From contig JAFLJY010000279.1 of NCBI GenBank assembly GCA_022712755.1, positions 1-45,301 of the forward strand: a stretch of 45,301 bases of DNA. The letters run 5' to 3'. The stretch is from Gammaproteobacteria bacterium (GTDB lineage Bacteria; Pseudomonadota; Gammaproteobacteria; SZUA-229). The position numbers were made by a program, and so were the translations under genes. This document shows positions 1 through 45,301 of this stretch, piece by piece. Below the pieces are notes generated by a model. The model worked only from the letters and a program-made list of their open reading frames with translations. It had not been told where the DNA came from and did no database searches. Every line of letters starts with the position of its first letter. Position 1 is the first letter of the stretch.

Positions 1-103
1 GAAAACACCGATGCAAGCCATTGGCGCTGCTATGCGAAAATTAATTCAAATTGGTTTTGGCGTTATTAAACACCAAAGCGAATACCAACCACAAGTGGTT
101 TAA
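1..103 (+). mobile_element. 3' end of an IS110-family (DEDD) transposase gene; the 5' part lies outside the window
   Basis: Frame 2 reads KTPMQAIGAAMRKLIQIGFGVIKHQSEYQPQVV-stop (TAA 101-103). The A-x-MRKL-x5-G-V-x-K tail matches the conserved C-terminus of IS110/IS116/IS902 transposases. It is absent from the ORF track because it has no start codon in the window. Confidence 0.55.
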
Positions 104-199
104 TAACACTTGCGATTGGTTTTGAGAGATGGTATCTACCAGCCTTTGTCATCTCGAATGCCTTTTTGTGAAAGATCTTGTACCCAATAAAGCTGGCCA

Positions 200-216
200 T
201 GCACTATATTGGTGCG
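200..216. promoter_or_regulatory. NtrC-type enhancer dyad (TGCACTATATTGGTGCG)
   Basis: Matches the TGCACC-N5-GGTGCA NtrC consensus at 10 of 12 specified positions. It lies about 115-130 bp upstream of the -24/-12 element at 320-335, in front of glnL. Confidence 0.4.
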
Positions 217-319
217 ATACAATGGTTTCTTTTCTTAATGTTTACATTTTTTTGCTAATCGCCTTACGCAAGCAATTGAAAAATATAAAAATAAAATAAA
301 TAACCGGCCTCATACAAAC

Positions 320-335
320 TGGTTCAGTTATTGCA
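320..335 (+). promoter_or_regulatory. Candidate sigma-54 (-24/-12) promoter TGGTTCAGTTATTGCA
   Basis: GG at 321-322 and GC at 333-334 have the canonical spacing, with a TTGCA -12 box. It sits only 12 nt before the glnL ATG (347). Confidence 0.35.
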
Positions 336-346
336 TTAACCCTGTT

Positions 347-1504
347 ATGGCCACATCACAATACAGCTCAGCACAAACCGTTATTGATAACCTGCATTCT
401 GCGATTATTATCATTGGTGAAAATCTGCAAATTATCTGCATCAACCCAGCAGCTGAATTATTATTTCATATCAGCAATACAAGAGCAGCGAAAAAAAACA
501 TTCGTCAGCTTATTATCAATGAACATGAGTTTTTTGACCGCCTGGAGCGATCTTTAATTTCTTCACATCCCTACACTGTTTATGAGGACCAGCTGCGTCT
601 GCACCATCACAAAATTATTGATGTGGATTATTCCGTTTCACCCATTCCATACAAGCAAGAAGGCAAATATTTATTACTGGAATTTATTCGTTTAAAAACA
701 CAACACAAAATCTCACATGAAGAAAGCATACTCAGTCAATATGAAGCCGGTAAAACGCTATTACGCGGACTGGCACATGAAATAAAAAACCCCTTAGGTG
801 GCATTCGAGGGGCCGCACAGTTGCTTGAAAGAGAACTTGAAAAGAGTCCCAGCAGTAATCTCAACAACAGTAATATCGGCTGCGACCACAAACAATTCAC
901 CCAAATCATTATCAATGAAGCCGATCGTTTAAAAAACTTGCTCGACCGCATGGTCGGACCCAAAGATATACCAACAAAAAGCGAAGTCAACATACACAAA
1001 ATCCTGGAACATGTACGGCAACTTGTACTGGCAGAAAACGATAAAATTATAATAAAAGCAGATTATGATCCCAGCGTCCCTGAGTTACATGCCGATGAAT
1101 CCATGTTAATTCAGGTGATATTAAACATTACACGTAATGCCGTAACCGCATCACTTGTCACACCTATTCCTGCTACGACTTCTGAAAACGATAAAGCCAC
1201 CATCATTTTTAAAACACGCACACAAAGAAATTGTAAGGTTGGTTTACACAGTTACCCACTGGTCGCCAGAATAGATATTGAAGACAGTGGCAGTGGCGTA
1301 AAAAAAGAATTACAGGAAAAAATATTTATGCCAATGATTACCGGTCGCGCCGAAGGTACCGGGCTGGGTCTATCAATCGCACAATCATTAGTACAACAAC
1401 ATAACGGTATAATCGAATTTACCAGCAAACCGGGTAAAACCATTTTTACACTTTTATTGCCCCTGAATTTACAAACTGACCCGCACAATGAAGCCACAGA
1501 GTGA
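347..1504 (+). CDS. glnL: Nitrogen regulation sensor histidine kinase NtrB (NRII)
   Basis: 385-aa ORF with an MAT... N-terminus as in enteric NtrB and a PAS-like N-domain. H-box LAHEIKNPLGGIRGAAQLL and G-box EGTGLGLSIAQ are present. It lies 9 nt upstream of glnG. Confidence 0.9.
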   Translation: MATSQYSSAQTVIDNLHSAIIIIGENLQIICINPAAELLFHISNTRAAKKNIRQLIINEHEFFDRLERSLISSHPYTVYEDQLRLHHHKIIDVDYSVSPIPYKQEGKYLLLEFIRLKTQHKISHEESILSQYEAGKTLLRGLAHEIKNPLGGIRGAAQLLERELEKSPSSNLNNSNIGCDHKQFTQIIINEADRLKNLLDRMVGPKDIPTKSEVNIHKILEHVRQLVLAENDKIIIKADYDPSVPELHADESMLIQVILNITRNAVTASLVTPIPATTSENDKATIIFKTRTQRNCKVGLHSYPLVARIDIEDSGSGVKKELQEKIFMPMITGRAEGTGLGLSIAQSLVQQHNGIIEFTSKPGKTIFTLLLPLNLQTDPHNEATE

Positions 1505-1513
1505 AGCGTATAA

Positions 1514-3016
1514 ATGACCGCAGCCATAACCGAAACCACAACATATCAAGGGCATATCTGGATTATTGATGATGATGACTCCATACGCTGGGTGTTACAA
1601 AAAGCACTTGAAGGCGCAAATTTTACTGTTACCAGTTTTGACAATGCCAACACTATTTTAGACAGGTTACAGGCAGATAAATTAAGCTCGACTAAATTAA
1701 AGCTGGAACAACCCGATGCCATCATTACCGATGTGCGTATGCCGGGCATTGATGGCCTGGAATTACTGTCCCGGCTGTCATCAGATTACCCGGATTTACC
1801 GGTTATTATTATGACCGCCCACACCGATTTAGACAGTGCCGTTTCCGCTTATAAAGGCGGTGCATTTGAATACCTGCCTAAACCGTTTGACATTGATGAT
1901 GCTGTTGAAGTCACGCAACGCGCCTGCCAACTTGCCAGCAAGAAAAAGTCGTCACATGAAAGTCTGTTAACCACAGAAAACAATACACCAGAAATTATTG
2001 GTGCGGCACCCGCCATGCAGGAAGTTTTCCGCACCATTGGGCGATTATCAAAGTCTGTCATCAGCGTGTTAATTACCGGAGAATCCGGCACTGGCAAGGA
2101 ACTGGTCGCACTCTCACTGCACAAACACAGCCCACGTACCGATAATGCTTTTATTGCATTAAACACCGCCGCCATTCCAAAAGAATTATTAGAGTCCGAG
2201 TTATTTGGCCATGAAAAAGGTGCTTTTACCGGTGCACAGGCACTACGAAAAGGCCGCTTTGAACAGGCCGATGGCGGCACCTTATTTCTTGATGAAATTG
2301 GCGACATGCCCGCTGAACTACAAACCCGTTTATTACGCGTGCTGGCAGAAGGGGTATTTTACCGCGTAGGCGGACACACGCCGATCAAAGTCAATGTGCG
2401 CGTCATCGCTGCCACTCACCAAAACCTTGATGCCCACGTTAAAAAAGGATTATTCCGTGAAGACTTATTTCATCGTTTAAATGTCATTCGCATTCACCTG
2501 CCTGCGCTGCGAGAACGCAGAGAAGATATCCCGGCTTTATTTAACTTATTTTTACAGCGTGCGGTAAAAGAACTCGCCATTGATGATGAATCAAGCGAAA
2601 CCAAAATCATAACAAATGAAACCATGAACTACCTGAGCTCACTTAACTGGCCGGGCAATGTAAGACAGGTCGAAAACACCTGCCACTGGCTAGCGGTGAT
2701 GACACCCGGTCAGGTGGTACATCTATCTGACTTGCCCACAGAGCTGCTTACTGACAATCGCGCTGAAAACCAGGCTGAAAATAATAATGCAACTTTTGAA
2801 TCGAACGAAAATTGGCAAGAAAAACTTAAGTCTAAAGTGCAGCAACAATTACTCTCCGGCGAAACAGATATTTCGACACAAATTATTTGTGATGTTGAGA
2901 GGGTTTTAATAAACGAGGCATTAAAAAAAACCGGCGGCAGAAAAAACGATGCCGCAAAATTGCTTGGCTGGGGCAGGAATACCTTGACGCGGAAAATTAA
3001 GGAGTTGGGGGTTTAA
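1514..3016 (+). CDS. glnG: Sigma-54-dependent nitrogen response regulator NtrC
   Basis: 500-aa ORF. Receiver domain IWIIDDDDSIRWVL...DVRMPG; AAA+ core GESGTGKE with GAFTGA loop; C-terminal Fis-type HTH GWGRNTLTRKIKELG. Confidence 0.92.
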   Translation: MTAAITETTTYQGHIWIIDDDDSIRWVLQKALEGANFTVTSFDNANTILDRLQADKLSSTKLKLEQPDAIITDVRMPGIDGLELLSRLSSDYPDLPVIIMTAHTDLDSAVSAYKGGAFEYLPKPFDIDDAVEVTQRACQLASKKKSSHESLLTTENNTPEIIGAAPAMQEVFRTIGRLSKSVISVLITGESGTGKELVALSLHKHSPRTDNAFIALNTAAIPKELLESELFGHEKGAFTGAQALRKGRFEQADGGTLFLDEIGDMPAELQTRLLRVLAEGVFYRVGGHTPIKVNVRVIAATHQNLDAHVKKGLFREDLFHRLNVIRIHLPALRERREDIPALFNLFLQRAVKELAIDDESSETKIITNETMNYLSSLNWPGNVRQVENTCHWLAVMTPGQVVHLSDLPTELLTDNRAENQAENNNATFESNENWQEKLKSKVQQQLLSGETDISTQIICDVERVLINEALKKTGGRKNDAAKLLGWGRNTLTRKIKELGV

Positions 3017-3077
3017 GTTTTAAGTTTTAAGTTTTAAGTTTTAAGTTTTAAGTTTTAAGTTTTAAGTTTTAAGTTTA
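3011..3077. repeat. Heptanucleotide tandem array, (TTTTAAG) about 9.5 copies
   Basis: Direct reading gives gTTTAAG followed by 8 perfect TTTTAAG units and a partial TTTAC. The first unit contains the glnG stop codon (TAA 3014-3016). Confidence 0.95.
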
Positions 3078-3144
3078 CAAAAAACTTAACTGCCTGGCGG
3101 TATCAATCAAGGGGAAATATTAAACTTATAAAACAGGTAGTTCG

Positions 3145-3225
3145 TAGGTTGGGGTGAGGCACGAACCCCAACAATACCGGCGCGGCTGTTACCAATGTTG
3201 GGGTTCGTGCCTCACCCCAACCTAC
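3145..3225. repeat. REP doublet (REPIN), family 1: GTAGGTTGGGGTGAGGCACGAACCCCAACA x2 inverted
   Basis: Perfect 29-nt inverted arms (3145-3173 / 3197-3225) with a 23-nt spacer. Each arm is a GTAG head plus a 7-bp stem (GTTGGGG/CCCCAAC). A second copy lies at 31706-31782. Confidence 0.85.
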
Positions 3226-3279
3226 TTTCCTACGAGCCGTATCTTCTTAAATAGAGCGGCATGACTTAAAACTTATAAC

Positions 3280-3990
3280 TCAATCACCAATACAACTCAT
3301 ATAAGCCTGCTCAACATCTTCAGCTTGATATTGTTTTTTAAAATCTTCCGGTGAGCCAGAAAAATAAATCTTGCTGTTATGCAACACTGCCATAGTATCC
3401 GCCATCTCTTCTACGTCAGCCAGTACATGTGAACTAAAGAACACGGTAACACCCTGTTGTTTTAACTGTGCCAACTGCTTTTTAAATAACACACGGGCGC
3501 GGGGATCTAAACCACTCATGGGTTCATCTAAAATCAGTAATGATTTACCGCTTAACAAACACGATGCCAAACCCAGTTTTTGCGTCATGCCTTTTGACAG
3601 CTTATTGACCGATTCGCGCATGATGGATTTATCCAGATCCAGTGCATCCAGAACCTGTTCTATTTTTTGCTGGTTACAATCATTGCCATGCAGACGTAAC
3701 ATGTAGTGAATAAAATCCAACGCTTTTAAATGTGCGGGGGGTAAAAATCGGTCGGGGAGATAGGCTATGTTTTCACGCGACTCCACCTTTCGGTGTGAGT
3801 AACCATGGATGCTTATATTGCCTGTATTGATAGCAATTAAATCCAGAATAGCTTTAATCAGGGTGGATTTGCCGCTGCCGTTCATGCCGACTAAACCAAA
3901 AAATTCACCCTGTTTTACTGACAGGTTGATTTTGTCCAGGACTACTTTGTTGGCGTAGTATTTGACGACTTGTTTGCAATTAATAAGCAT
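3280..3990 (-). CDS. ABC transporter ATP-binding protein
   Basis: 236 aa with Walker A GMNGSGKST, signature LSKGMTQKL and Walker B LLILDEP. Confidence 0.9.
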   Translation of the reverse strand: MLINCKQVVKYYANKVVLDKINLSVKQGEFFGLVGMNGSGKSTLIKAILDLIAINTGNISIHGYSHRKVESRENIAYLPDRFLPPAHLKALDFIHYMLRLHGNDCNQQKIEQVLDALDLDKSIMRESVNKLSKGMTQKLGLASCLLSGKSLLILDEPMSGLDPRARVLFKKQLAQLKQQGVTVFFSSHVLADVEEMADTMAVLHNSKIYFSGSPEDFKKQYQAEDVEQAYMSCIGD

Positions 3991-4002
3991 ATTTTAATGA
4001 TA

Positions 4003-4029
4003 AAAAAAGAGCCCAAATGGACTCTTTTT
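4003..4029 (-). terminator. Intrinsic (bidirectional-looking) terminator after the pilin gene
   Basis: The minus strand reads AGAGTCC-ATTT-GGGCTCT followed by a T-run. It lies 34 nt after the pilin stop codon. Confidence 0.6.
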
Positions 4030-4062
4030 ATATTAACTTAACCTAGGCAACTATTTTTCAAA

Positions 4063-4836
4063 TTAGAAATTTCTAAACACTGCCGCACAATTAGAACTTG
4101 GTGCCTGTAACCCGTACAAATTATTGTCAGTTGTATTCTGGCAGGCAGTTACATCTCCAGTTACCCAGCCAGTACCTGCAAGGCCTAACTGCATCGCCCC
4201 TGAACCCGCATTGCCATCATCAACTTTTCTATCTAACTCTGCCAGCACTTCAACAGGGATACCTCTACCGGTAATCAATTCATGTGCATTAATTCCGCCT
4301 TCTTGTCGTAGTGCACCATAATTTAGATTCATGCCAGCACCGAAACCATTATCAGGACAAGTCGTAGGCAAACAACCATAGTCATCTGCAGCAACTGTTG
4401 CCACAACAAAATTTCCGGTTATGTATCCAGCTGCTTGCAAATGGATCCATACATTAGGCCGCTCCGCAGCCTCGCCACTTGCAGCGCCAACCAGACCATT
4501 ACCATTACCATTAGCAGGCGTACCCGGCAAATTAACAGCCGCTTGTGAATAGTCTCCAGGAAACCCACGGTAACGATCCTGAAAACTAAACCAGGCCGCA
4601 GTAATCCCATCAACAGTATTGTTTAAGGCCCTAACCCTGGCAGTATTAATCAACTCCTGTCCTTTTAATACACCGCCTAGTAACAAACCAATGATCACTA
4701 AAACAATAGCAATTTCAATTAAGGTGAAGCCGCCTTGCCTGGCACCGACAAGCCTTTCGCAGGGTGGGCGACTAGTCCAGTTTGCCAGCATTTTTTGTTT
4801 ATTTACTTTTTTCATAACATTCGTCTCTGCCTTCAT
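4063..4836 (-). CDS. Type IV pilin-like protein (prepilin-type N-terminal cleavage/methylation domain); candidate major subunit
   Basis: Class III signal ...GARQGG/FTLIEIAIVLVIIGLL with Glu5. C-terminal Cys pair CQNTT...SSNC (C-x17-C) resembles a pilin D-region loop. Possible starts at 4836, 4815 or 4791 give a 36-, 29- or 21-aa leader. The gene is monocistronic with its own terminator. Confidence 0.8.
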   Translation of the reverse strand: MKAETNVMKKVNKQKMLANWTSRPPCERLVGARQGGFTLIEIAIVLVIIGLLLGGVLKGQELINTARVRALNNTVDGITAAWFSFQDRYRGFPGDYSQAAVNLPGTPANGNGNGLVGAASGEAAERPNVWIHLQAAGYITGNFVVATVAADDYGCLPTTCPDNGFGAGMNLNYGALRQEGGINAHELITGRGIPVEVLAELDRKVDDGNAGSGAMQLGLAGTGWVTGDVTACQNTTDNNLYGLQAPSSNCAAVFRNF

Positions 4837-4945
4837 AGCATAAAACTTATTATTTTTATTTTCTTTTTAAGGTTGTTGCATTATAGGGTAAAAGCTCAAT
4901 ACTATTGCCATCTTCCCCCACATAAACAAAGGGAATTGCCGGTAC

Positions 4946-5028
4946 GTAGGCCTGCATAAGGAACGTTGCAGGCAAACTACAACTACAGTGTGCGATACTT
5001 GCCTGCAACGTTCCTTATGCAGGCCTAC
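4946..5028. repeat. REP doublet (REPIN), family 2: GTAGGCCTGCATAAGGAACGTTGCAGGCAA x2 inverted
   Basis: Perfect 30-nt inverted arms (4946-4975 / 4999-5028) with a 23-nt spacer. Each arm is a GTAG head plus a 7-bp stem (GCCTGCA/TGCAGGC). The geometry matches family 1. Confidence 0.85.
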
Positions 5029-5033
5029 AGCTG

Positions 5034-5142
5034 TCATTTCCATCCTTAGGTTCGTTAATCGCACCGCCTTCCTGGCTCTTTGTGCCATAATTGCAAACAT
5101 GGCCGTCCATCCATGGACATAACAGCACGTTCCTGTGCCACT
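5034..5142. repeat. Hairpin-unit repeat element, intergenic copy (head + one 64-nt unit + tail)
   Basis: Head TCATTTCCATCCTTAGGTTCGTTAA, unit TCGCACCGCC...GTCCATCCATGGACATAA, tail CAGCACGTTCCTGTGCCACT. It is near-identical to 18139-18399, which lies inside the mshN-like gene. Confidence 0.85.
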
Positions 5143-5337
5143 ATTCAACCAACGGGAGAAATTTTATTCAGCGATAGTACAAGATCTCTCCTGTTGATCG
5201 AGATAACAGTAACGAAAAAATGTGTTGTGCAAAGCACCACTATCACACTAATTAAATGCAATCACTATACCAATATTCTATAGCCCATTAAAGCTGAATT
5301 TACAGAAATAACCCTTCTTTTTTTGATTTAAATCTGT

Positions 5338-6087
5338 TTATTTTTCAACACTTTGTCGAGTTTTCGACAATTTTTCTTCAAGTACAATAATTTTTTGTGT
5401 GAGGAATTTTAATTCATAGGGATCGGTTATCACTTTGCTGTCTATCAAGGCGCCAACAAGGATTTTAGCTGCCTGCAACTGCCCCATGTCTTCTAATACG
5501 ATAATCCTCATGTCTTTTGCCCAACGCGGCACATGTTTAGCCGTGGCTTTTTCTGCCAGCGCATCGGCGTACTTTAATGCCAAATCCAAATCCTTGAGTT
5601 CGTGTTTTGCAGTAATGATCACGTGCGCCAGCCAGCGCCAGTACTTATTCGGGTTTTCATTAAATTTCTGGAAAATGTAATCCATCATAATGCGTTGTTT
5701 TTCCGGGTTTTGCACACTGCCATAAACACGAGCCGCCACCAGCATCGGATAATGCCCACGTGGATCCAATTCCAGGATGGTGTCAAGCCATTGCGTTAGC
5801 CGTACATAATCCAGCTGGTGAAAAGAAATGCTGATGCCGGGCTGGTTATCAAATGCCTGCAGCCAGAGATTTAAAAATTTGGAGGCAGCTATGGGTTCTC
5901 CCAGAGAACTCAATACATAAGCATGTGCAGATAAAGGTGGTGGCAGATCTTCTGCCCTGACCGCAACTGGAGGCTGCATATTGTGCCAGACTAGCTGCAT
6001 AATAAGCGCTAACACCAGCAGCACTTTTACCGATGCGGGAACATCACGCACGGGTCTGTCTTTGTCTATAAAGGGGTAAGAAATCAC
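5338..6087 (-). CDS. Hypothetical membrane-anchored helical-repeat protein
   Basis: 249-aa ORF with one N-terminal TM (VKVLLVLALIMQLVW) followed by a helical, TPR-like soluble part. I recognise no family. It lies 9 nt downstream of the ABC-2 permease gene, so it is probably co-transcribed. Confidence 0.55.
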   Translation of the reverse strand: MISYPFIDKDRPVRDVPASVKVLLVLALIMQLVWHNMQPPVAVRAEDLPPPLSAHAYVLSSLGEPIAASKFLNLWLQAFDNQPGISISFHQLDYVRLTQWLDTILELDPRGHYPMLVAARVYGSVQNPEKQRIMMDYIFQKFNENPNKYWRWLAHVIITAKHELKDLDLALKYADALAEKATAKHVPRWAKDMRIIVLEDMGQLQAAKILVGALIDSKVITDPYELKFLTQKIIVLEEKLSKTRQSVEK

Positions 6088-6096
6088 GGGGAATAT

Positions 6097-6867
6097 TTAA
6101 AAATTTTTCCGGTAAAAATCAAACAGCGCAATAAAAGACAGGAACACAAGATAAATCAGAGTTTGCCCTAACAGCGGCAATAGTGTGACCCAGTCAGCGG
6201 TGTTGTAGGCTAACCATTCGGTTTGCGTAAAACGATGTAAGTCCGGCAGTAACCAGGTGATTAATTCAATCACCCCATCCATAAACTTTTGCGCCATCGA
6301 GGTGCTCACCATCACAGGAAACTGTGACATTAAAAAAATTGAGGTGACAATGCGTGACGCGCCATAAATAATAAACACGGCGGTTAATGCCGCCGGTATC
6401 TGGTTAAATGTAAACAGCATCACCAGGCTTAACGCGACCACGATGGTCAGCTCTAAAAAAAGGGAGATTGCCCAGATTAAAACCTGCTGTGAGTCTGCGT
6501 ACCACAATAACAGCAGCGCAAAGATGATGGACACCAATAAAGCAATATAAAAATAGCCAATAAGTTTACCAAGATAATAACTGGCTCGATGTATGGGCAT
6601 CGCCATGATCATTTCCAGGGTTTTATCCTGTAACTCTCGAAGGCTGCTGGTAACCACAAACAGCGTTACCATAACAACAGCGCTTATTCGCAAAAAAGCA
6701 CCGAGAATAGCGACCTGTGTTACCCGGTGTTCGGTAATAGTTAGATCGCCGATAAATTCAACCAACGCAAAGCTGATGGCGATAATAAGAAATGACAGTA
6801 GTAATAGCCGATTGCGCAATGACTCAATGATGGTGAAGCGGGCAATTGTCAGAATTTGAGTGATCAT
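6097..6867 (-). CDS. ABC-2 type transporter permease (NosY-like topology)
   Basis: 256 aa, strongly hydrophobic, with about 6 TM helices. The call rests on architecture and on the nearby ABC ATPase only. Confidence 0.65.
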   Translation of the reverse strand: MITQILTIARFTIIESLRNRLLLLSFLIIAISFALVEFIGDLTITEHRVTQVAILGAFLRISAVVMVTLFVVTSSLRELQDKTLEMIMAMPIHRASYYLGKLIGYFYIALLVSIIFALLLLWYADSQQVLIWAISLFLELTIVVALSLVMLFTFNQIPAALTAVFIIYGASRIVTSIFLMSQFPVMVSTSMAQKFMDGVIELITWLLPDLHRFTQTEWLAYNTADWVTLLPLLGQTLIYLVFLSFIALFDFYRKNF

Positions 6868-6914
6868 TTAGATATAGTTGTGTAATTCTTAATTATTATA
6901 GATGGAAACAATAG

Positions 6915-7080
6915 GTTTAAGTTAAAAGTTTTATGTTGAGAATGCTGCACGACATGGTGAAGGTTTAGTACCATTGTCATATCGACTAAAGGGTGAGATC
7001 TTGTGTCTCAGTGGTGCAATATCTCTACACACCCAAGATTGCAATTTTTTTACTTAAAACATACAACATAAAACTTAAAC
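6915..7080. repeat. MITE-like element with GTTTAAGTT...TTTATGTTG termini
   Basis: The left end GTTTAAGTTAAAAGTTTTATGTTG (6915-6938) is inverted relative to the right end CAACATAAAACTTAAAC (7064-7080). The interior carries copy 2 of the TGTCATNTCGA...AGATCTTGT motif. Confidence 0.5.
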
Positions 7081-7136
7081 ACATATAACTGCATACGAAT
7101 GTTCTACAATCTTAACCAGTTACCAAAATAATAAAA

Positions 7137-8822
7137 ATGCCATCAAATAATCAATTCCTGCTCAACAACGAACACCGCTTATTAGGCTTAATGCTGTCCA
7201 GTTTGCTGGCTGCCATTTATCTGGGCGATAGCGACATGATTTCGCTCAGTTTTTTAATTGCGCATTTTGGCTTTTTTCTGCTGTGGCAGCCGGTGGTTAA
7301 AAAGCAGGCGACCTTTAGTACTAAGCAGATTATTACTTTATCGGTTTTAATCTTTGCATTTATTTACTGGTTTAATCCCTGGCTGAATGTTTTCTGGTCT
7401 TTGCTGCTGCTCACCCTGTTAACCGGACGTATTTTTGCTCGCGGCCTTTCCCGTGCGGCTTACGGCTTCGCCGTCATCATTCTGTTTATTCAACTTATAT
7501 TAATTACTACCCCTGAACTGTTTAACCTTAACGCACTTTCATCATCAATGCAGTCAACGTTCAGCATGGTATTAATGCTACTGCCGTTAGCCTTACTGTT
7601 CATGCCGGTAACAGACACTGCCTCAAAGCAGATTGATTTTATTCGTGGATTTTTTGTGGTATTGCTGGTTATCTTTTTATGTATGAGCAGTGTATTAATC
7701 AGTCTAACTGCTAACCAGCCCTACATTGAATCATTAGCCATCAGCGTTTTTATCTTAAGTCTGTTTTTACTGCTAACCGCAGTATTATGGACACCGCGTA
7801 GCGGCTTTGCCGGGTTGGCGCAATTATGGGAAAAATACATTTTGGATATTGGCGGGCCTTTTGAGGAATGGGTGACGCATGTATCAAGCCTGGAAACCAA
7901 CACCAGCCTCAGAGCTGAAAACTTTCTTGCCGCAAGCTTACGCTATCTGATGCAGCAACACTGGATTTGCGGTGTTCATTGGCATACAAAAACAAATGAT
8001 GGTTTTGAAGGTGAAAAATCATCGTATCAGGTTAGTATCAATGATGAAAAACTGAAATTAACGCTGCATACCTATACCCCAGTCGGTCCTTCATTAATGT
8101 TACATGCAAAATTACTACTCAGTGTTTTAACCTTTTACTATCGAGCCAAATTACAGGAACAGCAACTCATTAAACAGGCGCATCTACAGGCTATTCATGA
8201 AACTGGCTCCAAGCTTACTCATGATATGAAAAATATTTTGCAATCGACCCATACCATGACACAAATCATTAATGATGACGACTCACAACTGTCAGAGATT
8301 ATTGATTCGCTAAAAAAACAAATGCCTTTATTAACTCAGCGTCTAAACACGACCCTGGAAAAATTACGAGCACCACAAAAAACAGAGCAGGTAACAAAAA
8401 GTTTAAGCGGCTCATTACTGCAATGGTGGAACCAGCTTCAGCATCGCTACACCGAAGGTCACCTACAGTTTTCCACTGACATAAATAAAGATATAGAAAT
8501 ACCTGTTGATGTTTTTACTACGGTAATTGAAAACCTGCTCGACAACGCCCGCAGTAAACGAAGCAGGGAACCTGAGCTTAAAATAGTGGTGCGACTTGCC
8601 AATAACAATGGACAGTTATGCTTGTCTGTGTGCGATACCGGTAGTGCGATTGACTCACAGATAGCAGAGCAGTTATTTAAAGAAGTAGTTTCGTCGCACG
8701 ATGGTTATGGCATTGGCCTTTACCAGTGTTATGAGCTTGCCAGGAATCATGGCTATGAATTGAGTGTTAAGGACAATATTGACAGGCGTGTTTGTTTTGC
8801 TTTAAAGCAAAAAATAAAATAA
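7137..8822 (+). CDS. Polytopic sensor histidine kinase (PrsK-like architecture)
   Basis: 561 aa with about 8 N-terminal TM helices. H-box SKLTHDMKNILQS, N-box ENLLDNA, G-boxes DTGSAI and GYGIGL. It converges on the pseudopilin gene with an 8-nt gap. Confidence 0.85.
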   Translation: MPSNNQFLLNNEHRLLGLMLSSLLAAIYLGDSDMISLSFLIAHFGFFLLWQPVVKKQATFSTKQIITLSVLIFAFIYWFNPWLNVFWSLLLLTLLTGRIFARGLSRAAYGFAVIILFIQLILITTPELFNLNALSSSMQSTFSMVLMLLPLALLFMPVTDTASKQIDFIRGFFVVLLVIFLCMSSVLISLTANQPYIESLAISVFILSLFLLLTAVLWTPRSGFAGLAQLWEKYILDIGGPFEEWVTHVSSLETNTSLRAENFLAASLRYLMQQHWICGVHWHTKTNDGFEGEKSSYQVSINDEKLKLTLHTYTPVGPSLMLHAKLLLSVLTFYYRAKLQEQQLIKQAHLQAIHETGSKLTHDMKNILQSTHTMTQIINDDDSQLSEIIDSLKKQMPLLTQRLNTTLEKLRAPQKTEQVTKSLSGSLLQWWNQLQHRYTEGHLQFSTDINKDIEIPVDVFTTVIENLLDNARSKRSREPELKIVVRLANNNGQLCLSVCDTGSAIDSQIAEQLFKEVVSSHDGYGIGLYQCYELARNHGYELSVKDNIDRRVCFALKQKIK

Positions 8823-8830
8823 CAAGCTCG

Positions 8831-9634
8831 TCAGGGTAGCTGATCTGCTTCCATCATTCGGCTGTATAAAATATATGGTGAGACCCAGATTATCAGGTCA
8901 TCAAATAATCCAGCTGCTGAATCTGCACTGCTATAACTCTTACTTACAAAGGCATTGCCATCGGTCACGGTGTACGCCAGGTTCTCACCTGCTGAATTTG
9001 CGCTAACGCTTGTTTCACCTGCATTTTCAATCTGATCAGCACTGGACACCACACCTGTTACAAAAGCGCTGCCATCTTTGCCTAATGCCAGTACTACAAA
9101 AGGAGCATTATCAATTAAGGTGGTAGCATTAGTTTCACAATCATCCGTTAAAGTGCTATCACCACTACAGATATGTAAATTCGGGCTTAATAAATCCATA
9201 CCAACATCCTCCATGCCACCAGAGCCAGCTAATGAGGTAAACGCATTCGAGTTACTATCAGTTACGCTGTATCTAATGGGATTGCCCCAAACATCAATAA
9301 GTAAATTATCACGATTATAGGCACCATCTATACCTAATGTTTTACCAGGTATAAAACCATGCTGCCGAGTACAAGTACCACCCACACCAGGATCTTCCTC
9401 CCCATCACTCGTTGCTATTGCGGGGCACGGCAAACGGCCTTTTGCACTGGCAAAACCTAAAAGTGCTGTCTTAATATCTTCAAGTTGGTCTTTTGTATTA
9501 TTTCGCTGTGTGGTTTCAATTCTTTGTGTAAGAGAGCCAATAAAACTACCTAACAATATACCGACAATAACCAAAACCACGGCTATTTCTATTAATGTGA
9601 ATCCCTTTTGTTTTTTTATGTTTTTTATAGACAT
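8831..9634 (-). CDS. Pseudopilin / minor pilin with prepilin-type N-terminus
   Basis: 267 aa. Signal KKQKG/FTLIEIAVVLVIVGILLG with Glu5. Motifs GRLPCPA and DVWGNPIRY (GspG-like). Its start overlaps the upstream stop by 10 nt. Confidence 0.8.
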   Translation of the reverse strand: MSIKNIKKQKGFTLIEIAVVLVIVGILLGSFIGSLTQRIETTQRNNTKDQLEDIKTALLGFASAKGRLPCPAIATSDGEEDPGVGGTCTRQHGFIPGKTLGIDGAYNRDNLLIDVWGNPIRYSVTDSNSNAFTSLAGSGGMEDVGMDLLSPNLHICSGDSTLTDDCETNATTLIDNAPFVVLALGKDGSAFVTGVVSSADQIENAGETSVSANSAGENLAYTVTDGNAFVSKSYSSADSAAGLFDDLIIWVSPYILYSRMMEADQLP

Positions 9635-11154
9635 TCGGCAACACTCATGTCCGAGTTAATGCAAAACATAATGTCATTACTCGTTAAAACATCTACGGGA
9701 GAATAGTTTTTATCGCCATTGGCATCTGGGAAATTCACGTCATTGTTATTCTCAATATAATTAGCAATATCATCTTTATCATCTACACCATCTATTGCCA
9801 TCGTGCCATCAAGTGGTGGCGCATAACGCTGTTGTGCACCCTGTTTTTCCCCTGAAAAAAAAACAATACCTGCTTTATCACCATTTAACTGAATACAACC
9901 CGCTGTACAATCACTACCCGTATTATCCGGATTATAACTTTTTGAAAGGGCATAAAAAAAATATTCCTTCCAGTTAGACCATAAATTCCAATACTCGCCA
10001 TTTTTATCAGTCAAGTTAATTGTCGTGCCATCAGAAACAAGAAGTGAACTACAAAATCCATATTCAAAAAATCCAGCATAAGGAGTAGGCGATTGTGTCA
10101 GGCTATTACCAATTGTCAAATTGGAATTTAATACTTGATAGGGTAACCTGCCAGCATGCCCATTAGTATCATTGGCATTATCATCATAACTGTAGTTATT
10201 TCTGTATTCATTACCATTCAAATTCATTGCTGCTGGCCAGGGCAGTGATTTTTTTCCCACAGTATTATCATTATCTTTTGCATATTCAGCCAGACACATA
10301 GCCATTGCTTCTGCCAGATTCCTCATTTTATTATTAAACATGGTGCCTGTAATGCTTGCTTTTATCACTTCCCAAAATTCTTGATGGCTAATAGTAATCA
10401 ATCGATCATTCAGTGGATTATTACCGTCCTCTGATCCGGCATAAACTGCGATAAAATCTTCTATGACATTATTAACAGAGGGGTCGATGGCAGCATTATT
10501 GGTACTACCATCATCATCCAGATAGGCAGCAATTAATGTTGCAATATCATTACCATAATAAGAACCACATGTAATCGCCGCATCATTCTCTCTTGTCTGA
10601 CCCTGCAAAGTAGTTTCTGGCGCAATAATAACTACCACTGGGCGATCCTCAGGTAAAGTACCCTGTACCGTTGCACCTGCACTATCAACCACTCTAAATT
10701 GCCCATAACTATCGGGGTTCAATCCAGCAAACGGGCTATTTTTATATGCAGGAGAAACGCCATACAATAAACAATTGCCGCTACTGTCTTTTGTTATATC
10801 AATACCAAGTGTACGCCATGGGAAGTAACCGATGGCATTAGAGTATGCAGTACCACAACTACCATCCTGTTCGCCATCAGGATTATTACTGTTATAATCT
10901 GGACAGGGCAACTTTCCTATTCTTCCAGCATGACTACCATCCGATTGCCACTTTATTAACGCATAATCCAGCAACGCCTGTTTCGCATGTTTAAGCACAG
11001 CCTGTGTGCTTTCAGCCTTATCAACCTTAATCTTAACAATCGAAATAGTAGAAAAATAATAACTGGAAACAGCTATAAAAATGACAACAACCATAACCAG
11101 CAAGGCCAGACCCTGCTGTTTTTTTTTACCTTTTGGTTGATAATTGATATTCAC
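9625..11154 (-). CDS. Giant PilX/GspK-like minor pseudopilin (non-canonical prepilin N-terminus, no Glu5)
   Basis: The ORF is open to 11217, but that start would overlap the upstream gene by 56 nt. A GTG at 11154 lies 7 nt after the upstream stop and gives the leader MNINYQPKGKKKQQG/LALLVMVVVIFIAV. It shares the ALL-x-Y/F-A...G-x-LPCP-D/A...TLGID module with the 267-aa pseudopilin. Confidence 0.6.
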   Translation of the reverse strand: MNINYQPKGKKKQQGLALLVMVVVIFIAVSSYYFSTISIVKIKVDKAESTQAVLKHAKQALLDYALIKWQSDGSHAGRIGKLPCPDYNSNNPDGEQDGSCGTAYSNAIGYFPWRTLGIDITKDSSGNCLLYGVSPAYKNSPFAGLNPDSYGQFRVVDSAGATVQGTLPEDRPVVVIIAPETTLQGQTRENDAAITCGSYYGNDIATLIAAYLDDDGSTNNAAIDPSVNNVIEDFIAVYAGSEDGNNPLNDRLITISHQEFWEVIKASITGTMFNNKMRNLAEAMAMCLAEYAKDNDNTVGKKSLPWPAAMNLNGNEYRNNYSYDDNANDTNGHAGRLPYQVLNSNLTIGNSLTQSPTPYAGFFEYGFCSSLLVSDGTTINLTDKNGEYWNLWSNWKEYFFYALSKSYNPDNTGSDCTAGCIQLNGDKAGIVFFSGEKQGAQQRYAPPLDGTMAIDGVDDKDDIANYIENNNDVNFPDANGDKNYSPVDVLTSNDIMFCINSDMSVAECL

Positions 11155-11161
11155 CGCTCGC

Positions 11162-11581
11162 CTATTTTTTGTACCAGGTTTCACCCGGTTTAAGCTGTTT
11201 TCTTTTACCGTCCACACTAACCGTTACTTGCTGGTTTTTACCAACACTGCCATGATGAACTTTTATACTGCCTATGCTTGAACTGTCCAGCGTGTTTTTA
11301 TTATTTATCCACACCACACTTTTACCATCACTGCGCGTCATGAAACCGGTGACTTCTATTTTTTTTGTGCGTTTTTTGGTGACCGTCTGGGTAACAGCCT
11401 GAGTGACTTTACCTGAACGCGCGGCATCAATTAGTGCGCGTTGCTTTTTATCAGTAAAAAGTTTCTGCAAATCAGCCACGTCATATTCTGCATAAGATGC
11501 ATTACTGCAAAGCAAACAAAACAGACCCGCTATAACTAATTTAATTTTTACGGGTTTAATTTTTATTGGTGTGTGTCTCAT
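11162..11581 (-). CDS. Small secreted assembly protein, MshK/PilP-like by size and position
   Basis: 139 aa with a signal peptide (LVIAGLFCLLCSNASYA) and a small beta-rich C-terminal domain. It follows the PilO-like gene. Confidence 0.45.
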   Translation of the reverse strand: MRHTPIKIKPVKIKLVIAGLFCLLCSNASYAEYDVADLQKLFTDKKQRALIDAARSGKVTQAVTQTVTKKRTKKIEVTGFMTRSDGKSVVWINNKNTLDSSSIGSIKVHHGSVGKNQQVTVSVDGKRKQLKPGETWYKK

Positions 11582-11586
11582 GTTTT

Positions 11587-12231
11587 TTAACGCGAGTTGT
11601 TACGACTGCTATTCGCTTTTGAACTTTTAAAAGTGTACCAGCCAAGCTCACAATAAGCTTTCAGGCTGCTATTAATTATGCCGTTATTAATGTCGACACC
11701 TTCTTTGCTTATTTTTTCTATATTACAGCGCTCTACTGCAAACAGGCCATCTGCCTTTCTCAAATCGTTTAATAAGGCAAACAGGTCACCTTCATGCGCC
11801 ATTTTTGTATCCAGCGTCATGACGCTCTTAAACACATCGATGCCACGGTACTGATTTTTTAAGTTATTTTCATTTAATAGTTTTTGCGCAGAAATGCTGT
11901 ATTTAACCGAAGGCATACCGCGTTCTTTAGCTGTACTCTGAATGGTTTCAAACCAGCTCAGGCGATCTTCAGAACCCACTACGCCCTGCTTAACTAACTT
12001 TAAAAAATTACTCTCAAACTCATCAATAATCTGATTATTTTCTACCGAACTATTTATTTTGCCCTGCCATAAACGCATTGCACGTTTTGCTGCCTGCTCA
12101 TCCTGATAAACATTATCCATATAGGCAAAAGAAACAGATACAACAATTATGCTTAATACCAGCATGACAGTAAAAACGCCAGCTGCACGAATGAATACCG
12201 GGGTCGTATTGTTAGATACGCCGTCAAACAT
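11587..12231 (-). CDS. Bitopic inner-membrane assembly protein, MshJ/PilO-like
   Basis: 214 aa with a single N-terminal TM (AAGVFTVMLVLSIIVVSVSF) and a periplasmic remainder. It overlaps the upstream gene by 8 nt. Confidence 0.5.
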   Translation of the reverse strand: MFDGVSNNTTPVFIRAAGVFTVMLVLSIIVVSVSFAYMDNVYQDEQAAKRAMRLWQGKINSSVENNQIIDEFESNFLKLVKQGVVGSEDRLSWFETIQSTAKERGMPSVKYSISAQKLLNENNLKNQYRGIDVFKSVMTLDTKMAHEGDLFALLNDLRKADGLFAVERCNIEKISKEGVDINNGIINSSLKAYCELGWYTFKSSKANSSRNNSR

Positions 12232-13807
12232 GGCCGGGAGCCTTCATGGTTATTTTTAGGCTAAAAAGTCCGGAGGTCTGTTTTTTATTAGCTTGTCTTA
12301 TCTCCACACCAGACTCAGAAGAAAATTTACTCGCTGAGCGAAGATCAACTGGCATCTTTATCACTTCAGCATTATCAACTCGCCCACTGGCTTTTAAGGT
12401 ATCAACGATTGTCTGTATCTGCTTTATTGATTCACGATAATTATGTTCTGGCTGATCGATACGCCCGGTCACTATTGCACTATGTTTAACGGCTAAGCTG
12501 TCAGTAAAGTTTGCTTTGTCTGCATCAAGGGTTTTATCAACAAGGTTTACTGCCTGCCATTCAATTTTGTCTATGTGTACTGCACCCAGTTTTTTTTTGC
12601 TGATAATATGACTTAAACTTATTAAAAAATCCAGCGGCGAAGTCGCACTGTTTGTTTTTATTTGCTGAGCCAGTTCAACTGCTGAATTCATCACCCCGGC
12701 GTTTTCAAAAACTTCTTCAAAATCTTTAAACTTATTCGCATATAACGCCTGATAGTTTTTTTCCTCCTGCACCAATAATACAATGGACTTTTCATATTCC
12801 AGCGCATTAGATAGATTAGATTGCGCGAATAATACAGCGATAATCACCACTAACAAACTTGCCGAATACAGCGCTGTCGCCGCTAATATGTTGTAATAAC
12901 GATTAAAGGACTGCCGCTGTCCGTAATGACTAACGGATAAATGCTGACTCACACATAACCAGGAAAAAATATTATCTGAAAACTTTGTCGTTATGCCTTT
13001 TAAACTTAATTTATTTTGTATGTCTTCGACAGAATGAATAGTAACGGTTTGTTTATTGCCTGACTGCTCATTGTCTTTAAAAAACCGCTGCAATGACTGT
13101 AACTGCTCATTACTACCAAGAATGTGAAGATTTATTATTTCATCGCTAGCAACCAGGTTTTGTACGCGCAAGAATTCTATCGTGCGATTAACTTCTGGTG
13201 CGGCAAACTTACCAATATCAGATATATCGCTTATGTCCTGATTGATGATGGATTGACGACTTGAAATTAATTTGCCGTTTCTAAACAATGTCTGTCTGAC
13301 ATTACTGTTTACCTGTTGACTCACCAGCAAAACAACGCCTGTTGTGGCTTTTAGGGTCTTTAGCAGTTTTTTACTAATAAGAGGTAGCGTCCATATGCCT
13401 GACAGGGGAACTTCACATTCATCCAGCACACTGAGCCATGGTTGAACTATCTGCGGATTGGTCATTGCAGCAATAAACACAATGTCATCTTTTCTTCCAC
13501 TTTTTACTCTTCCTATGATCTCACTATAACAATAATCCTGACTTGAGCGGTAATACCGGTCAATCAATCTGTTAATAACTGATTTTCTATCATTGTGGCC
13601 AACATGGGGTATCTTTTCGTTTCTGAAGTCTTCTTCAATAACATCAACAAGAAATTTCCCGGGAATATTTATCGTTTGTATCAGGTACTGACGGAAACTA
13701 TCCAGCCCGGATCTAGTTGACTCAAAGGAGAAACTTCCCACTAACTCCTTGCCCTTCCAGTGCAGTACAGTTAAACGATAACCGGTAAAATAAAATAATC
13801 GTTTCAT
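12224..13807 (-). CDS. PilM-PilN fusion-like assembly protein, MshI-like
   Basis: 527 aa: an N-domain of about 300 aa (cytoplasmic), one TM (ILAATALYSASLLVVIIAVLF), and about 190 periplasmic residues. This is the MshI architecture and size. Confidence 0.55.
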   Translation of the reverse strand: MKRLFYFTGYRLTVLHWKGKELVGSFSFESTRSGLDSFRQYLIQTINIPGKFLVDVIEEDFRNEKIPHVGHNDRKSVINRLIDRYYRSSQDYCYSEIIGRVKSGRKDDIVFIAAMTNPQIVQPWLSVLDECEVPLSGIWTLPLISKKLLKTLKATTGVVLLVSQQVNSNVRQTLFRNGKLISSRQSIINQDISDISDIGKFAAPEVNRTIEFLRVQNLVASDEIINLHILGSNEQLQSLQRFFKDNEQSGNKQTVTIHSVEDIQNKLSLKGITTKFSDNIFSWLCVSQHLSVSHYGQRQSFNRYYNILAATALYSASLLVVIIAVLFAQSNLSNALEYEKSIVLLVQEEKNYQALYANKFKDFEEVFENAGVMNSAVELAQQIKTNSATSPLDFLISLSHIISKKKLGAVHIDKIEWQAVNLVDKTLDADKANFTDSLAVKHSAIVTGRIDQPEHNYRESIKQIQTIVDTLKASGRVDNAEVIKMPVDLRSASKFSSESGVEIRQANKKQTSGLFSLKITMKAPGHV

Positions 13808-13812
13808 TAGTG

Positions 13813-15021
13813 CTATATTTTCACTCCGGCAACCGCGTCATACACTGGACCCAATACTGCCATCATTATCCACATCATAATGCCGCCCAATATAACGGTA
13901 AGTATTGGCAATATTGCCGGTTCGATTTTATCAATCGATTCTTTCACTTCCCGGTTATAAAAATAACTAACATTCAATAAAGCATCATCCATCGCACCGG
14001 TGTCTTCGCCCACTTTTAACATACGCACAATCATTGATGGGAACACACCAACTGCCTCAAAACTTTTGCTTATGATCGTGCCTTCTGAAATGCTGGCTCT
14101 GGCTTCTTTGATTGAGGCTTCAAGCACCAGGTTATCAACCATATCTTCTGATATTTTTAATGCATCTAACACTGTTATGCCTGCGCTATACATCATGGCA
14201 AAGTAATTAGCGAACCGTGCCAGTTTTATTTTTGTCATTAAGGGGCCAAAAATCCAAAAATTTAACTTTAGCCCGTCAAAATAATATTTAACCCGACTGT
14301 TGTTTTTTGCCAGCATTTTTAAACCAAATATCAGTACAAAAGGCAGGCTAAAAATTATGTACCAGTAGTCTACAAATATGTCTGAGACCACAATAAGAAC
14401 TTTTGTGTGCGTTGGAATTTCTGTACCCAGGTTTTTAATAAACGGCAACATCTGCGGCATTAAATACATCATTAAAAAAGAAACCACCAGCAAAACAATG
14501 ACAGAGACAATTGCCGGATATATCATTATTTTTTTTGTCTGTGAAACCAGCTCGTCCTGCCAGCGTATGGTTTCAGCAAGGTCGTTTAATACCACCGCTA
14601 ATTGTCCTGTCTCCTCACCAACGCGAACCAGGGTGACATACACTTTATCGAATATTTCCGGATGTTCGGCCAGTGCTAATGACAAAGTTTTACCGCCTTC
14701 AATATCATCAATAACGGTTTGTAACACATCGGTAAAATGACTGTATTCAATGCTGTCGCGAATATCTTTCAAACTGTCAATTAATGGTACGCCTGATTTT
14801 ATTAGTTGCTCTATATGAAAGGTAAAGTTGATCAACTCTCGCCGGCTGATACTTTTGCTGCGAAAACTTATTTTTGCCGCTTTATGTTGTTCTTTATAAC
14901 TTAATAAATCAAAACCCATGGTGCTCAGGCGTTTTTCCAGCTCCATGGGGTTACTTGCAACCATAGTATCGTTGCGAATTTTGCCTTTAGCATCAATCGT
15001 TCTGAATTTATAATCTGGCAC
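13813..15021 (-). CDS. mshG: Type IV filament platform protein (GspF/PilC family), MshG-like
   Basis: 402 aa with duplicated T2SSF-type repeats and 3 TM helices. GTG start preceded by an AGGAAAG Shine-Dalgarno sequence. Confidence 0.88.
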   Translation of the reverse strand: MPDYKFRTIDAKGKIRNDTMVASNPMELEKRLSTMGFDLLSYKEQHKAAKISFRSKSISRRELINFTFHIEQLIKSGVPLIDSLKDIRDSIEYSHFTDVLQTVIDDIEGGKTLSLALAEHPEIFDKVYVTLVRVGEETGQLAVVLNDLAETIRWQDELVSQTKKIMIYPAIVSVIVLLVVSFLMMYLMPQMLPFIKNLGTEIPTHTKVLIVVSDIFVDYWYIIFSLPFVLIFGLKMLAKNNSRVKYYFDGLKLNFWIFGPLMTKIKLARFANYFAMMYSAGITVLDALKISEDMVDNLVLEASIKEARASISEGTIISKSFEAVGVFPSMIVRMLKVGEDTGAMDDALLNVSYFYNREVKESIDKIEPAILPILTVILGGIMMWIMMAVLGPVYDAVAGVKI

Positions 15022-15063
15022 GGGGCTTTCCTAAATAGGACTTTCCTAAGTAATGCATCCCAA

Positions 15064-16791
15064 TCACATTAATCGCTGTGTTAAATCAATGACGCGGGTG
15101 ACTTCAGTTAATGATGTCCTGCCCTCAAGTACACAACGAACCGCATCATCTGCCAGTGTTTTATAACCGGTTTTTTTTGCGGTCGCTCTTAACTCACCCA
15201 GGGTCGCTCGTTTTGCAATTTGTTCATCCAGTTCATCATTAATTCTTAGTGCTTCAATAATGGCGACTCGACCTTTGTAACCGGTATTGTCACAATGTTT
15301 GCAACCAGCAGATTCATATATACGATGTTTCCTGCTTTCTATTTCGCTGTCAATTTCAATGCCAAGTAGTTTGCTTTCTACCTCGTCGGGAATCGATTTT
15401 ACTTTGCATTTTGCACACAGTAATCGAATTAGACGTTGGCTAATCACGCCAATAATGTTACCGGTCATAATATCGGGCAAGATACCAATATCAAGCAATC
15501 GTGGAAATGTACCAATGGCTGAATTGGTATGCAGTGTGGAAAGCACCTGATGCCCCGTCATGGCTGCACGAAACGCCATGTCTGCAGTATCTTCATCGCG
15601 TATCTCACCGATAAGAATAATATCCGGATCCTGGCGCATCATGGAGCGAATGCCGTTGGCAAAATCCATGCGGGCAACTTCATTAACTGAGGTTTGCCGG
15701 ATCATATCCATTGGGTATTCCACAGGGTCTTCCAGCGTCATGATGTTCACCTGCTCTGACTTCACATAATTTAATAGTGAATAAAGGGTGGTGGTTTTAC
15801 CACTTCCTGTCGGCCCGGTAACCAGAATAATGCCCTCTGGCCTTGCCATCATCATTTTTAAGTCATTTAGGGTGTCTTCATGAATACCCAGCTGATCCAT
15901 CGGCACGATGCCTTTAGCACGATCAAGCACCCGTAAAACGATATTTTCACCATGGGTTGTTGGTTGTGCAGAGACTCGAAAATCGACCCTGTGCCCCTGC
16001 ACCTGCAAACTTAAACGCCCATCCTGCGGTATGCGGGTTTCTGCAATATTCATTTTGCACATGACTTTTAAGCGCACCACAATAGCCGACCAATAGTCTT
16101 TATGTAAGCTGCGAATTTGTCTTAGCACACCATCAATGCGGTAACGCAGACGCAGGAAACCTTCCTCAGGTTCAAAATGAATATCCGATGCTTCTCGTTT
16201 TACCGCGTCGGCTAAAATTGCATCCACCAGACGCACTAGTGGCTGGCTGTACTCATCTTCCGTTGCATCAAGGCTGTGGTAATCAATTTCCCCGGTTTCG
16301 ATTTCATGCAATATGCCGTCAACCGATAATTCGTATCCATAAAACTGGTCAACCGCTTTTTTAATCTCACTCTCACTTGCCACCATGGGGATAATTTCAA
16401 TTTTTCGCCCAACCAGTGCATGCACTCTATCGAGTATTATTAAGTCAGAGGCGTTTTTCATCGCAATGCTTAATTGTTTGCGTGCTTCATCAAAACTTAC
16501 CGGTACGATGGTGTAACGTACAGCTGTTTCTTTTTTAATCAGGTCTATTGCTATTTTATCGGGAATCATACTGCTCAGATCGACACTGGCTATGCCCAAC
16601 ACCTGACTAATCGCATCACGCATAACGGATTCAGAAACAAATCCTAATGTAACCAGCACCTCACCTAGCAGGCGGTGTTTCTTTTTTTGCTCGGTTAAAG
16701 CAATATCAAGCTGGTCTATCGATATTAAACCCTTGTCCAGCAATTGCTGGCCCAGCTTTTTTTTCACATTAATTATGGCAGGTGCTTTCAT
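15064..16791 (-). CDS. mshE: Type IV filament extension ATPase (GspE/PilB family) with MshEN-type N-domain
   Basis: 575 aa. Walker A GPTGSGKTT and a tetracysteine motif CAKC...CKHC. The N-terminus carries tandem motifs KLGQQLLDKGLISIDQLDIALTEQ and RLLGEVLVTLGFVSESVMRDAISQ. Confidence 0.92.
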   Translation of the reverse strand: MKAPAIINVKKKLGQQLLDKGLISIDQLDIALTEQKKKHRLLGEVLVTLGFVSESVMRDAISQVLGIASVDLSSMIPDKIAIDLIKKETAVRYTIVPVSFDEARKQLSIAMKNASDLIILDRVHALVGRKIEIIPMVASESEIKKAVDQFYGYELSVDGILHEIETGEIDYHSLDATEDEYSQPLVRLVDAILADAVKREASDIHFEPEEGFLRLRYRIDGVLRQIRSLHKDYWSAIVVRLKVMCKMNIAETRIPQDGRLSLQVQGHRVDFRVSAQPTTHGENIVLRVLDRAKGIVPMDQLGIHEDTLNDLKMMMARPEGIILVTGPTGSGKTTTLYSLLNYVKSEQVNIMTLEDPVEYPMDMIRQTSVNEVARMDFANGIRSMMRQDPDIILIGEIRDEDTADMAFRAAMTGHQVLSTLHTNSAIGTFPRLLDIGILPDIMTGNIIGVISQRLIRLLCAKCKVKSIPDEVESKLLGIEIDSEIESRKHRIYESAGCKHCDNTGYKGRVAIIEALRINDELDEQIAKRATLGELRATAKKTGYKTLADDAVRCVLEGRTSLTEVTRVIDLTQRLM

Positions 16792-18518
16792 TGGCTCGCT
16801 TTTATCGGCTTGCTTTTATCGGCTAATAGCCTGGACAATTCACTAATGCGCTTTTTCACAGCTTCACGTGAGAAACTACTCTGATTGCTTTTAGACTTAA
16901 GCAAACTCGCTTCATAAAATTTAACTGCTTGCTGTTGTTTGCCCAACTGATCCAAACTCACCGCAAGATTAAAAACATAATCTGCACTTTCATTATTATG
17001 TTGCCAGGCATTAAAATAATATTGTTGTGCAGATTTCCAGTTATTCTGCTGCGCATAAATATTACCCAGTGCAAAATTAAGGTGATGCGCATTCGGGTTC
17101 TTCTGTAGTACAGATAGTAAATATTCTTTATCAGCAGGCGAAGATTGCTTATCAGGCAAATTTGACAGTGCTGCCAGTGCAGCTATCGCAATGGAATCAC
17201 GAGGATCCAGTTCTAATAGTGTTAAATAAATATTCTGTGCTAGCTGATGATTTTTTTCGATAACCGCTATCGCAGCCAACCCTAGCAATGCGTCCCGGTT
17301 GTTTTCTTCGAGTAATAAAACAGATTGATATAATGTTGCGGCTTCACCATAGCGGGCATTTTCATAAGCCAACCAGGCTGTGTCGAGCTGTTCTCCAACA
17401 GGATCAGCCTTTTTTGTTTTTTGTATTGAGACTGCGGATGCTGTGGCTTTTGATGCTGAGACTATTGGTGTTGCGGCTTTATCGCTTGCTAATTTATTTT
17501 TGGCGATCGTATCGGCGTGACTATCTGCCTGCTGTTTCGGGATCGAAGTTGCCTGACTCACCACCGAGTTATCCGCCTGGTTAGTCGCTTGAGTAATAGA
17601 TTGTTCTGCAATAAGTTGCTGCTTTGCAAGCAATACTTTTTCTTCAAGATCGGCATCACTCACCAGGTTACGAATAATTTCTGATTTTACAGGTATTGTT
17701 TCATCGTTTGTTTTAGAACGCATAGCCTGCATTGCAATCTGGTGCTTGCGTTCTAACAGTCTAATTTCTTCCTGCATGTCTTTATAATAAAACATGCCGC
17801 CAGAAACCAGTACGCCGAGGCTAATAATTAAAATGCTGAAAACCAGGGCTCTTCTACCTTTTTTTACTTCACGGTTGGTTTTATATATCAGCATTGATAA
17901 GGCTTCGTCTGACAGGCTTTCGCCACTGTAGCCGTTGCCGTTATTTTTTTTCTCTAAACTTAATCCTTCTGTTTCTATGCTTTTACCGTCATTAAAATGA
18001 GCCTTTTCTAAATGACTATGATTATAGATTTCATCCTCATCAAGCATTAACTCTTCATTGCCATCCTGTCTATCATCCATGCCCTGCAAACTTAATTCTG
18101 CAGTCGCCAGAATCGCTTCATCACTTGCCCGGGTTTTATCATTTGCATCCTTAGGTTCGTTAATCGCACCGTCTTCCTGGCTCTTTGCGAAATACCGTCC
18201 ATCCATGGACATAACCGCACCGCCTTCCTGGCTCTTTGCGCCACTATGTAAACATCGCCGTCCATCCATGGACATAATCGCACCGCCATCCGTGGCTCCT
18301 TGCGAAATACCGTCCTTCCTGGACATAATCGCACCGCCATCCGTGGCTCCTTGCGAAATACCGTCCTTCCTGGACATAACAGCACGTCCGTGTGTCACTG
18401 CTCTCTGCTCAGACATTGATGAAATTTCGTTTATTTCATCCGAACCTGCCTGTTCAAGCTGCAACGCTTTTTGTTTATCGTCCGCCGCTTTTTTCAGGGC
18501 ATCCAGTAGTAAACTCAC
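16788..18518 (-). CDS. mshN: TPR-repeat bitopic assembly protein, MshN-like, carrying an in-frame repeat insertion
   Basis: 576 aa. N-terminus MSLLLDALKKA..., TM ALVFSILIISLGVLVSGGMFYY (about residues 225-245), and C-terminal TPR repeats. Its stop overlaps the mshE start by 4 nt. Confidence 0.7.
   Translation of the reverse strand: MSLLLDALKKAADDKQKALQLEQAGSDEINEISSMSEQRAVTHGRAVMSRKDGISQGATDGGAIMSRKDGISQGATDGGAIMSMDGRRCLHSGAKSQEGGAVMSMDGRYFAKSQEDGAINEPKDANDKTRASDEAILATAELSLQGMDDRQDGNEELMLDEDEIYNHSHLEKAHFNDGKSIETEGLSLEKKNNGNGYSGESLSDEALSMLIYKTNREVKKGRRALVFSILIISLGVLVSGGMFYYKDMQEEIRLLERKHQIAMQAMRSKTNDETIPVKSEIIRNLVSDADLEEKVLLAKQQLIAEQSITQATNQADNSVVSQATSIPKQQADSHADTIAKNKLASDKAATPIVSASKATASAVSIQKTKKADPVGEQLDTAWLAYENARYGEAATLYQSVLLLEENNRDALLGLAAIAVIEKNHQLAQNIYLTLLELDPRDSIAIAALAALSNLPDKQSSPADKEYLLSVLQKNPNAHHLNFALGNIYAQQNNWKSAQQYYFNAWQHNNESADYVFNLAVSLDQLGKQQQAVKFYEASLLKSKSNQSSFSREAVKKRISELSRLLADKSKPIKASQ
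18139..18399. repeat. Hairpin-unit repeat element, amplified intragenic copy (head + 4 tandem units of 51/63/51/51 nt + tail)
   Basis: Units occupy 18164-18214, 18215-18277, 18278-18328 and 18329-18379, and the last two are identical. The head and tail match 5034-5142. The total length is 261 nt, or 87 codons. Confidence 0.9.
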
Positions 18519-18553
18519 TATAATAAACTCATGATTTTGTCTTATGCCTTATT

Positions 18554-20245
18554 TTAGGGCGAGTCTACGGCAAGATTATTTGATGTTTCCTGCTGCAGGT
18601 CTTCTAACAAATATTTTTTATAATCTGCTAAATCGCCATCAAGACTGGCATCTTGCATAACCACCGGACGAATAAAAATAACCAGTTCAGATTTAATATA
18701 TTCTTCATCAGTAAAAGAAAACAAAGCACCTAAAAATGGAATGCTGGATAAAATGGGCACACCACGATTTTCTTTATTGATTTGATCCTGCATCAAACCA
18801 CCGATAACAGCGGTTTCTCCATTATTGATTTTTAACATGGTTTCAATTTCCCTAACCTGAATAACGGGTATCTGGCTAACCACGCCCTGCTCCGCCAGTA
18901 GCGGATTCGGGTCATTTACAAAACGTATAATTCTTGAAATAGTGGGTCGTACATTCATGGTTACGACTTGCTCTTCATCAATATAGGGCGTGACCGCCAT
19001 AACAAAACCAACTGGGACTGTATTTACCGTTGTGTCTACCGTAGTCAATGCATCTGTGTTCTGATTACCGGGAACAACATTGACATCGATATTGAAATAT
19101 ACTTCATTATCGACCACTTTTAGTATTGCGGTCTGGTTGTTTAATGCCATTACTTTCGGGCTTGATAACACTTTGACGTCGCCAAAGGTTTCTAATGCTT
19201 TTAAAGTAATATTCAGTGGGTTGCCATTAATGCTTCCGGTTGTTGCCAGCTGAAAGAAGGGTGAAGCACCCAGAGCGCCTCCGATAACATCCTGTATACC
19301 CCCCTTTGCTAATACCGTCTGACCACCGACAGTTGTGGTTTCACTAATTAGAGACCAGTCGATACCGGCCTGGTAATGATCACTTAAACGCACTTCGGCA
19401 ACGGTAGCTTCTATTAATACCTGACGCTGTACATTACCAACAACCCGGTCAATAAAGTTTTTAATGGTTTTATGCATCTTTGCTGTGGCGCGCACGGCAA
19501 TAACGCCGGCTTCACGGTTGACGATAATATTGTTACCCGTTGCCATACGAGAACCTGAGCCACCCTTTATTTCCTCGCCTAATAAACCCGCTATATTGCG
19601 CGACAGGGTTGTCCAGAATTCATTAACACTCTTGTTTTCAATTTCTGAACTGGCTTTATTGTCACTACCGCTGCTGCCACCACCACCTTTCTTTTGTATG
19701 CCTGTACTGGTGGCGCCGATCTCTGTTGATACACTTACGCTACCGCTACTGGAGCGGTCGATATTTAAATAATTGATATTGTAGCTGTGCAGATACGGCT
19801 TATCTGCCATCACTTTCAGCGTATTACCTTCAACAAAATAGACAATATCAGTCTGCGACGCAATTCGGTCTAAAATTTTCGGCAAGGTCTGATCTATCGC
19901 ATTCATCGTGATCTTGCCTTTGATATTGTTATCAATATCCAGATTCAGTTCGGCATCTCTTGCCATGGAAAATAATAATTCACGAATCGGCACCTGATTG
20001 ACGACAACGGTATAGGTTTCCAGTTTTTCGCGTTTTCCGGGGCGCGGCAAAACCGGCACCCGGGTTACTGGCAATGGGATATTTGTTTTTTTCTCTGCTG
20101 CTTCATCAACTTTTGATTTGATATGCCCTTCTGAAATTGTCGGTGGATTGGTAGCACCACAGGCGACAACAAGAACGGCTGTCGCTACCGCGAAACTATA
20201 TTGTAAGATTTGTTTACTAAATTCAGGTTTTTTTATTTTTATCAT
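18554..20245 (-). CDS. mshL: Lipoprotein secretin, MshL-like
   Basis: 563 aa with a lipobox LVVAC, secretin N-domains and a C-terminal secretin core (...GVPILSSIPFLGALF). Confidence 0.9.
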   Translation of the reverse strand: MIKIKKPEFSKQILQYSFAVATAVLVVACGATNPPTISEGHIKSKVDEAAEKKTNIPLPVTRVPVLPRPGKREKLETYTVVVNQVPIRELLFSMARDAELNLDIDNNIKGKITMNAIDQTLPKILDRIASQTDIVYFVEGNTLKVMADKPYLHSYNINYLNIDRSSSGSVSVSTEIGATSTGIQKKGGGGSSGSDNKASSEIENKSVNEFWTTLSRNIAGLLGEEIKGGSGSRMATGNNIIVNREAGVIAVRATAKMHKTIKNFIDRVVGNVQRQVLIEATVAEVRLSDHYQAGIDWSLISETTTVGGQTVLAKGGIQDVIGGALGASPFFQLATTGSINGNPLNITLKALETFGDVKVLSSPKVMALNNQTAILKVVDNEVYFNIDVNVVPGNQNTDALTTVDTTVNTVPVGFVMAVTPYIDEEQVVTMNVRPTISRIIRFVNDPNPLLAEQGVVSQIPVIQVREIETMLKINNGETAVIGGLMQDQINKENRGVPILSSIPFLGALFSFTDEEYIKSELVIFIRPVVMQDASLDGDLADYKKYLLEDLQQETSNNLAVDSP

Positions 20246-20290
20246 TTTATGGGTTTGCTAAATTCAGGTTTAACCAACGTAGTCGAAATT

Positions 20291-21784
20291 TTATTGTGTT
20301 GCTGCGGTCATTTTCACCTGGTCTTTTTTTAATGTGCTGATGCGACGTAAATAAGGATCACTTGCTTTTAAAGAAGAAGGTAGCGTTCTCAGCGTTTCAA
20401 TAGCCTTATCGCGAGTGTCAAAATCGTTGTACAGTACGCCGTACCATGCACGCCCGTTTATTACTGTTTCATAGAGGTAAACCCGGGTAAAATCAAGCGT
20501 TGCGGGGGTATCGCGTAGAAATGCTTCGACTTTATCCGCATCAATGGTTCGCGCCAAAAATAGCTGAATGCTATAGTGATTGCCTGCCGTCTCATGCAGC
20601 CATTGTCTGGTTATTTCCAGGCGCTCGGTTATGCTGTCAGGTGCAACTTTTTTCTGCTCATTATTATTTTTTACTGGCGGATGTTGAATACTCACTGCCG
20701 GCGAAACCGCTGCTTGTTGTGCGTTAGTCACAGGCATCTGTTTTAATGGTTGCAGCGCTACTGAGTCCGGCTTTTTCGGGTCATTATTTATTCGCTCTGA
20801 CTTTACTGATGCCGGCTTTATTAATGTTGGCTTTATTAAGGCTGTCTCCGCCTGGCTGAAAATACCCAGATGGTTACTTCCCATATAATAACCGCTAGTT
20901 AACGCAAGGATGACTAAAATAAAACCACCAGCAAGGTATAAGTTATTCTTATTCTGGCTAACTTTGTGGCCGATTTTATTAAATTCGCTATCCAGCGCAG
21001 CTGACTTTATGTGTGACGGGGTGACGGTATGACTGCCTTCTGAATATGCCGCCATTAATGATTTGTCGGCAATAATATTTATTCGCCGTGTTAACCCATC
21101 AGAATATTTTTTTACTACACCTGCCGTTTTTTTATTAAATATATCCGGACCTTTATAGCCGACTGCACGTAAGCGGAAATTCAGATACTGCAAGGTATCC
21201 TCCGGCGCAAACGGTGATAAATTAAAGCTATGGGTAATACGTTCTTTTAGCTGGCGTATATGTGGCTGGGCAAGTTTTTCATCCAGTTCAGGCTGACCAA
21301 ACAATACCATCTGTAATAATTTGTTTTCATCTGTTTCCAGATTGCTTAACAGCCGAATCTCTTCCAGCGTTTCTATCGGCATGCTCTGCGCTTCTTCAAC
21401 AAACAGGACCACCTGTCGATTGTCAGCATGTTTTTTTAACAGATACGTCTGTATCTGCTGCATGATAGTTACTTTATTCGTCTCACCCTTTACATCGAGA
21501 TGTAATTCATGTGCGATGACTTGCAGAATATTGTCGGGGGACAGGCTTGGATTGGCGATGTAAATGACATCAACATTACCGGATAATCTGACTTCCAGCA
21601 TGCGGCACAACATGGTTTTACCACTACCCACTTCACCGACAACTTTAATGATACCTTCGCCGCTGTTAATGGCATACATTAATGCCTCTAACGCCGCACC
21701 GCGCTGACTGCCTTCAAAAAACAGACTGGTATCCGGGGTAATTTTAAAAGGCGGGCGACTTAGGCCAAAAAACTCCTGGTACAT
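20291..21784 (-). CDS. mshM: ExeA/MshM-type AAA+ ATPase with TM and C-terminal SPOR-like domain
   Basis: 497 aa. N-terminus MYQEFFGLSRPPF, Walker A GEVGSGKTM, Walker B VLFVEEAQ, and a TM at about residues 283-303. The C-terminus (YSIQLF...WYGVLYNDF) is SPOR-like. Confidence 0.85.
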   Translation of the reverse strand: MYQEFFGLSRPPFKITPDTSLFFEGSQRGAALEALMYAINSGEGIIKVVGEVGSGKTMLCRMLEVRLSGNVDVIYIANPSLSPDNILQVIAHELHLDVKGETNKVTIMQQIQTYLLKKHADNRQVVLFVEEAQSMPIETLEEIRLLSNLETDENKLLQMVLFGQPELDEKLAQPHIRQLKERITHSFNLSPFAPEDTLQYLNFRLRAVGYKGPDIFNKKTAGVVKKYSDGLTRRINIIADKSLMAAYSEGSHTVTPSHIKSAALDSEFNKIGHKVSQNKNNLYLAGGFILVILALTSGYYMGSNHLGIFSQAETALIKPTLIKPASVKSERINNDPKKPDSVALQPLKQMPVTNAQQAAVSPAVSIQHPPVKNNNEQKKVAPDSITERLEITRQWLHETAGNHYSIQLFLARTIDADKVEAFLRDTPATLDFTRVYLYETVINGRAWYGVLYNDFDTRDKAIETLRTLPSSLKASDPYLRRISTLKKDQVKMTAATQ

Positions 21785-21844
21785 TAGCTATCCATCAATT
21801 TGATTCTGCCAGGCATCATGAGACTGACTGCGGACAATCTCCTG

Positions 21845-22004
21845 GGAGCTTGTCCGCGAATAGAAATCGTAGCGAGGGGAAGCTGATTTGAGTCAGATTT
21901 TTTCATTATTTGAGGAGAATATAGGTATATTTAACGAAAATAATGGAAAAATCTGGCCAAATTCAGCTTTTCCGCAGTAGGTTCTCTATTCTCGGACAAG
22001 CTCC
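21845..22004. repeat. Long imperfect inverted repeat (about 66-nt arms, 28-nt loop), MITE-like
   Basis: Arm 21845-21910 (GGAGCTTGTCCGCGAATAG...) pairs with the reverse complement of 21939-22004 at most positions. It lies between the response-regulator stop and the mshM-like start. Confidence 0.8.
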
Positions 22005-23446
22005 TAGGTTCCATGTTTTTGCACACGACTATATAATGTTGTACGATTAATCTTTAATGCACTTGCCGCTTTACTAACATTGTTGTCGTGCATTTCCAGG
22101 GCGATTCGAATGCAGCGACTTTCAATCTCGTCGATAAGTTTATCCAGATCAAATTCATCTGCACGTATTTTCTGCATAATCATTTCATCACTCACTGAAG
22201 TCGCATTTTCTACCAGTTTGGTGGCCGACAACTGAGTCTCCAGCTCATCCATTAATTGTGCTTTATTAACACTTTGCCCTGGGTATTTTGTACCCAGACG
22301 GATAACGATATTCCTTAACTCGCGCACGTTGCCCGGATAATCATATTGCTGCCAAAGTTCTCTGGCACTTTCATCAAGGACAAAAGGCGAAACCGTATCT
22401 GCATACATTTCAATAAAGGTGTTTAACAACAGAAAAACATCATCACCTCTTAAACTGAGTGATGGCAGCTGAATATTCAGGATGCTTAGCCGATGATATA
22501 AATCATTTCTGAAGTTGCCGTTTTTCACTTCTTCAGACAGGTTTTTGTTGGTTGCCGCCAGTATTCTTGCCTGCGAATGCAGCTCTCTGGTTTCACCAAC
22601 GCGATAAAACTCGCCACTCTCTATAACACGCAGGAGTTTACCCTGTAACGGCAACGGTAACTCACCAATTTCATCCAGTAGCAAGGTGCCTTTGCCAACC
22701 TCCATAAAAAAGCCCTTATGCGCCTGTGTCGCACCGGTAAACGCACCTTTGGCATGACCAAATAATTGTGCCTCCAGTAAATCCGGCGCTATCGCTGCAC
22801 AGTTAATCGCCATATAAGGCTCACCACTGCGTTTACTGTTCTCGTGTAAAGCGCGGGCAACCAGCTCTTTTCCAGTGCCGGATGCGCCTTCAAGCAACAC
22901 TGGGAAAGGGGAGTCGGCAAATTGTGAAATCTGATTGTTCACCATTTGCATAGCAATACTATCGCCAATAATCGAAACCGTTTTTTGCGCATCACGCTGC
23001 TGGTCAATTTCGTGTAGACGCTGATGATGCTGCAAACGTGCCAGCAACAGCTCAGGTTCTGCCGGTTTGGCAATAAAATCAACCGCACCGATTGTAAGTG
23101 CGTGCTGGATATTTACGTCATTATCCTGACCCGATAATACCAGGACTTTCATGTTCGGCTGCAATGACAATAACTCACGGATAAGGGCAAAACCTTCATC
23201 CGGTTTATGTGGATAGGGCGGCAGGCCAAGATCTATCAAAGCCAAACCGGGCAGACCCTTATTGTCATTAATTTTCTGGATTGCCTGGTGGCGTGACTCA
23301 GCAGTGATGAGATTATATTGTTTGCGCAGCATAAAACCCAAACCTTCAATAATCAAAGGATCATCATCTACCAGTAATAAACAGGCGGGTGTTTTTACTG
23401 AAGCGCCAGCATCGGCCGCTATGTCTTGTTGCTCATTTTCTTGCAT
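22004..23446 (-). CDS. Sigma-54-dependent response regulator (PrsR-like receiver signature)
   Basis: Receiver LLVDDDPLI...IDLGLPPYPHKPDEGFALIRELL, AAA+ core GASGTGKE with GAFTGA, and a C-terminal HTH. The start is placed at MQENEQQ (ATG 23446) with a GGGGA Shine-Dalgarno sequence. The ORF-track start at 23524 is probably too long. Confidence 0.9.
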   Translation of the reverse strand: MQENEQQDIAADAGASVKTPACLLLVDDDPLIIEGLGFMLRKQYNLITAESRHQAIQKINDNKGLPGLALIDLGLPPYPHKPDEGFALIRELLSLQPNMKVLVLSGQDNDVNIQHALTIGAVDFIAKPAEPELLLARLQHHQRLHEIDQQRDAQKTVSIIGDSIAMQMVNNQISQFADSPFPVLLEGASGTGKELVARALHENSKRSGEPYMAINCAAIAPDLLEAQLFGHAKGAFTGATQAHKGFFMEVGKGTLLLDEIGELPLPLQGKLLRVIESGEFYRVGETRELHSQARILAATNKNLSEEVKNGNFRNDLYHRLSILNIQLPSLSLRGDDVFLLLNTFIEMYADTVSPFVLDESARELWQQYDYPGNVRELRNIVIRLGTKYPGQSVNKAQLMDELETQLSATKLVENATSVSDEMIMQKIRADEFDLDKLIDEIESRCIRIALEMHDNNVSKAASALKINRTTLYSRVQKHGT

Positions 23447-23466
23447 CCAATTTCCCCAAAAAACTT

Positions 23467-23482
23467 TGTCATAATTATGACA
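23467..23482. promoter_or_regulatory. Perfect 16-bp palindrome TGTCATAATTATGACA (operator-like)
   Basis: It lies 21 nt upstream of the response-regulator ATG and just downstream of an extended -10-like TGCTATATA on the minus strand. This is the divergent trmL / regulator region. Confidence 0.35.
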
Positions 23483-23569
23483 CTTTATATAGCAGAAATG
23501 TTGGCATGTTTTATCATGTCGCACTGAATTAACGGATTATTTACAAACTTGTATGCTTAAATAGGCGAT

Positions 23570-24025
23570 ATGTTTAATATTGTTCTCTACCAGCCTGAAA
23601 TCCCACCCAATACCGGCAACATTATTCGCCTTTGCGCCAATACCGGCTGTTATTTACATTTAATTGAACCGCTGGGGTTTAAGCTTGAGGATAAACAACT
23701 GCGCCGTGCCGGCCTGGACTACCACGAGTGGGCGGACATTAAAACCTACAACAGTATTGAAGAGCTTAAACCTAAACAAAGTCTTTATGCGCTGGAAACA
23801 AAAGGTAAAAAACACTACCATCAGGCACATTTTAATGCGGGTGATTATCTTTTATTTGGACCGGAAACACGCGGGCTGCCTGAAGAATATCTAAATTGGC
23901 TAGATGTTGATCATGTTCTACGCCTGCCCATGCTGGAACATAGTCGCAGTCTAAACCTTTCAAACACTGTCGCCATCGTAACCTATGAGGCATTACGGCA
24001 GAATCAGTTTGGCAGATTATATTAA
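23570..24025 (+). CDS. trmL: tRNA (cytidine/uridine-2'-O-)-methyltransferase TrmL
   Basis: 151 aa, [26 protein letters not shown]...LHLIEPLGF, a SpoU/TrmL family pattern. Confidence 0.9.
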
Positions 24026-25038
24026 ATTGTTTCGCTTGAAGAGCTACGGCTTAACAGTGTCTGCACTGCTTCATCTATTGGGCAGTTTTCATATAGAACA
24101 CGGTAAACCTGCTCAGAAATTGGCACTTCAACATGATATTTTCGCGCCAGCTCAACCACCTCTTTTGTGGTTTTTATGCCCTCAATTGCCTGACCTATCT
24201 CTTTATGCACCTGCTCCAGCGTTTTTCCCTGCGCCAGTAACAAGCCGGTTTGTCGGTTGCGTGACTGGTTATCGGTGCAGGTCAATATTAAATCACCCAT
24301 GCCGGCCAACCCCATGAAGGTTTCACGTTTGCCGCCCATGGCTTCACCCAGGCGCATCATTTCTGCCAGGCCGCGGGTTATTAACGCAGCACGGGTATTG
24401 GCACCAAAACCCAAACCATCCGCTGCCCCTGCAGCAATGGCCAGTACATTTTTAAAGGAGCCACCCAGCTCAACACCGATAAGATCAGTGCTTAAATACA
24501 CACGAAAACGACCGCTGTGCAAATCATCACTAATCTGACTGGAAAATGATTCTGAGGTCGAGGCAACGGTAATAGAGGTGGGTAAATTTCGTGCAACCTC
24601 ACCGGCAAATGTCGGCCCTGACATCACCGCCAATTTTTTACAATGTGGCAATTCTTCGGTTATTACCTGATGAATCAGTTTGCCACTGCCCTGCTCCAGA
24701 CCTTTGCTGGCCCAGGCTATGCCGATGTTTTCAGCAAACAAATATTTATTTTTTCGTAAAAAAGAACGGTAAGCATGGCTGGGGATCGCCATCAGAATCC
24801 ACGCTGGCGATGCCAGTGCCTGCTCTATATCAGCAGTTAGTTGCAGCAGATCAGGAAAGGTGACATCGGGTAAAAACTGTTGATTGCAGCGTTGCTCTTT
24901 TAAAAGCTGAACATGATCAGCTTCATTCCCCCACAATAATACCTGATGTTCAGCCCTGGCCAGATGAACTGCCAGTGCCGTCCCCCAGGAACCCGCGCCC
25001 AGCACTACAATAGGGTGTTTTTGATCAACAAGTGACAT
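24022..25038 (-). CDS. gpsA: NAD(P)H-dependent glycerol-3-phosphate dehydrogenase
   Basis: 338 aa with the [12 protein letters not shown] Rossmann motif and full-length GpsA-like sequence. It lies downstream of secB, as in enterics. Confidence 0.95.
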
Positions 25039-25177
25039 GTTTTGTAACTACTCAGCGAATATTAAAAATTAACAGCAACAGCTCAGATTACCCTGTTTTT
25101 ATGTGGCATCCCAGGACATACCGTCCAACTATTTACAAGTAACTTTTACAGGGCTTTATCATACAAACAATTAATTA

Positions 25178-25240
25178 TTTACATGGATTCACAGGATAAA
25201 TAAAATAAAAAATCCTGTTTATCCTGTCCATCCATGTAAA
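25178..25240. repeat. 23-nt inverted repeat TTTACATGGAT(TC/GG)ACAGGATAAA
   Basis: Arms 25178-25200 and 25218-25240 have 2 mismatches. The repeat sits between secB and gpsA and contains the CATCCATG motif seen in other repeats. Confidence 0.7.
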
Positions 25241-25292
25241 GTTTTTTCTAAATTGAAGTTACTTAGAAGTGACAGGTAACTACAGCAACCTC

Positions 25293-25790
25293 TTAGTGTG
25301 CTACATCCTTGTCAGTCGGTGCTTCTATTGGCGCGTCTGCTTGCGCTGTGGCCTGTTGCTGCATTTGTTGGCTATACAATGCATTAAAGTTAACTGGGGC
25401 AAGCAATAATTGCGGAAAACCGCCTTTTGAGATTAACTCAGAAACCGCTTCTCTGGCATAAGGAAACAAGGTTTCAGGGCAATAGGCACCTAGCATTCCA
25501 GCCAGATTCTCCTTTGGAAACCCAGACATGGTAAAAATGCCAGCCTGTTTTACTTCGGCAAGAAAAGCCGTTTTTTCTTTGTGTTTTGCCGTTACTGTAA
25601 CTTCTAGCAGCACTTCGTAGATATTATCAGTAATAACTTGATGACTACTGTTTAACTGCACATTGATTTGCGGTTGCCAGTCACCATCGGTAAACGCCTG
25701 TGGCGAATTGGGCGACTCAAAAGAAACGTCTTTTAAATAAATTTTCTGAATAGCAAACTGCTGCTCTTCACTTATGTGCTCTTCGCTCAT
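25293..25790 (-). CDS. secB: Protein-export chaperone SecB
   Basis: 165 aa with FAIQKIYLKDVSFESPNSPQAF and an acidic C-terminal tail. Confidence 0.95.
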   Translation of the reverse strand: MSEEHISEEQQFAIQKIYLKDVSFESPNSPQAFTDGDWQPQINVQLNSSHQVITDNIYEVLLEVTVTAKHKEKTAFLAEVKQAGIFTMSGFPKENLAGMLGAYCPETLFPYAREAVSELISKGGFPQLLLAPVNFNALYSQQMQQQATAQADAPIEAPTDKDVAH

Positions 25791-25881
25791 GATTTTTCCT
25801 GATTCGGTGAATGTTATCCCTGGTTCCCTGTAAACTTAGGAACTGGAACGGTAAACTTTCTTAAAAACTTGCAGATTGAGG

Positions 25882-26310
25882 TTATTTTTTAGACAGGGGC
25901 ATATTCGCCTCTTTCCATGCTGCAATGCCGCCTTCCAGATTATTTATATTTTCAAAACCCGCTTTTTTTAACAATTTTAACGCACGCGTAGCTGTTGTGC
26001 CTGAATTACAATAAATTAAAACCGGCTTGTCTTTGAATTTAGCATAACCATCCAGGCCTGCGGCAAACTCATTTAAAGGGGTATTTTTAGCCCCTTTAAT
26101 GTGACCATTTTTGTATTCAGACACAGTGCGAATATCAATTATTAGCGCATCATCATTGTTATTCATTAAACGAATTGCCATTGTCGCTGACAACAGCCTT
26201 CCTTTATTGACCTGATGATCTAATTCGGCTTTTATCAACATCACCAATACCCCGACCAGGGCAGCGAATAATATTAAATTGTTTGATACAAATTCAGAGA
26301 GTTGCTCCAC
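25882..26310 (-). CDS. yibN: Membrane-anchored rhodanese-domain protein (YibN-like)
   Basis: 142 aa with an N-terminal TM, a rhodanese fold and an active-site loop CNSGTTA. Its position upstream of secB matches E. coli yibN. Confidence 0.75.
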   Translation of the reverse strand: MEQLSEFVSNNLILFAALVGVLVMLIKAELDHQVNKGRLLSATMAIRLMNNNDDALIIDIRTVSEYKNGHIKGAKNTPLNEFAAGLDGYAKFKDKPVLIYCNSGTTATRALKLLKKAGFENINNLEGGIAAWKEANMPLSKK

Positions 26311-26437
26311 AATGATACCTAATGAAATTGTCCCGTTAGGACATAATTAAAGAAGAAAATTAGTAATAGATTATAACGCTTTGACTGATGTGCAGGCAAA
26401 ATAAGGCGATAGAGTTATCTAATAAAGCAGAATATTA

Positions 26438-26758
26438 TTAAGGGGCTGAACAGAAAACTTCCTGCATCATGCCTATTAAACGTAAGGTACGTGTATCGCC
26501 GACACGATAATACACTTTATTGGCATCTTTCCTGGAAGCAAGAATACCTTTATCACGCAAAATGGCAAGATGTTGAGAGATATTACTTTGTGAGGTGCCC
26601 ACAGCTTCGACGATATCCTGTACACTCACTTCCTGATCGCCTAAAGTACATAAAATCTTTAGCCGCAGAGGATGAGACATTGCTTTAAGAGAACGTGAGG
26701 CACGGCTGATATCTTCATCTCGTGACATTAAATCAGGGTCATTGGGTCGTATAGCCAT
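26438..26758 (-). CDS. ArsR/SmtB-family regulator, two-Cys BigR/SqrR/HlyU-like
   Basis: 106 aa counted from the ATG at 26758 (GAGGA Shine-Dalgarno sequence). Winged HTH SQSNISQHLAILRDKGIL. Cys37 lies in ILCTL and Cys103 in FCSAP. Confidence 0.8.
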   Translation of the reverse strand: MAIRPNDPDLMSRDEDISRASRSLKAMSHPLRLKILCTLGDQEVSVQDIVEAVGTSQSNISQHLAILRDKGILASRKDANKVYYRVGDTRTLRLIGMMQEVFCSAP

Positions 26759-26952
26759 GTTTTTTCCTCGAGGCATAAGCAAATTTAATAAACATTATTA
26801 ATAATATAATTAATAAATCATACATTAATACACTTTTTTTTGAATTGAAATAGCTAAATTAAAAAGTTTGAGTAAATTTTTTACTCGACTCTCACATATC
26901 GGCCAAAAATCAATAGAATATTCACATAACCCTATTTAACACAAACACTGAA

Positions 26953-28110
26953 TTGCGTACTTATTATTCAATATTTTTATTTTTAAGTCTTTTTTTCTGT
27001 TGTAATACGGCTTATGCATCAAAAAATGACGATAAGGCGCACTATCAAGCCAAACTCGAAAAGCTGCAAAAAAGCATCACTAAAATACAGCAACACCTTA
27101 AAGGCAGCAAAAAACAACGTAGCCATATACTCATTGAACTTCAAAAACTTGAGTCTGAAATAAGCAAAAATGCCTTATCACTCAAAAATTTAGTCAAAGA
27201 AGTACGGGTAATACAGCAGCAAAAAACTAAGCTGGAACGGGATTTAACGCAGCTCAATAAACAAGTAAACAGACAACAGATCGCTTTATCGCAGCAGATG
27301 CGCTCAGCCTATAGCATAGGGCACCAGCAAAACCTGAAAATGCTGTTAAATCAACAAAATCCAGCACAGACCGGCAGAGCGCAGGAATATTTCAACTATT
27401 TTAATCGTGCCCGCACACAACAAATTAAAAGCTTCGCCGAAACCATTAAGATAAAGGAGCAAACGGAAGCCGCTCTTCAACAAACCCTGATGACGCAAAA
27501 CGCATTGCTACGGGCACAAAAAGATAAGGAAAGAAAACGCCAAAGACAACGGTTACAACGAAAAAACTTACTGGCCGAACTGAGCAGTAAAATTAAAAAC
27601 CAGGAAAACACTTTATCCAGCCTGGAAGATAGCCGTGGTCGTATCGAAAACCTGCTCAAATCACTTGGCGAATTACTCGCAGATATTCCCACCAACCCAT
27701 CAGAAAACCGGCCTTTTGTAGCACAAAAAGGCAAACTGCCCTGGCCAGCAAAAGGTACCTTTCTTAGCAAATTTGGTCAGTCCAAAGCTCGTGGCGATTT
27801 AAAATGGAACGGGGTATTAATTAAAGCGCCTTTTGGCACGCCTGTCCATGTTATCAGCCACGGTCGCGTTGCTTTCTCGGACTGGCTACAGGGCTTCGGC
27901 TTTATTACTGTTATTGATCACGGTAACGGCTACATGAGCCTATATGGCAACAGCGAATCTTTATTCAAACAAACCGGTGACTGGGTCGCTGCGGGTGACG
28001 TAATTGCAACCGCCGGTGACAGTGGTGGACAGCCACAAAGCGGTGTTTATTTCGAAATTCGCTCCCGTGGTAAACCGGTCAACCCTGCTAAATGGTGCAG
28101 ATCTAAATAA
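26953..28110 (+). CDS. envC: Murein hydrolase activator EnvC (coiled coil + LytM/M23 domain)
   Basis: 385 aa with a signal peptide, a long coiled coil and a C-terminal M23 domain (ITVIDHGNGYMSLYGN). Confidence 0.85.
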   Translation: MRTYYSIFLFLSLFFCCNTAYASKNDDKAHYQAKLEKLQKSITKIQQHLKGSKKQRSHILIELQKLESEISKNALSLKNLVKEVRVIQQQKTKLERDLTQLNKQVNRQQIALSQQMRSAYSIGHQQNLKMLLNQQNPAQTGRAQEYFNYFNRARTQQIKSFAETIKIKEQTEAALQQTLMTQNALLRAQKDKERKRQRQRLQRKNLLAELSSKIKNQENTLSSLEDSRGRIENLLKSLGELLADIPTNPSENRPFVAQKGKLPWPAKGTFLSKFGQSKARGDLKWNGVLIKAPFGTPVHVISHGRVAFSDWLQGFGFITVIDHGNGYMSLYGNSESLFKQTGDWVAAGDVIATAGDSGGQPQSGVYFEIRSRGKPVNPAKWCRSK

Positions 28111-28150
28111 TTACGAGTAGTGGTGCATGGATGTACCACTACTCGTAATT
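28109..28150 (+). terminator. Strong hairpin after envC
   Basis: Perfect 16-bp stem AATTACGAGTAGTGGT / ACCACTACTCGTAATT with a 10-nt loop, beginning at the envC stop codon. An AT-rich tract follows. Confidence 0.65.
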
Positions 28151-28311
28151 ATTTAATAGTGGAACAAGCTGGCATTAATGCTCTCTAAGCACTATCATTT
28201 ACCTATTAACCGATTTGCGCTTAAACCATTATTCAAGCGGAGATCATTTAACATTTTATAGTGGCATTAATTTTATAATGGTATAAGTAGTTATATTTAT
28301 TGGAGTTATTT

Positions 28312-29643
28312 ATGAGTAAGCAATATAAGACCTTTCTGGTTCTGGTCTTTGGTATATTTGTTGGTGTATCAGTGTCAATAACCAGCAGTGTGCTGGCAGA
28401 GAAAAAAGTTGAAGAATCTACCACTATTCCACTTGAGGAGCTGCGGAATTTTTCAGATATTTTTGCTCGCATTAAAACCGATTATGTAGAATATGTTGAT
28501 GATAAAACCCTGCTAGAAAACGCTATTCGCGGCATGTTAACCGGGCTCGACCCGCACTCCACATACCTTGGTCCTGATGAATACAAAGAATTAAAAATCG
28601 GTACTACCGGCAAATTCGGTGGTCTTGGCATTCAGGTTTCCATGGAAAATGGCTTCGTTAAAGTTATTTCCCCGATTGACGACACGCCCGCATATCGTGC
28701 AGGACTGGAAGCAGGGGACCTGATTATCCGGCTTAATGATAAATCAGTTAAAGGCATGACATTAAACGATGCTGTTAAAATCATGCGCGGCGAACCTGGC
28801 TCTGATATCAAGTTAATCGTAATTCGTGAAGGCGCAGACAAGCCCCTTCCCTTTACTATCACCCGCGATATCATCGCAGTGAAAAGCGTAAAAAGCCGCA
28901 TTCTTGAACCTGGCTTTGGCTACATACGCATCAGTAACTTCCAGTCAAAAACAGGACGTGACCTGGTGAGTGAAGTTAGCAAACTTAAAAAAGATAATGA
29001 AAACGAATTAAAGGGGCTGGTTCTCGACTTGCGCAATAATCCTGGCGGTGTTTTAAGCGCAGCCGCTGATGTTTCTGATGCATTTATTGACAATGGTAAA
29101 CTGGTTTACACAAAAGGTCGCATCGACAATTCTGATTTTAAATTCCACGCCAAACCCGGTGACATTATGAATGGCCTGCCAATGGTTGTTTTAATTAATG
29201 GCGGCTCTGCCTCGGCATCAGAAATTGTTGCTGGCGCATTACAGGATCATAAACGTGCTGTCGTTATGGGTAGTAAATCCTTTGGCAAGGGCTCAGTACA
29301 AACTATACAGGAGTTACGTAGTGGCGGCGCAGTCAAAATGACAACGGCACGTTATTACACGCCAAAAGGTCGCTCCATACAGGGCGAAGGTATTACCCCT
29401 GACATTATACTTGGCCGATATGAAATTAAAAAAGTAGATGACGATGACACCTTACGCATTAAGGAAGCTGATCTAAACCACAGCATCAGTAACCCGACCA
29501 AATCACAGGAAGCCATAAAAAAAGCAGAAGAAGAAGGTGAAAAAGCAGAAGAAGAGCATCCAAGCTTAAGCCCTTCTGAAGATTTCCAGTTGTATGAAGC
29601 ATTATTATTATTAAAAGGCATGAGTATTCTGAGCAGGTCCTGA
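28312..29643 (+). CDS. ctpA: Carboxy-terminal processing peptidase (S41 family)
   Basis: A PDZ domain plus the S41 core (GGSASASEIVAGALQD). The start is placed at the ATG at 28312 (GGAG Shine-Dalgarno sequence) rather than the TTG at 28300. Confidence 0.9.
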   Translation: MSKQYKTFLVLVFGIFVGVSVSITSSVLAEKKVEESTTIPLEELRNFSDIFARIKTDYVEYVDDKTLLENAIRGMLTGLDPHSTYLGPDEYKELKIGTTGKFGGLGIQVSMENGFVKVISPIDDTPAYRAGLEAGDLIIRLNDKSVKGMTLNDAVKIMRGEPGSDIKLIVIREGADKPLPFTITRDIIAVKSVKSRILEPGFGYIRISNFQSKTGRDLVSEVSKLKKDNENELKGLVLDLRNNPGGVLSAAADVSDAFIDNGKLVYTKGRIDNSDFKFHAKPGDIMNGLPMVVLINGGSASASEIVAGALQDHKRAVVMGSKSFGKGSVQTIQELRSGGAVKMTTARYYTPKGRSIQGEGITPDIILGRYEIKKVDDDDTLRIKEADLNHSISNPTKSQEAIKKAEEEGEKAEEEHPSLSPSEDFQLYEALLLLKGMSILSRS

Positions 29644-29734
29644 ATTTGAATAATAAGCACATACTTTTAAAACTAATGCTGACAAAATCTACAACTCAAA
29701 CAGGGACGTTGACTTACCCCGTAAAAATAAATTC

Positions 29735-30550
29735 ATGTGCCGGTTCGTGTTATTAGCCATACGTTCACCCGTATTTGTATTCATTCTTTTTGCATTAACA
29801 AATGCACCCGCAAATGCTGAAAAATTTGTCAGTATCATTATTGACGATATAGGCAATAATTTAAAAAATGGGCAGGACATCATTAACCTGCCCGCAGCAT
29901 TAACCATTGCCATTCTTCCGAGAACAGTCCACGCTAAACAACTCGCTCAGATGGCAAAAGAAAACCATAAAGAAGTCATGCTGCACCTGCCCATGCAATC
30001 AGTAGCACATCATAAACATTCACCCGGCACCCTTAATTTACACATGACACAAAGCGAATTTAATAAGCAGTTACAGCTAAATTTAAGTTCCGTGCCTTAT
30101 GTGCGTGGTGTAAACAATCACATGGGGAGCCTGCTAACCCGGCATCCCGGTCATATGAGCTGGCTGATGGATGGACTTTCACAGCAAGGCAATTTATATT
30201 TCATTGACAGTAAAACCAGCAGCAAAACAGTCGCTGAAAAAATTGCAACTGAATACAACATACCTAACATGACACGTGATATTTTTCTTGATCCCGATAA
30301 CAACGAAAATACTCTGCGCCAGCAATTTGATCGATTTATAAAAAAAACAAAACAACAGGGTTACGCTCTGGCTATTGCACATCCATACCCGAAGACGATA
30401 AAGTTTCTGCAAAATCATTTAACAGAACTAAACCGGCAGGGCATTACATTGCTGCCGGTTTCACAATTAATTAACCACGTAAATCAGATAAATGCAAAAC
30501 GGGAGAACAATCATGTCGCATGTACTGGTACCCCTTGCACAGGGCTGTGA
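29735..30550 (+). CDS. yibQ: Divergent polysaccharide deacetylase family protein (YibQ-like)
   Basis: 271 aa with a signal peptide and VSIIIDDIG...NNHMGS motifs. Its position after envC-ctpA matches the enteric envC-yibQ arrangement. Confidence 0.8.
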   Translation: MCRFVLLAIRSPVFVFILFALTNAPANAEKFVSIIIDDIGNNLKNGQDIINLPAALTIAILPRTVHAKQLAQMAKENHKEVMLHLPMQSVAHHKHSPGTLNLHMTQSEFNKQLQLNLSSVPYVRGVNNHMGSLLTRHPGHMSWLMDGLSQQGNLYFIDSKTSSKTVAEKIATEYNIPNMTRDIFLDPDNNENTLRQQFDRFIKKTKQQGYALAIAHPYPKTIKFLQNHLTELNRQGITLLPVSQLINHVNQINAKRENNHVACTGTPCTGL

Positions 30551-31061
30551 AGAACTTGAAGCAATAACCATAACCGATTTGCTAGTACGAGCAGGCATCA
30601 CTGTAACCACCTGCGGCCTTGACGAGCAACCGGTAAAAGCTTCTCGCGGTATCACCATTATCCCGGATACCAGTATTGATAAAGTGCTAAACGACGCATT
30701 CGACCTTATCGTCCTTCCCGGCGGCTTGCCCGGAGCAGACCACCTTCGTGACAACGAACATTTGCAAACATTGATAAAAAAGCAGGCTGCAGATAATAAA
30801 TATGTCGCCGCCATCTGCGCTGCACCCAAGGCACTGGCTCAAGCAGGAATATTAGAAGGCAAAACAGCAACAGCCTATCCCGGCGTGCTAAACGCGCTCG
30901 ACAATACCAGCATCACCATCTCAGAAAACGCCGTTGAAATCGATGGCAACATTGTTACATCTCGCGGCCCCGGCACTGCGATGGATTTTGCTTTATGTTT
31001 AATTGAGCTACTGGAAGGCAAAGTGAAACGTGAAGAGGTGAACGAGCAGCTTGTGAGATAA
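30513..31061 (+). CDS. yajL: DJ-1/PfpI family protein (YajL-like deglycase)
   Basis: Begins MSHVLVPLAQGCEELE, with the nucleophile elbow AAICAAP. The ATG at 30513 has a GGGAGA Shine-Dalgarno sequence. It overlaps the yibQ tail. Confidence 0.8.
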   Translation: MSHVLVPLAQGCEELEAITITDLLVRAGITVTTCGLDEQPVKASRGITIIPDTSIDKVLNDAFDLIVLPGGLPGADHLRDNEHLQTLIKKQAADNKYVAAICAAPKALAQAGILEGKTATAYPGVLNALDNTSITISENAVEIDGNIVTSRGPGTAMDFALCLIELLEGKVKREEVNEQLVR

Positions 31062-31193
31062 AAAAATACCAATAAAATCAAATGGTTATAGAAACAAATA
31101 CCCCTGCCAAAACTGGTGTTTATAATTTTACTAACTTTCGCTATAATACCTGATCAAATTACTAGGTTATTATTTAAGAGGCAGGTGAAACCA

Positions 31194-31532
31194 ATGCAAG
31201 CAGAAGTTAACGGACAAATTATTCAGCTCAGCGAAGCTGGCTGGTTAGAAAATCTTGATGAATGGAGCGAGGAACTCGCTGTAGAAGTCGCTAAAAATGA
31301 GAAAATTGTCGATGGATTGACTGAGGAACACTGGGATATAATAAGAGAAGCACGTGACTATTTCCATGATAACGGCAGCGTCTGCGAACCACGCTCATTT
31401 TCAAAAATAATGAAGAAAAAATACGGCAAAGATCGCAGTGATCAAAAGTATATTTATTCTTTATTTCCCACCGGCCTGATCAAGTGTGCGAATAAAATAG
31501 CTGGATTACCACGACCAAAGGGTTGTAGTTAA
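31194..31532 (+). CDS. TusE/DsrC-family sulfur-relay protein
   Basis: 112 aa counted from the ATG at 31194 (AGGTG Shine-Dalgarno sequence). The C-terminal arm is ...CANKIAGLPRPKGCS, with the penultimate Cys typical of the family. Confidence 0.75.
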   Translation: MQAEVNGQIIQLSEAGWLENLDEWSEELAVEVAKNEKIVDGLTEEHWDIIREARDYFHDNGSVCEPRSFSKIMKKKYGKDRSDQKYIYSLFPTGLIKCANKIAGLPRPKGCS

Positions 31533-31641
31533 CAACAGTCCTTAATATACGTAAATTTATCCAAATCACACCATGGCATACGGATGTGCCTGATGGTGAA
31601 TATCCGCCTTCGGTCAGTTAGCGGACATACAAAAAACAATA

Positions 31642-31829
31642 TTTTTCCGCAAATGCACGCGAATAAACGCAAAGAAAAACCTTTTAAATTTTTATACCGT
31701 AGCCTGTAGGTTGGGGTGAGGTACGAACCCCAACGGGTTGTGTGTGGTTATTTGTTGGGGTTCGTACCTCACCCCAACCTACATGAAAAAGTTTTCATTT
31801 GCGTTTATTCGCGTGCATTTGCGGAAAAA
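31642..31829. repeat. Nested palindrome: perfect 32-nt inverted repeat enclosing a family-1 REPIN (31706-31782)
   Basis: The outer arm TTTTTCCGCAAATGCACGCGAATAAACGCAAA (31642-31673) is the exact reverse complement of 31798-31829. The inner part is GTAGGTTGGGGTGAGGTACGAACCCCAAC x2 inverted. Confidence 0.9.
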
Positions 31830-32019
31830 TTAAAAAGTTTTTGACTGTCCGCTATGTGTCGAAAGCAGTCACCCCATATCTGACACTCTCTGTCAGATGG
31901 TCACTCTTACGCATTCATGCGTTCGCGACATGACGTACAGGGACGTACTAATGCCGAGGTGGCATGGATGCCAATGAGCGGCGAATGCTTCCATGCACGT
32001 CAATGCAAACCTATCCATT

Positions 32020-33216
32020 TCATTTGTTTTTATTGATCTGCGAGCTTATGGCAGAATCAGTGGCGGGGTTTAAGTCTTGTTGTGGTGTTAGCCTGTTTTT
32101 TATCTTCTTGTTACTAACGTCGGCAACTTCAACTTTTTTCCCGGTACGTAAACCTAAAAAACCTCGGCTCACAATCCGGTCACCTGGGTTAAGCCCTGAT
32201 AAGATCTCTGCCTTTGAGGCAAATTGTTGTCCCTGCTCAAAATAAACCTTTTCAGCAATGGTGTCGCCTTTTTTATCTTTAATCACACGAAATACATAAG
32301 CCCCTGCTGGTTCATAGTGTATGGTATGGACAGGAATAATCAGACGGTTTGTTGCACTAAGCTTAATGTTAGCACGGCTAAACTGTCCAACAGTGGCACC
32401 CTTTGGTACTGGACTAAGCAGAATTTCAATAATGCCTTTATGCGTGCTGGCGTTAATGGTTGGGTGAATACGTGACACTTTTGCAACAAAGCCGGTATTG
32501 CCCAGGGCATCAATACGCAGTGTTACCTGCTGACCTTTTTTAACCAGTGGTAACCAGCGCTCAGCAAGGCTGGCTTTAAGGCGTAAAGCGCTGGGGTCAA
32601 TAATAGTGTGAATGTGTGATTGCGGTGCAAGCATATCGCCGGGTTCATACAGTCGTTTGGTGATAAGCCCATCAATCGGTGCTTTGATACTGGATCGTTG
32701 CAGGCGAATATGCTGGCGTTTTTCTTCGGCAATGGCTAAATCAAGTTCAGTAGCGGCCTGGGCAAGTTCTTCTTCAGTAGAGAGGTTTTTTTGTAATAAT
32801 TTTTTCAGCCGTGAAAGATCCAGCTTTGCCTGCTGTTTTGTGGCGACGGTTTTTGCGACATCGGTTTTTAATAGTGCGTTATCCAGTTGCACCAGTAGTG
32901 TGCCTTTTTTTACAGTATCACCTTCATGGTAAGGTAATTTGGTAATGCGACCACTTTCTTCATTGTATAAGCGTATTTTTGTGACCGCGATCAGTGCACC
33001 AGAAACAGTCTGGGTCAAAGAAACTGCTTTGTTTTCGACGGTAATGACTTCAACGCGGTGCAAAGTTTGTTGCACTCGGGGGGGGCTTATATTGGCTTCA
33101 CCTGCATTATCACAGGATGGCAACATTAAGCCAAAAATCAGCAGACTAACAATCAGGCGGAAAAAAGCACTTAAAAATAACCACGAAATAGGGTGATGTT
33201 TTTTCGATATAATCAT
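32020..33216 (-). CDS. Efflux transporter periplasmic adaptor (MFP/HlyD family)
   Basis: 398 aa with an N-terminal anchor, lipoyl / coiled-coil hairpin / beta-barrel segments, and a low-complexity C-terminal tail. Confidence 0.85.
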   Translation of the reverse strand: MIISKKHHPISWLFLSAFFRLIVSLLIFGLMLPSCDNAGEANISPPRVQQTLHRVEVITVENKAVSLTQTVSGALIAVTKIRLYNEESGRITKLPYHEGDTVKKGTLLVQLDNALLKTDVAKTVATKQQAKLDLSRLKKLLQKNLSTEEELAQAATELDLAIAEEKRQHIRLQRSSIKAPIDGLITKRLYEPGDMLAPQSHIHTIIDPSALRLKASLAERWLPLVKKGQQVTLRIDALGNTGFVAKVSRIHPTINASTHKGIIEILLSPVPKGATVGQFSRANIKLSATNRLIIPVHTIHYEPAGAYVFRVIKDKKGDTIAEKVYFEQGQQFASKAEILSGLNPGDRIVSRGFLGLRTGKKVEVADVSNKKIKNRLTPQQDLNPATDSAISSQINKNK

Positions 33217-33379
33217 GCCTAGAACTTTACATTAATTGCTTAAAAAGCGTAACTATTTAATAAGTTGTGAAAAAATTTGATTTTGTGATCATGCACTCCG
33301 AGCTTGTCCTCTCGACCAGCGGAAGAGGTCTTATACAGCGGTAGTGTAAGATCTCCAGAAACTAACAAGATATAACATA

Positions 33380-35221
33380 ATGATGATAGACAGACCCACT
33401 GCAGACCCACACAGCGATCGTAAAGATTTTAACAATATTAAACGCCTGCTTCCCTATGTCTGGGATTTTAAAGGCCGCGTCATTTTAGCCTTATCCTGTT
33501 TGATTTTATCCAAAGTCGCTATTGTTGGCATGCCGTTGCTATTAAAAGAAATTGTTGATGCGCTTGACGGCAAGCAGCTACTGGCAGTAGATAGCCCGGA
33601 AAAGGTTATGTTGACGCTGCCTCTGCTGTTTTTGCTGGCATATGGTGTATTGCGTTTAATGGCAAGCCTGTTTAATGAATTACGTGATGTGATATTTGCT
33701 CGGGTACGTTATCACGCAATGCGCAGCATCTCGAAACGGGTACTCAATCATTTATATTCGCTGTCACTGTCTTATCATCTGGACAGAAAAACTGGTGGCA
33801 TAACACGTGATCTTGAACGAGGCACTAATAGCCTGAGTTCAATATTAAACTATCTGGTGTTTAATATATTTCCTACTGCGGCAGAGTTTATTTTTGTTGC
33901 CATTATTTTACTGGGAAAGTACCAGCCACATTTCGCGCTTATTACATTCTCCACCGTGATCATTTATATTGTTTTTACCTTTCTGGTGTCTAACTGGCGC
34001 ATGCACTATCGCCATGAAATGAATCAACATGAATCACAGGCTAATACCTATGCGGTAGATGGTATGCTGAATTACGAAACCGTTAAATATTTTACCAATG
34101 AAGCCTATGAGTTAAATCAGTACGATAACACCCTGAATAAATGGGAAAGAGCGGCGGTAAAAAGTCAGGCTTCGATGTCATTACTCAACTTTGGTCAGGG
34201 CATAATTATTACTATCGGGGTAACACTAATGATGGTTTTTGCCGCACAGGGTGTGGTTGATGGCAACATGACCATAGGCGACCTGGTGCTGGTTAATGTC
34301 ATGATGTTGCAATTATTTATTCCCTTAGGCCTGCTTGGTATTATTTATCGTTCATTAAAGTATTCACTTGCCGACATGGATATGATGCTTAAACTTCTAG
34401 ATACCAGACAGGAAGTCAAAGACATCGAAAATGCGAAAGTTTTACAGGTAAGCGAGTCGGTTATTCGTTTTGATAATGTTTGTTTTGATTACAACAAAGA
34501 TAGAAAAATACTGGAGATGGTCAGTTTTGACATTCCGTCAGGACAAAAGGTGGCAGTGGTAGGCCCATCTGGTGCAGGCAAATCTACACTGGCACGATTG
34601 TTATTTCGATTTTATGATGTTGATTCAGGAAGCATCTCAATAGACGGGCAGAATATTAATAGTGTTACTCAAACCAGTTTGCGTGATAATGTGGGCATTG
34701 TACCGCAGGATACCGTGCTGTTTAATTATACTATCGAGCACAATATCCGGTATGCTAATCTCGATGCCAGCGAAACAGAAATACAGCAGGCAGCAAAACA
34801 TGCCAACATCCACGACTTTATCGACAGCTTGCCAGATGGGTATCAGACCGTTGTGGGTGAACGTGGTTTAAAACTCTCGGGTGGTGAAAAACAACGCATC
34901 GCCATCGCCCGTGTCATTCTTAAAAATCCCCGCATTCTGGTTTTTGATGAAGCAACATCATCACTGGACTCTCATTCGGAACAATTGATTTTAGAGTCAC
35001 TAAAAGAAGTGGCAGAAAAACACACAACCCTGGTCATCGCACACCGTCTTTCAACCATTATTGATGCTGATAATATCATCGTACTGGATAAAGGAAAGGT
35101 GGTAGAGCAGGGTACACATCAACAGTTACTGGAGCTAGACGGCCTGTACGCACACTTATGGCAATTACAACAGGAAGAAGAATCGGCAGCAGCAGAAGAA
35201 GAAGAAGGGGCAGCGATATAA
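33380..35221 (+). CDS. ABCB-type exporter, fused permease-ATPase (Atm1/HMT1-like)
   Basis: 613 aa with a 6-TM N-domain. Walker A GPSGAGKST, signature LSGGEKQR, Walker B ILVFDEATS, and an acidic tail. Confidence 0.9.
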   Translation: MMIDRPTADPHSDRKDFNNIKRLLPYVWDFKGRVILALSCLILSKVAIVGMPLLLKEIVDALDGKQLLAVDSPEKVMLTLPLLFLLAYGVLRLMASLFNELRDVIFARVRYHAMRSISKRVLNHLYSLSLSYHLDRKTGGITRDLERGTNSLSSILNYLVFNIFPTAAEFIFVAIILLGKYQPHFALITFSTVIIYIVFTFLVSNWRMHYRHEMNQHESQANTYAVDGMLNYETVKYFTNEAYELNQYDNTLNKWERAAVKSQASMSLLNFGQGIIITIGVTLMMVFAAQGVVDGNMTIGDLVLVNVMMLQLFIPLGLLGIIYRSLKYSLADMDMMLKLLDTRQEVKDIENAKVLQVSESVIRFDNVCFDYNKDRKILEMVSFDIPSGQKVAVVGPSGAGKSTLARLLFRFYDVDSGSISIDGQNINSVTQTSLRDNVGIVPQDTVLFNYTIEHNIRYANLDASETEIQQAAKHANIHDFIDSLPDGYQTVVGERGLKLSGGEKQRIAIARVILKNPRILVFDEATSSLDSHSEQLILESLKEVAEKHTTLVIAHRLSTIIDADNIIVLDKGKVVEQGTHQQLLELDGLYAHLWQLQQEEESAAAEEEEGAAI

Positions 35222-35223
35222 TT

Positions 35224-35433
35224 ATGCGTGACGTTATTTTAAAAAAACAGCCGGTTGAACTTCATAAAATTCTGAAATTTGAAGGTCTGGTGCATAGCGG
35301 TGGGGTGGCAAAGTTAGCTATCGAATCCGGTGATGTTAAGGTCAATGATAAAATTGAAACCCGCAAACGAAAAAAGATAGTTGCTGGTGATGTTATTGAG
35401 TTTAATGGTGAAATAATTCGTCTTGTTATTTAA
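35224..35433 (+). CDS. ybcJ: S4-like RNA-binding protein YbcJ family
   Basis: 69 aa, MRDVILKKQPVELHKILKFEGLVHSGGVAKLAIESGDVKVN... The ATG lies 2 nt after the ABC gene stop. Confidence 0.75.
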   Translation: MRDVILKKQPVELHKILKFEGLVHSGGVAKLAIESGDVKVNDKIETRKRKKIVAGDVIEFNGEIIRLVI

Positions 35434-35617
35434 GTATTATTTTTTTCTGATATAGCATTGGTGCATCTGGTAATTTCTGGCCTGCCAGTTGTTGCTGAAA
35501 ATATGAGGTGGTTATTTCTAATAATAAAATAAATAGCTGTCACCTGGCTTATCTGCTTCAGTTTTATATTGTTAACATCCAGAAGAAAATCATCCAATCA
35601 AATAAAGGAGATAGAGA

Positions 35618-35992
35618 ATGATAATAGATCACATTGGATTTGCCATATCAAATTATGAGAACAGCAAATCGTTTTATTCAAAAGCCTTAGAGCCACTCGG
35701 TATAGAGTTAATCACTGAAATTCAAGGCTGGGCAGGTTATGGAAAAAATGGAAAACCAGAGTTTTGGTTTGGTGTAAATGATAAAATCCAACACCCAATG
35801 CACATTGCGTTTCTAGCTGAAACCCGAGAACAGGTAAATAAGTTTTATGATGCTGCTATGGCAGCTGGTGCTAAAAATAATGGAAAACCAGGTATAAGAG
35901 ACATTTATCATCCAGATTATTATGGCGCTTTTGTGATTGATCCTGATGGTCATAACATTGAAGCCGTGTGCCACAATAAAGAAAATATCTGA
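35618..35992 (+). CDS. VOC (glyoxalase/bleomycin-resistance) family protein
   Basis: 124 aa with MIIDHIGFAISNYENSKSFY...DPDGHNIEAV and an AGGAGA Shine-Dalgarno sequence. Confidence 0.8.
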   Translation: MIIDHIGFAISNYENSKSFYSKALEPLGIELITEIQGWAGYGKNGKPEFWFGVNDKIQHPMHIAFLAETREQVNKFYDAAMAAGAKNNGKPGIRDIYHPDYYGAFVIDPDGHNIEAVCHNKENI

Positions 35993-36298
35993 CAATTTTT
36001 TGTAAAAGGACGGTCATAAACGCAACGTTTTTACTATTCGAAAAAAAGTAATGTTTATGAAAGCCGGTGAAGCATGCGTTGAAGCAGTAGAAAACTGCCT
36101 ATATGTGAGTAGAGGTGCCTGCCGATACTATCGATATTACACAAAGTAAAAGAAATTTTAGCTAAATCAATACCGATCCGTATAATAGAATTTGTATAGA
36201 TATCTTCGTAACAGTTAGGTTTTTCCTCTTCGAAGATGGTTTAAAAACATCATAATATGACGTGTCATGCTTACCAGAGAATGTTGCGTATTAATACC

Positions 36299-36928
36299 AT
36301 GGTTATCAGTATCAAAGAAGGCGAAATAATAGCTAAATCGGCATTTGATAGTGACGATGACTCATTAAGTGGATTTAATGAAAGCGATCGCTCAATCTTT
36401 GGTGGTTCAGATATTCACACAAACGAAAAGAATACTATCAATGTTGTTTATATTAATACACCCATTGGTTCTATGTTTGCCTGTGCCACAAAAAAAGGAC
36501 TTTGCCTGTTAGATTTTACTGACAGAAAAATGTTAGAAACAGAATTTAACGATTTATGTAAAAGGCTTAATGCTGTTATTTTACCTGGTTCAAACCCTTA
36601 TCTAGAGGAGGTTCAATCGGAGTTAGTAGAATATTTTTCTGGAGAAAGAAAAATATTTAGCATTCCACTAGATACCCCGGGAACTTATTTTCAAAAGTCA
36701 GTATGGAAAATTCTACAAGACATTCCTTATGGGAAAACACGAAGTTATAAAGAACAGGCCATTGCCATTGGTAATCCAAAAGCTGTTCGCGCAGTGGCAT
36801 CAGCTAATGGACATAATCGTGTCAGTATTATTATACCTTGTCATCGGGTTATCGGCTCAGACGGTAGCCTGGTAGGTTATGGTGGAGGCTTGCAACGAAA
36901 GCAGTGGTTGCTTGATCTAGAGTCATGA
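36299..36928 (+). CDS. ogt: Methylated-DNA--protein-cysteine methyltransferase
   Basis: Active site IPCHRVIG and GGGLQRKQWLL. There is an acidic N-terminal extension of about 45 aa. The start is uncertain (36257, 36281 or 36299). Confidence 0.88.
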   Translation: MVISIKEGEIIAKSAFDSDDDSLSGFNESDRSIFGGSDIHTNEKNTINVVYINTPIGSMFACATKKGLCLLDFTDRKMLETEFNDLCKRLNAVILPGSNPYLEEVQSELVEYFSGERKIFSIPLDTPGTYFQKSVWKILQDIPYGKTRSYKEQAIAIGNPKAVRAVASANGHNRVSIIIPCHRVIGSDGSLVGYGGGLQRKQWLLDLES

Positions 36929-37130
36929 AATATTAATATTGTTGATAAATTGTTTTTCATAGCACTATATAACATGTAGTTCAGAAGGGTTTTTTACTCA
37001 TCTTAATTAAGTCGTGAATGAAAAGCTTACGTCAGGAATCACTTGGCTACCCCGGCAAGTGCTTGTAATAGTCAACTCACAAGTACATACCCACTGATCA
37101 TAAATGATTTATCTACTTTTACAGATAAAA

Positions 37131-37157
37131 TGAATCTTTTTTCACCCTATTGACGTA
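37131..37157 (+). promoter_or_regulatory. ECF-type promoter P1: ATGAATC-N17-CGTA
   Basis: TGAATC at 37131-37136 and CGTA at 37154-37157, upstream of the ECF sigma gene. The motif and spacing are the same as at 38913-38939. Confidence 0.45.
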
Positions 37158-37259
37158 TATATTTGTATGGACGCGCAGACGCTCGCAATATATGCTTGTA
37201 TCTTATTGAATTTAAGTAACAAATAAATATTTGTTAAAAGTGTCAAATGAAATATTCGG

Positions 37260-38012
37260 ATGCCGATTATGGCTGAACTACTTTTAAAACCACGAAAAAC
37301 ATACTCAGCGGCGTGTATATCGCGGTTTTCTGTAAAAGACATCTGCGATATAATTTCAGTTATGCCTGCCATTGAAGAAAATCGTGAACTGCGAAATTTG
37401 CAATCAGAATCGATGCAATTGAACCAGCAACTGCGTGTATTCCTGAACAGGATTGTAAACAAAGACAAGCCGGCGTTTGAGCGGTTTTACGATAGCACCA
37501 TCCAGTTATGTTTTAGTCAGGCACTCAGGGTTACAAAAAAACAGGATATTGCAGAAGAAGTTGTTAGTGATGTCTATATGCAAGTCTGGAACAGAGCAGC
37601 AAGTTACGATGACACGCGCAGTAGTGTCATGACATGGCTGATGATGATATGCCGAAGTCGGGCACTGGATGCATTAAGACAGCGTAAAAATCAGCAGGTG
37701 AAAGAATCGGTAAACATTGATGCGATCGTTGAACCCTCTAGCGATGATAATCCGCAGGATATCTTGAGTGCGATACAGGAAGGGTGTTTTTTACACGACG
37801 TGGTTTCCCAGTTAAAACCACAGCAACAACAGTTGTTATCGTTGGCTTATTTTAAAGGGCTGACACATAGTGAAATTGCTAACCACACAAATATGCCTTT
37901 AGGGACTGTTAAATCACAGATTCGCAGGGCGATTATCATGCTAAAAAAATTAATAGATGAACAGGGATTACTTGCTAGCGATAAAAACGGTGGCGGAGAA
38001 TCTTATGACTAA
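37260..38012 (+). CDS. ECF (group 4) RNA polymerase sigma factor
   Basis: Region 2 is AFERFYDST...EEVVSDVYMQVW. Region 4 is LLSLAYFKGLTHSEIANHTNMPLGTVKSQIRRA. The longest ORF is given here, but ATGs at 37362 or 37413 fit ECF domain boundaries better. Confidence 0.85.
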   Translation: MPIMAELLLKPRKTYSAACISRFSVKDICDIISVMPAIEENRELRNLQSESMQLNQQLRVFLNRIVNKDKPAFERFYDSTIQLCFSQALRVTKKQDIAEEVVSDVYMQVWNRAASYDDTRSSVMTWLMMICRSRALDALRQRKNQQVKESVNIDAIVEPSSDDNPQDILSAIQEGCFLHDVVSQLKPQQQQLLSLAYFKGLTHSEIANHTNMPLGTVKSQIRRAIIMLKKLIDEQGLLASDKNGGGESYD

Positions 38013-38508
38013 AAACGATAGCAAAATAATTATTCAGGACGTTGTGCTCAGCGAGGACGAGCTGATGTTGTTAAGTACAGAACCCGCTGTTATGGATGAA
38101 ATCGATGTGAATTCGAAACAGATGAAATCACTACGTTCACGTGTGATGTCGCAGGTCGATGAGCAGTTATCAGCGGATACTAGTGATTTGCTAACGGTCA
38201 GAGCAGATAATGGTGACTGGCAACAGATCGGTGAATCTATAAGAAAAAAAATATTGTATGTCGATAAGCAAAAAGGGGTGGTGTCTTACCTGTTACGGGT
38301 CGATCCGGGTGCTGAAGACGCTTCACATTTGCATTCTTCAGATGAATATTGTCTGGTACTCGAGGGTGATATTTCATTTGGTGATATCCACCTGTATGCG
38401 GGCGATTTTCATCTCGCACCTAAAGGCAGTCGGCATGATAGAGCTTATACCGAGCATGGTGCATTGCTTTATATTCAGACAGGTATCCAGCAGCAGATGA
38501 GTCTTTAA
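38005..38508 (+). CDS. ChrR-like cupin-domain protein (putative anti-sigma partner)
   Basis: 167 aa counted from the ATG at 38005 (GGAGA Shine-Dalgarno sequence), which overlaps the sigma stop codon. C-terminal cupin SHLHSSDEYCLVLEGDISFG...H. No HxxxCxxC zinc anti-sigma motif and no TM. Confidence 0.7.
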   Translation: MTKNDSKIIIQDVVLSEDELMLLSTEPAVMDEIDVNSKQMKSLRSRVMSQVDEQLSADTSDLLTVRADNGDWQQIGESIRKKILYVDKQKGVVSYLLRVDPGAEDASHLHSSDEYCLVLEGDISFGDIHLYAGDFHLAPKGSRHDRAYTEHGALLYIQTGIQQQMSL

Positions 38509-38528
38509 TAATTTTAATCGTTTCTAAC

Positions 38529-38800
38529 TTAAGGGCATCTCTAAAAATAGCTTGCGACCTCTGCGCGATCTGAAACTTAGCATTTACCAGTCATAGTTAA
38601 TCATAGCATGTGGGCTTTATTTTCAAGCGTTGCAAAACGCAAGATTTTGTTTCAGGCTGCGCCCTACTGGGCTTTACCCCTTGCCCAGACTCGGCGTTAT
38701 GTTTTTTTACCGTACAATAAGTATGCTTTCAAAAACATGCCTTGATTCTGAACAAGGGGTAAAGCCAGAGGACACAACCTATTTTTAGAGATGACCTTAA
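38529..38800. repeat. MITE-like element with 21-bp terminal inverted repeats and an internal 36-nt inverted repeat
   Basis: Terminal repeats are TTAAGGGCATCTCTAAAAATAG (38529-38550) and CTATTTTTAGAGATGACCTTAA (38779-38800). Inner arms are 38670-38706 and 38731-38766. There is no ORF. Confidence 0.75.
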
Positions 38801-38821
38801 TTATTTATTTATCAATTTTTC

Positions 38822-38848
38822 ACGGTGGCTTAGGCCGCCGTTTTTTTT
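38822..38848 (+). terminator. Rho-independent terminator
   Basis: Stem ACGGTGGC / GCCGCCGT (8 bp, one G-U pair), loop TTAG, followed by T8. Confidence 0.8.
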
Positions 38849-38912
38849 CTCTAAAAATTAGTTGGTTTTGCTTCCTTTTGAATACTGCGCCCGGATTATT
38901 TTTTTAAAAATA

Positions 38913-38939
38913 TGAATCCGTTCTCATAATATTTTCGTA
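38913..38939 (+). promoter_or_regulatory. ECF-type promoter P2: ATGAATC-N17-CGTA
   Basis: TGAATC at 38913-38918 and CGTA at 38936-38939, about 55 nt upstream of the DUF4331 ATG. Confidence 0.5.
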
Positions 38940-38993
38940 AATAAGATTGACAGAAAAACATTGTTAATTGTTTTACATACGCAGGAGAATATT

Positions 38994-40487
38994 ATGAAGA
39001 AAAAAATTTTCACCACAAGTATATTGGCGACAGCCATCGCATGTTCGACCTTTGCCTTTTCCCTAAGTGTAGATGCATCGAGTCATAGAGAAGCGCCTTT
39101 TATCACGCAAAATCCTAAGGTTGATGGCACTGATTTTTATATGTTTCGTAGTTATGAAACCGGACGTGAAGAATATGTAACTTTGGTTGCAAACTATAAC
39201 CCACTGCAGGCAAGTTATGGTGGTCCAAACTATTTCACCATGGATCCAAATGCGTTGTATGAGATCCATGTCGATAATAATGGTGATGCTATCGAAGATA
39301 TTACTTTCCAGTTCCAGTTTAAAAACACATTGTCAAATAACGGCAAAGGCATCACTGTGCAGGTAAATGGAAAAGACGTGGCGGTATCGTTACGTAATAT
39401 TACCGAGGTCACTTCGCTTACTCCAGAAAGTGTTAATGATGCCGAATCATATAGCCTGACAGTGGTAAATGGTGATAGACGTAGCGGAATAAAAAGCTCT
39501 GCGATCAACATCAACAGCGGCGGTTCTACAATCTTTGCAAAGCCTTTTGATAATGTCGGTAACAAAACTTTCAATAGTGAGAGTTATGATGTTTATGCAA
39601 ATACTTTTATCTATGATGTGAATTTTCCTTCATGTCCCGCAGATGCGCAGCAGGGTAAGGTTTTTGTTGGCCAACGCAAAGAATCATTTGCCGTGAACCT
39701 GGGTGAGGTATTTGATCTGTTTAATTCAAATCCTTTAGGTGCTGTTGATGCAGAGATAAATATTATTGGTGATGAAAATATCACAACATTTGCGCTCGAG
39801 ATCCCTATTGCCTGTCTAACCAATAACGGCGCTGTGGATGTTATTGGTGCCTGGACAACTGCGAGCAAACGCCAGGTGCAGATACTTGACCCTACGCCAG
39901 ACTATGATCAGCCTGCACTAGAAAGAGGAGCATGGACACAGGTATCACGTCTTGGTATGCCGCTGGTTAACGAGCTGGTTATCGGTTTACCTGACAAAAA
40001 TCTGTTTAACAGCAGTGAGCCAAAAGGTGATGCTCAGTTTCTTGATTATGTCACTAACCCGACCTTTCCTGTTATTTTGAATGCATTGTTTGGTGTTAGC
40101 CCACCAACAGTTGCTGGTCGTCCTGATCTAGTTGCAACATTTCTTACCGGTTTGAGCGTAGTGAATAACAATGGCAGTGTTGGTGAGATGCAACGATTGA
40201 ATGTAACTGTCGCGCCTACAGCTAAAGCAAGTCAGAACAATATCGGTGTTGCTGCCGGTGATAACGCAGGCTTCCCAAATGGTCGTCGCCCGGGTGATGA
40301 TGTGGTTGATATAACCACCCGTGTTGCGATGGGAGTTTTATGCCATCTAAATTTGGGCTTATGTGATCCTGCGGATGCAGAGAGTGGCACATTGGAGTAT
40401 ACCGATGGAGCGATACAAAACGCTACACAGTTTGATGATGTGTTTCCGTACCTGACAACACCAGTTGCCGGTTCACCAGCTAATTAA
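38994..40487 (+). CDS. Secreted DUF4331-family protein
   Basis: The ATG at 38994 has an AGGAGA Shine-Dalgarno sequence, followed by a signal peptide. The mature N-terminus is SSHREAPFITQNPKVDGTDFYMF, and the C-terminal motif GFPNGRRPGDDVVD is as I recall for DUF4331. Confidence 0.8.
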   Translation: MKKKIFTTSILATAIACSTFAFSLSVDASSHREAPFITQNPKVDGTDFYMFRSYETGREEYVTLVANYNPLQASYGGPNYFTMDPNALYEIHVDNNGDAIEDITFQFQFKNTLSNNGKGITVQVNGKDVAVSLRNITEVTSLTPESVNDAESYSLTVVNGDRRSGIKSSAININSGGSTIFAKPFDNVGNKTFNSESYDVYANTFIYDVNFPSCPADAQQGKVFVGQRKESFAVNLGEVFDLFNSNPLGAVDAEINIIGDENITTFALEIPIACLTNNGAVDVIGAWTTASKRQVQILDPTPDYDQPALERGAWTQVSRLGMPLVNELVIGLPDKNLFNSSEPKGDAQFLDYVTNPTFPVILNALFGVSPPTVAGRPDLVATFLTGLSVVNNNGSVGEMQRLNVTVAPTAKASQNNIGVAAGDNAGFPNGRRPGDDVVDITTRVAMGVLCHLNLGLCDPADAESGTLEYTDGAIQNATQFDDVFPYLTTPVAGSPAN

Positions 40488-40501
40488 CCTGGAGAGTAAT
40501 C

Positions 40502-40780
40502 ATGAACTCTAAATACTCATTTATTATAATTGTTTGCAGCGGTCTTATGCTTAGTGCATGCCATGATAACAACAGTGCAGGTGGGGATGGTGTGACAACA
40601 CAGCCAGAAAATGAACTGACCGTGTTTGGCAACTTGTCAGCAGATGATGAGCCACTAGCGATCACTAACAAACTGGAACAGGACATACAGGCTGTATTTG
40701 GCGATGCTGATAATAAGGCTGTTGATGTTATCGTAGGTGATAATGTTCAAAGTGTTATCGACAGAGCCGGTTTAAATTGA
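40502..40780 (+). CDS. Small lipoprotein, hypothetical
   Basis: 92 aa with a lipobox LSAC and an acidic mature part. It is tightly linked between the DUF4331 and TPR genes. Confidence 0.6.
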   Translation: MNSKYSFIIIVCSGLMLSACHDNNSAGGDGVTTQPENELTVFGNLSADDEPLAITNKLEQDIQAVFGDADNKAVDVIVGDNVQSVIDRAGLN

Positions 40781-42075
40781 AACGGATGTACGGAGCAAGG
40801 GTAAAAAGTATGAAAATTAATCATGCTAAATCTACTCAGGACGAAAAGTGGGGAAGGCGTCGCCTTCTCCATTACCTGTTACTTTTTTATATAGTAACTT
40901 TGATGATTTTTTTTCTGCTGGTTAAAGGGGCAATGGCTGAACCGTATCTGCCAAAGAGCGAAACTCAGATCCTGGCCTACCTGCCAACAAAATTAACACC
41001 CTTGTCAAATCGGATAAAAAAACTTGAGAGCAGACTGATATCCTATTCAGCTGATAACAGACAGATGGAAGAATTACAGGAAGCCTTGCTTAAGGCATAT
41101 CTGCAACAGGCAAGAGTGGCAGCCGACATGCGTTATCTCAGTTATGCTCAAAAACGACTGGATCAATGGTTACAGAAAACACCTGATTCAGAAAAAGCCA
41201 GGTTATTAGATGCACAGATAAAACAATACAATCACCATTTCGACGATGCCATAGTGGTGCTGACTGCATTGTTGAAAGATTATCCTAATAACAGTGAAGC
41301 CTGGTCGCTACTGTCAAATCTGCAATTGTTAACAGGTAATTATGTTGCAGCAAGTGCAAGCTGTAAACAACTGTCATTAAGCAGCAACCTGGCAGAGTTA
41401 GTTATTTGTCAGAGCAATATCAAAATAAGAACCGGATTGTTAAATGAAGCCTACACGTTGTTAAGTGTGTTATTACCCGTTATTGATAATATGCCGATTG
41501 AACAACAATTATGGCTGGTTACAAGCCTGGCAGAAATAACTATACAACAGGACAAAAAAAACCTTGCCGAGCGTTATCTAAAACAGGCGGTTACATTGGC
41601 TGCTAATAATGATATCAATGATGCTTACCTGACACGTGTTTACACCGATTTTCTAATTCAACATAGCAGATTCAAACTGGCGTTTGAATTAACTAAAAAT
41701 AATAAAGGGGATGCTGGGTTGATGATACGCTCAGCAGTACTCGCAAAAAAAACGGGTGATGACCAGCTGTATTATGATAACAAAGCGGCATTAATACAAA
41801 TATTTGATGTAGAAAAAAGACGACAGAAAAACCGGCACCTACGTGAGCTAGCATTGTTTACATTGTTACTACTTGATGATGCGACTGCAGCGTTAACTAT
41901 TGCGAAACAGAACTGGCTTCTTCAAAAAGAACCCGAGGATGCGCGAATCTTGATGAAATCGGCGCTAACTGTCGGTGATCATGAACAAATACACTGGGTG
42001 GAAGCCGCTATTGAAAGGACAGGCCTGATCGATCTTCGTCTGGATAAAGTACGATTAGGCGAATCAATAATATGA
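40777..42075 (+). CDS. Membrane-anchored TPR-repeat protein
   Basis: One N-terminal TM (LLHYLLLFYIVTLMIFFLLV) followed by TPR-like helical repeats. The start is uncertain (TTG 40777, ATG 40786 or ATG 40810). Its stop overlaps the next gene by 4 nt. Confidence 0.7.
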   Translation: MKRMYGARVKSMKINHAKSTQDEKWGRRRLLHYLLLFYIVTLMIFFLLVKGAMAEPYLPKSETQILAYLPTKLTPLSNRIKKLESRLISYSADNRQMEELQEALLKAYLQQARVAADMRYLSYAQKRLDQWLQKTPDSEKARLLDAQIKQYNHHFDDAIVVLTALLKDYPNNSEAWSLLSNLQLLTGNYVAASASCKQLSLSSNLAELVICQSNIKIRTGLLNEAYTLLSVLLPVIDNMPIEQQLWLVTSLAEITIQQDKKNLAERYLKQAVTLAANNDINDAYLTRVYTDFLIQHSRFKLAFELTKNNKGDAGLMIRSAVLAKKTGDDQLYYDNKAALIQIFDVEKRRQKNRHLRELALFTLLLLDDATAALTIAKQNWLLQKEPEDARILMKSALTVGDHEQIHWVEAAIERTGLIDLRLDKVRLGESII

Positions 42076-43211
42076 GAAATATTATTATATTAATTCTATG
42101 TTTTTATAGTCAGTCGATCCTGGCACACAAAACTAGTGACAGTTATTTGAATATTGTTACATCAAACCAACACAACAGTATCACCTGGTCGATAGCAGTG
42201 ATTGATTTAGAAGTTGCTGTCGGTTTGGATATGGATGCAGATAACAGGATAACCTGGGCAGAAGTCATTAATAGAAGATCGGCTATAGAAGCTTATGTGC
42301 TCAGCCGTTTTTCTTTGTACCATATGAAAGACCAGCAGAAACACATTTGCGCTGTCGATAATGAAAGTTTACTTGTCGATGATAAGAGAGATGGAAGTTA
42401 TCTTGTTTTTAATCTGGCCACTCCCTGTCTTAATGATCTAGCCGTAAATGATTTTATTCTGGAGTATCAATTGTTATTTGATATTGACAGCAATCATCGA
42501 GGATTGATATTAATCGAGTCAGAAGAAAGTACGATAACACGGGTAGCAAGCCCAAAAAACCACATATTTAAAGTACAAAATAGCAATGTTTCAGTGATGT
42601 TGATATTGTATGATTATGTACTTGAAGGAATTTGGCATATTCTAATTGGTCTGGACCATATACTTTTTCTTTTGGCATTATTACTTCCAGCAGTGTTACT
42701 TTATAAAGATGGATTGTGGCAACGCCGTGAAAATATTCGCAGTTGCTTGTTACCGATATTGAAGATCGTCACCGCGTTTACCGTTGCACACTCTGTCACT
42801 TTAACATTGTCTGTCTTAGAAATAGTGCAATTGCCGCCGCAACTGGTAGAAACCATCATTGCTATCACCGTGCTGCTTACCTGTCTGCATAGTATCAAAC
42901 CGGTTCTTCAGGATTCTATGTGGCAAATTGCTTTCTTCTTCGGCCTGATTCACGGTTTTGGTTTTGCCAATGTCTTACTTGATCTTGGCCTGGCAGAAAC
43001 GGCGTTACTGGTGTCGCTGCTAGGTTTTAATGTCGGCGTCGAAATTGGTCAATTATTTATCGTCTGTGTATTTATGGTTTTTGCGACAGTAGTTCATCGT
43101 TACTGGTGGTATCGCACAATAATATTTAAAGGTGGAATTTCGGCTACGGCGGCGCTTTCCTGTATCTGGATAATCGAACGGATGCTCAATTATGAGATCC
43201 TTGTCATTTAG
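42072..43211 (+). CDS. HupE/UreJ-family membrane protein with N-terminal periplasmic domain
   Basis: 379 aa: signal peptide, a soluble domain of about 170 aa, then 6 TM helices with HILIGLDHILFLLALLLP and GLIHGFGFANVL motifs. Confidence 0.8.
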   Translation: MRNIIILILCFYSQSILAHKTSDSYLNIVTSNQHNSITWSIAVIDLEVAVGLDMDADNRITWAEVINRRSAIEAYVLSRFSLYHMKDQQKHICAVDNESLLVDDKRDGSYLVFNLATPCLNDLAVNDFILEYQLLFDIDSNHRGLILIESEESTITRVASPKNHIFKVQNSNVSVMLILYDYVLEGIWHILIGLDHILFLLALLLPAVLLYKDGLWQRRENIRSCLLPILKIVTAFTVAHSVTLTLSVLEIVQLPPQLVETIIAITVLLTCLHSIKPVLQDSMWQIAFFFGLIHGFGFANVLLDLGLAETALLVSLLGFNVGVEIGQLFIVCVFMVFATVVHRYWWYRTIIFKGGISATAALSCIWIIERMLNYEILVI

Positions 43212-43250
43212 CTTAAAAGTGAACAACGAATATGATATCACTTAGTTATT

Positions 43251-45301
43251 TTAGCGGTTCATCTGCTTTTTAGTCTTACTAGTCGCCTGTGCAGTAAACG
43301 GATCATCCGGCCAGTAGTGTCTTTTGTATTTTCCACGTAGTTCTTTTTTTACATCATGGTAGGTGGTTTTCCAGAAGCTGTGTAAATCTTGTGTTACCTG
43401 CATAGGACGGCGAGCGGGTGATAATAAATGCATCATTAATTTAAAGTGTCCATTTAATACTGTTGGAGTTTCATATAGACCAAATACTTCCTGTAATCTA
43501 ACTGCAAGAACGGGTGTGAGAGGATCGCTGTAATCAATACGAATACTTGAACCACTGGGTACGGTTATTTTTTCTGGAGCCAGTTTGTCTATGCATTGCT
43601 GTTGTTGCCAGCTAAGCTGGTTTAATAACAATTTGTACATATCCAGTTTCTGACATTGTTTGATACTGTTTTCGTTGGTTAGATAAGGTTGTAACCATTC
43701 AGATAATTTATTCAACAGAACATCGTCAGAAAAGTCAGGCAGTTCTAATTTATTCACTGATTTTTTTAAAGCCTGATTATTATTAATCTGTTGGTTGATG
43801 AATTGTATGCGTTGTTTAAGATTGATAGCCGGTGGTGTCCAGTTAAAACTATTTAGCCCGATTGTTTTTATCGCCTGCAGCAGACATTGCTGTATCACTT
43901 CTTTTTTCTCAGGTGTCACCAGTGTTTCTTTCAGGATAATCTTTCCAATATTTGTTGTTTGCTTAGCTTCAACACGTTGTAGCGTGTTATTCCATTGTAC
44001 AGACTCGGTTAGTTGTATCTGTTCAGGAAAATAATCCTCTAACTGCTGCTGGCTAATTTCTGCTGCCAGGTAAATGCTGGCTTCAGAACGACTGGTTTTG
44101 TTATGTTTAGCGTTAAGATTGGCGATAACAAGAAACTCGGTAGCATGTTGTTGTAAATGTGGCGGTATTATTGCGCCTTTGCCATTGCTGAGTAAATATC
44201 GTGATTCATTTTTATGGCGTTGTTTTGCAATTCTGTCGGGGTATGCGTGTGCCAGCAGTATGCCGCTAAAATGATTATTTATTGACTGCTTATAGAGAGA
44301 TTTATTTTGATCTATACTGGGATCTTTTTTCTTTAAGCGTTTAAAAAATTCATCAGCCGTTTTTATTATGCGCCTGCATTGTTGAATATCAATATCCTGT
44401 AGCTGGCGTTTTTTATTATGCTTGTGTGGTAAAGACTGTAAAACATGTAACCTATCCTGAATGTCGGCACTTTTTTGTGCGTTATACAGATAAAACTCTT
44501 TCTCGGTAAGAATACTGGCAATAAGACAGGCATGGTATACCTGTTCTAATTTATTGGCTGACAACATCATGTGAGCCAGACGTGGATGGGTACCGAGTCT
44601 GAGCATCTCCTTTCCATGCCGGGTTATTTTTCCATCATTATTTAAAGCATTAAGCTGTTGCAATAATTGTCTCGCTTGTGCGATAGAACTTGCTGGTGGT
44701 GTGTCCAGCCATTGCAGTTCATTTACCTGCTGAATTCCCCAGTTTGCCAGTTCTAATACCAGGTTTGATAAATCACTGTGCAGAATTTCAGCGACTGTAT
44801 GTTTAATTAAGCGTTGCTGTTGTTGCGCTGTCCACAAACGGTAACAAATACCAGCAGATAATCGTCCAGCACGACCGCTACGCTGCTCGGCAGAATCCTT
44901 AGAGATGAACTGTGTTTTCAAACGATTCATGCCAGATGAAGGGCTGTACTCTGCTACGCGCTCCAGCCCCGAGTCGATTACACAGTTAATGCCTTCAATG
45001 GTTAAACTGGTTTCAGCAATATTTGTCGCTAACACAATTTTTCGCATATTAGCCGGCGGTGCTGAAATGGCCTGATCCTGCTCTTGTTTATTTAAGCTTC
45101 CGTGTAAAGTGGCAACAAAAACAGGGTGGATATTTTCTGTTTTAAGGTAGTGTTTTATTTGGCTGCAAAGCTGATTGATTTCTTTAACACCGGGCAAAAA
45201 CACCTGACAGTTGCCTTCATGTTTTTGAATAACCTTTTTTACTGACTTGAATAAACTTGAAATTAATTGCAGGGACTGGTTTTGTGTTGTTTGTTGTAGC
45301 C
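43251..45301 (-). CDS. hrpB: ATP-dependent RNA helicase HrpB (N-terminal part outside the window)
   Basis: The frame stays open to the window edge upstream of the ORF-track GTG (...HEGNCQVFLPGVKEI). Motifs include TNIAETSLTIEGI and QRSGRAGR, plus the HrpB C-terminal domain ending in WPDDP. Confidence 0.9.
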   Translation of the reverse strand, partial: LQQTTQNQSLQLISSLFKSVKKVIQKHEGNCQVFLPGVKEINQLCSQIKHYLKTENIHPVFVATLHGSLNKQEQDQAISAPPANMRKIVLATNIAETSLTIEGINCVIDSGLERVAEYSPSSGMNRLKTQFISKDSAEQRSGRAGRLSAGICYRLWTAQQQQRLIKHTVAEILHSDLSNLVLELANWGIQQVNELQWLDTPPASSIAQARQLLQQLNALNNDGKITRHGKEMLRLGTHPRLAHMMLSANKLEQVYHACLIASILTEKEFYLYNAQKSADIQDRLHVLQSLPHKHNKKRQLQDIDIQQCRRIIKTADEFFKRLKKKDPSIDQNKSLYKQSINNHFSGILLAHAYPDRIAKQRHKNESRYLLSNGKGAIIPPHLQQHATEFLVIANLNAKHNKTSRSEASIYLAAEISQQQLEDYFPEQIQLTESVQWNNTLQRVEAKQTTNIGKIILKETLVTPEKKEVIQQCLLQAIKTIGLNSFNWTPPAINLKQRIQFINQQINNNQALKKSVNKLELPDFSDDVLLNKLSEWLQPYLTNENSIKQCQKLDMYKLLLNQLSWQQQQCIDKLAPEKITVPSGSSIRIDYSDPLTPVLAVRLQEVFGLYETPTVLNGHFKLMMHLLSPARRPMQVTQDLHSFWKTTYHDVKKELRGKYKRHYWPDDPFTAQATSKTKKQMNR

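Follow-up and report, generated by a model that had tools for sequence, protein, structure and literature searches.

A conserved MSHA-related type IV filament locus with its own kinase and regulator and a probable sigma-54 pilin promoter in an uncultured sulfur-oxidising gammaproteobacterium

Type IV filament loci of the MSH type share the absence of a prepilin peptidase gene (Denise et al. 2019). In pilus systems controlled by PilS and PilR, the sensor PilS has six transmembrane (TM) segments and interacts with the pilin PilA, and PilR together with sigma-54 activates pilA (PMC6058289). The PrsK/PrsR regulators of PEP-CTERM systems are encoded in tandem in 12 of 13 pairs, and motif 1 of the PEP-CTERM box has TTTACA at its end and precedes a sigma-54 site by 32-92 nt (PMC1569441). 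The conserved cluster of about 20 kb described here, from an uncultured sulfur-oxidising gammaproteobacterium, encodes a machine related to that of the MSHA type IV pilus. The reading favoured here, at a probability of roughly 0.6, is that positions 23524 to 3280 form one conserved MSHA-related filament system with a pilin under its own sigma-54 regulator.

Within the window (the whole stretch analyzed, 45,301 nt), all open reading frames matched the coordinates and strands of the original prediction, which had placed the lower boundary of the locus at 7137; the conserved unit extends instead to 3280 and comprises a 16-gene arrangement. A gene-neighbourhood survey of relatives recovered this arrangement from 15 GTDB genomes as well as from additional metagenome contigs, and the genes are therefore not together by chance; the 16-gene synteny persisted even in relatives whose version of the 527-aa PilM-N-like protein (see below) was only 24% identical, and the locus occupied the same chromosomal site, beside trmL-gpsA. 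The co-directional run from 21784 to 8831 contained ten genes and not the eleven originally stated, a number reached only if the regulator is counted; as had been predicted, neighbours overlapped or lay no more than 45 nt apart, and their order differed from that of the Vibrio msh genes. As in MSH loci, the window has no annotated ORF for a prepilin peptidase, nor was a retraction ATPase found there.

Pfam and NCBIfam searches recovered the domains that had been predicted across the cluster. The first gene of the run (20291-21784; this and the other genes and elements of the locus are on the minus strand unless stated) encodes a 497-aa ExeA/MshM-like AAA+ protein with a cytoplasmic AAA_22 domain, one TM segment (residues 282-300) and a periplasmic SPOR-like C-terminus, the SPOR match being weak (19.5 bits, under the 21-bit Pfam cut-off). 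It is followed by a 563-aa secretin (18554-20245) that passed the MshL equivalog model TIGR02519 (259.6 vs. a cut-off of 250.2), the only MSH-specific model passed in the locus, while the GspD and PilQ models fell far below their cut-offs. The next gene (16788-18518) encodes a 576-aa, membrane-anchored, MshN-like TPR protein, identified by TPR domain and membrane topology, whose cytoplasmic N-terminus is repetitive (51-nt repeats at 18258-18379). The 575-aa extension ATPase (15064-16791; PF00437, T2SSE, and PF05157, MshEN) carries a c-di-GMP-binding MshEN N-terminus (NF053729, 60.3, above the cut-off of 38), and the c-di-GMP motif KLGQQLLDKGLISIDQLDIALTEQ and a tetracysteine motif (four cysteines) could be read directly from the sequence; PilB and GspE models scored about equally (511 and 508 bits), both under cut-off. 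A 402-aa platform protein of the MshG/GspF/PilC family (13813-15021; T2SSF) completes this part.

The three following genes encode proposed equivalents of MshI, MshJ and MshK, and none of their products had a sequence match to any named protein. The 527-aa bitopic protein (12224-13807), without Pfam, NCBIfam or PDB sequence match, has a GspL/MshI-like architecture according to AF2/Foldseek and TM prediction: a PilM-like actin-fold cytoplasmic domain, a TM segment (307-325) and a periplasmic alpha/beta domain. Its predicted fold is PilM-like at only moderate model confidence (pLDDT 59), the best Foldseek matches being PilM (2ych/5eoy, E ~1e-6) and EpsL (1w97). The 214-aa bitopic protein (11587-12231; N-terminal TM 17-35) is PilO/GspM/MshJ-like by position and topology only, and the 139-aa secreted protein with a signal peptide (11162-11581) is MshK/PilP-like by position only; neither matched any family. 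With an MshL secretin above cut-off, an MshEN ATPase, an ExeA/MshM-like AAA+ protein and an MshN-like TPR protein, the locus is, on sequence grounds, a type IV filament system nearest the MSH type and a variant of the MSHA machine, as had been proposed.

Three pilin-like proteins are encoded in the locus. The largest (9625-11154; leader MNINYQPKGKKKQQG, hydrophobic helix without Glu5) has a probable GTG start at 11154, giving 509 aa, and a big Cys-rich head with conserved cysteines. Its AF2 model (pLDDT 89.9, pTM 0.87) found no PDB match with E <1; the fold lends no support to the GspK/PilX label originally given to it, and only the N-terminal segment, which lacks Glu5, resembles those proteins. 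The overlapping next gene (8831-9634; N_methyl, TIGR02532) encodes a 267-aa prepilin, KQKG/FTLIEIAVV (slash, cleavage bar), probably a minor pilin. The third gene (4063-4815), outside the coordinates of the original prediction, encodes a canonical type IV prepilin (N_methyl, TIGR02532; …ARQG/GFTLIEIAIVLVIIGLLLGG, with G/FTLIEIAIVLVIIG at the cleavage bar), so that the description of the locus as pilin-poor was overstated. The nature of the fibre, previously left blank, can be narrowed: 2.3 kb past the kinase gene there is a prepilin gene, itself conserved, that has a sigma-54 type promoter; by gene position and promoter only, its product is probably the major pilin. Two simpler loci (L022 and L023) have its orthologue (40-43% identity) as their terminal pilin, encoded immediately after the two pseudopilins, which indicates that this pilin belongs to the system.

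In a near-identical strain (L025) the machinery was 95-99.5% identical, while identity fell to 40% for the ~509-aa protein, 70% for the 267-aa pilin and 71% for the product of 4063-4815. Such hypervariability of all three pilins is usual in exposed pili and not in periplasmic pseudopilins, and it bears on whether the locus might encode a divergent type II secretion system, in which a periplasmic pseudopilus, built from the pilin-like proteins, would drive folded proteins through the secretin. On that view GspL, GspM and GspC would be represented by the 527-, 214- and 139-aa proteins and ExeA/GspA by the AAA+/SPOR protein; AAA+ proteins of the ExeA type that bear a peptidoglycan-binding domain occur in the Aeromonas type II system, the PilM-N fusion architecture is that of GspL, and EpsL was among the fold matches. 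GspF was the best model for the platform protein and GspG, at the N-terminus only, for the 267-aa pilin, and GspE matched the ATPase as well as PilB did. However, all Gsp equivalog cut-offs were missed (GspD 152 vs. 351, GspE 508 vs. 630, GspF 297 vs. 424, GspG 42 vs. 89), the secretin passed the MshL model, GspC, GspH, GspI and GspJ were not detected, the large pseudopilin did not match the GspK fold, and the pilin has a strong-looking promoter of its own. A secretion system is thus considered unlikely.

Past the kinase gene, the conserved unit continues with an ABC-2 type permease of six TM segments (6097-6867) and a 249-aa protein with one TM segment at its N-terminus (5338-6087), followed by the prepilin gene and, directly downstream of it, an ABC transporter ATPase of the DrrA/ABC-2 exporter type (3280-3990). 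The positions of permease and ATPase were conserved in relatives; the 249-aa protein, which matches no known family, is a conserved partner of the permease and was kept in L002-L020, including L019, which has no kinase. By analogy, a permease, a one-pass protein and an ABC ATPase flanking a pilin resemble the arrangement of Myxococcus pilA-pilGHI.

At the upper end, a sigma-54 enhancer-binding response regulator (REC-AAA+-HTH_8, REC plus Sigma54_activat plus HTH_8; 22004-23446) is encoded by an ORF reaching 23524, with a likely start at M27 (23446) that gives the 480 aa called in L025. The predicted motifs DLGLPP-YPHKPD-EGF and GAFTGA were present, as were the receiver Asp and Lys and HTH_8. 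The polytopic sensor histidine kinase (7137-8822, plus strand; about 6-8 TM segments in residues 15-220; HATPase_c) carries the expected H-box (THDMKN) and intact H, N, G1 and G2 boxes, and from these motifs both proteins look functional. In the loci examined, where contigs permit checking, the kinase occurred only together with the regulator.

The two proteins had been likened to PrsK/PrsR, which would make them regulators of the PEP-CTERM-box type that the filament locus has recruited or shares. The corresponding models were nominally the best NCBIfam matches for regulator (TIGR02915) and kinase (TIGR02916), TIGR03015 was best for the AAA+ protein and PrsT (TIGR02917) second for the TPR protein, and a conserved dyad, TTTAC-T-G(C/T)AAA, which precedes the −24 element of the pilin gene by about 32 nt, has a putative likeness to PEP-CTERM-box motif 1. 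Yet all four scores were far under their cut-offs (341.4 vs. 502.6, 60.5 vs. 300, 218.8 vs. 324.5 and 41 vs. 312, respectively). The bona fide NtrC of the window (1514-3016) obtained 339.1 on TIGR02915, so the score of the regulator, which did about as well on the NtrC model (335.5, likewise below cut-off), is generic to the NtrC family. Moreover, the alignment to PrsK took in only the kinase core (model positions 463-676) and left out the N-terminal domain that defines PrsK; the genes for kinase and regulator do not form a tandem, unlike most PrsK/PrsR pairs; and exosortase, PEP-CTERM and EPS genes were absent from the window and relatives, the original prediction having noted no exosortase or PEP-CTERM gene nearby. 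The HMM cut-offs largely refute the PrsK/PrsR identity, which we regard as very improbable; the locus is not a PEP-CTERM system.

A sigma-54 type −24/−12 element, TGGTATAGTGATTGCA, was located upstream of the prepilin gene (5257-5272); it has the form GG-N10-GC with TTGCW, about 50-190 nt 5' of the pilin start. It was present in 10/10 loci with the kinase/regulator pair and 0/3 related loci without it (L019, L022 and L023), counts behind which stand few independent lineages. In a neighbour-joining tree of ATPase plus platform protein (no outgroup), pair-bearing loci fell both outside and inside loci without the pair, implying that the pair was gained or lost independently at least twice. The pattern agrees with major-pilin control of the PilS/PilR type. 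No enhancer (UAS) site was identified. Promoter and pilin ATG are about 430 nt apart in this strain, vs. about 50-60 nt in relatives, and between them lies a strain-specific insertion of about 380 nt that contains a perfect 30-bp inverted repeat (4946-5028). The same insertion also holds a copy of the 5' repeats of the TPR gene.

The promoter could also be driven by NtrB/NtrC, making a nitrogen-regulated pilus and leaving the locus regulator to control something else. Bona fide NtrB (302 bits vs. 240) and NtrC (689 vs. 559) are encoded nearby, their genes being convergent with the ABC ATPase gene downstream of the pilin and separated from it by about 260 nt, an adjacency that is conserved. L022, however, keeps NtrBC-glnA beside the orthologous pilin yet lacks the −24/−12 element, which tracks the locus pair instead, and no NtrC site of the TGCACC-N5-GGTGCA type was noticed upstream by eye. 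This indicates the locus regulator rather than NtrC, control by which seems improbable.

A conserved promoter-like element, TGCCAACATTTCTGCTATATAA, lies upstream of the regulator and operon (23485-23506; 13 loci aligned). Eight of 12 related loci have the −24/−12-like form TGG(C/T)N3-CATTT-CTGCT, whose GG is lost here and in L003, L004 and L025; an extended −10-like sequence, TGCTATATAA, occurs in all aligned loci but L020. Since −10-like hexamers overlap the conserved promoter regions of both pilin and regulator, sigma-70 transcription may also occur. No −24/−12 element was found before the mshM-like gene, in agreement with the original prediction. The 219-nt gap between regulator and mshM-like gene, peculiar to this strain and its closest relative (about 6 nt in others), holds a MITE-like, 168-nt imperfect palindrome (21841-22008, assigned to neither strand; 83-nt arms, 76% complementary) with an 86% identical copy at another site in L010.

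Under the MSHA-related reading with a self-regulated pilin, the MshE-type ATPase, a predicted c-di-GMP binder, and the MshG-type platform, both recognised by their domains, would polymerise the pilins, with the PilM-N/GspL-like 527-aa, bitopic 214-aa and secreted 139-aa proteins as a putative inner-membrane alignment set and the MshL-type secretin as the likely filament exit. The ExeA-like AAA+/SPOR-like protein and the membrane TPR protein probably aid secretin assembly. The ~509-aa pseudopilin and 267-aa pilin, whose genes close the operon and are apparently translationally coupled, most likely initiate the filament or sit at its tip; of this filament the 4063-4815 prepilin would be the major subunit. 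The co-occurrence pattern suggests that the sigma-54 promoter drives the major pilin gene with the enhancer-binding regulator of the locus as activator, and that the polytopic kinase phosphorylates this regulator; a further, more speculative idea is that pilin in the membrane is what the kinase detects. The tie of the pilin promoter to the cluster's own kinase and regulator points to a variant of a known machine, not a PEP-CTERM system, and, as otherwise near-identical strains carry exchanged or diverged versions of all three pilin genes, its product is most likely a surface-exposed adhesive pilus.

All open reading frames listed in the original prediction were found at the coordinates it gave for them, and the locus (23524-3280) proved larger, with four further genes past the kinase. 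Based on Pfam and NCBIfam searches, the minus strand encodes, in order, a regulator with REC, AAA+ (Sigma54_activat) and HTH_8 domains (22004-23524, 506 aa ORF), an mshM-like AAA_22 protein with a weak SPOR match below cut-off (19.5 bits; 20291-21784, 497 aa), a secretin (18554-20245, 563 aa), a TPR protein (16788-18518, 576 aa), an ATPase with T2SSE and MshEN domains (15064-16791, 575 aa), a T2SSF platform protein (13813-15021, 402 aa), three proteins without any family, of 527 aa (12224-13807), 214 aa (11587-12231) and 139 aa (11162-11581), a large pseudopilin, also without any family (9625-11217, 530 aa ORF), and an N_methyl prepilin (8831-9634, 267 aa). These are followed by the kinase gene on the plus strand (7137-8822, 561 aa), with HATPase_c as the sole detectable domain, and then, back on the operon (minus) strand, by genes for an ABC-2 permease (6097-6867), a one-pass membrane protein that belongs to no known family (5338-6087), a canonical prepilin reading …ARQG and then GFTLIEIAIVLVIIGLLLGG (4063-4815), and an ABC ATPase (3280-3990). 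The eleven genes previously counted between 21784 and 8831 are in fact ten, and become eleven once the regulator is included. The locus is flanked by trmL, gpsA, secB and a rhodanese gene on one side, and by NtrB/NtrC on the other, flanks that assign the window to a gammaproteobacterium. The motifs earlier quoted for the regulator (DLGLPP-YPHKPD-EGF and GAFTGA) and for the kinase (THDMKN) were all present, and the reported lack of a prepilin peptidase was borne out, as no Peptidase_A24 match was obtained among the ORFs of the window. A six-frame motif scan of the window returned exactly three prepilin-like N-termini.

Among the machine components, the secretin passed the MshL equivalog model TIGR02519 (259.6 vs 250.2 bits) and fell short on those for GspD (152 vs 351) and PilQ (118 vs 284); none of the NCBIfam cut-offs for PilB, GspE, GspF, GspD, PilQ and GspG was reached. 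The ATPase matched MshEN (PF05157, 48.9 bits) and NF053729 (60.3 vs a cut-off of 38), and carries the MshEN c-di-GMP motif KLGQQLLDKGLISIDQLDIALTEQ together with a tetracysteine motif; at the domain level, it is predicted to be of the MshE type, with an N-terminal MshEN c-di-GMP domain. The best NCBIfam match was GspF for the platform protein (297 vs 424) and TIGR03015 for the AAA+ protein (219 vs 325). The latter has a transmembrane segment at residues 282-300 followed by the SPOR-like domain, while single segments were placed at 225-243 in the TPR protein, at 307-325 in the 527-aa protein and at the N-terminus of the 214-aa protein, and the 139-aa protein has a signal peptide. No Pfam or NCBIfam match was found for the last three, and a relaxed Pfam scan of the orphan proteins (E up to 5) gave nothing useful. 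In an AlphaFold2 model of the 527-aa protein (pLDDT 59, better in the N-terminal domain), the top structural matches were PilM structures, with EpsL also retrieved. At the sequence and profile level no similarity to PilM or PilN was found, including by hhalign of the 527-aa family against the T4aP PilM and PilN encoded in L019 (one of the related contigs), and neither a Pfam scan of 42 diverse family members nor a search of PDB sequences (also run for the large pseudopilin, of approximately 509 aa) produced a match.

Given that the TXSScan definition of MSH systems requires mshA, E, G, L and M, allows mshA to be a loner and includes no prepilin peptidase (Denise et al. 2019, PMC6668835), the locus agrees with the MSH class in its broad outline. 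With the MSHA locus of Vibrio cholerae (mshIJKLMNEGF plus mshBACDOPQ), it shares an MshL-type secretin, an MshEN ATPase, a T2SSF platform, an ExeA/MshM-like AAA+ protein, an MshN-like TPR protein and a PilM-N fusion-type protein, all essentially in one locus without a prepilin peptidase and with the N-E-G and I-J-K-like blocks retained. However, it departs from MSH in several respects. The order inferred earlier, M-L-N-E-G-I-J-K rather than mshIJKLMNEG, was confirmed from ORF positions; the I/J/K-like proteins (527, 214 and 139 aa) have no detectable similarity to named families; three pilin-type genes are present instead of seven; the AAA+ protein shows an ExeA-like architecture, with its transmembrane segment and SPOR-like domain; and the locus adds a sigma-54 two-component pair of its own, an ABC-2 module and a pilin promoter of the sigma-54 type, in a host from an uncultured sulfur-oxidising gammaproteobacterial lineage.

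The three pilins were the most divergent components of the system at the strain level. For the large pseudopilin, GTG 11154 is the most likely start codon; the resulting leader MNINYQPKGKKKQQG is followed by LALLV…, without Glu5. Its AlphaFold2 model (pLDDT 89.9, pTM 0.87) comprises a 60-residue N-terminal helix and a large Cys-rich head, and the modelled architecture is pilin-like; a search of the PDB with this model gave no match with E < 1. The assignment of this protein as PilX/GspK-like did not hold, as neither a fold match nor a Pfam or NCBIfam match was obtained, and what it shares with GspK/PilX is only a class-III-like leader and a helix without Glu5. In the near-identical strain (L025), protein identity was 95-99.5% for the regulator, the M, L, E and G components, the 527- and 214-aa proteins, the kinase and the ABC-2 genes, and was lower among non-pilins only for the TPR (88%) and 139-aa (91%) proteins, while it fell to 40% for the large pseudopilin, 70% for the 267-aa pilin and 71% for the third pilin (4063-4815). 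This replacement of all three in concert is an argument for assigning them to a single surface-exposed filament, and disfavours a periplasmic T2SS pseudopilus. The latter would agree with the GspL-like fusion architecture, the GspF-like platform, the GspG-like pilin N-termini, the large pseudopilin lacking Glu5 and the ExeA-like AAA+ protein with a cell-wall-binding-type domain; on the other hand, the Gsp equivalog cut-offs were unmet, the fold of the large pseudopilin is unlike GspK, the pilins are hypervariable between strains, and no GspC, GspH, GspI or GspJ was detected in the window, with merely three prepilin-type genes. The prepilin leader also varies widely in length, from approximately 27-28 residues in the window (4063-4836; MKKVNKQKMLANWTSRPPCERLVGARQG) to 8-9 residues (MNKVLRQKG) in another related locus, L004 (around position 18400).

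The closest genomes were those of uncultured 'Thiotrichaceae' and gammaproteobacterial MAGs, and the full gene order was kept in every related genome whose contig reaches far enough, including L016, in which the 527-aa protein is 53% identical, and the very distant L020, also located beside trmL-gpsA, in which identity is merely 24%. Simpler relatives retain the secretin, TPR, ATPase and platform genes, followed by those for the 527-aa, 214-aa and small proteins, the large pseudopilin and a pilin, with variable edges. Thus, in L019 the permease and the one-pass protein are still encoded, and kinase and regulator are missing; L022 lacks kinase, regulator and ABC genes, and has the orthologous pilin directly 3' of the two pseudopilins; and in L023 M is fused to the secretin, with a GGDEF-EAL regulator close by. 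In L023, the ExeA-like AAA+ protein and the secretin form one 815-aa fusion protein (3049-5496), and, instead of the sigma-54 pair, the locus is flanked by a hybrid kinase and a REC-GGDEF-EAL protein (15397-20435). Because the gene order is conserved and the orthologue follows the pseudopilins in simpler relatives, the third pilin is a core component of the system; consequently, the description of the locus as pilin-poor stands relative to Vibrio but not otherwise. A profile search of the protein database with the 527-aa family recovered chiefly close relatives; the family amounts to approximately 1,450 clusters at 50% identity (1,453 representatives, all unnamed) and has no Pfam model, the distant clusters being named 'hypothetical' throughout and originating from Gammaproteobacteria MAGs. 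A literature search did not find this arrangement described.

The kinase has approximately 6-8 transmembrane segments, an HDMKN H-box and no PAS or HisKA Pfam match, and searches of PDB sequences with kinase and regulator gave only generic kinase and NtrC-family matches. The original prediction had related the two proteins to PrsK and PrsR, which, together with PrsT, were defined through co-occurrence with the PEP-CTERM box, prsK and prsR being in tandem in 12 of 13 genomes (Haft et al. 2006, PMC1569441). The resemblance is that one neighbourhood encodes a sigma-54 regulator and a TPR protein along with a transmembrane kinase, and that the predicted target is one gene, preceded by a sigma-54 promoter. 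Nevertheless, all three HMM cut-offs were missed widely: the regulator scored 341.4 bits on TIGR02915 (PrsR), vs an equivalog cut-off of 502.6, and 335.5 on the NtrC model, while the kinase scored 60.5 vs 300 on TIGR02916 (PrsK), aligning only through its kinase core (model positions 463-676). As a bona fide NtrC (1514-3016; 689 bits vs a cut-off of 559 on its own model) reaches 339.1 bits on TIGR02915, the likeness of the regulator to PrsR is generic to the NtrC family. In addition, the two genes of the locus are not in tandem but 13 kb apart on opposite strands, the predicted target here is a prepilin, and the absence of exosortase and PEP-CTERM genes noted earlier was confirmed and extended to EPS genes, both in the window and in relatives. 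Membership in the PrsK/PrsR families was rejected on these grounds.

In agreement with the original prediction, no canonical −24/−12 element was found before the mshM-like gene, the 219-nt gap between it and the regulator being a 168-nt palindrome. As these two genes lie only approximately 6 nt apart in other relatives, the operon begins with the regulator. A conserved element 5' of the regulator (ACATGGCAACATTTCTGCTATATAAGG) is −24/−12-like in most relatives, with the GG missing in the window and its closest relative, while the overlapping TGCTATATAA, resembling an extended −10, is retained. A clear sigma-54 site, TGGTATAGTGATTGCA, was detected upstream of the third pilin (5272-5257, minus strand), and reads TGGTAYAGWAATTGCW in eight relatives and CGGCACAATTTTTGCT in L020. 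This site was present in all loci with the kinase (10 of 10; also with the regulator where the contig reaches it), whereas no GG-N10-GC/TTGC element was found 5' of the orthologous pilin in L019, L022 and L023, all without the pair. Such co-occurrence of promoter and regulator predicts that the pair controls the pilin gene via sigma-54. Activation by NtrC, encoded next to the locus, is disfavoured, because L022 keeps NtrBC-glnA beside the pilin and yet lacks the element. The search for a shared enhancer site 5' of the pilin turned up only a short conserved dyad, TTTAC-T-GYAAA, approximately 32 nt 5' of the −24 element; it is reminiscent of the TTTACA with which PEP-CTERM box motif 1 ends. In a neighbour-joining tree of ATPase and platform, L020 fell outside all other loci and those without the pair were nested between L020 and the clade of the window, which, in a tree built without an outgroup, is only suggestive of at least two independent gains or losses.

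The proposed circuit would follow the logic of PilS/PilR, where expression of the major pilin gene is driven by a polytopic kinase together with a sigma-54 activator (PMC6058289): the kinase of the locus would signal to its sigma-54 regulator, and the latter would activate the gene for the third pilin, probably the major one. The kinase may also sense pilin in the membrane, a step in which we place less confidence than in the overall model. As in Pseudomonas aeruginosa and other T4aP bacteria, a polytopic kinase with minimal loops and an NtrC-family sigma-54 activator accompany a −24/−12 promoter directly 5' of a pilin gene; the likeness is functional, and differs in the separation and opposite orientation of the two genes, in the HDMKN H-box, and in an MSH-like rather than T4aP machine. 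Similarly, the ABC-2 module resembles, by arrangement, the pilA-pilGHI region of Myxococcus xanthus (pilS-pilR-pilA-pilG-pilH-pilI; PMC6060248), where genes for an ABC ATPase, a permease of the ABC-2 type and a small protein without a known family also lie next to those for a pilin and a sigma-54 pair, although the order here is permease, unknown protein, pilin and ATPase. A need for the pil ABC genes is known for Myxococcus and is not known outside it.

The borders of the pilin genes appear to be insertion hot spots. Only in the window strain, an insertion of approximately 380 nt (within 4840-5256) separates the sigma-54 promoter from the start of the pilin gene, comprising a perfect 30-bp inverted repeat (arms 4946-4975 and 4999-5028) and a stretch approximately 90% identical to the 51-nt tandem repeats of the TPR gene (18258-18379; region 18139-18387), which encode the repetitive N-terminus of its product; a piece of the TPR gene has thus been copied into the pilin 5' region. 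Rfam searches of the whole window and the long pilin leader gave no family, only spurious miRNA-hairpin matches to the 30-bp repeat. In L025, different DNA is inserted at the same site, with two small membrane ORFs (19967-20303), and an inserted YoeB/YefM toxin-antitoxin pair (15306-15814) separates the 267-aa pilin gene from that of the kinase. The imperfect palindrome before the mshM-like gene (21841-22008; 83-nt arms, 76% complementary) overlaps the stop codon of the regulator, and behaves as a small, MITE-like mobile element, given that a copy 86% identical occurs at a different site, between two other genes, in the related contig L010 (17501-17633).

On the flanks, NtrB/NtrC (347-3016) are bona fide, scoring above NCBIfam cut-offs, with a −24/−12-like TGGTTCAGTTATTGCA at 320-335, merely some 12 nt 5' of the annotated ntrB start; glnA adjoins ntrBC in L022 and would fall outside the window here. 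Nine perfect tandem copies of TTTAAGT run from the ntrC stop (3012-3076), in the interval where ntrC and the ABC ATPase gene converge. A DsrC-like gene related to sulfur oxidation (31116-31532), an ECF sigma factor with a ChrR-type anti-sigma factor (37260-38508) and a DUF4331-TPR-HupE/UreJ cluster (38961-43211) appear unrelated to the filament locus.

Taken together, we infer, with a probability of roughly 0.6, that the locus encodes a c-di-GMP-responsive, sigma-54-regulated adhesive pilus of MSH-related type. More tentatively, and at somewhat less than even odds, it could represent the regulated and most elaborate form of an undescribed, widespread type IV filament clade of uncultured, mostly marine-sediment and vent Gammaproteobacteria, lying outside the MSH, T2SS and T4aP models, one lineage of which would have acquired or kept a sigma-54 circuit analogous to PilS/PilR, along with an ABC-2 module surrounding the gene for the major pilin. 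Such a clade would, with the same reserve, be defined by the L-N-E-G order, the PilM-N-like, bitopic and small secreted proteins, the pilin of approximately 500 aa without a structural match in the PDB, and two more pilins.

These results point to a large, uncharacterised filament family related to MSH and T2SS in uncultured sulfur-cycling Gammaproteobacteria. No family model exists for half of the components, and one confidently predicted fold lacks a solved relative, making the proteins of the locus useful additions to TXSScan-type models and candidates for structural work. The regulatory arrangement suggests that PilS/PilR-like pilin feedback arose more than once, or predates T4aP, and the strain-level swapping of the three pilins implies that, in sediments and vents, the filament is a target of phage, of grazers or of kin discrimination.

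Follow-up and report, generated by a model that had tools for sequence, protein, structure and literature searches.

REPs and REPINs are mobilised by RayT (RAYT) Y1 transposases. To our knowledge, high-frequency in-frame insertion of selfish DNA into genes has been documented essentially only in Rickettsia. The passages on RPEs in PMC10969869, which draw on Ogata et al. (2000 Science 290:347), describe these elements as in-frame selfish palindromes in many housekeeping genes. The same 2024 MITE review holds it possible that repeats drive protein evolution in a similar way elsewhere (PMC10969869).

The window analysed here, that is, the whole stretch of DNA presented above, has a length of 45,301 nt and carries an mshN-like gene that contains, in frame, a block of short hairpin units. 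We consider it very probable that this block is a lineage-specific, non-coding hairpin mosaic repeat, which was inserted in the 5' part of mshN and then gained inner units in tandem.

Results

The gene order around the block is MshM(AAA_22)-MshL(secretin)-mshN-like-MshE(MshEN+T2SSE)-MshG(T2SSF), and this order is also found in related contigs. The ORF upstream of the mshN-like gene is an MshL secretin (TIGR02519, E 2.8e-77), and the overlap with mshE on the other side (16788-16791) is normal. The gene has what marks an MshN, namely a position between MshL and MshE, the N-terminal motif, one TM helix and a C-terminal TPR domain, for which TPR Pfam families were matched in a profile search. No NCBIfam match to a dedicated MshN profile was found for the protein, and so the name mshN-like is given because of synteny.

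When the full copies of the repeat are aligned, the canonical composite is about 93-94 nt long and consists of four hairpin modules, H, A, B and T. The family is built from two blocks, of which one is the H-T element of 42 nt and the other is the A-B unit of 51 nt, with two hairpins. The features of the window are listed below.

16788..18518, minus strand: mshN-like gene, an ORF of 576 aa with a conserved N-terminal helix, a long disordered linker, a TM helix and a periplasmic TPR domain
18146..18403, minus strand: complete insert as measured against empty orthologues, 258 nt (86 codons), boundary +/-1-2 nt (from DNA alignments to the G043/L023 and L002 orthologues)
18139..18162: head (H module), the first ~7 nt of which (TCATTTG) are target flank common to the empty orthologues
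18163..18213: unit 1, an A-B unit of 51 nt
18214..18276: unit 2, a long A-B unit of 63 nt (the intergenic long variant is mostly 64-65 nt)
18277..18327: unit 3, A2-B2 subtype, 51 nt
18328..18378: unit 4, 51 nt, with the same letters as unit 3 (sequence comparison and TRF)
18379..18403: tail, a diverged T module whose reverse complement is AGCAGTGACACACGGACGTGCTGT, with a GTAG-like head and a hairpin
5034..5142, plus strand: intergenic copy, H-A(long, 64 nt)-B-T, 109 nt (24 + 64 + 21), between the ORFs at 4063..4836 and 5338..6087
4946..5028: GTAG-headed REPIN hairpin adjoining the intergenic copy and unrelated to the H/A/B/T family, given for context (-38.8 kcal/mol, z -10.8)

By direct reading, positions 18139-18399 (261 nt) begin with a 24-nt head and end with a 21-nt tail, and the units in between are 51, 63, 51 and 51 nt long. 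This confirms the four tandem units, and the identity of the last two, that were described in the sequence-only reading. Its layout of a head and a tail shared by the genic and intergenic copies also stands, but the lengths of 25 and 20 nt it gave them are off by one; likewise, its block length of 261 nt (87 codons) is right, but the true insert is 258 nt (86 codons), with TCATTT at the beginning of the head being target flank. The block arithmetic, 42 + 51 + 63 + 51 + 51 = 258, fits the insert. Tandem Repeats Finder reports a period of 51 with 2.4 copies and 97% matches at 18258-18379, and the array is the longest H/A/B/T array in the source genome. The intergenic copy at 5034-5142 matches the genic block by BLAST with E = 2e-20.

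The canonical composite, with two hairpins per A-B unit, folds with -15.8 kcal/mol compared with -7.2 +/- 2.1 for its shuffles (z = -4.0), which bears out the earlier proposal of two stem-loops per unit. As RNA, the genic block folds no better than its shuffles (z -1.55), and an RNA-level structural role for it is therefore unsupported. The peptide encoded by the A-B unit in the mshN frame is MSMDGRYFAKSQEGGAI-like, hydrophilic and Gly-rich.

In the mshN-like ORF, the conserved MSLLLDALKKAADDKQ N-terminus comes first, then the repeat block and then the TM helix. The start codon, which had earlier been allowed to lie downstream of the repeat, does not lie there, with the conserved N-terminus being found upstream of it. 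The protein search and orthologue alignment give an N-terminus (MSLLLDALKKAADDKQKA) and a TM helix that are nearly invariant among MshN orthologues, and a linker whose length differs widely between them. AlphaFold2, run on the orthologue alignment, predicts a helix at the N-terminus (residues 2-25), a segment at residues 26-202 with pLDDT <50 and almost no secondary structure, and, from residue 202, a long helix of which the TM segment is a part. The insert covers about residues 42-128 (with junction peptides ...SEQRAVTHGRAVMSRK... and ...AINEPKDANDK...) and is thus predicted to be in a disordered part of the protein, the cytoplasmic linker that joins the N-terminal helix to the TM helix. This agrees with the position first assigned to it.

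In orthologues at 62-74% identity the whole block is absent, and both the N-terminus and the downstream region still align. From the DNA alignments, with a slash for the insertion point, the empty site is ...GGTCAGA/TAAATGATGAA... (also ...ATATCCGGTCAGA/TAAATGATGAA...), compared with ...GAGCAGA(258 nt)AAATGATAAA... in the window. The insert is absent from mshN in the first 18 congeners searched and in G043, and from more than 100 more distant orthologues. The precise empty site that the sequence-only reading had expected in relatives does exist. A JGI metagenome contig from an independent assembly (L022) aligns with the window for 13.6 kb at 95-97% DNA identity. In it the insert is bounded by the same two junctions and has two units (63+51), in a 541-aa protein, compared with 51+63+51+51 here. 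The long unit is 63 nt in both mshN alleles and the linker sequences in it differ. The suspected variation in unit number is therefore found between two close strains from two independent assemblies, two units instead of four, with both alleles coming from short-read metagenome assemblies in which the exact unit number is open to mis-assembly.

The source genome is a MAG of 320 contigs and 82% completeness, in which the repeats are often located at contig ends. A BLAST search of its 2.95 Mb gave about 85 repeat loci of at least 50 nt. For the separate modules, blastn-short was used with the reversed genome as a control; 484 matches were obtained (146 H, 144 T, 90 A-type and 104 B-type), which group into 260 clusters, compared with 0 in the reversed genome. 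The architectures form a mosaic of lone H, T or B modules, H-T pairs (34), H-A-B-T composites, arrays and a few inverted doublets. On the reverse strand the T module reads GTAGTGGCACATGGATGTGCC, which has a GTAG-like head followed by a hairpin, and the H, A and B modules are without GTAG. The family was found in 34 of 34 genomes of the genus; all genomes used are metagenome assemblies. In a set of 185,579 species genomes, matches to an exact 28-mer of the unit are confined to MAGs of uncultured Thiotrichaceae, Thiotrichales and Gammaproteobacteria and to one contig of a MAG labelled Kangiella sp., and no Rfam family matches the whole window or the block. Congeners contain non-genic arrays of 7 and of at least 9 units, and so tandem growth is a property of the A-B unit itself.

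To locate the insertions, the flanks of 48 loci were joined and searched in three close congeners, followed by base-level alignments. At orthologous empty sites the inserted A-B sequence is exactly 51 nt in KsgA, BirA, C220 and C182, 51-52 nt in C163, and 65 nt in C15 and C39:311; in KsgA the empty site ...GGCAT/TAAAAA... is found in four congeners. Altogether, eleven comparisons of filled and empty sites give exact insertions of 51-65 nt without target duplication, the junction having one ambiguous A at most. The A-B ends (ATCGCACC... and ...GGACATA) are not terminal inverted repeats, and the same is true of the H and T ends. The junctions are A/T-rich (...WA/A..., with A/A in 7 of the 11) with no fixed motif, a weak preference from ~11 sites. 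Target duplication of the TA type, as for Tc1/IS630-like elements, was rejected because the junctions are inconsistent between sites.

The A-B unit is most often found at one fixed site inside the H-T element. At C227 and C314, congeners have H joined straight to T (...GGTTCGTA/AACGGCAC...) and the source genome has A-B in between, from which it follows that H-A-B-T is an H-T element with a nested A-B unit. Paralogous comparisons place A-B at the same fixed site in other H-T subfamilies, and at a second fixed site in an unrelated repeat of ~120 nt (...GGCGAA/AAATGTGAG...). The H-T element is also inserted by itself: in RsmE there is an exact 42-nt (14-codon) insertion, common to the source genome and congener G013, which is absent from G005 and G044 by DNA alignment and, as implied by the match length, from G012 and G043.

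About 90% of the sites of the family are non-genic, and 34 of the 260 clusters are in ORFs of at least 180 aa; the genic insertion is thus the surviving exception. At least 15 copies inside genes were validated. According to NCBIfam, KsgA, MurD, RecO and BirA carry in-frame copies within the part of the protein that the profile covers, and NrdB, a DegS-like protease, an Ogt-like protein and DnaX, which has two H-T arrays, carry them in a linker or an N-terminal region; the host proteins at C100 and C129 have no NCBIfam match. In G013, insertions at other positions of BirA arose independently. The neighbouring gene mshM of congener G005 carries an in-frame array of about 2.5 A-B units, in the same frame as in mshN.

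The 51-nt unit is free of stops in five of the six frames, a number that about 5% of shuffles reach or exceed, and on the strand that mshN uses all three frames are open. Seven of the 12 validated A-B-bearing genes use a single hydrophilic frame (MSMDGRYFAKSQEGGAI), with p~0.004 from a post-hoc binomial estimate, which agrees with hydrophobic or basic frames being selected against. The lengths of the module matches carry a noise of +/-1 nt, and the genic multiple-of-three calls rest on base-level alignments, by which the validated genic units are all 51 or 63 nt. The multiple-of-three property is largely built in, and is not only the result of a filter, because the blocks have lengths of 42 and 51 nt in non-genic copies too. 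The genome-wide census proposed earlier thus supports a dispersed, mostly intergenic family with codon-multiple units in genes, but not a filter acting alone to produce them.

Discussion

A sequence of events that would produce the present allele is as follows. An H-(A-B)-T composite would have landed after codon ~42 of mshN in an ancestor of the source strain and its ~96%-identical relative. The A-B units would then have multiplied or been exchanged, by slippage, unequal recombination or re-insertion beside themselves, to give four units here and two in the relative. The frame is never broken, because 42, 51 and 63 are multiples of three and the frame is without a stop, and the protein would tolerate the peptide as extra linker because it is hydrophilic and Gly-rich. 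We infer the order of these events, the mechanism of amplification, and the neutral or tolerated, rather than useful, status of the insert. For the growth of the array, slippage or unequal exchange is favoured, because units 3 and 4 are identical and long non-genic arrays occur in congeners.

As to how the elements move, IS200/IS605-type single-strand transposition is the leading candidate, because footprint-free insertion of a hairpin-ended element is the product of such transposition. A cognate enzyme was looked for at 38 Y1-transposase/RayT loci (8 in the source genome and 30 of the ~100 matches in the genus), and none is bracketed by H/A/B/T modules. Only 2 of the 38 loci have module matches at all, one being an element inside a Y1 pseudogene and the other a lone B downstream of the C238 RayT gene, within that gene's own REP doublet. 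Four of the eight Y1-transposase matches in the source genome are RayT-like, each flanked by its own, different REP family, and the bona fide IS200-type tnpA genes in congeners are without A/B-type ends. An autonomous parent was also sought; the A...B pairs 150-4000 nt apart in the source genome are separate copies only, with no A...gene...B arrangement among them. At four IS110-type loci of the source genome there is only one weak match, to the T module (19/21).

With no cognate transposase found at the Y1 and IS110 loci scanned, the units may not transpose at all. They could be copied by ectopic recombination, gene conversion or hairpin template switching, with arrays formed by replication slippage only. 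The identity of units 3 and 4 would then be expected, composite H-AB-T copies could spread whole, and the unit ends (A...A) do regenerate the junction, with arrays being found everywhere. However, precise 51- and 42-nt insertions at many unrelated sites without flanking homology are hard to obtain by homologous exchange, and the fact that two other repeat families are entered at the same fixed site points to site recognition. Spread without transposition is therefore a serious contender that we nevertheless hold to be unlikely.

A more far-reaching proposal accepts transposition. The A-B unit and the H-T element might together make up a new class of mobile elements, ultra-small and non-autonomous, that are moved by an unrecognised single-strand (Y1/HUH-type or other) enzyme and whose lengths of 17 and 14 codons and stop-free frames were selected for survival in coding sequence. 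If this is true, the element is adapted to life in genes and is an ongoing source of loops and linkers across the whole genus. We put it forward as a speculation that will probably not hold.

The insertion of a non-coding repeat in mshN, as we propose it, leaves the question of whether the repeat is kept there because it is useful, either as a spacer or interaction motif, adaptive and variable between strains, that adjusts how far the N-terminal helix is from the membrane, or as an mRNA structure with a regulatory role for the operon. A difference in unit number between close strains, the array of G005 mshM in the same frame, and the use of one hydrophilic frame by 7 of 12 validated genic A-B copies all point in this direction. 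Nevertheless, the last observation is explained equally well by purifying selection against hydrophobic or basic frames. The same unit is present in the unrelated enzymes KsgA, BirA and MurD, all other congeners do without the mshN insert, and a regulatory mRNA is not favoured by an RNA fold that is no better than shuffles. We regard usefulness as quite improbable. When the sequence-only reading described the repeat as tolerated, or exploited, by the protein, its first term is well supported by the present results and its second is not.

Misjoining of dispersed repeats in the metagenome bin could in principle create the insertion or its unit number, in view of the fragmented and incomplete MAG, the repeats that often end its contigs, and the two identical 51-nt units that are hard for short reads. 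Such an artefact would have to recur in the independent JGI assembly, where the same gene has the same two junctions; it would also have to keep the frame and the normal overlap with mshE, and the other genic insertions are exact unit multiples with clean flanks. This makes an artefact very improbable. Finally, that the block belongs to the ancestral coding sequence of MshN, as a 17-residue protein repeat lost elsewhere, with the intergenic look-alikes as decayed gene fragments, is hardly credible despite the intact ORF segment in two strains and the variable linker length among orthologues, because the block is absent at a precise DNA junction from every other congener searched and from distant orthologues, the same DNA is used in five reading frames and both orientations in unrelated genes, about 90% of sites are outside long ORFs, and the unit also occupies fixed positions inside other non-coding repeats.

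There is also a caution for annotation: protein length differences in this clade, in MshN-type and other proteins, are repeat insertions and not domain gains. The family also offers a tractable natural system for how proteins gain loops and linkers, for the insertion tolerance of conserved enzymes such as KsgA, BirA and MurD, and for the enzyme that moves hairpin elements without a footprint.

Comparison with known systems

When compared with REP/BIME mosaics and REPINs, the family is similar in its short imperfect palindromes, variable combinations and occasional inverted doublets. The RayT genes of the source genome add to this likeness, and the GTAG-like head and hairpin of the T module may do so too. 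It differs from the REP/RayT system in that the RayT genes inspected are not flanked by H/A/B/T, copies are found inside genes, and the A-B unit is without a GTAG head. Hairpins at both ends, with neither terminal inverted repeats nor target site duplication, are shared with the PATE-type MITEs derived from IS200/IS605. In contrast to these, no conserved 4-5-nt target motif was established, no tnpA/tnpB bounded by A and B hairpins was found, and the 51-nt unit is far shorter than described PATEs. Classical MITEs are different on two counts, as the family has neither inverted ends nor target duplications.

Small repeats with occasional in-frame fusions or C-terminal extensions are also known from the QMITEs of Coxiella burnetii and from intragenic ERIC and BOX elements (PMC5896051; PMC10969869). 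Those have terminal inverted repeats and mostly extend the ends of genes (PMC5896051; PMC10969869), whereas the insertions here are internal, precise and often inside conserved domains. PARCEL repeats resemble the mshN array in being tandem and intragenic, with dyad-symmetric DNA and a unit number that is variable between strains (PMC2996958); they are protein-domain repeats confined to ORFs (PMC2996958), whereas the copies of the present family are mainly non-coding, with five different frames in use.

The closest likeness in function is with the RPEs. The present repeats form hairpins and are in frame in MshN, KsgA, BirA, RecO, MurD, NrdB, a DegS-like protein, DnaX, RsmE and an Ogt-like protein. 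In the RPE passages of PMC10969869, RPEs are likewise short hairpin repeats with no transposase of their own, located in frame in unrelated housekeeping genes as well as between genes, and they add a conserved peptide that is tolerated at loops and linkers. On its sequences, the family would be RPE-like in function and not an RPE member, and homology is very unlikely because the exact 28-mer is limited to Thiotrichaceae-type MAGs and there is no Rfam match. It is an unrelated family of uncultured Thiotrichaceae-type gammaproteobacteria and not of Rickettsia. The blocks here (42 and 51 nt) are modular and three times smaller than RPEs, for which those passages give ~100-150 bp, and about 10% of sites are genic compared with nearly half for some RPE families in the same source (PMC10969869). 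Furthermore, the units here are inserted into each other and occur as tandem arrays within genes. In-frame selfish repeats are thus now found in an uncultured Thiotrichaceae-type sulfur bacterium, a lineage unrelated to Rickettsia, and what distinguishes them is the far smaller size of the codon-multiple blocks, the base-precise junctions, the nesting, and the strain-variable unit number in a type IV pilus assembly gene.

In-frame copies in other genes

In the congener G005, mshM, a neighbouring pilus gene, carries about 2.5 of the 51-nt A-B units in frame (…VDMSMDGRYSARSQEGDAVMSMDGRYSARSQEGDAVMSMDGRY…), past the TM segment:

L126 (G005:C30), ORF 2039-3700, minus strand: mshM with repeat units

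These units are a separate insertion, which matches the mshN case in both operon and frame. Non-genic tandem arrays were also found in congeners, with seven perfect 51-nt units at L127 (G005:C48:222543-222900) and at least nine varied units at L128 (G040:C32:86900-87400).

BirA contains insertions of the H/A/B/T family in the congener G013 (L052) and in G000, the MAG containing the window (G000:C38); their positions differ between the two genomes, and both proteins end C-terminally in an element-derived extension (…ADMSRDGRP). DnaX (G000:C30), the DNA polymerase III gamma/tau protein, carries two H-T arrays in frame in its tau linker, encoding QWHKDVPLTNQRM repeats at residues ~455-480 and ~597-620. 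When RsmE was compared between L172 and L173-L176, a 42-nt H-T insertion was common to G000 and G013 and missing in G043, G044, G005 and G012 (for G043 and G012, as implied by match length). This pattern could reflect shared ancestry of G000 and G013, repeated insertion at a single site, or precise loss.

Associated repeats

A second dispersed repeat of ~120 nt (…CAGATTAAGGCGAA|AAATGTGAGTTTACACGTGTAAAC…) has many copies in G000, G013 and G043, and the A-B unit occupies one fixed internal position within it:

G000:C15:6511-6575: A-B unit in ~120-nt repeat
G000:C10:4490-4541: A-B unit in ~120-nt repeat
G000:C39:1665-1716: A-B unit in ~120-nt repeat

In the window, the intergenic copy at 5034-5142 is immediately adjoined by a GTAG-headed, REPIN-like inverted doublet of an unrelated family (4946-5028), with perfect arms of ~30 bp and a folding energy of -38.8 kcal/mol (z -10.8). 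A perfect array of the heptamer TTTAAGT (x 9.3) lies at 3012-3076.

Y1 transposase genes

Four RayT-like Y1 transposase genes are present in G000:

C144:10149-10517
C238:8524-8892
C47:7038-7397
C114:10626-10955

None of the four is bracketed by H/A/B/T modules; the C238 gene has a single B module on its downstream side. Elsewhere, a complete H-A-B-T copy interrupts a Y1-transposase gene fragment (G000:C272:5216-5544). Upstream of the C144 gene, at a contig end, the one hairpin observed was a different one (GGGCAC). The other three genes are each bracketed by their own REP family, with sequences such as GTCGGGTTACGC...CCTAC and GTAGGTTGGGGTGAG....

Follow-up and report, generated by a model that had tools for sequence, protein, structure and literature searches.

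A conserved DUF4331 and HupE/UreJ-2 envelope module under putative autoregulated ECF sigma factor control, with a proposed role in transition metal acquisition

The window analysed here, a 45,301-nt stretch of gammaproteobacterial DNA, harbors six co-directional genes which specify an extracytoplasmic function (ECF) sigma factor, a cupin protein, and four predicted envelope proteins, and which raise the question of whether a single regulatory circuit governs them and what the envelope proteins jointly do. The features of the locus are as follows.

37131 to 37157, forward strand: candidate ECF-type promoter P1 (-35 TGAATC, 17-nt spacer, -10 CGTA), upstream of the sigma factor gene
37269 to 38012, forward strand: ECF sigma factor of a cysteine-less SigK-like lineage (Sigma70_r2, r4_2, TIGR02937)
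38005 to 38508, forward strand: 167-aa cytoplasmic ChrR-type cupin protein (Cupin_7, 55 bits against a cutoff of 27)
38529 to 38800, no strand assigned: 272-nt hairpin element with 35-nt terminal inverted repeats, between the two units (RNA fold z-score of -9.4)
38822 to 38851, forward strand: predicted intrinsic terminator at the end of the sigma-cupin unit (8-bp GC-rich stem, then a T-run)
38913 to 38939, forward strand: candidate ECF-type promoter P2 (-35 TGAATCC, 17-nt spacer counted from TGAATC, -10 CGTA)
38994 to 40487, forward strand: secreted 497-aa DUF4331 protein (PF14224, 450 bits)
40502 to 40780, forward strand: 92-aa acidic lipoprotein (lipobox LSAC)
40777 to 42075, forward strand: periplasmic tetratricopeptide repeat (TPR) protein, a signal peptide followed by a TPR superhelix (TPR_19, 30 bits against a cutoff of 25)
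42072 to 43211, forward strand: anglerase-like periplasmic domain fused to a HupE/UreJ-2 permease (PF13795, 154 bits)

The six open reading frames are located where the first-pass annotation of this DNA had placed them, with deposited gene calls in agreement (497, 92, and 379 amino acids for the DUF4331 protein, lipoprotein, and permease, respectively, and 167 for the cupin protein), and the domain content proposed for all six was confirmed. The stop codon of the sigma factor gene (TAA, 38010 to 38012) and the start codon of the cupin gene (ATG, 38005), described as overlapping, do so by 8 nt when read from the sequence, and a GGAGA Shine-Dalgarno sequence lies upstream of the latter; the cupin gene is predicted to be translationally coupled to the sigma factor gene. 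In the second unit, DUF4331 is separated from the lipoprotein gene by 14 nt, the lipoprotein gene shares 4 nt (TTGA) with the TPR gene, and the claimed 4-nt overlap of the last two genes was located at positions 42072 to 42075, where the TPR gene is likewise predicted to be translationally coupled to that of the permease. The two units are set apart by the terminator and the hairpin element. The former is kept in the related loci L081 and L082, where changes in its stem are compensatory; the latter is missing from the orthologous spacer of both, is single-copy within the window, and produced no match in Rfam. It is a lineage-specific insertion and probably no functional part of the cassette.

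Control of the second unit by the ECF sigma factor had been put forward as a possibility, and the promoter sequences argue for it. The motif TGAATC-N17-CGTA occurs exactly twice in the 45-kb window, where 0.01 matches are expected, once ahead of each unit, and position 37131, at which the first-pass annotation began the locus, is where the candidate -35 element of P1 begins. As an independent validation, in a survey sample of 80 loci from six phyla, strict matches within 2.86 Mb of orthologous sequence numbered 59, among which 31 (+2) were situated just upstream of DUF4331 and 10 just upstream of linked sigma factor genes. When one mismatch was allowed, 47 of 79 loci had the motif ahead of DUF4331 (1.4 expected), some of them without a nearby sigma factor gene, and in the other 32 it was not found at this position. 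Both promoters are conserved in L081 and L082, and the P1 motif, with unchanged spacing, precedes the sigma factor gene in these and in 10 other genome loci. P1 would thus imply autoregulation of the sigma factor gene, and P2, which is overlapped by a weak sigma-70-like match, is the putative promoter of the four-gene operon; the promoter motif ahead of DUF4331 is that ahead of the sigma factor gene itself and is conserved across phyla.

The sigma factor scores 93.8 bits against TIGR02937 (cutoff of 42.9), and among subfamilies SigK fits it best, at 132 bits, which is under the cutoff of 226. The probable start of its gene is 37269, with 37413 as a possible alternative, rather than 37260; the core of the protein begins at about 37413, and the N-terminal extension of approximately 48 amino acids specified from the ATG at 37269 is lineage-specific, with codon-like conservation only in L081 and L082. 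Across the 80 loci, the sigma factor is partnered by a cupin protein in 17 and by RskA in another 17, and the two hallmark cysteines of SigK are present in all 17 RskA-linked orthologues, whereas cupin-linked orthologues, that of the window included, are without the pair. The system thereby resembles SigK-RskA (ECF18/ECF19; the mpt83/mpt70 fasciclin cassette of Mycobacterium and Yersinia; PMC7509140, PMC7826278) in its best sigma factor match, in the RskA partner of these 17 loci, in the predicted autoregulation, and in the fasciclin gene that this type of promoter precedes in L077. It differs in that the partner in the window is a cytoplasmic cupin protein rather than membrane-bound RskA, and in that the DUF4331 operon, rather than a fasciclin gene, is its principal target.

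The designation of the cupin protein as a ChrR cupin stands with respect to its Cupin_7 ChrR-type domain, but the protein is not a canonical ChrR: the HxxxCxxC zinc anti-sigma (ZAS) motif was not found in it, and the ChrR model aligns only across the linker and cupin part (30.7 bits, cutoff of 124.5). In common with RpoE-ChrR (ECF11; Rhodobacter, Caulobacter), the Cupin_7 gene is downstream of the sigma factor gene and apparently coupled to it, and the H-x-H-x3-E...H metal ligand set is present, being conserved across 18 cupin partners; in contrast to that system, the N-terminal zinc anti-sigma domain is missing and the target genes are unrelated. As no anti-sigma domain could be recognised in the cupin protein, a regulatory role is proposed for it from synteny, and it is regarded here as a putative anti-sigma factor and sensor. 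A longer homologue from Nitrospiraceae does possess an anti-sigma N-domain. ChrR-type cupins are known as sensors of singlet oxygen or other stress, not of metal limitation.

The mature N-terminus of the DUF4331 protein, at a cleavage site predicted solely by the -3/-1 rule, is Ser-Ser-His, an ATCUN-type Cu/Ni motif. The sequence AxA|SSHREAP was found in 80 of 81 DUF4331 homologues, and among 150 diverse representatives, divergent subfamilies included, 112 retain X-X-His, with variants (ADH, SDH, RDH, and GGH) in which the residues differ and the two-residue spacing is constant; the histidine is absent in a few members. Within the SSH subfamily, alternative cleavage after Ser-Ser may occur, which would leave His-1. 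The mature protein is large, at approximately 470 amino acids, and has numerous invariant positions occupied by Asp, Asn, Glu, His, or Arg, along with four conserved cysteines. An AlphaFold2 (AF2) model of moderate confidence (pLDDT 73, pTM 0.76) had no PDB neighbour by Foldseek, nor was one retrieved by HMM search.

The assignment of the 92-aa protein as a lipoprotein is borne out by its lipobox (L-S-A-C), and it has no Pfam match. In at least 56 of 81 loci, the open reading frame directly 3′ of DUF4331 has a lipobox, the products having a mean net charge of about -8, and the acidic lipoprotein is a conserved partner of DUF4331. The TPR protein had been described as membrane-anchored, a view which is not upheld: its hydrophobic N-terminus resembles a cleavable signal peptide (AMA|EP), and homologues have clear AxA sites. 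Its gene is present in 48 of 80 loci, and its homologues have invariant His153 and His354 and nearly invariant Cys196 and Cys211 (at least 90%), with a His-rich N-terminus on the Acinetobacter homologue; comparison with the PDB gave generic TPR matches only.

The extra domain attributed to the HupE/UreJ-type protein was confirmed, HupE_UreJ_2 occupying residues 182 to 342 and being preceded by approximately 180 additional residues. These encompass a predicted periplasmic domain with a mature His-1, a beta-sandwich, and an EF-hand-like loop; AxA|His is universal among homologues and His-1 is invariant. In the AF2 model (pLDDT 86.6), this domain has structural matches in the Cu-bound Ang-1 domain (9gce) and in ZrgA and PA4063. 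The window permease shares with classic HupE/UreJ Ni/Co permeases (PF04955) a multi-helix inner-membrane architecture, a signal peptide, a histidine at the mature N-terminus, and His/Asp motifs in the first helix; it differs in belonging to PF13795 (PF04955 scores 19.7, below the cutoff of 23) and in its extra periplasmic domain of approximately 160 amino acids.

The first-pass annotation had regarded the components as not characterised together, and this requires qualification, as the "anglerase-permease" architecture, in which a mature His-1 on a beta-sandwich domain is fused to a permease, was published in October 2025 (Franco Cairo et al., Nat Commun 2025, PMC12537917; PDB 9GCE). As in these Ang-1 and Ang-2 anglerases, the window protein has a signal peptide followed by an invariant His-1, a periplasmic beta-sandwich whose strands 2 and 3 are separated by a helical insert, and a short linker to a C-terminal PF13795 permease with conserved membrane His, Asp, and Glu residues. 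Its clade differs in having many more invariant residues, including a second histidine and the EF-hand-like loop, and with RbAng-1a it has no sequence similarity by HMMER and a Foldseek alignment of 10% identity. RbAng-1a binds Cu with a Kd of 74 nM and Ni with a Kd of 220 nM, and Zn destabilised the Ang-1 domain (PMC12537917). The metal hints diverge, the ZrgA/PA4063 fold suggesting zinc, classic HupE/UreJ suggesting Ni or Co, and Ang-1 suggesting Cu over Ni. Genes of unknown function, DUF4198, IndA-like, and PfkB genes are reported as the main anglerase neighbours; a single supplementary table entry mentions DUF4331, giving it a count of 2, and TPR proteins and ECF control are unmentioned (PMC12537917).

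DUF4331 and HupE-like genes co-occur, as the first-pass interpretation required: of 65 genome loci with at least 3.2 kb of downstream sequence, 38 were colinear and 4 rearranged. The order DUF4331, small acidic lipoprotein, TPR protein, and HupE_UreJ_2 is kept in approximately two-thirds of such loci, and the adjacent TPR-HupE2 pair is missing in about one-third, which have DUF4331 and the lipoprotein without it. The order DUF4331-TPR-HupE2 extends across Gamma-, Beta-, and Alphaproteobacteria, Nitrospirota, Acidobacteriota, Myxococcota, Campylobacterota, Planctomycetota, and Cyanobacteria; in a search from the HupE side, three of four loci (Planctomycetota, Cyanobacteria) had the same order. 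L081 has the same six-gene cassette within different flanking genes. The cassette is widespread in bacteria, and among its genes only the last, the permease, has previously been studied. TonB-dependent receptors are located behind the same promoter type in L047, L050, and L073, genes for DUF4198, a Ni-binding protein (PMC12537917), and classic HupE_UreJ recur in orthologous neighbourhoods, the latter adjoining the module in 18 related loci, and efflux genes (RND, P-type ATPase, CopA/B) do not recur among the neighbour clusters.

These neighbours, the anglerase-type His-1 domain of the permease, and the X-X-His N-terminus of DUF4331 strengthen the metal acquisition reading of the first-pass annotation, and we consider it somewhat probable that the locus encodes an autoregulated ECF circuit through which a divalent transition metal is bound in the periplasm and then imported, Cu(II) and Ni(II) being the probable candidates. 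In the proposed scheme, P1 would transcribe the SigK-like sigma factor gene together with that of the cytoplasmic cupin protein, which probably keeps the sigma factor inactive and senses the signal via its His3-Glu metal site. The freed sigma factor would bring RNA polymerase to P2, resulting in transcription of the DUF4331, lipoprotein, TPR, and permease genes, all four products of which are predicted to be exported. DUF4331 would present its free N-terminal Ser-Ser-His as a chelating motif, the His-1 domain of the permease would be positioned to pass the metal, handed from protein to protein, inward through the HupE/UreJ-2 channel, and the acidic lipoprotein and TPR protein would probably serve as tether and scaffold.

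We consider it unlikely that the same components protect the envelope instead of taking up metal, although the first-pass annotation had already entertained an envelope stress option. DUF4331 and the strongly acidic lipoprotein would then bind surplus periplasmic metal such as copper, HupE/UreJ-2 would move it away or signal it, and the sigma factor would be induced by metal excess or envelope damage. ECF sigma factors classically respond to envelope stress, and the very tight Cu(II) binding of ATCUN and His-1 sites would suit sequestration, but the promoter type shared with TonB-dependent receptors, which are uptake devices, the uptake-type neighbours DUF4198 and classic HupE/UreJ, and the non-recurrence of efflux genes point the other way. 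It is distinctly unlikely that DUF4331 is a secreted or periplasmic metalloenzyme for which the TPR protein, lipoprotein, and HupE/UreJ-2 form a maturation or metal insertion machinery, the metal being destined for DUF4331 rather than the cytoplasm. The size of DUF4331, its invariant polar residues and four cysteines, and its lack of a PDB neighbour are compatible with an enzyme, as is its occurrence without TPR-HupE2, which would be optional helpers, and TPR proteins are often maturation chaperones; yet profile and structure searches yielded no catalytic motif or enzyme family for DUF4331, HupE/UreJ proteins are known importers, and a position-specific N-terminal X-X-His fits binding and transfer better than a buried active site.

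Zinc uptake analogous to the Zur-regulated ZrgA (Vibrio cholerae) and PA4063 (Pseudomonas aeruginosa) systems draws on the top structural matches of the permease N-domain, which are these two zinc-bound proteins (E 3e-5, TM 0.6). They are, however, free-standing periplasmic proteins of ABC-type importers with His-rich loops, whereas the window domain lacks such loops, starts with an invariant His-1, is fused to a HupE/UreJ-2 permease, and is under predicted ECF control; as the homologous Ang-1 domain favours Cu and Ni and is destabilised by Zn, and ATCUN motifs are ligands for Cu(II) and Ni(II) but not for Zn(II), zinc is very unlikely to be the substrate. Slimmer still is the prospect that the sigma-cupin pair acts, as RpoE-ChrR does, as a switch for photo-oxidative or general oxidative stress, the operon belonging to a reactive-oxygen response unrelated to metal supply. 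The ChrR-type cupin domain with its equivalent metal ligands and the redox-sensitive SigK cysteine pair of RskA-linked orthologues (PMC7509140, PMC7826278) would accord with such a switch, but the zinc anti-sigma domain is missing, the cysteine pair has been lost from the sigma factor of the window, and no target gene resembles known RpoE-ChrR targets, all pointing instead to envelope and metals.

Under the preferred metal acquisition reading, the system is comparable to CnrYXH (Ni/Co resistance) and FecIR-type uptake, in which an ECF sigma factor and a dedicated partner control metal-related envelope proteins. Its target proteins come from different families, and its putative sensor is a cytoplasmic cupin protein (RskA elsewhere) rather than one of the FecR or CnrX/CnrY type; TonB-dependent receptors are part of the predicted regulon in some relatives of the window system.

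The first-pass annotation had described six co-directional genes, comprising a sigma factor-cupin unit followed by a four-gene operon, and all six were found to be present, with deposited gene calls that match the open reading frames (497, 92 and 379 aa for the DUF4331 protein, the lipoprotein and the HupE/UreJ-2 permease, respectively, and 167 aa for the cupin protein). The cupin gene starts with an ATG at position 38005, which is preceded by GGAGA and gives rise to an 8-nt overlap with the stop codon of the sigma factor gene, and 4-nt overlaps connect the lipoprotein gene to the TPR gene and the TPR gene to the permease gene. The same six genes are present in L081 (with L082, the closest relative among the genome loci surrounding homologues), where the flanking genes are entirely different. 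The regulatory region of the cassette harbors the following elements.

37131-37157, plus strand: TGAATC-N17-CGTA, upstream of the sigma factor gene (candidate ECF promoter P1)
38529-38800: hairpin element of 272 nt in the spacer that separates the sigma-cupin unit from the DUF4331 operon, bounded by terminal inverted repeats of 35 nt and enclosing another inverted repeat
38913-38939, plus strand: TGAATC-N17-CGTA, upstream of the DUF4331 gene (candidate ECF promoter P2)

The two sites are the only exact matches to this pattern in 45 kb, against 0.01 expected, and scanning of the intergenic DNA of the window revealed no further copy. Because the pattern was derived from these same two sites, it was assessed on an independent set of 80 genome loci surrounding DUF4331 homologues of 50 to 70% identity. 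The strict motif, TG[AC]ATC-N16-19-CGTA, was matched 59 times in 2.86 Mb of these loci, 31 (+2) of the 59 matches being positioned on the coding strand between -300 and +150 of the DUF4331 start and a further 10 just upstream of the linked sigma factor gene. When one mismatch was allowed, the motif was detected within the 390 nt upstream in 47 of 79 loci (1.4 expected), at a distance from the start codon which was consistent across the positive loci. The form TG[AC]ATCC-N16-CGTA is common to loci in which the sigma factor is linked to RskA and those in which it is linked to a cupin protein, and both P1 and P2 are conserved in L081 and L082. The motif is also retained in approximately half of the loci that lack a sigma factor gene within 10 kb, and it is, therefore, proposed that membership of the regulon is retained in trans. 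The same promoter type precedes a TonB-dependent receptor gene in three loci (L047, L050 and L073). In locus L077, a fasciclin-domain gene (6742-7344, minus strand) is located behind the motif, an arrangement which echoes the mpt83-sigK-rskA cassette of mycobacteria and Yersinia, and in locus L013 (Ampullimonas aquatilis, 8584-9750) the genes behind the motif, which lie immediately upstream of DUF4331, encode a Ferritin_2/DUF4439 protein and a cytochrome c.

A terminator downstream of the cupin gene is preserved in L081 and L082 with compensatory changes in its stem. The 272-nt hairpin element, which is present as a single copy in the window and has an RNA fold z-score of -9.4, is missing from the orthologous spacer of both relatives and has no Rfam match; it is thus considered a lineage-specific insertion, and it looks like one of the MITE type. 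Rfam searches of the entire window (gathering thresholds) and of its regulatory region (E values of up to 1) returned no match, and, among 14 orthologous loci without the ECF promoter, no riboswitch was detected, a tRNA being the sole match. Accordingly, no RNA regulator identifies the metal.

The sigma factor is of the ECF (group 4) type, as is evident from matches to PF04542 (45.5 bits), PF08281 (49.7 bits) and TIGR02937 (93.8 bits against a cutoff of 42.9), with no region 3 match in Pfam or NCBIfam. Its closest subfamily model is that of SigK (NF007228), yet the score of 132.5 bits misses the cutoff of 226, and the gene located downstream encodes a cupin protein rather than the RskA of SigK-type (ECF18/ECF19) systems. 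The 43 sigma-linked loci comprise 17 in which a cupin gene lies downstream of the sigma factor gene, another 17 in which the partner is RskA (PF10099, RskA_C) and 9 unassigned; each type of partner is found alongside the full module and the same promoter. When 35 of these sigma factors were aligned, all 17 RskA-linked sequences had cysteine in two columns where none of the 18 cupin-linked sequences did; the window sigma factor carries Val and Leu at these positions. According to the description in PMC7509140, the two columns would correspond to Cys133 and Cys183 of Mycobacterium tuberculosis SigK, and their confinement to RskA-linked sigma factors agrees with the published association of the SigK cysteine pair with canonical RskA (PMC7509140; PMC7826278). 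The window sigma factor additionally possesses an N-terminal extension of approximately 48 aa (37269-37412) for which codon-like conservation is apparent only in L081 and L082. Such an extension was rejected as a general trait of cupin-linked sigma factors, being absent from the others.

The cupin partner had been annotated as a ChrR protein, a claim which holds for its domain, as PF12973 (Cupin_7) is matched at 55.3 bits against a cutoff of 27 with the His and Glu ligands in place, but not for canonical ChrR. The ChrR model TIGR02451 scores 30.7 bits against 124.5 and aligns only over positions 64 to 181 (the linker and cupin part), NF051881 scores 29 bits against a cutoff of 300, and neither the window protein nor any of the 18 partners contains the HxxxCxxC zinc anti-sigma motif. 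These partners are 155 to 165 aa in length, retain H-x-H-x3-E...H, and share a conserved N-terminal segment of approximately 50 aa. This segment was evaluated as a recognizable remnant of RskA and the idea was dropped, since hhalign of the short cupin family against RskA returned a probability of 0.04, with no profile similarity, and the long cupin form gave no BLASTP match to RskA. A longer cupin homologue from Nitrospiraceae contains a recognizable anti-sigma N-domain (E value of 1e-10). Based on translational coupling and synteny, we propose that the cupin protein acts as the anti-sigma factor of the adjacent sigma factor. In view of the SigK score below cutoff, the missing cysteine pair and the partial ChrR match, the pair is most appropriately regarded as a SigK-like, cysteine-less sigma factor together with a minimal cupin partner of the ChrR type. 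In the alignment, the exchange of RskA for the cupin protein goes together with the loss of the cysteine pair. The loci represent a clean natural experiment in sigma/anti-sigma evolution in which promoter and target operon are held constant and the sensor is swapped, one version combining RskA and a redox cysteine pair and the other having a cupin protein and lacking both.

Of the 80 loci, 48 gave a tblastn match to the window TPR protein, 45 to the two halves of the HupE-like protein, 43 to the sigma factor and 17 to the cupin protein. Co-occurrence of DUF4331 with the HupE-like gene, on which the proposed operon depended, was borne out: 65 loci include 3.2 kb or more of sequence downstream, and of these 38 harbor DUF4331, the TPR gene and the permease gene in colinear order and 4 harbor them in rearranged form. 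Starting from homologues of the HupE-like protein, the DUF4331-TPR-permease order was recovered in three genomes (one from Lacipirellulaceae, one cyanobacterial and another of 7.5 Mb), and a fourth locus contained a TPR-like gene and the permease gene only; the 4-nt overlap is retained in all four. Taken across loci, these counts indicate a nested structure consisting of a sigma/anti-sigma pair, a DUF4331-lipoprotein pair and a TPR-permease pair. Recurring additional neighbors are TonB-dependent receptors, classic HupE/UreJ proteins and DUF4198 proteins.

Variants of this arrangement were also observed. In L084, a locus of a cyanobacterial Aphanocapsa MAG, the DUF4331-TPR-permease operon (1781-4124) has no ECF sigma factor in front of it, and genes for a BlaI/CopY-family repressor (Penicillinase_R) and a Peptidase_M56 membrane protein occupy that place. 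Locus L063 of Acinetobacter tjernbergiae (11492-15115) encodes DUF4331, the lipoprotein, a TPR protein with a His-rich mature N-terminus (HPKHHHEE...) and a TonB-dependent receptor, and is devoid of the permease gene. Two planctomycete loci (L083, 4409-5482, and L085, 4619-5659) specify a shorter DUF4331 subfamily of 346 to 357 aa with the mature N-terminus ADHLDAP, and a 291-aa DUF4437/cupin protein is encoded divergently near the former.

The window DUF4331 protein matches PF14224 over its full length (450 bits, profile positions 1 to 421 of 421) and belongs to a family of 6,051 clusters at 50% identity, which is distributed over at least eight phyla and for which no structure has been solved. 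Its profile has no match among PDB sequences, and its structure model (pLDDT of 73, pTM of 0.76) has no structural neighbor by Foldseek, the best hit being limited to an E value of 0.05 and a TM score of 0.13. In 80 of 81 homologues, S-S-H-R-E-A-P directly follows a canonical signal peptide, the end residue of which is small and usually Ala. Among 150 more diverse representatives, X-X-H-x-[DE]-[AGS]-P succeeds a signal-like segment in 112 (105 SSH, 4 ASH, and one each of SGH, AGH and LDH); the other 38 are mostly N-terminal fragments or near variants (SDH, RDH and GGH), although a few are truly without the His. In the short planctomycete subfamily, the corresponding segments read AIA|ADHLDAP and VQA|ADHLDAP.

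The cleavage site was judged by the -3/-1 rule alone. Asp and Arg are not tolerated at position -1 of the signal peptidase site. As the residues preceding the His vary, with Asp and Arg among them, at a fixed spacing, cleavage would occur after Ala, and the consistent reading of the family is a predicted mature terminus of NH2-X-X-His, which is the ATCUN motif for square-planar 4N binding of Cu(II) and Ni(II) (taken here to require a free N-terminus with His as the third mature residue and a residue other than Pro as the second). Proteins of the SSH subfamily may alternatively be cleaved after Ser-Ser, which would expose the histidine as His-1. Under either predicted cleavage, the His is positioned no more than three residues from the free amino terminus.

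The 92-aa protein, which has no Pfam match, carries the lipobox MNSKYSFIIIVCSGLMLSAC, conforming to [LVI][ASTVI][GAS]C. A lipobox-containing ORF is located directly downstream of DUF4331 in at least 56 of 81 loci, its product having a mature length of 50 to 90 aa, a mean net charge of approximately -8 and, usually, two P-[ED]-[DE]-T-E-P repeats, with a variant C-terminus in the window protein and other Thiotrichales lipoproteins. These small proteins are missed by tblastn because their sequences diverge too fast. The TPR protein matches PF14559 (30 bits against 25), and its family profile retrieves consensus TPR structures from the PDB at an E value of 3e-25, all matches being generic to TPR; formerly annotated as membrane-anchored, it is probably soluble in the periplasm.

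The product of the last gene matches PF13795 over residues 182 to 342 (154.5 bits against 24.5), leaving approximately 180 additional N-terminal residues, and falls below the cutoff of the classic HupE/UreJ model PF04955 (19.7 bits against 23). Its AlphaFold model (pLDDT of 86.6) predicts a beta-sandwich with an inserted helical segment at the N-terminus and, beyond it, a helical membrane domain containing invariant His, Asp and Glu residues. A histidine, His19, directly follows the AxA of the signal peptide (AxA|His) in all 45 metagenomic homologues and throughout the genome loci, and an EF-hand-like loop (DxDxDxxITWxE) and a second invariant His are also present. The architecture of this protein has been characterized since 2025 with the description of the anglerases, periplasmic domains with His as first mature residue which are fused to PF13795 permeases (PMC12537917, Nat Commun, October 2025). 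The anglerase mono-histidine brace binds Cu with a Kd of 74 nM and Ni with a Kd of 220 nM, and these domains are proposed to fish metal ions into the channel (PMC12537917). Similar to Ang-1, the window permease combines a signal peptide leading to an invariant mature His-1 with a beta-sandwich bearing a helical insert that is linker-fused to HupE/UreJ-2, and Foldseek relates its N-domain to RbAng-1a (PDB 9gce; E value of 8e-4, TM score of 0.53), and to ZrgA (E value of 3e-5). The window permease displays no detectable sequence homology to RbAng-1a, the structural alignment being 10% identical, and neither phmmer with the N-domain nor hmmsearch with the family profile against PDB sequences matched 9gce at E values of up to 10. 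The shared fold and architecture without HMMER similarity thus place it in the same architectural and structural class, and it possibly represents a distinct subclass. Genes neighboring anglerases were reported to be mostly of unknown function, the sole appearance of DUF4331 being a supplementary table entry with a count of 2, and TPR and ECF genes are not mentioned (PMC12537917); the present module supplies names for partners which that study left unnamed.

The overall interpretation of the first-pass annotation, namely an ECF-regulated metal module, is upheld with corrections regarding the cupin protein, the TPR protein and the last gene, the metal role being inferred. Operon structure, shared promoter, module conservation and conserved N-terminal His motifs are observed; all four operon products are predicted to be exported, and the N-domain of the permease is modeled with an anglerase-type fold. 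In the proposed mechanism, the cupin protein would sequester the sigma factor until a signal, plausibly occupancy of the cupin metal site, releases it, upon which the freed sigma factor would activate P1 and P2. DUF4331 would then capture Cu(II) or Ni(II) in the periplasm, with the lipoprotein as a tether and the TPR protein as a scaffold for module components, and the anglerase domain would hand the metal to the HupE/UreJ-2 channel. For the outer membrane step, other species may rely on a co-regulated TonB-dependent receptor.

With respect to the metal, analogy to ATCUN sites and Ang-1 favors Cu or Ni, the DUF4198 and classic HupE neighbors favor Ni or Co, and Zn would be compatible with the ZrgA-like fold. 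Outside the cassette, the window harbors no Ni- or Cu-dependent enzyme and no metal-related gene that would point to a metal. In the most far-reaching interpretation, DUF4331 would be a new-fold, very widespread periplasmic metallochaperone which catches Cu(II) or Ni(II) through an ATCUN-type N-terminus and, aided by the acidic lipoprotein and the TPR scaffold, passes it to the His-1 anglerase domain for import, and the cupin protein would be a minimal anti-sigma factor sensing the imported metal in the cytoplasm; this joint reading is offered tentatively and is, on balance, doubtful. If true, sensing of imported metal by the cupin protein would complete a regulatory feedback circuit, and evolution would have replaced a membrane redox sensor (RskA with the cysteine pair) by a soluble metal sensor.

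Every building block has a known relative, specifically SigK-RskA, the ChrR cupin, anglerase-HupE/UreJ-2 permeases and ECF-controlled metal systems. The combination itself is undescribed in the searchable literature, in which nothing relevant joins HupE, ECF, TonB and TPR, nothing was found on DUF4331/PF14224, and name-based searching for HupE_UreJ_2/PF13795 was equally empty. Nor did this literature contain a description of the DUF4331 family and its X-X-His terminus, of the acidic lipoprotein and TPR partners, of the conserved promoter or of a cupin/RskA swap tracking loss of the cysteine pair. Placement of DUF4331 in a conserved and co-regulated module together with an anglerase-HupE/UreJ-2 permease provides a concrete and cheaply testable hypothesis, in which an N-terminal X-X-His Cu/Ni site would hand metal to the permease. 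Confirmation would establish a new Cu or Ni acquisition route in Gram-negative bacteria, with the conserved promoter motif being predictive of the regulon.

Elsewhere, the window encodes an MSHA-type pilus cluster, sigma-54 regulators and housekeeping genes. The MSHA/type IV pilus-like cluster (8831-21784, minus strand) specifies N_methyl pilins, T2SSF, T2SSE with MshEN, a TPR protein, a secretin and AAA_22, and is flanked by two sigma-54 response regulators (1514-3016 and 22004-23524). The TPR ORF of this cluster (16788-18518, minus strand) contains direct repeats of 51 to 56 nt at its 5′ end (18139-18370), some of which are 100% identical in tandem, and related copies are located 13 kb away near 5034-5128. 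REP-like palindromic repeats were identified in intergenic DNA (3137-3225, 31699-31783, 4946-5028 and 31641-31830), including GTAGGTTGGGGTGAGGCACGAACCCCAAC at two distant sites, the second of which is flanked by a 45-nt inverted repeat, and another perfect palindrome pair of 30 nt. Approximately five tandem copies of a 14-nt unit (TTTAAGTTTTAAGT) are located at 3012-3083, just downstream of a sigma-54 activator gene.
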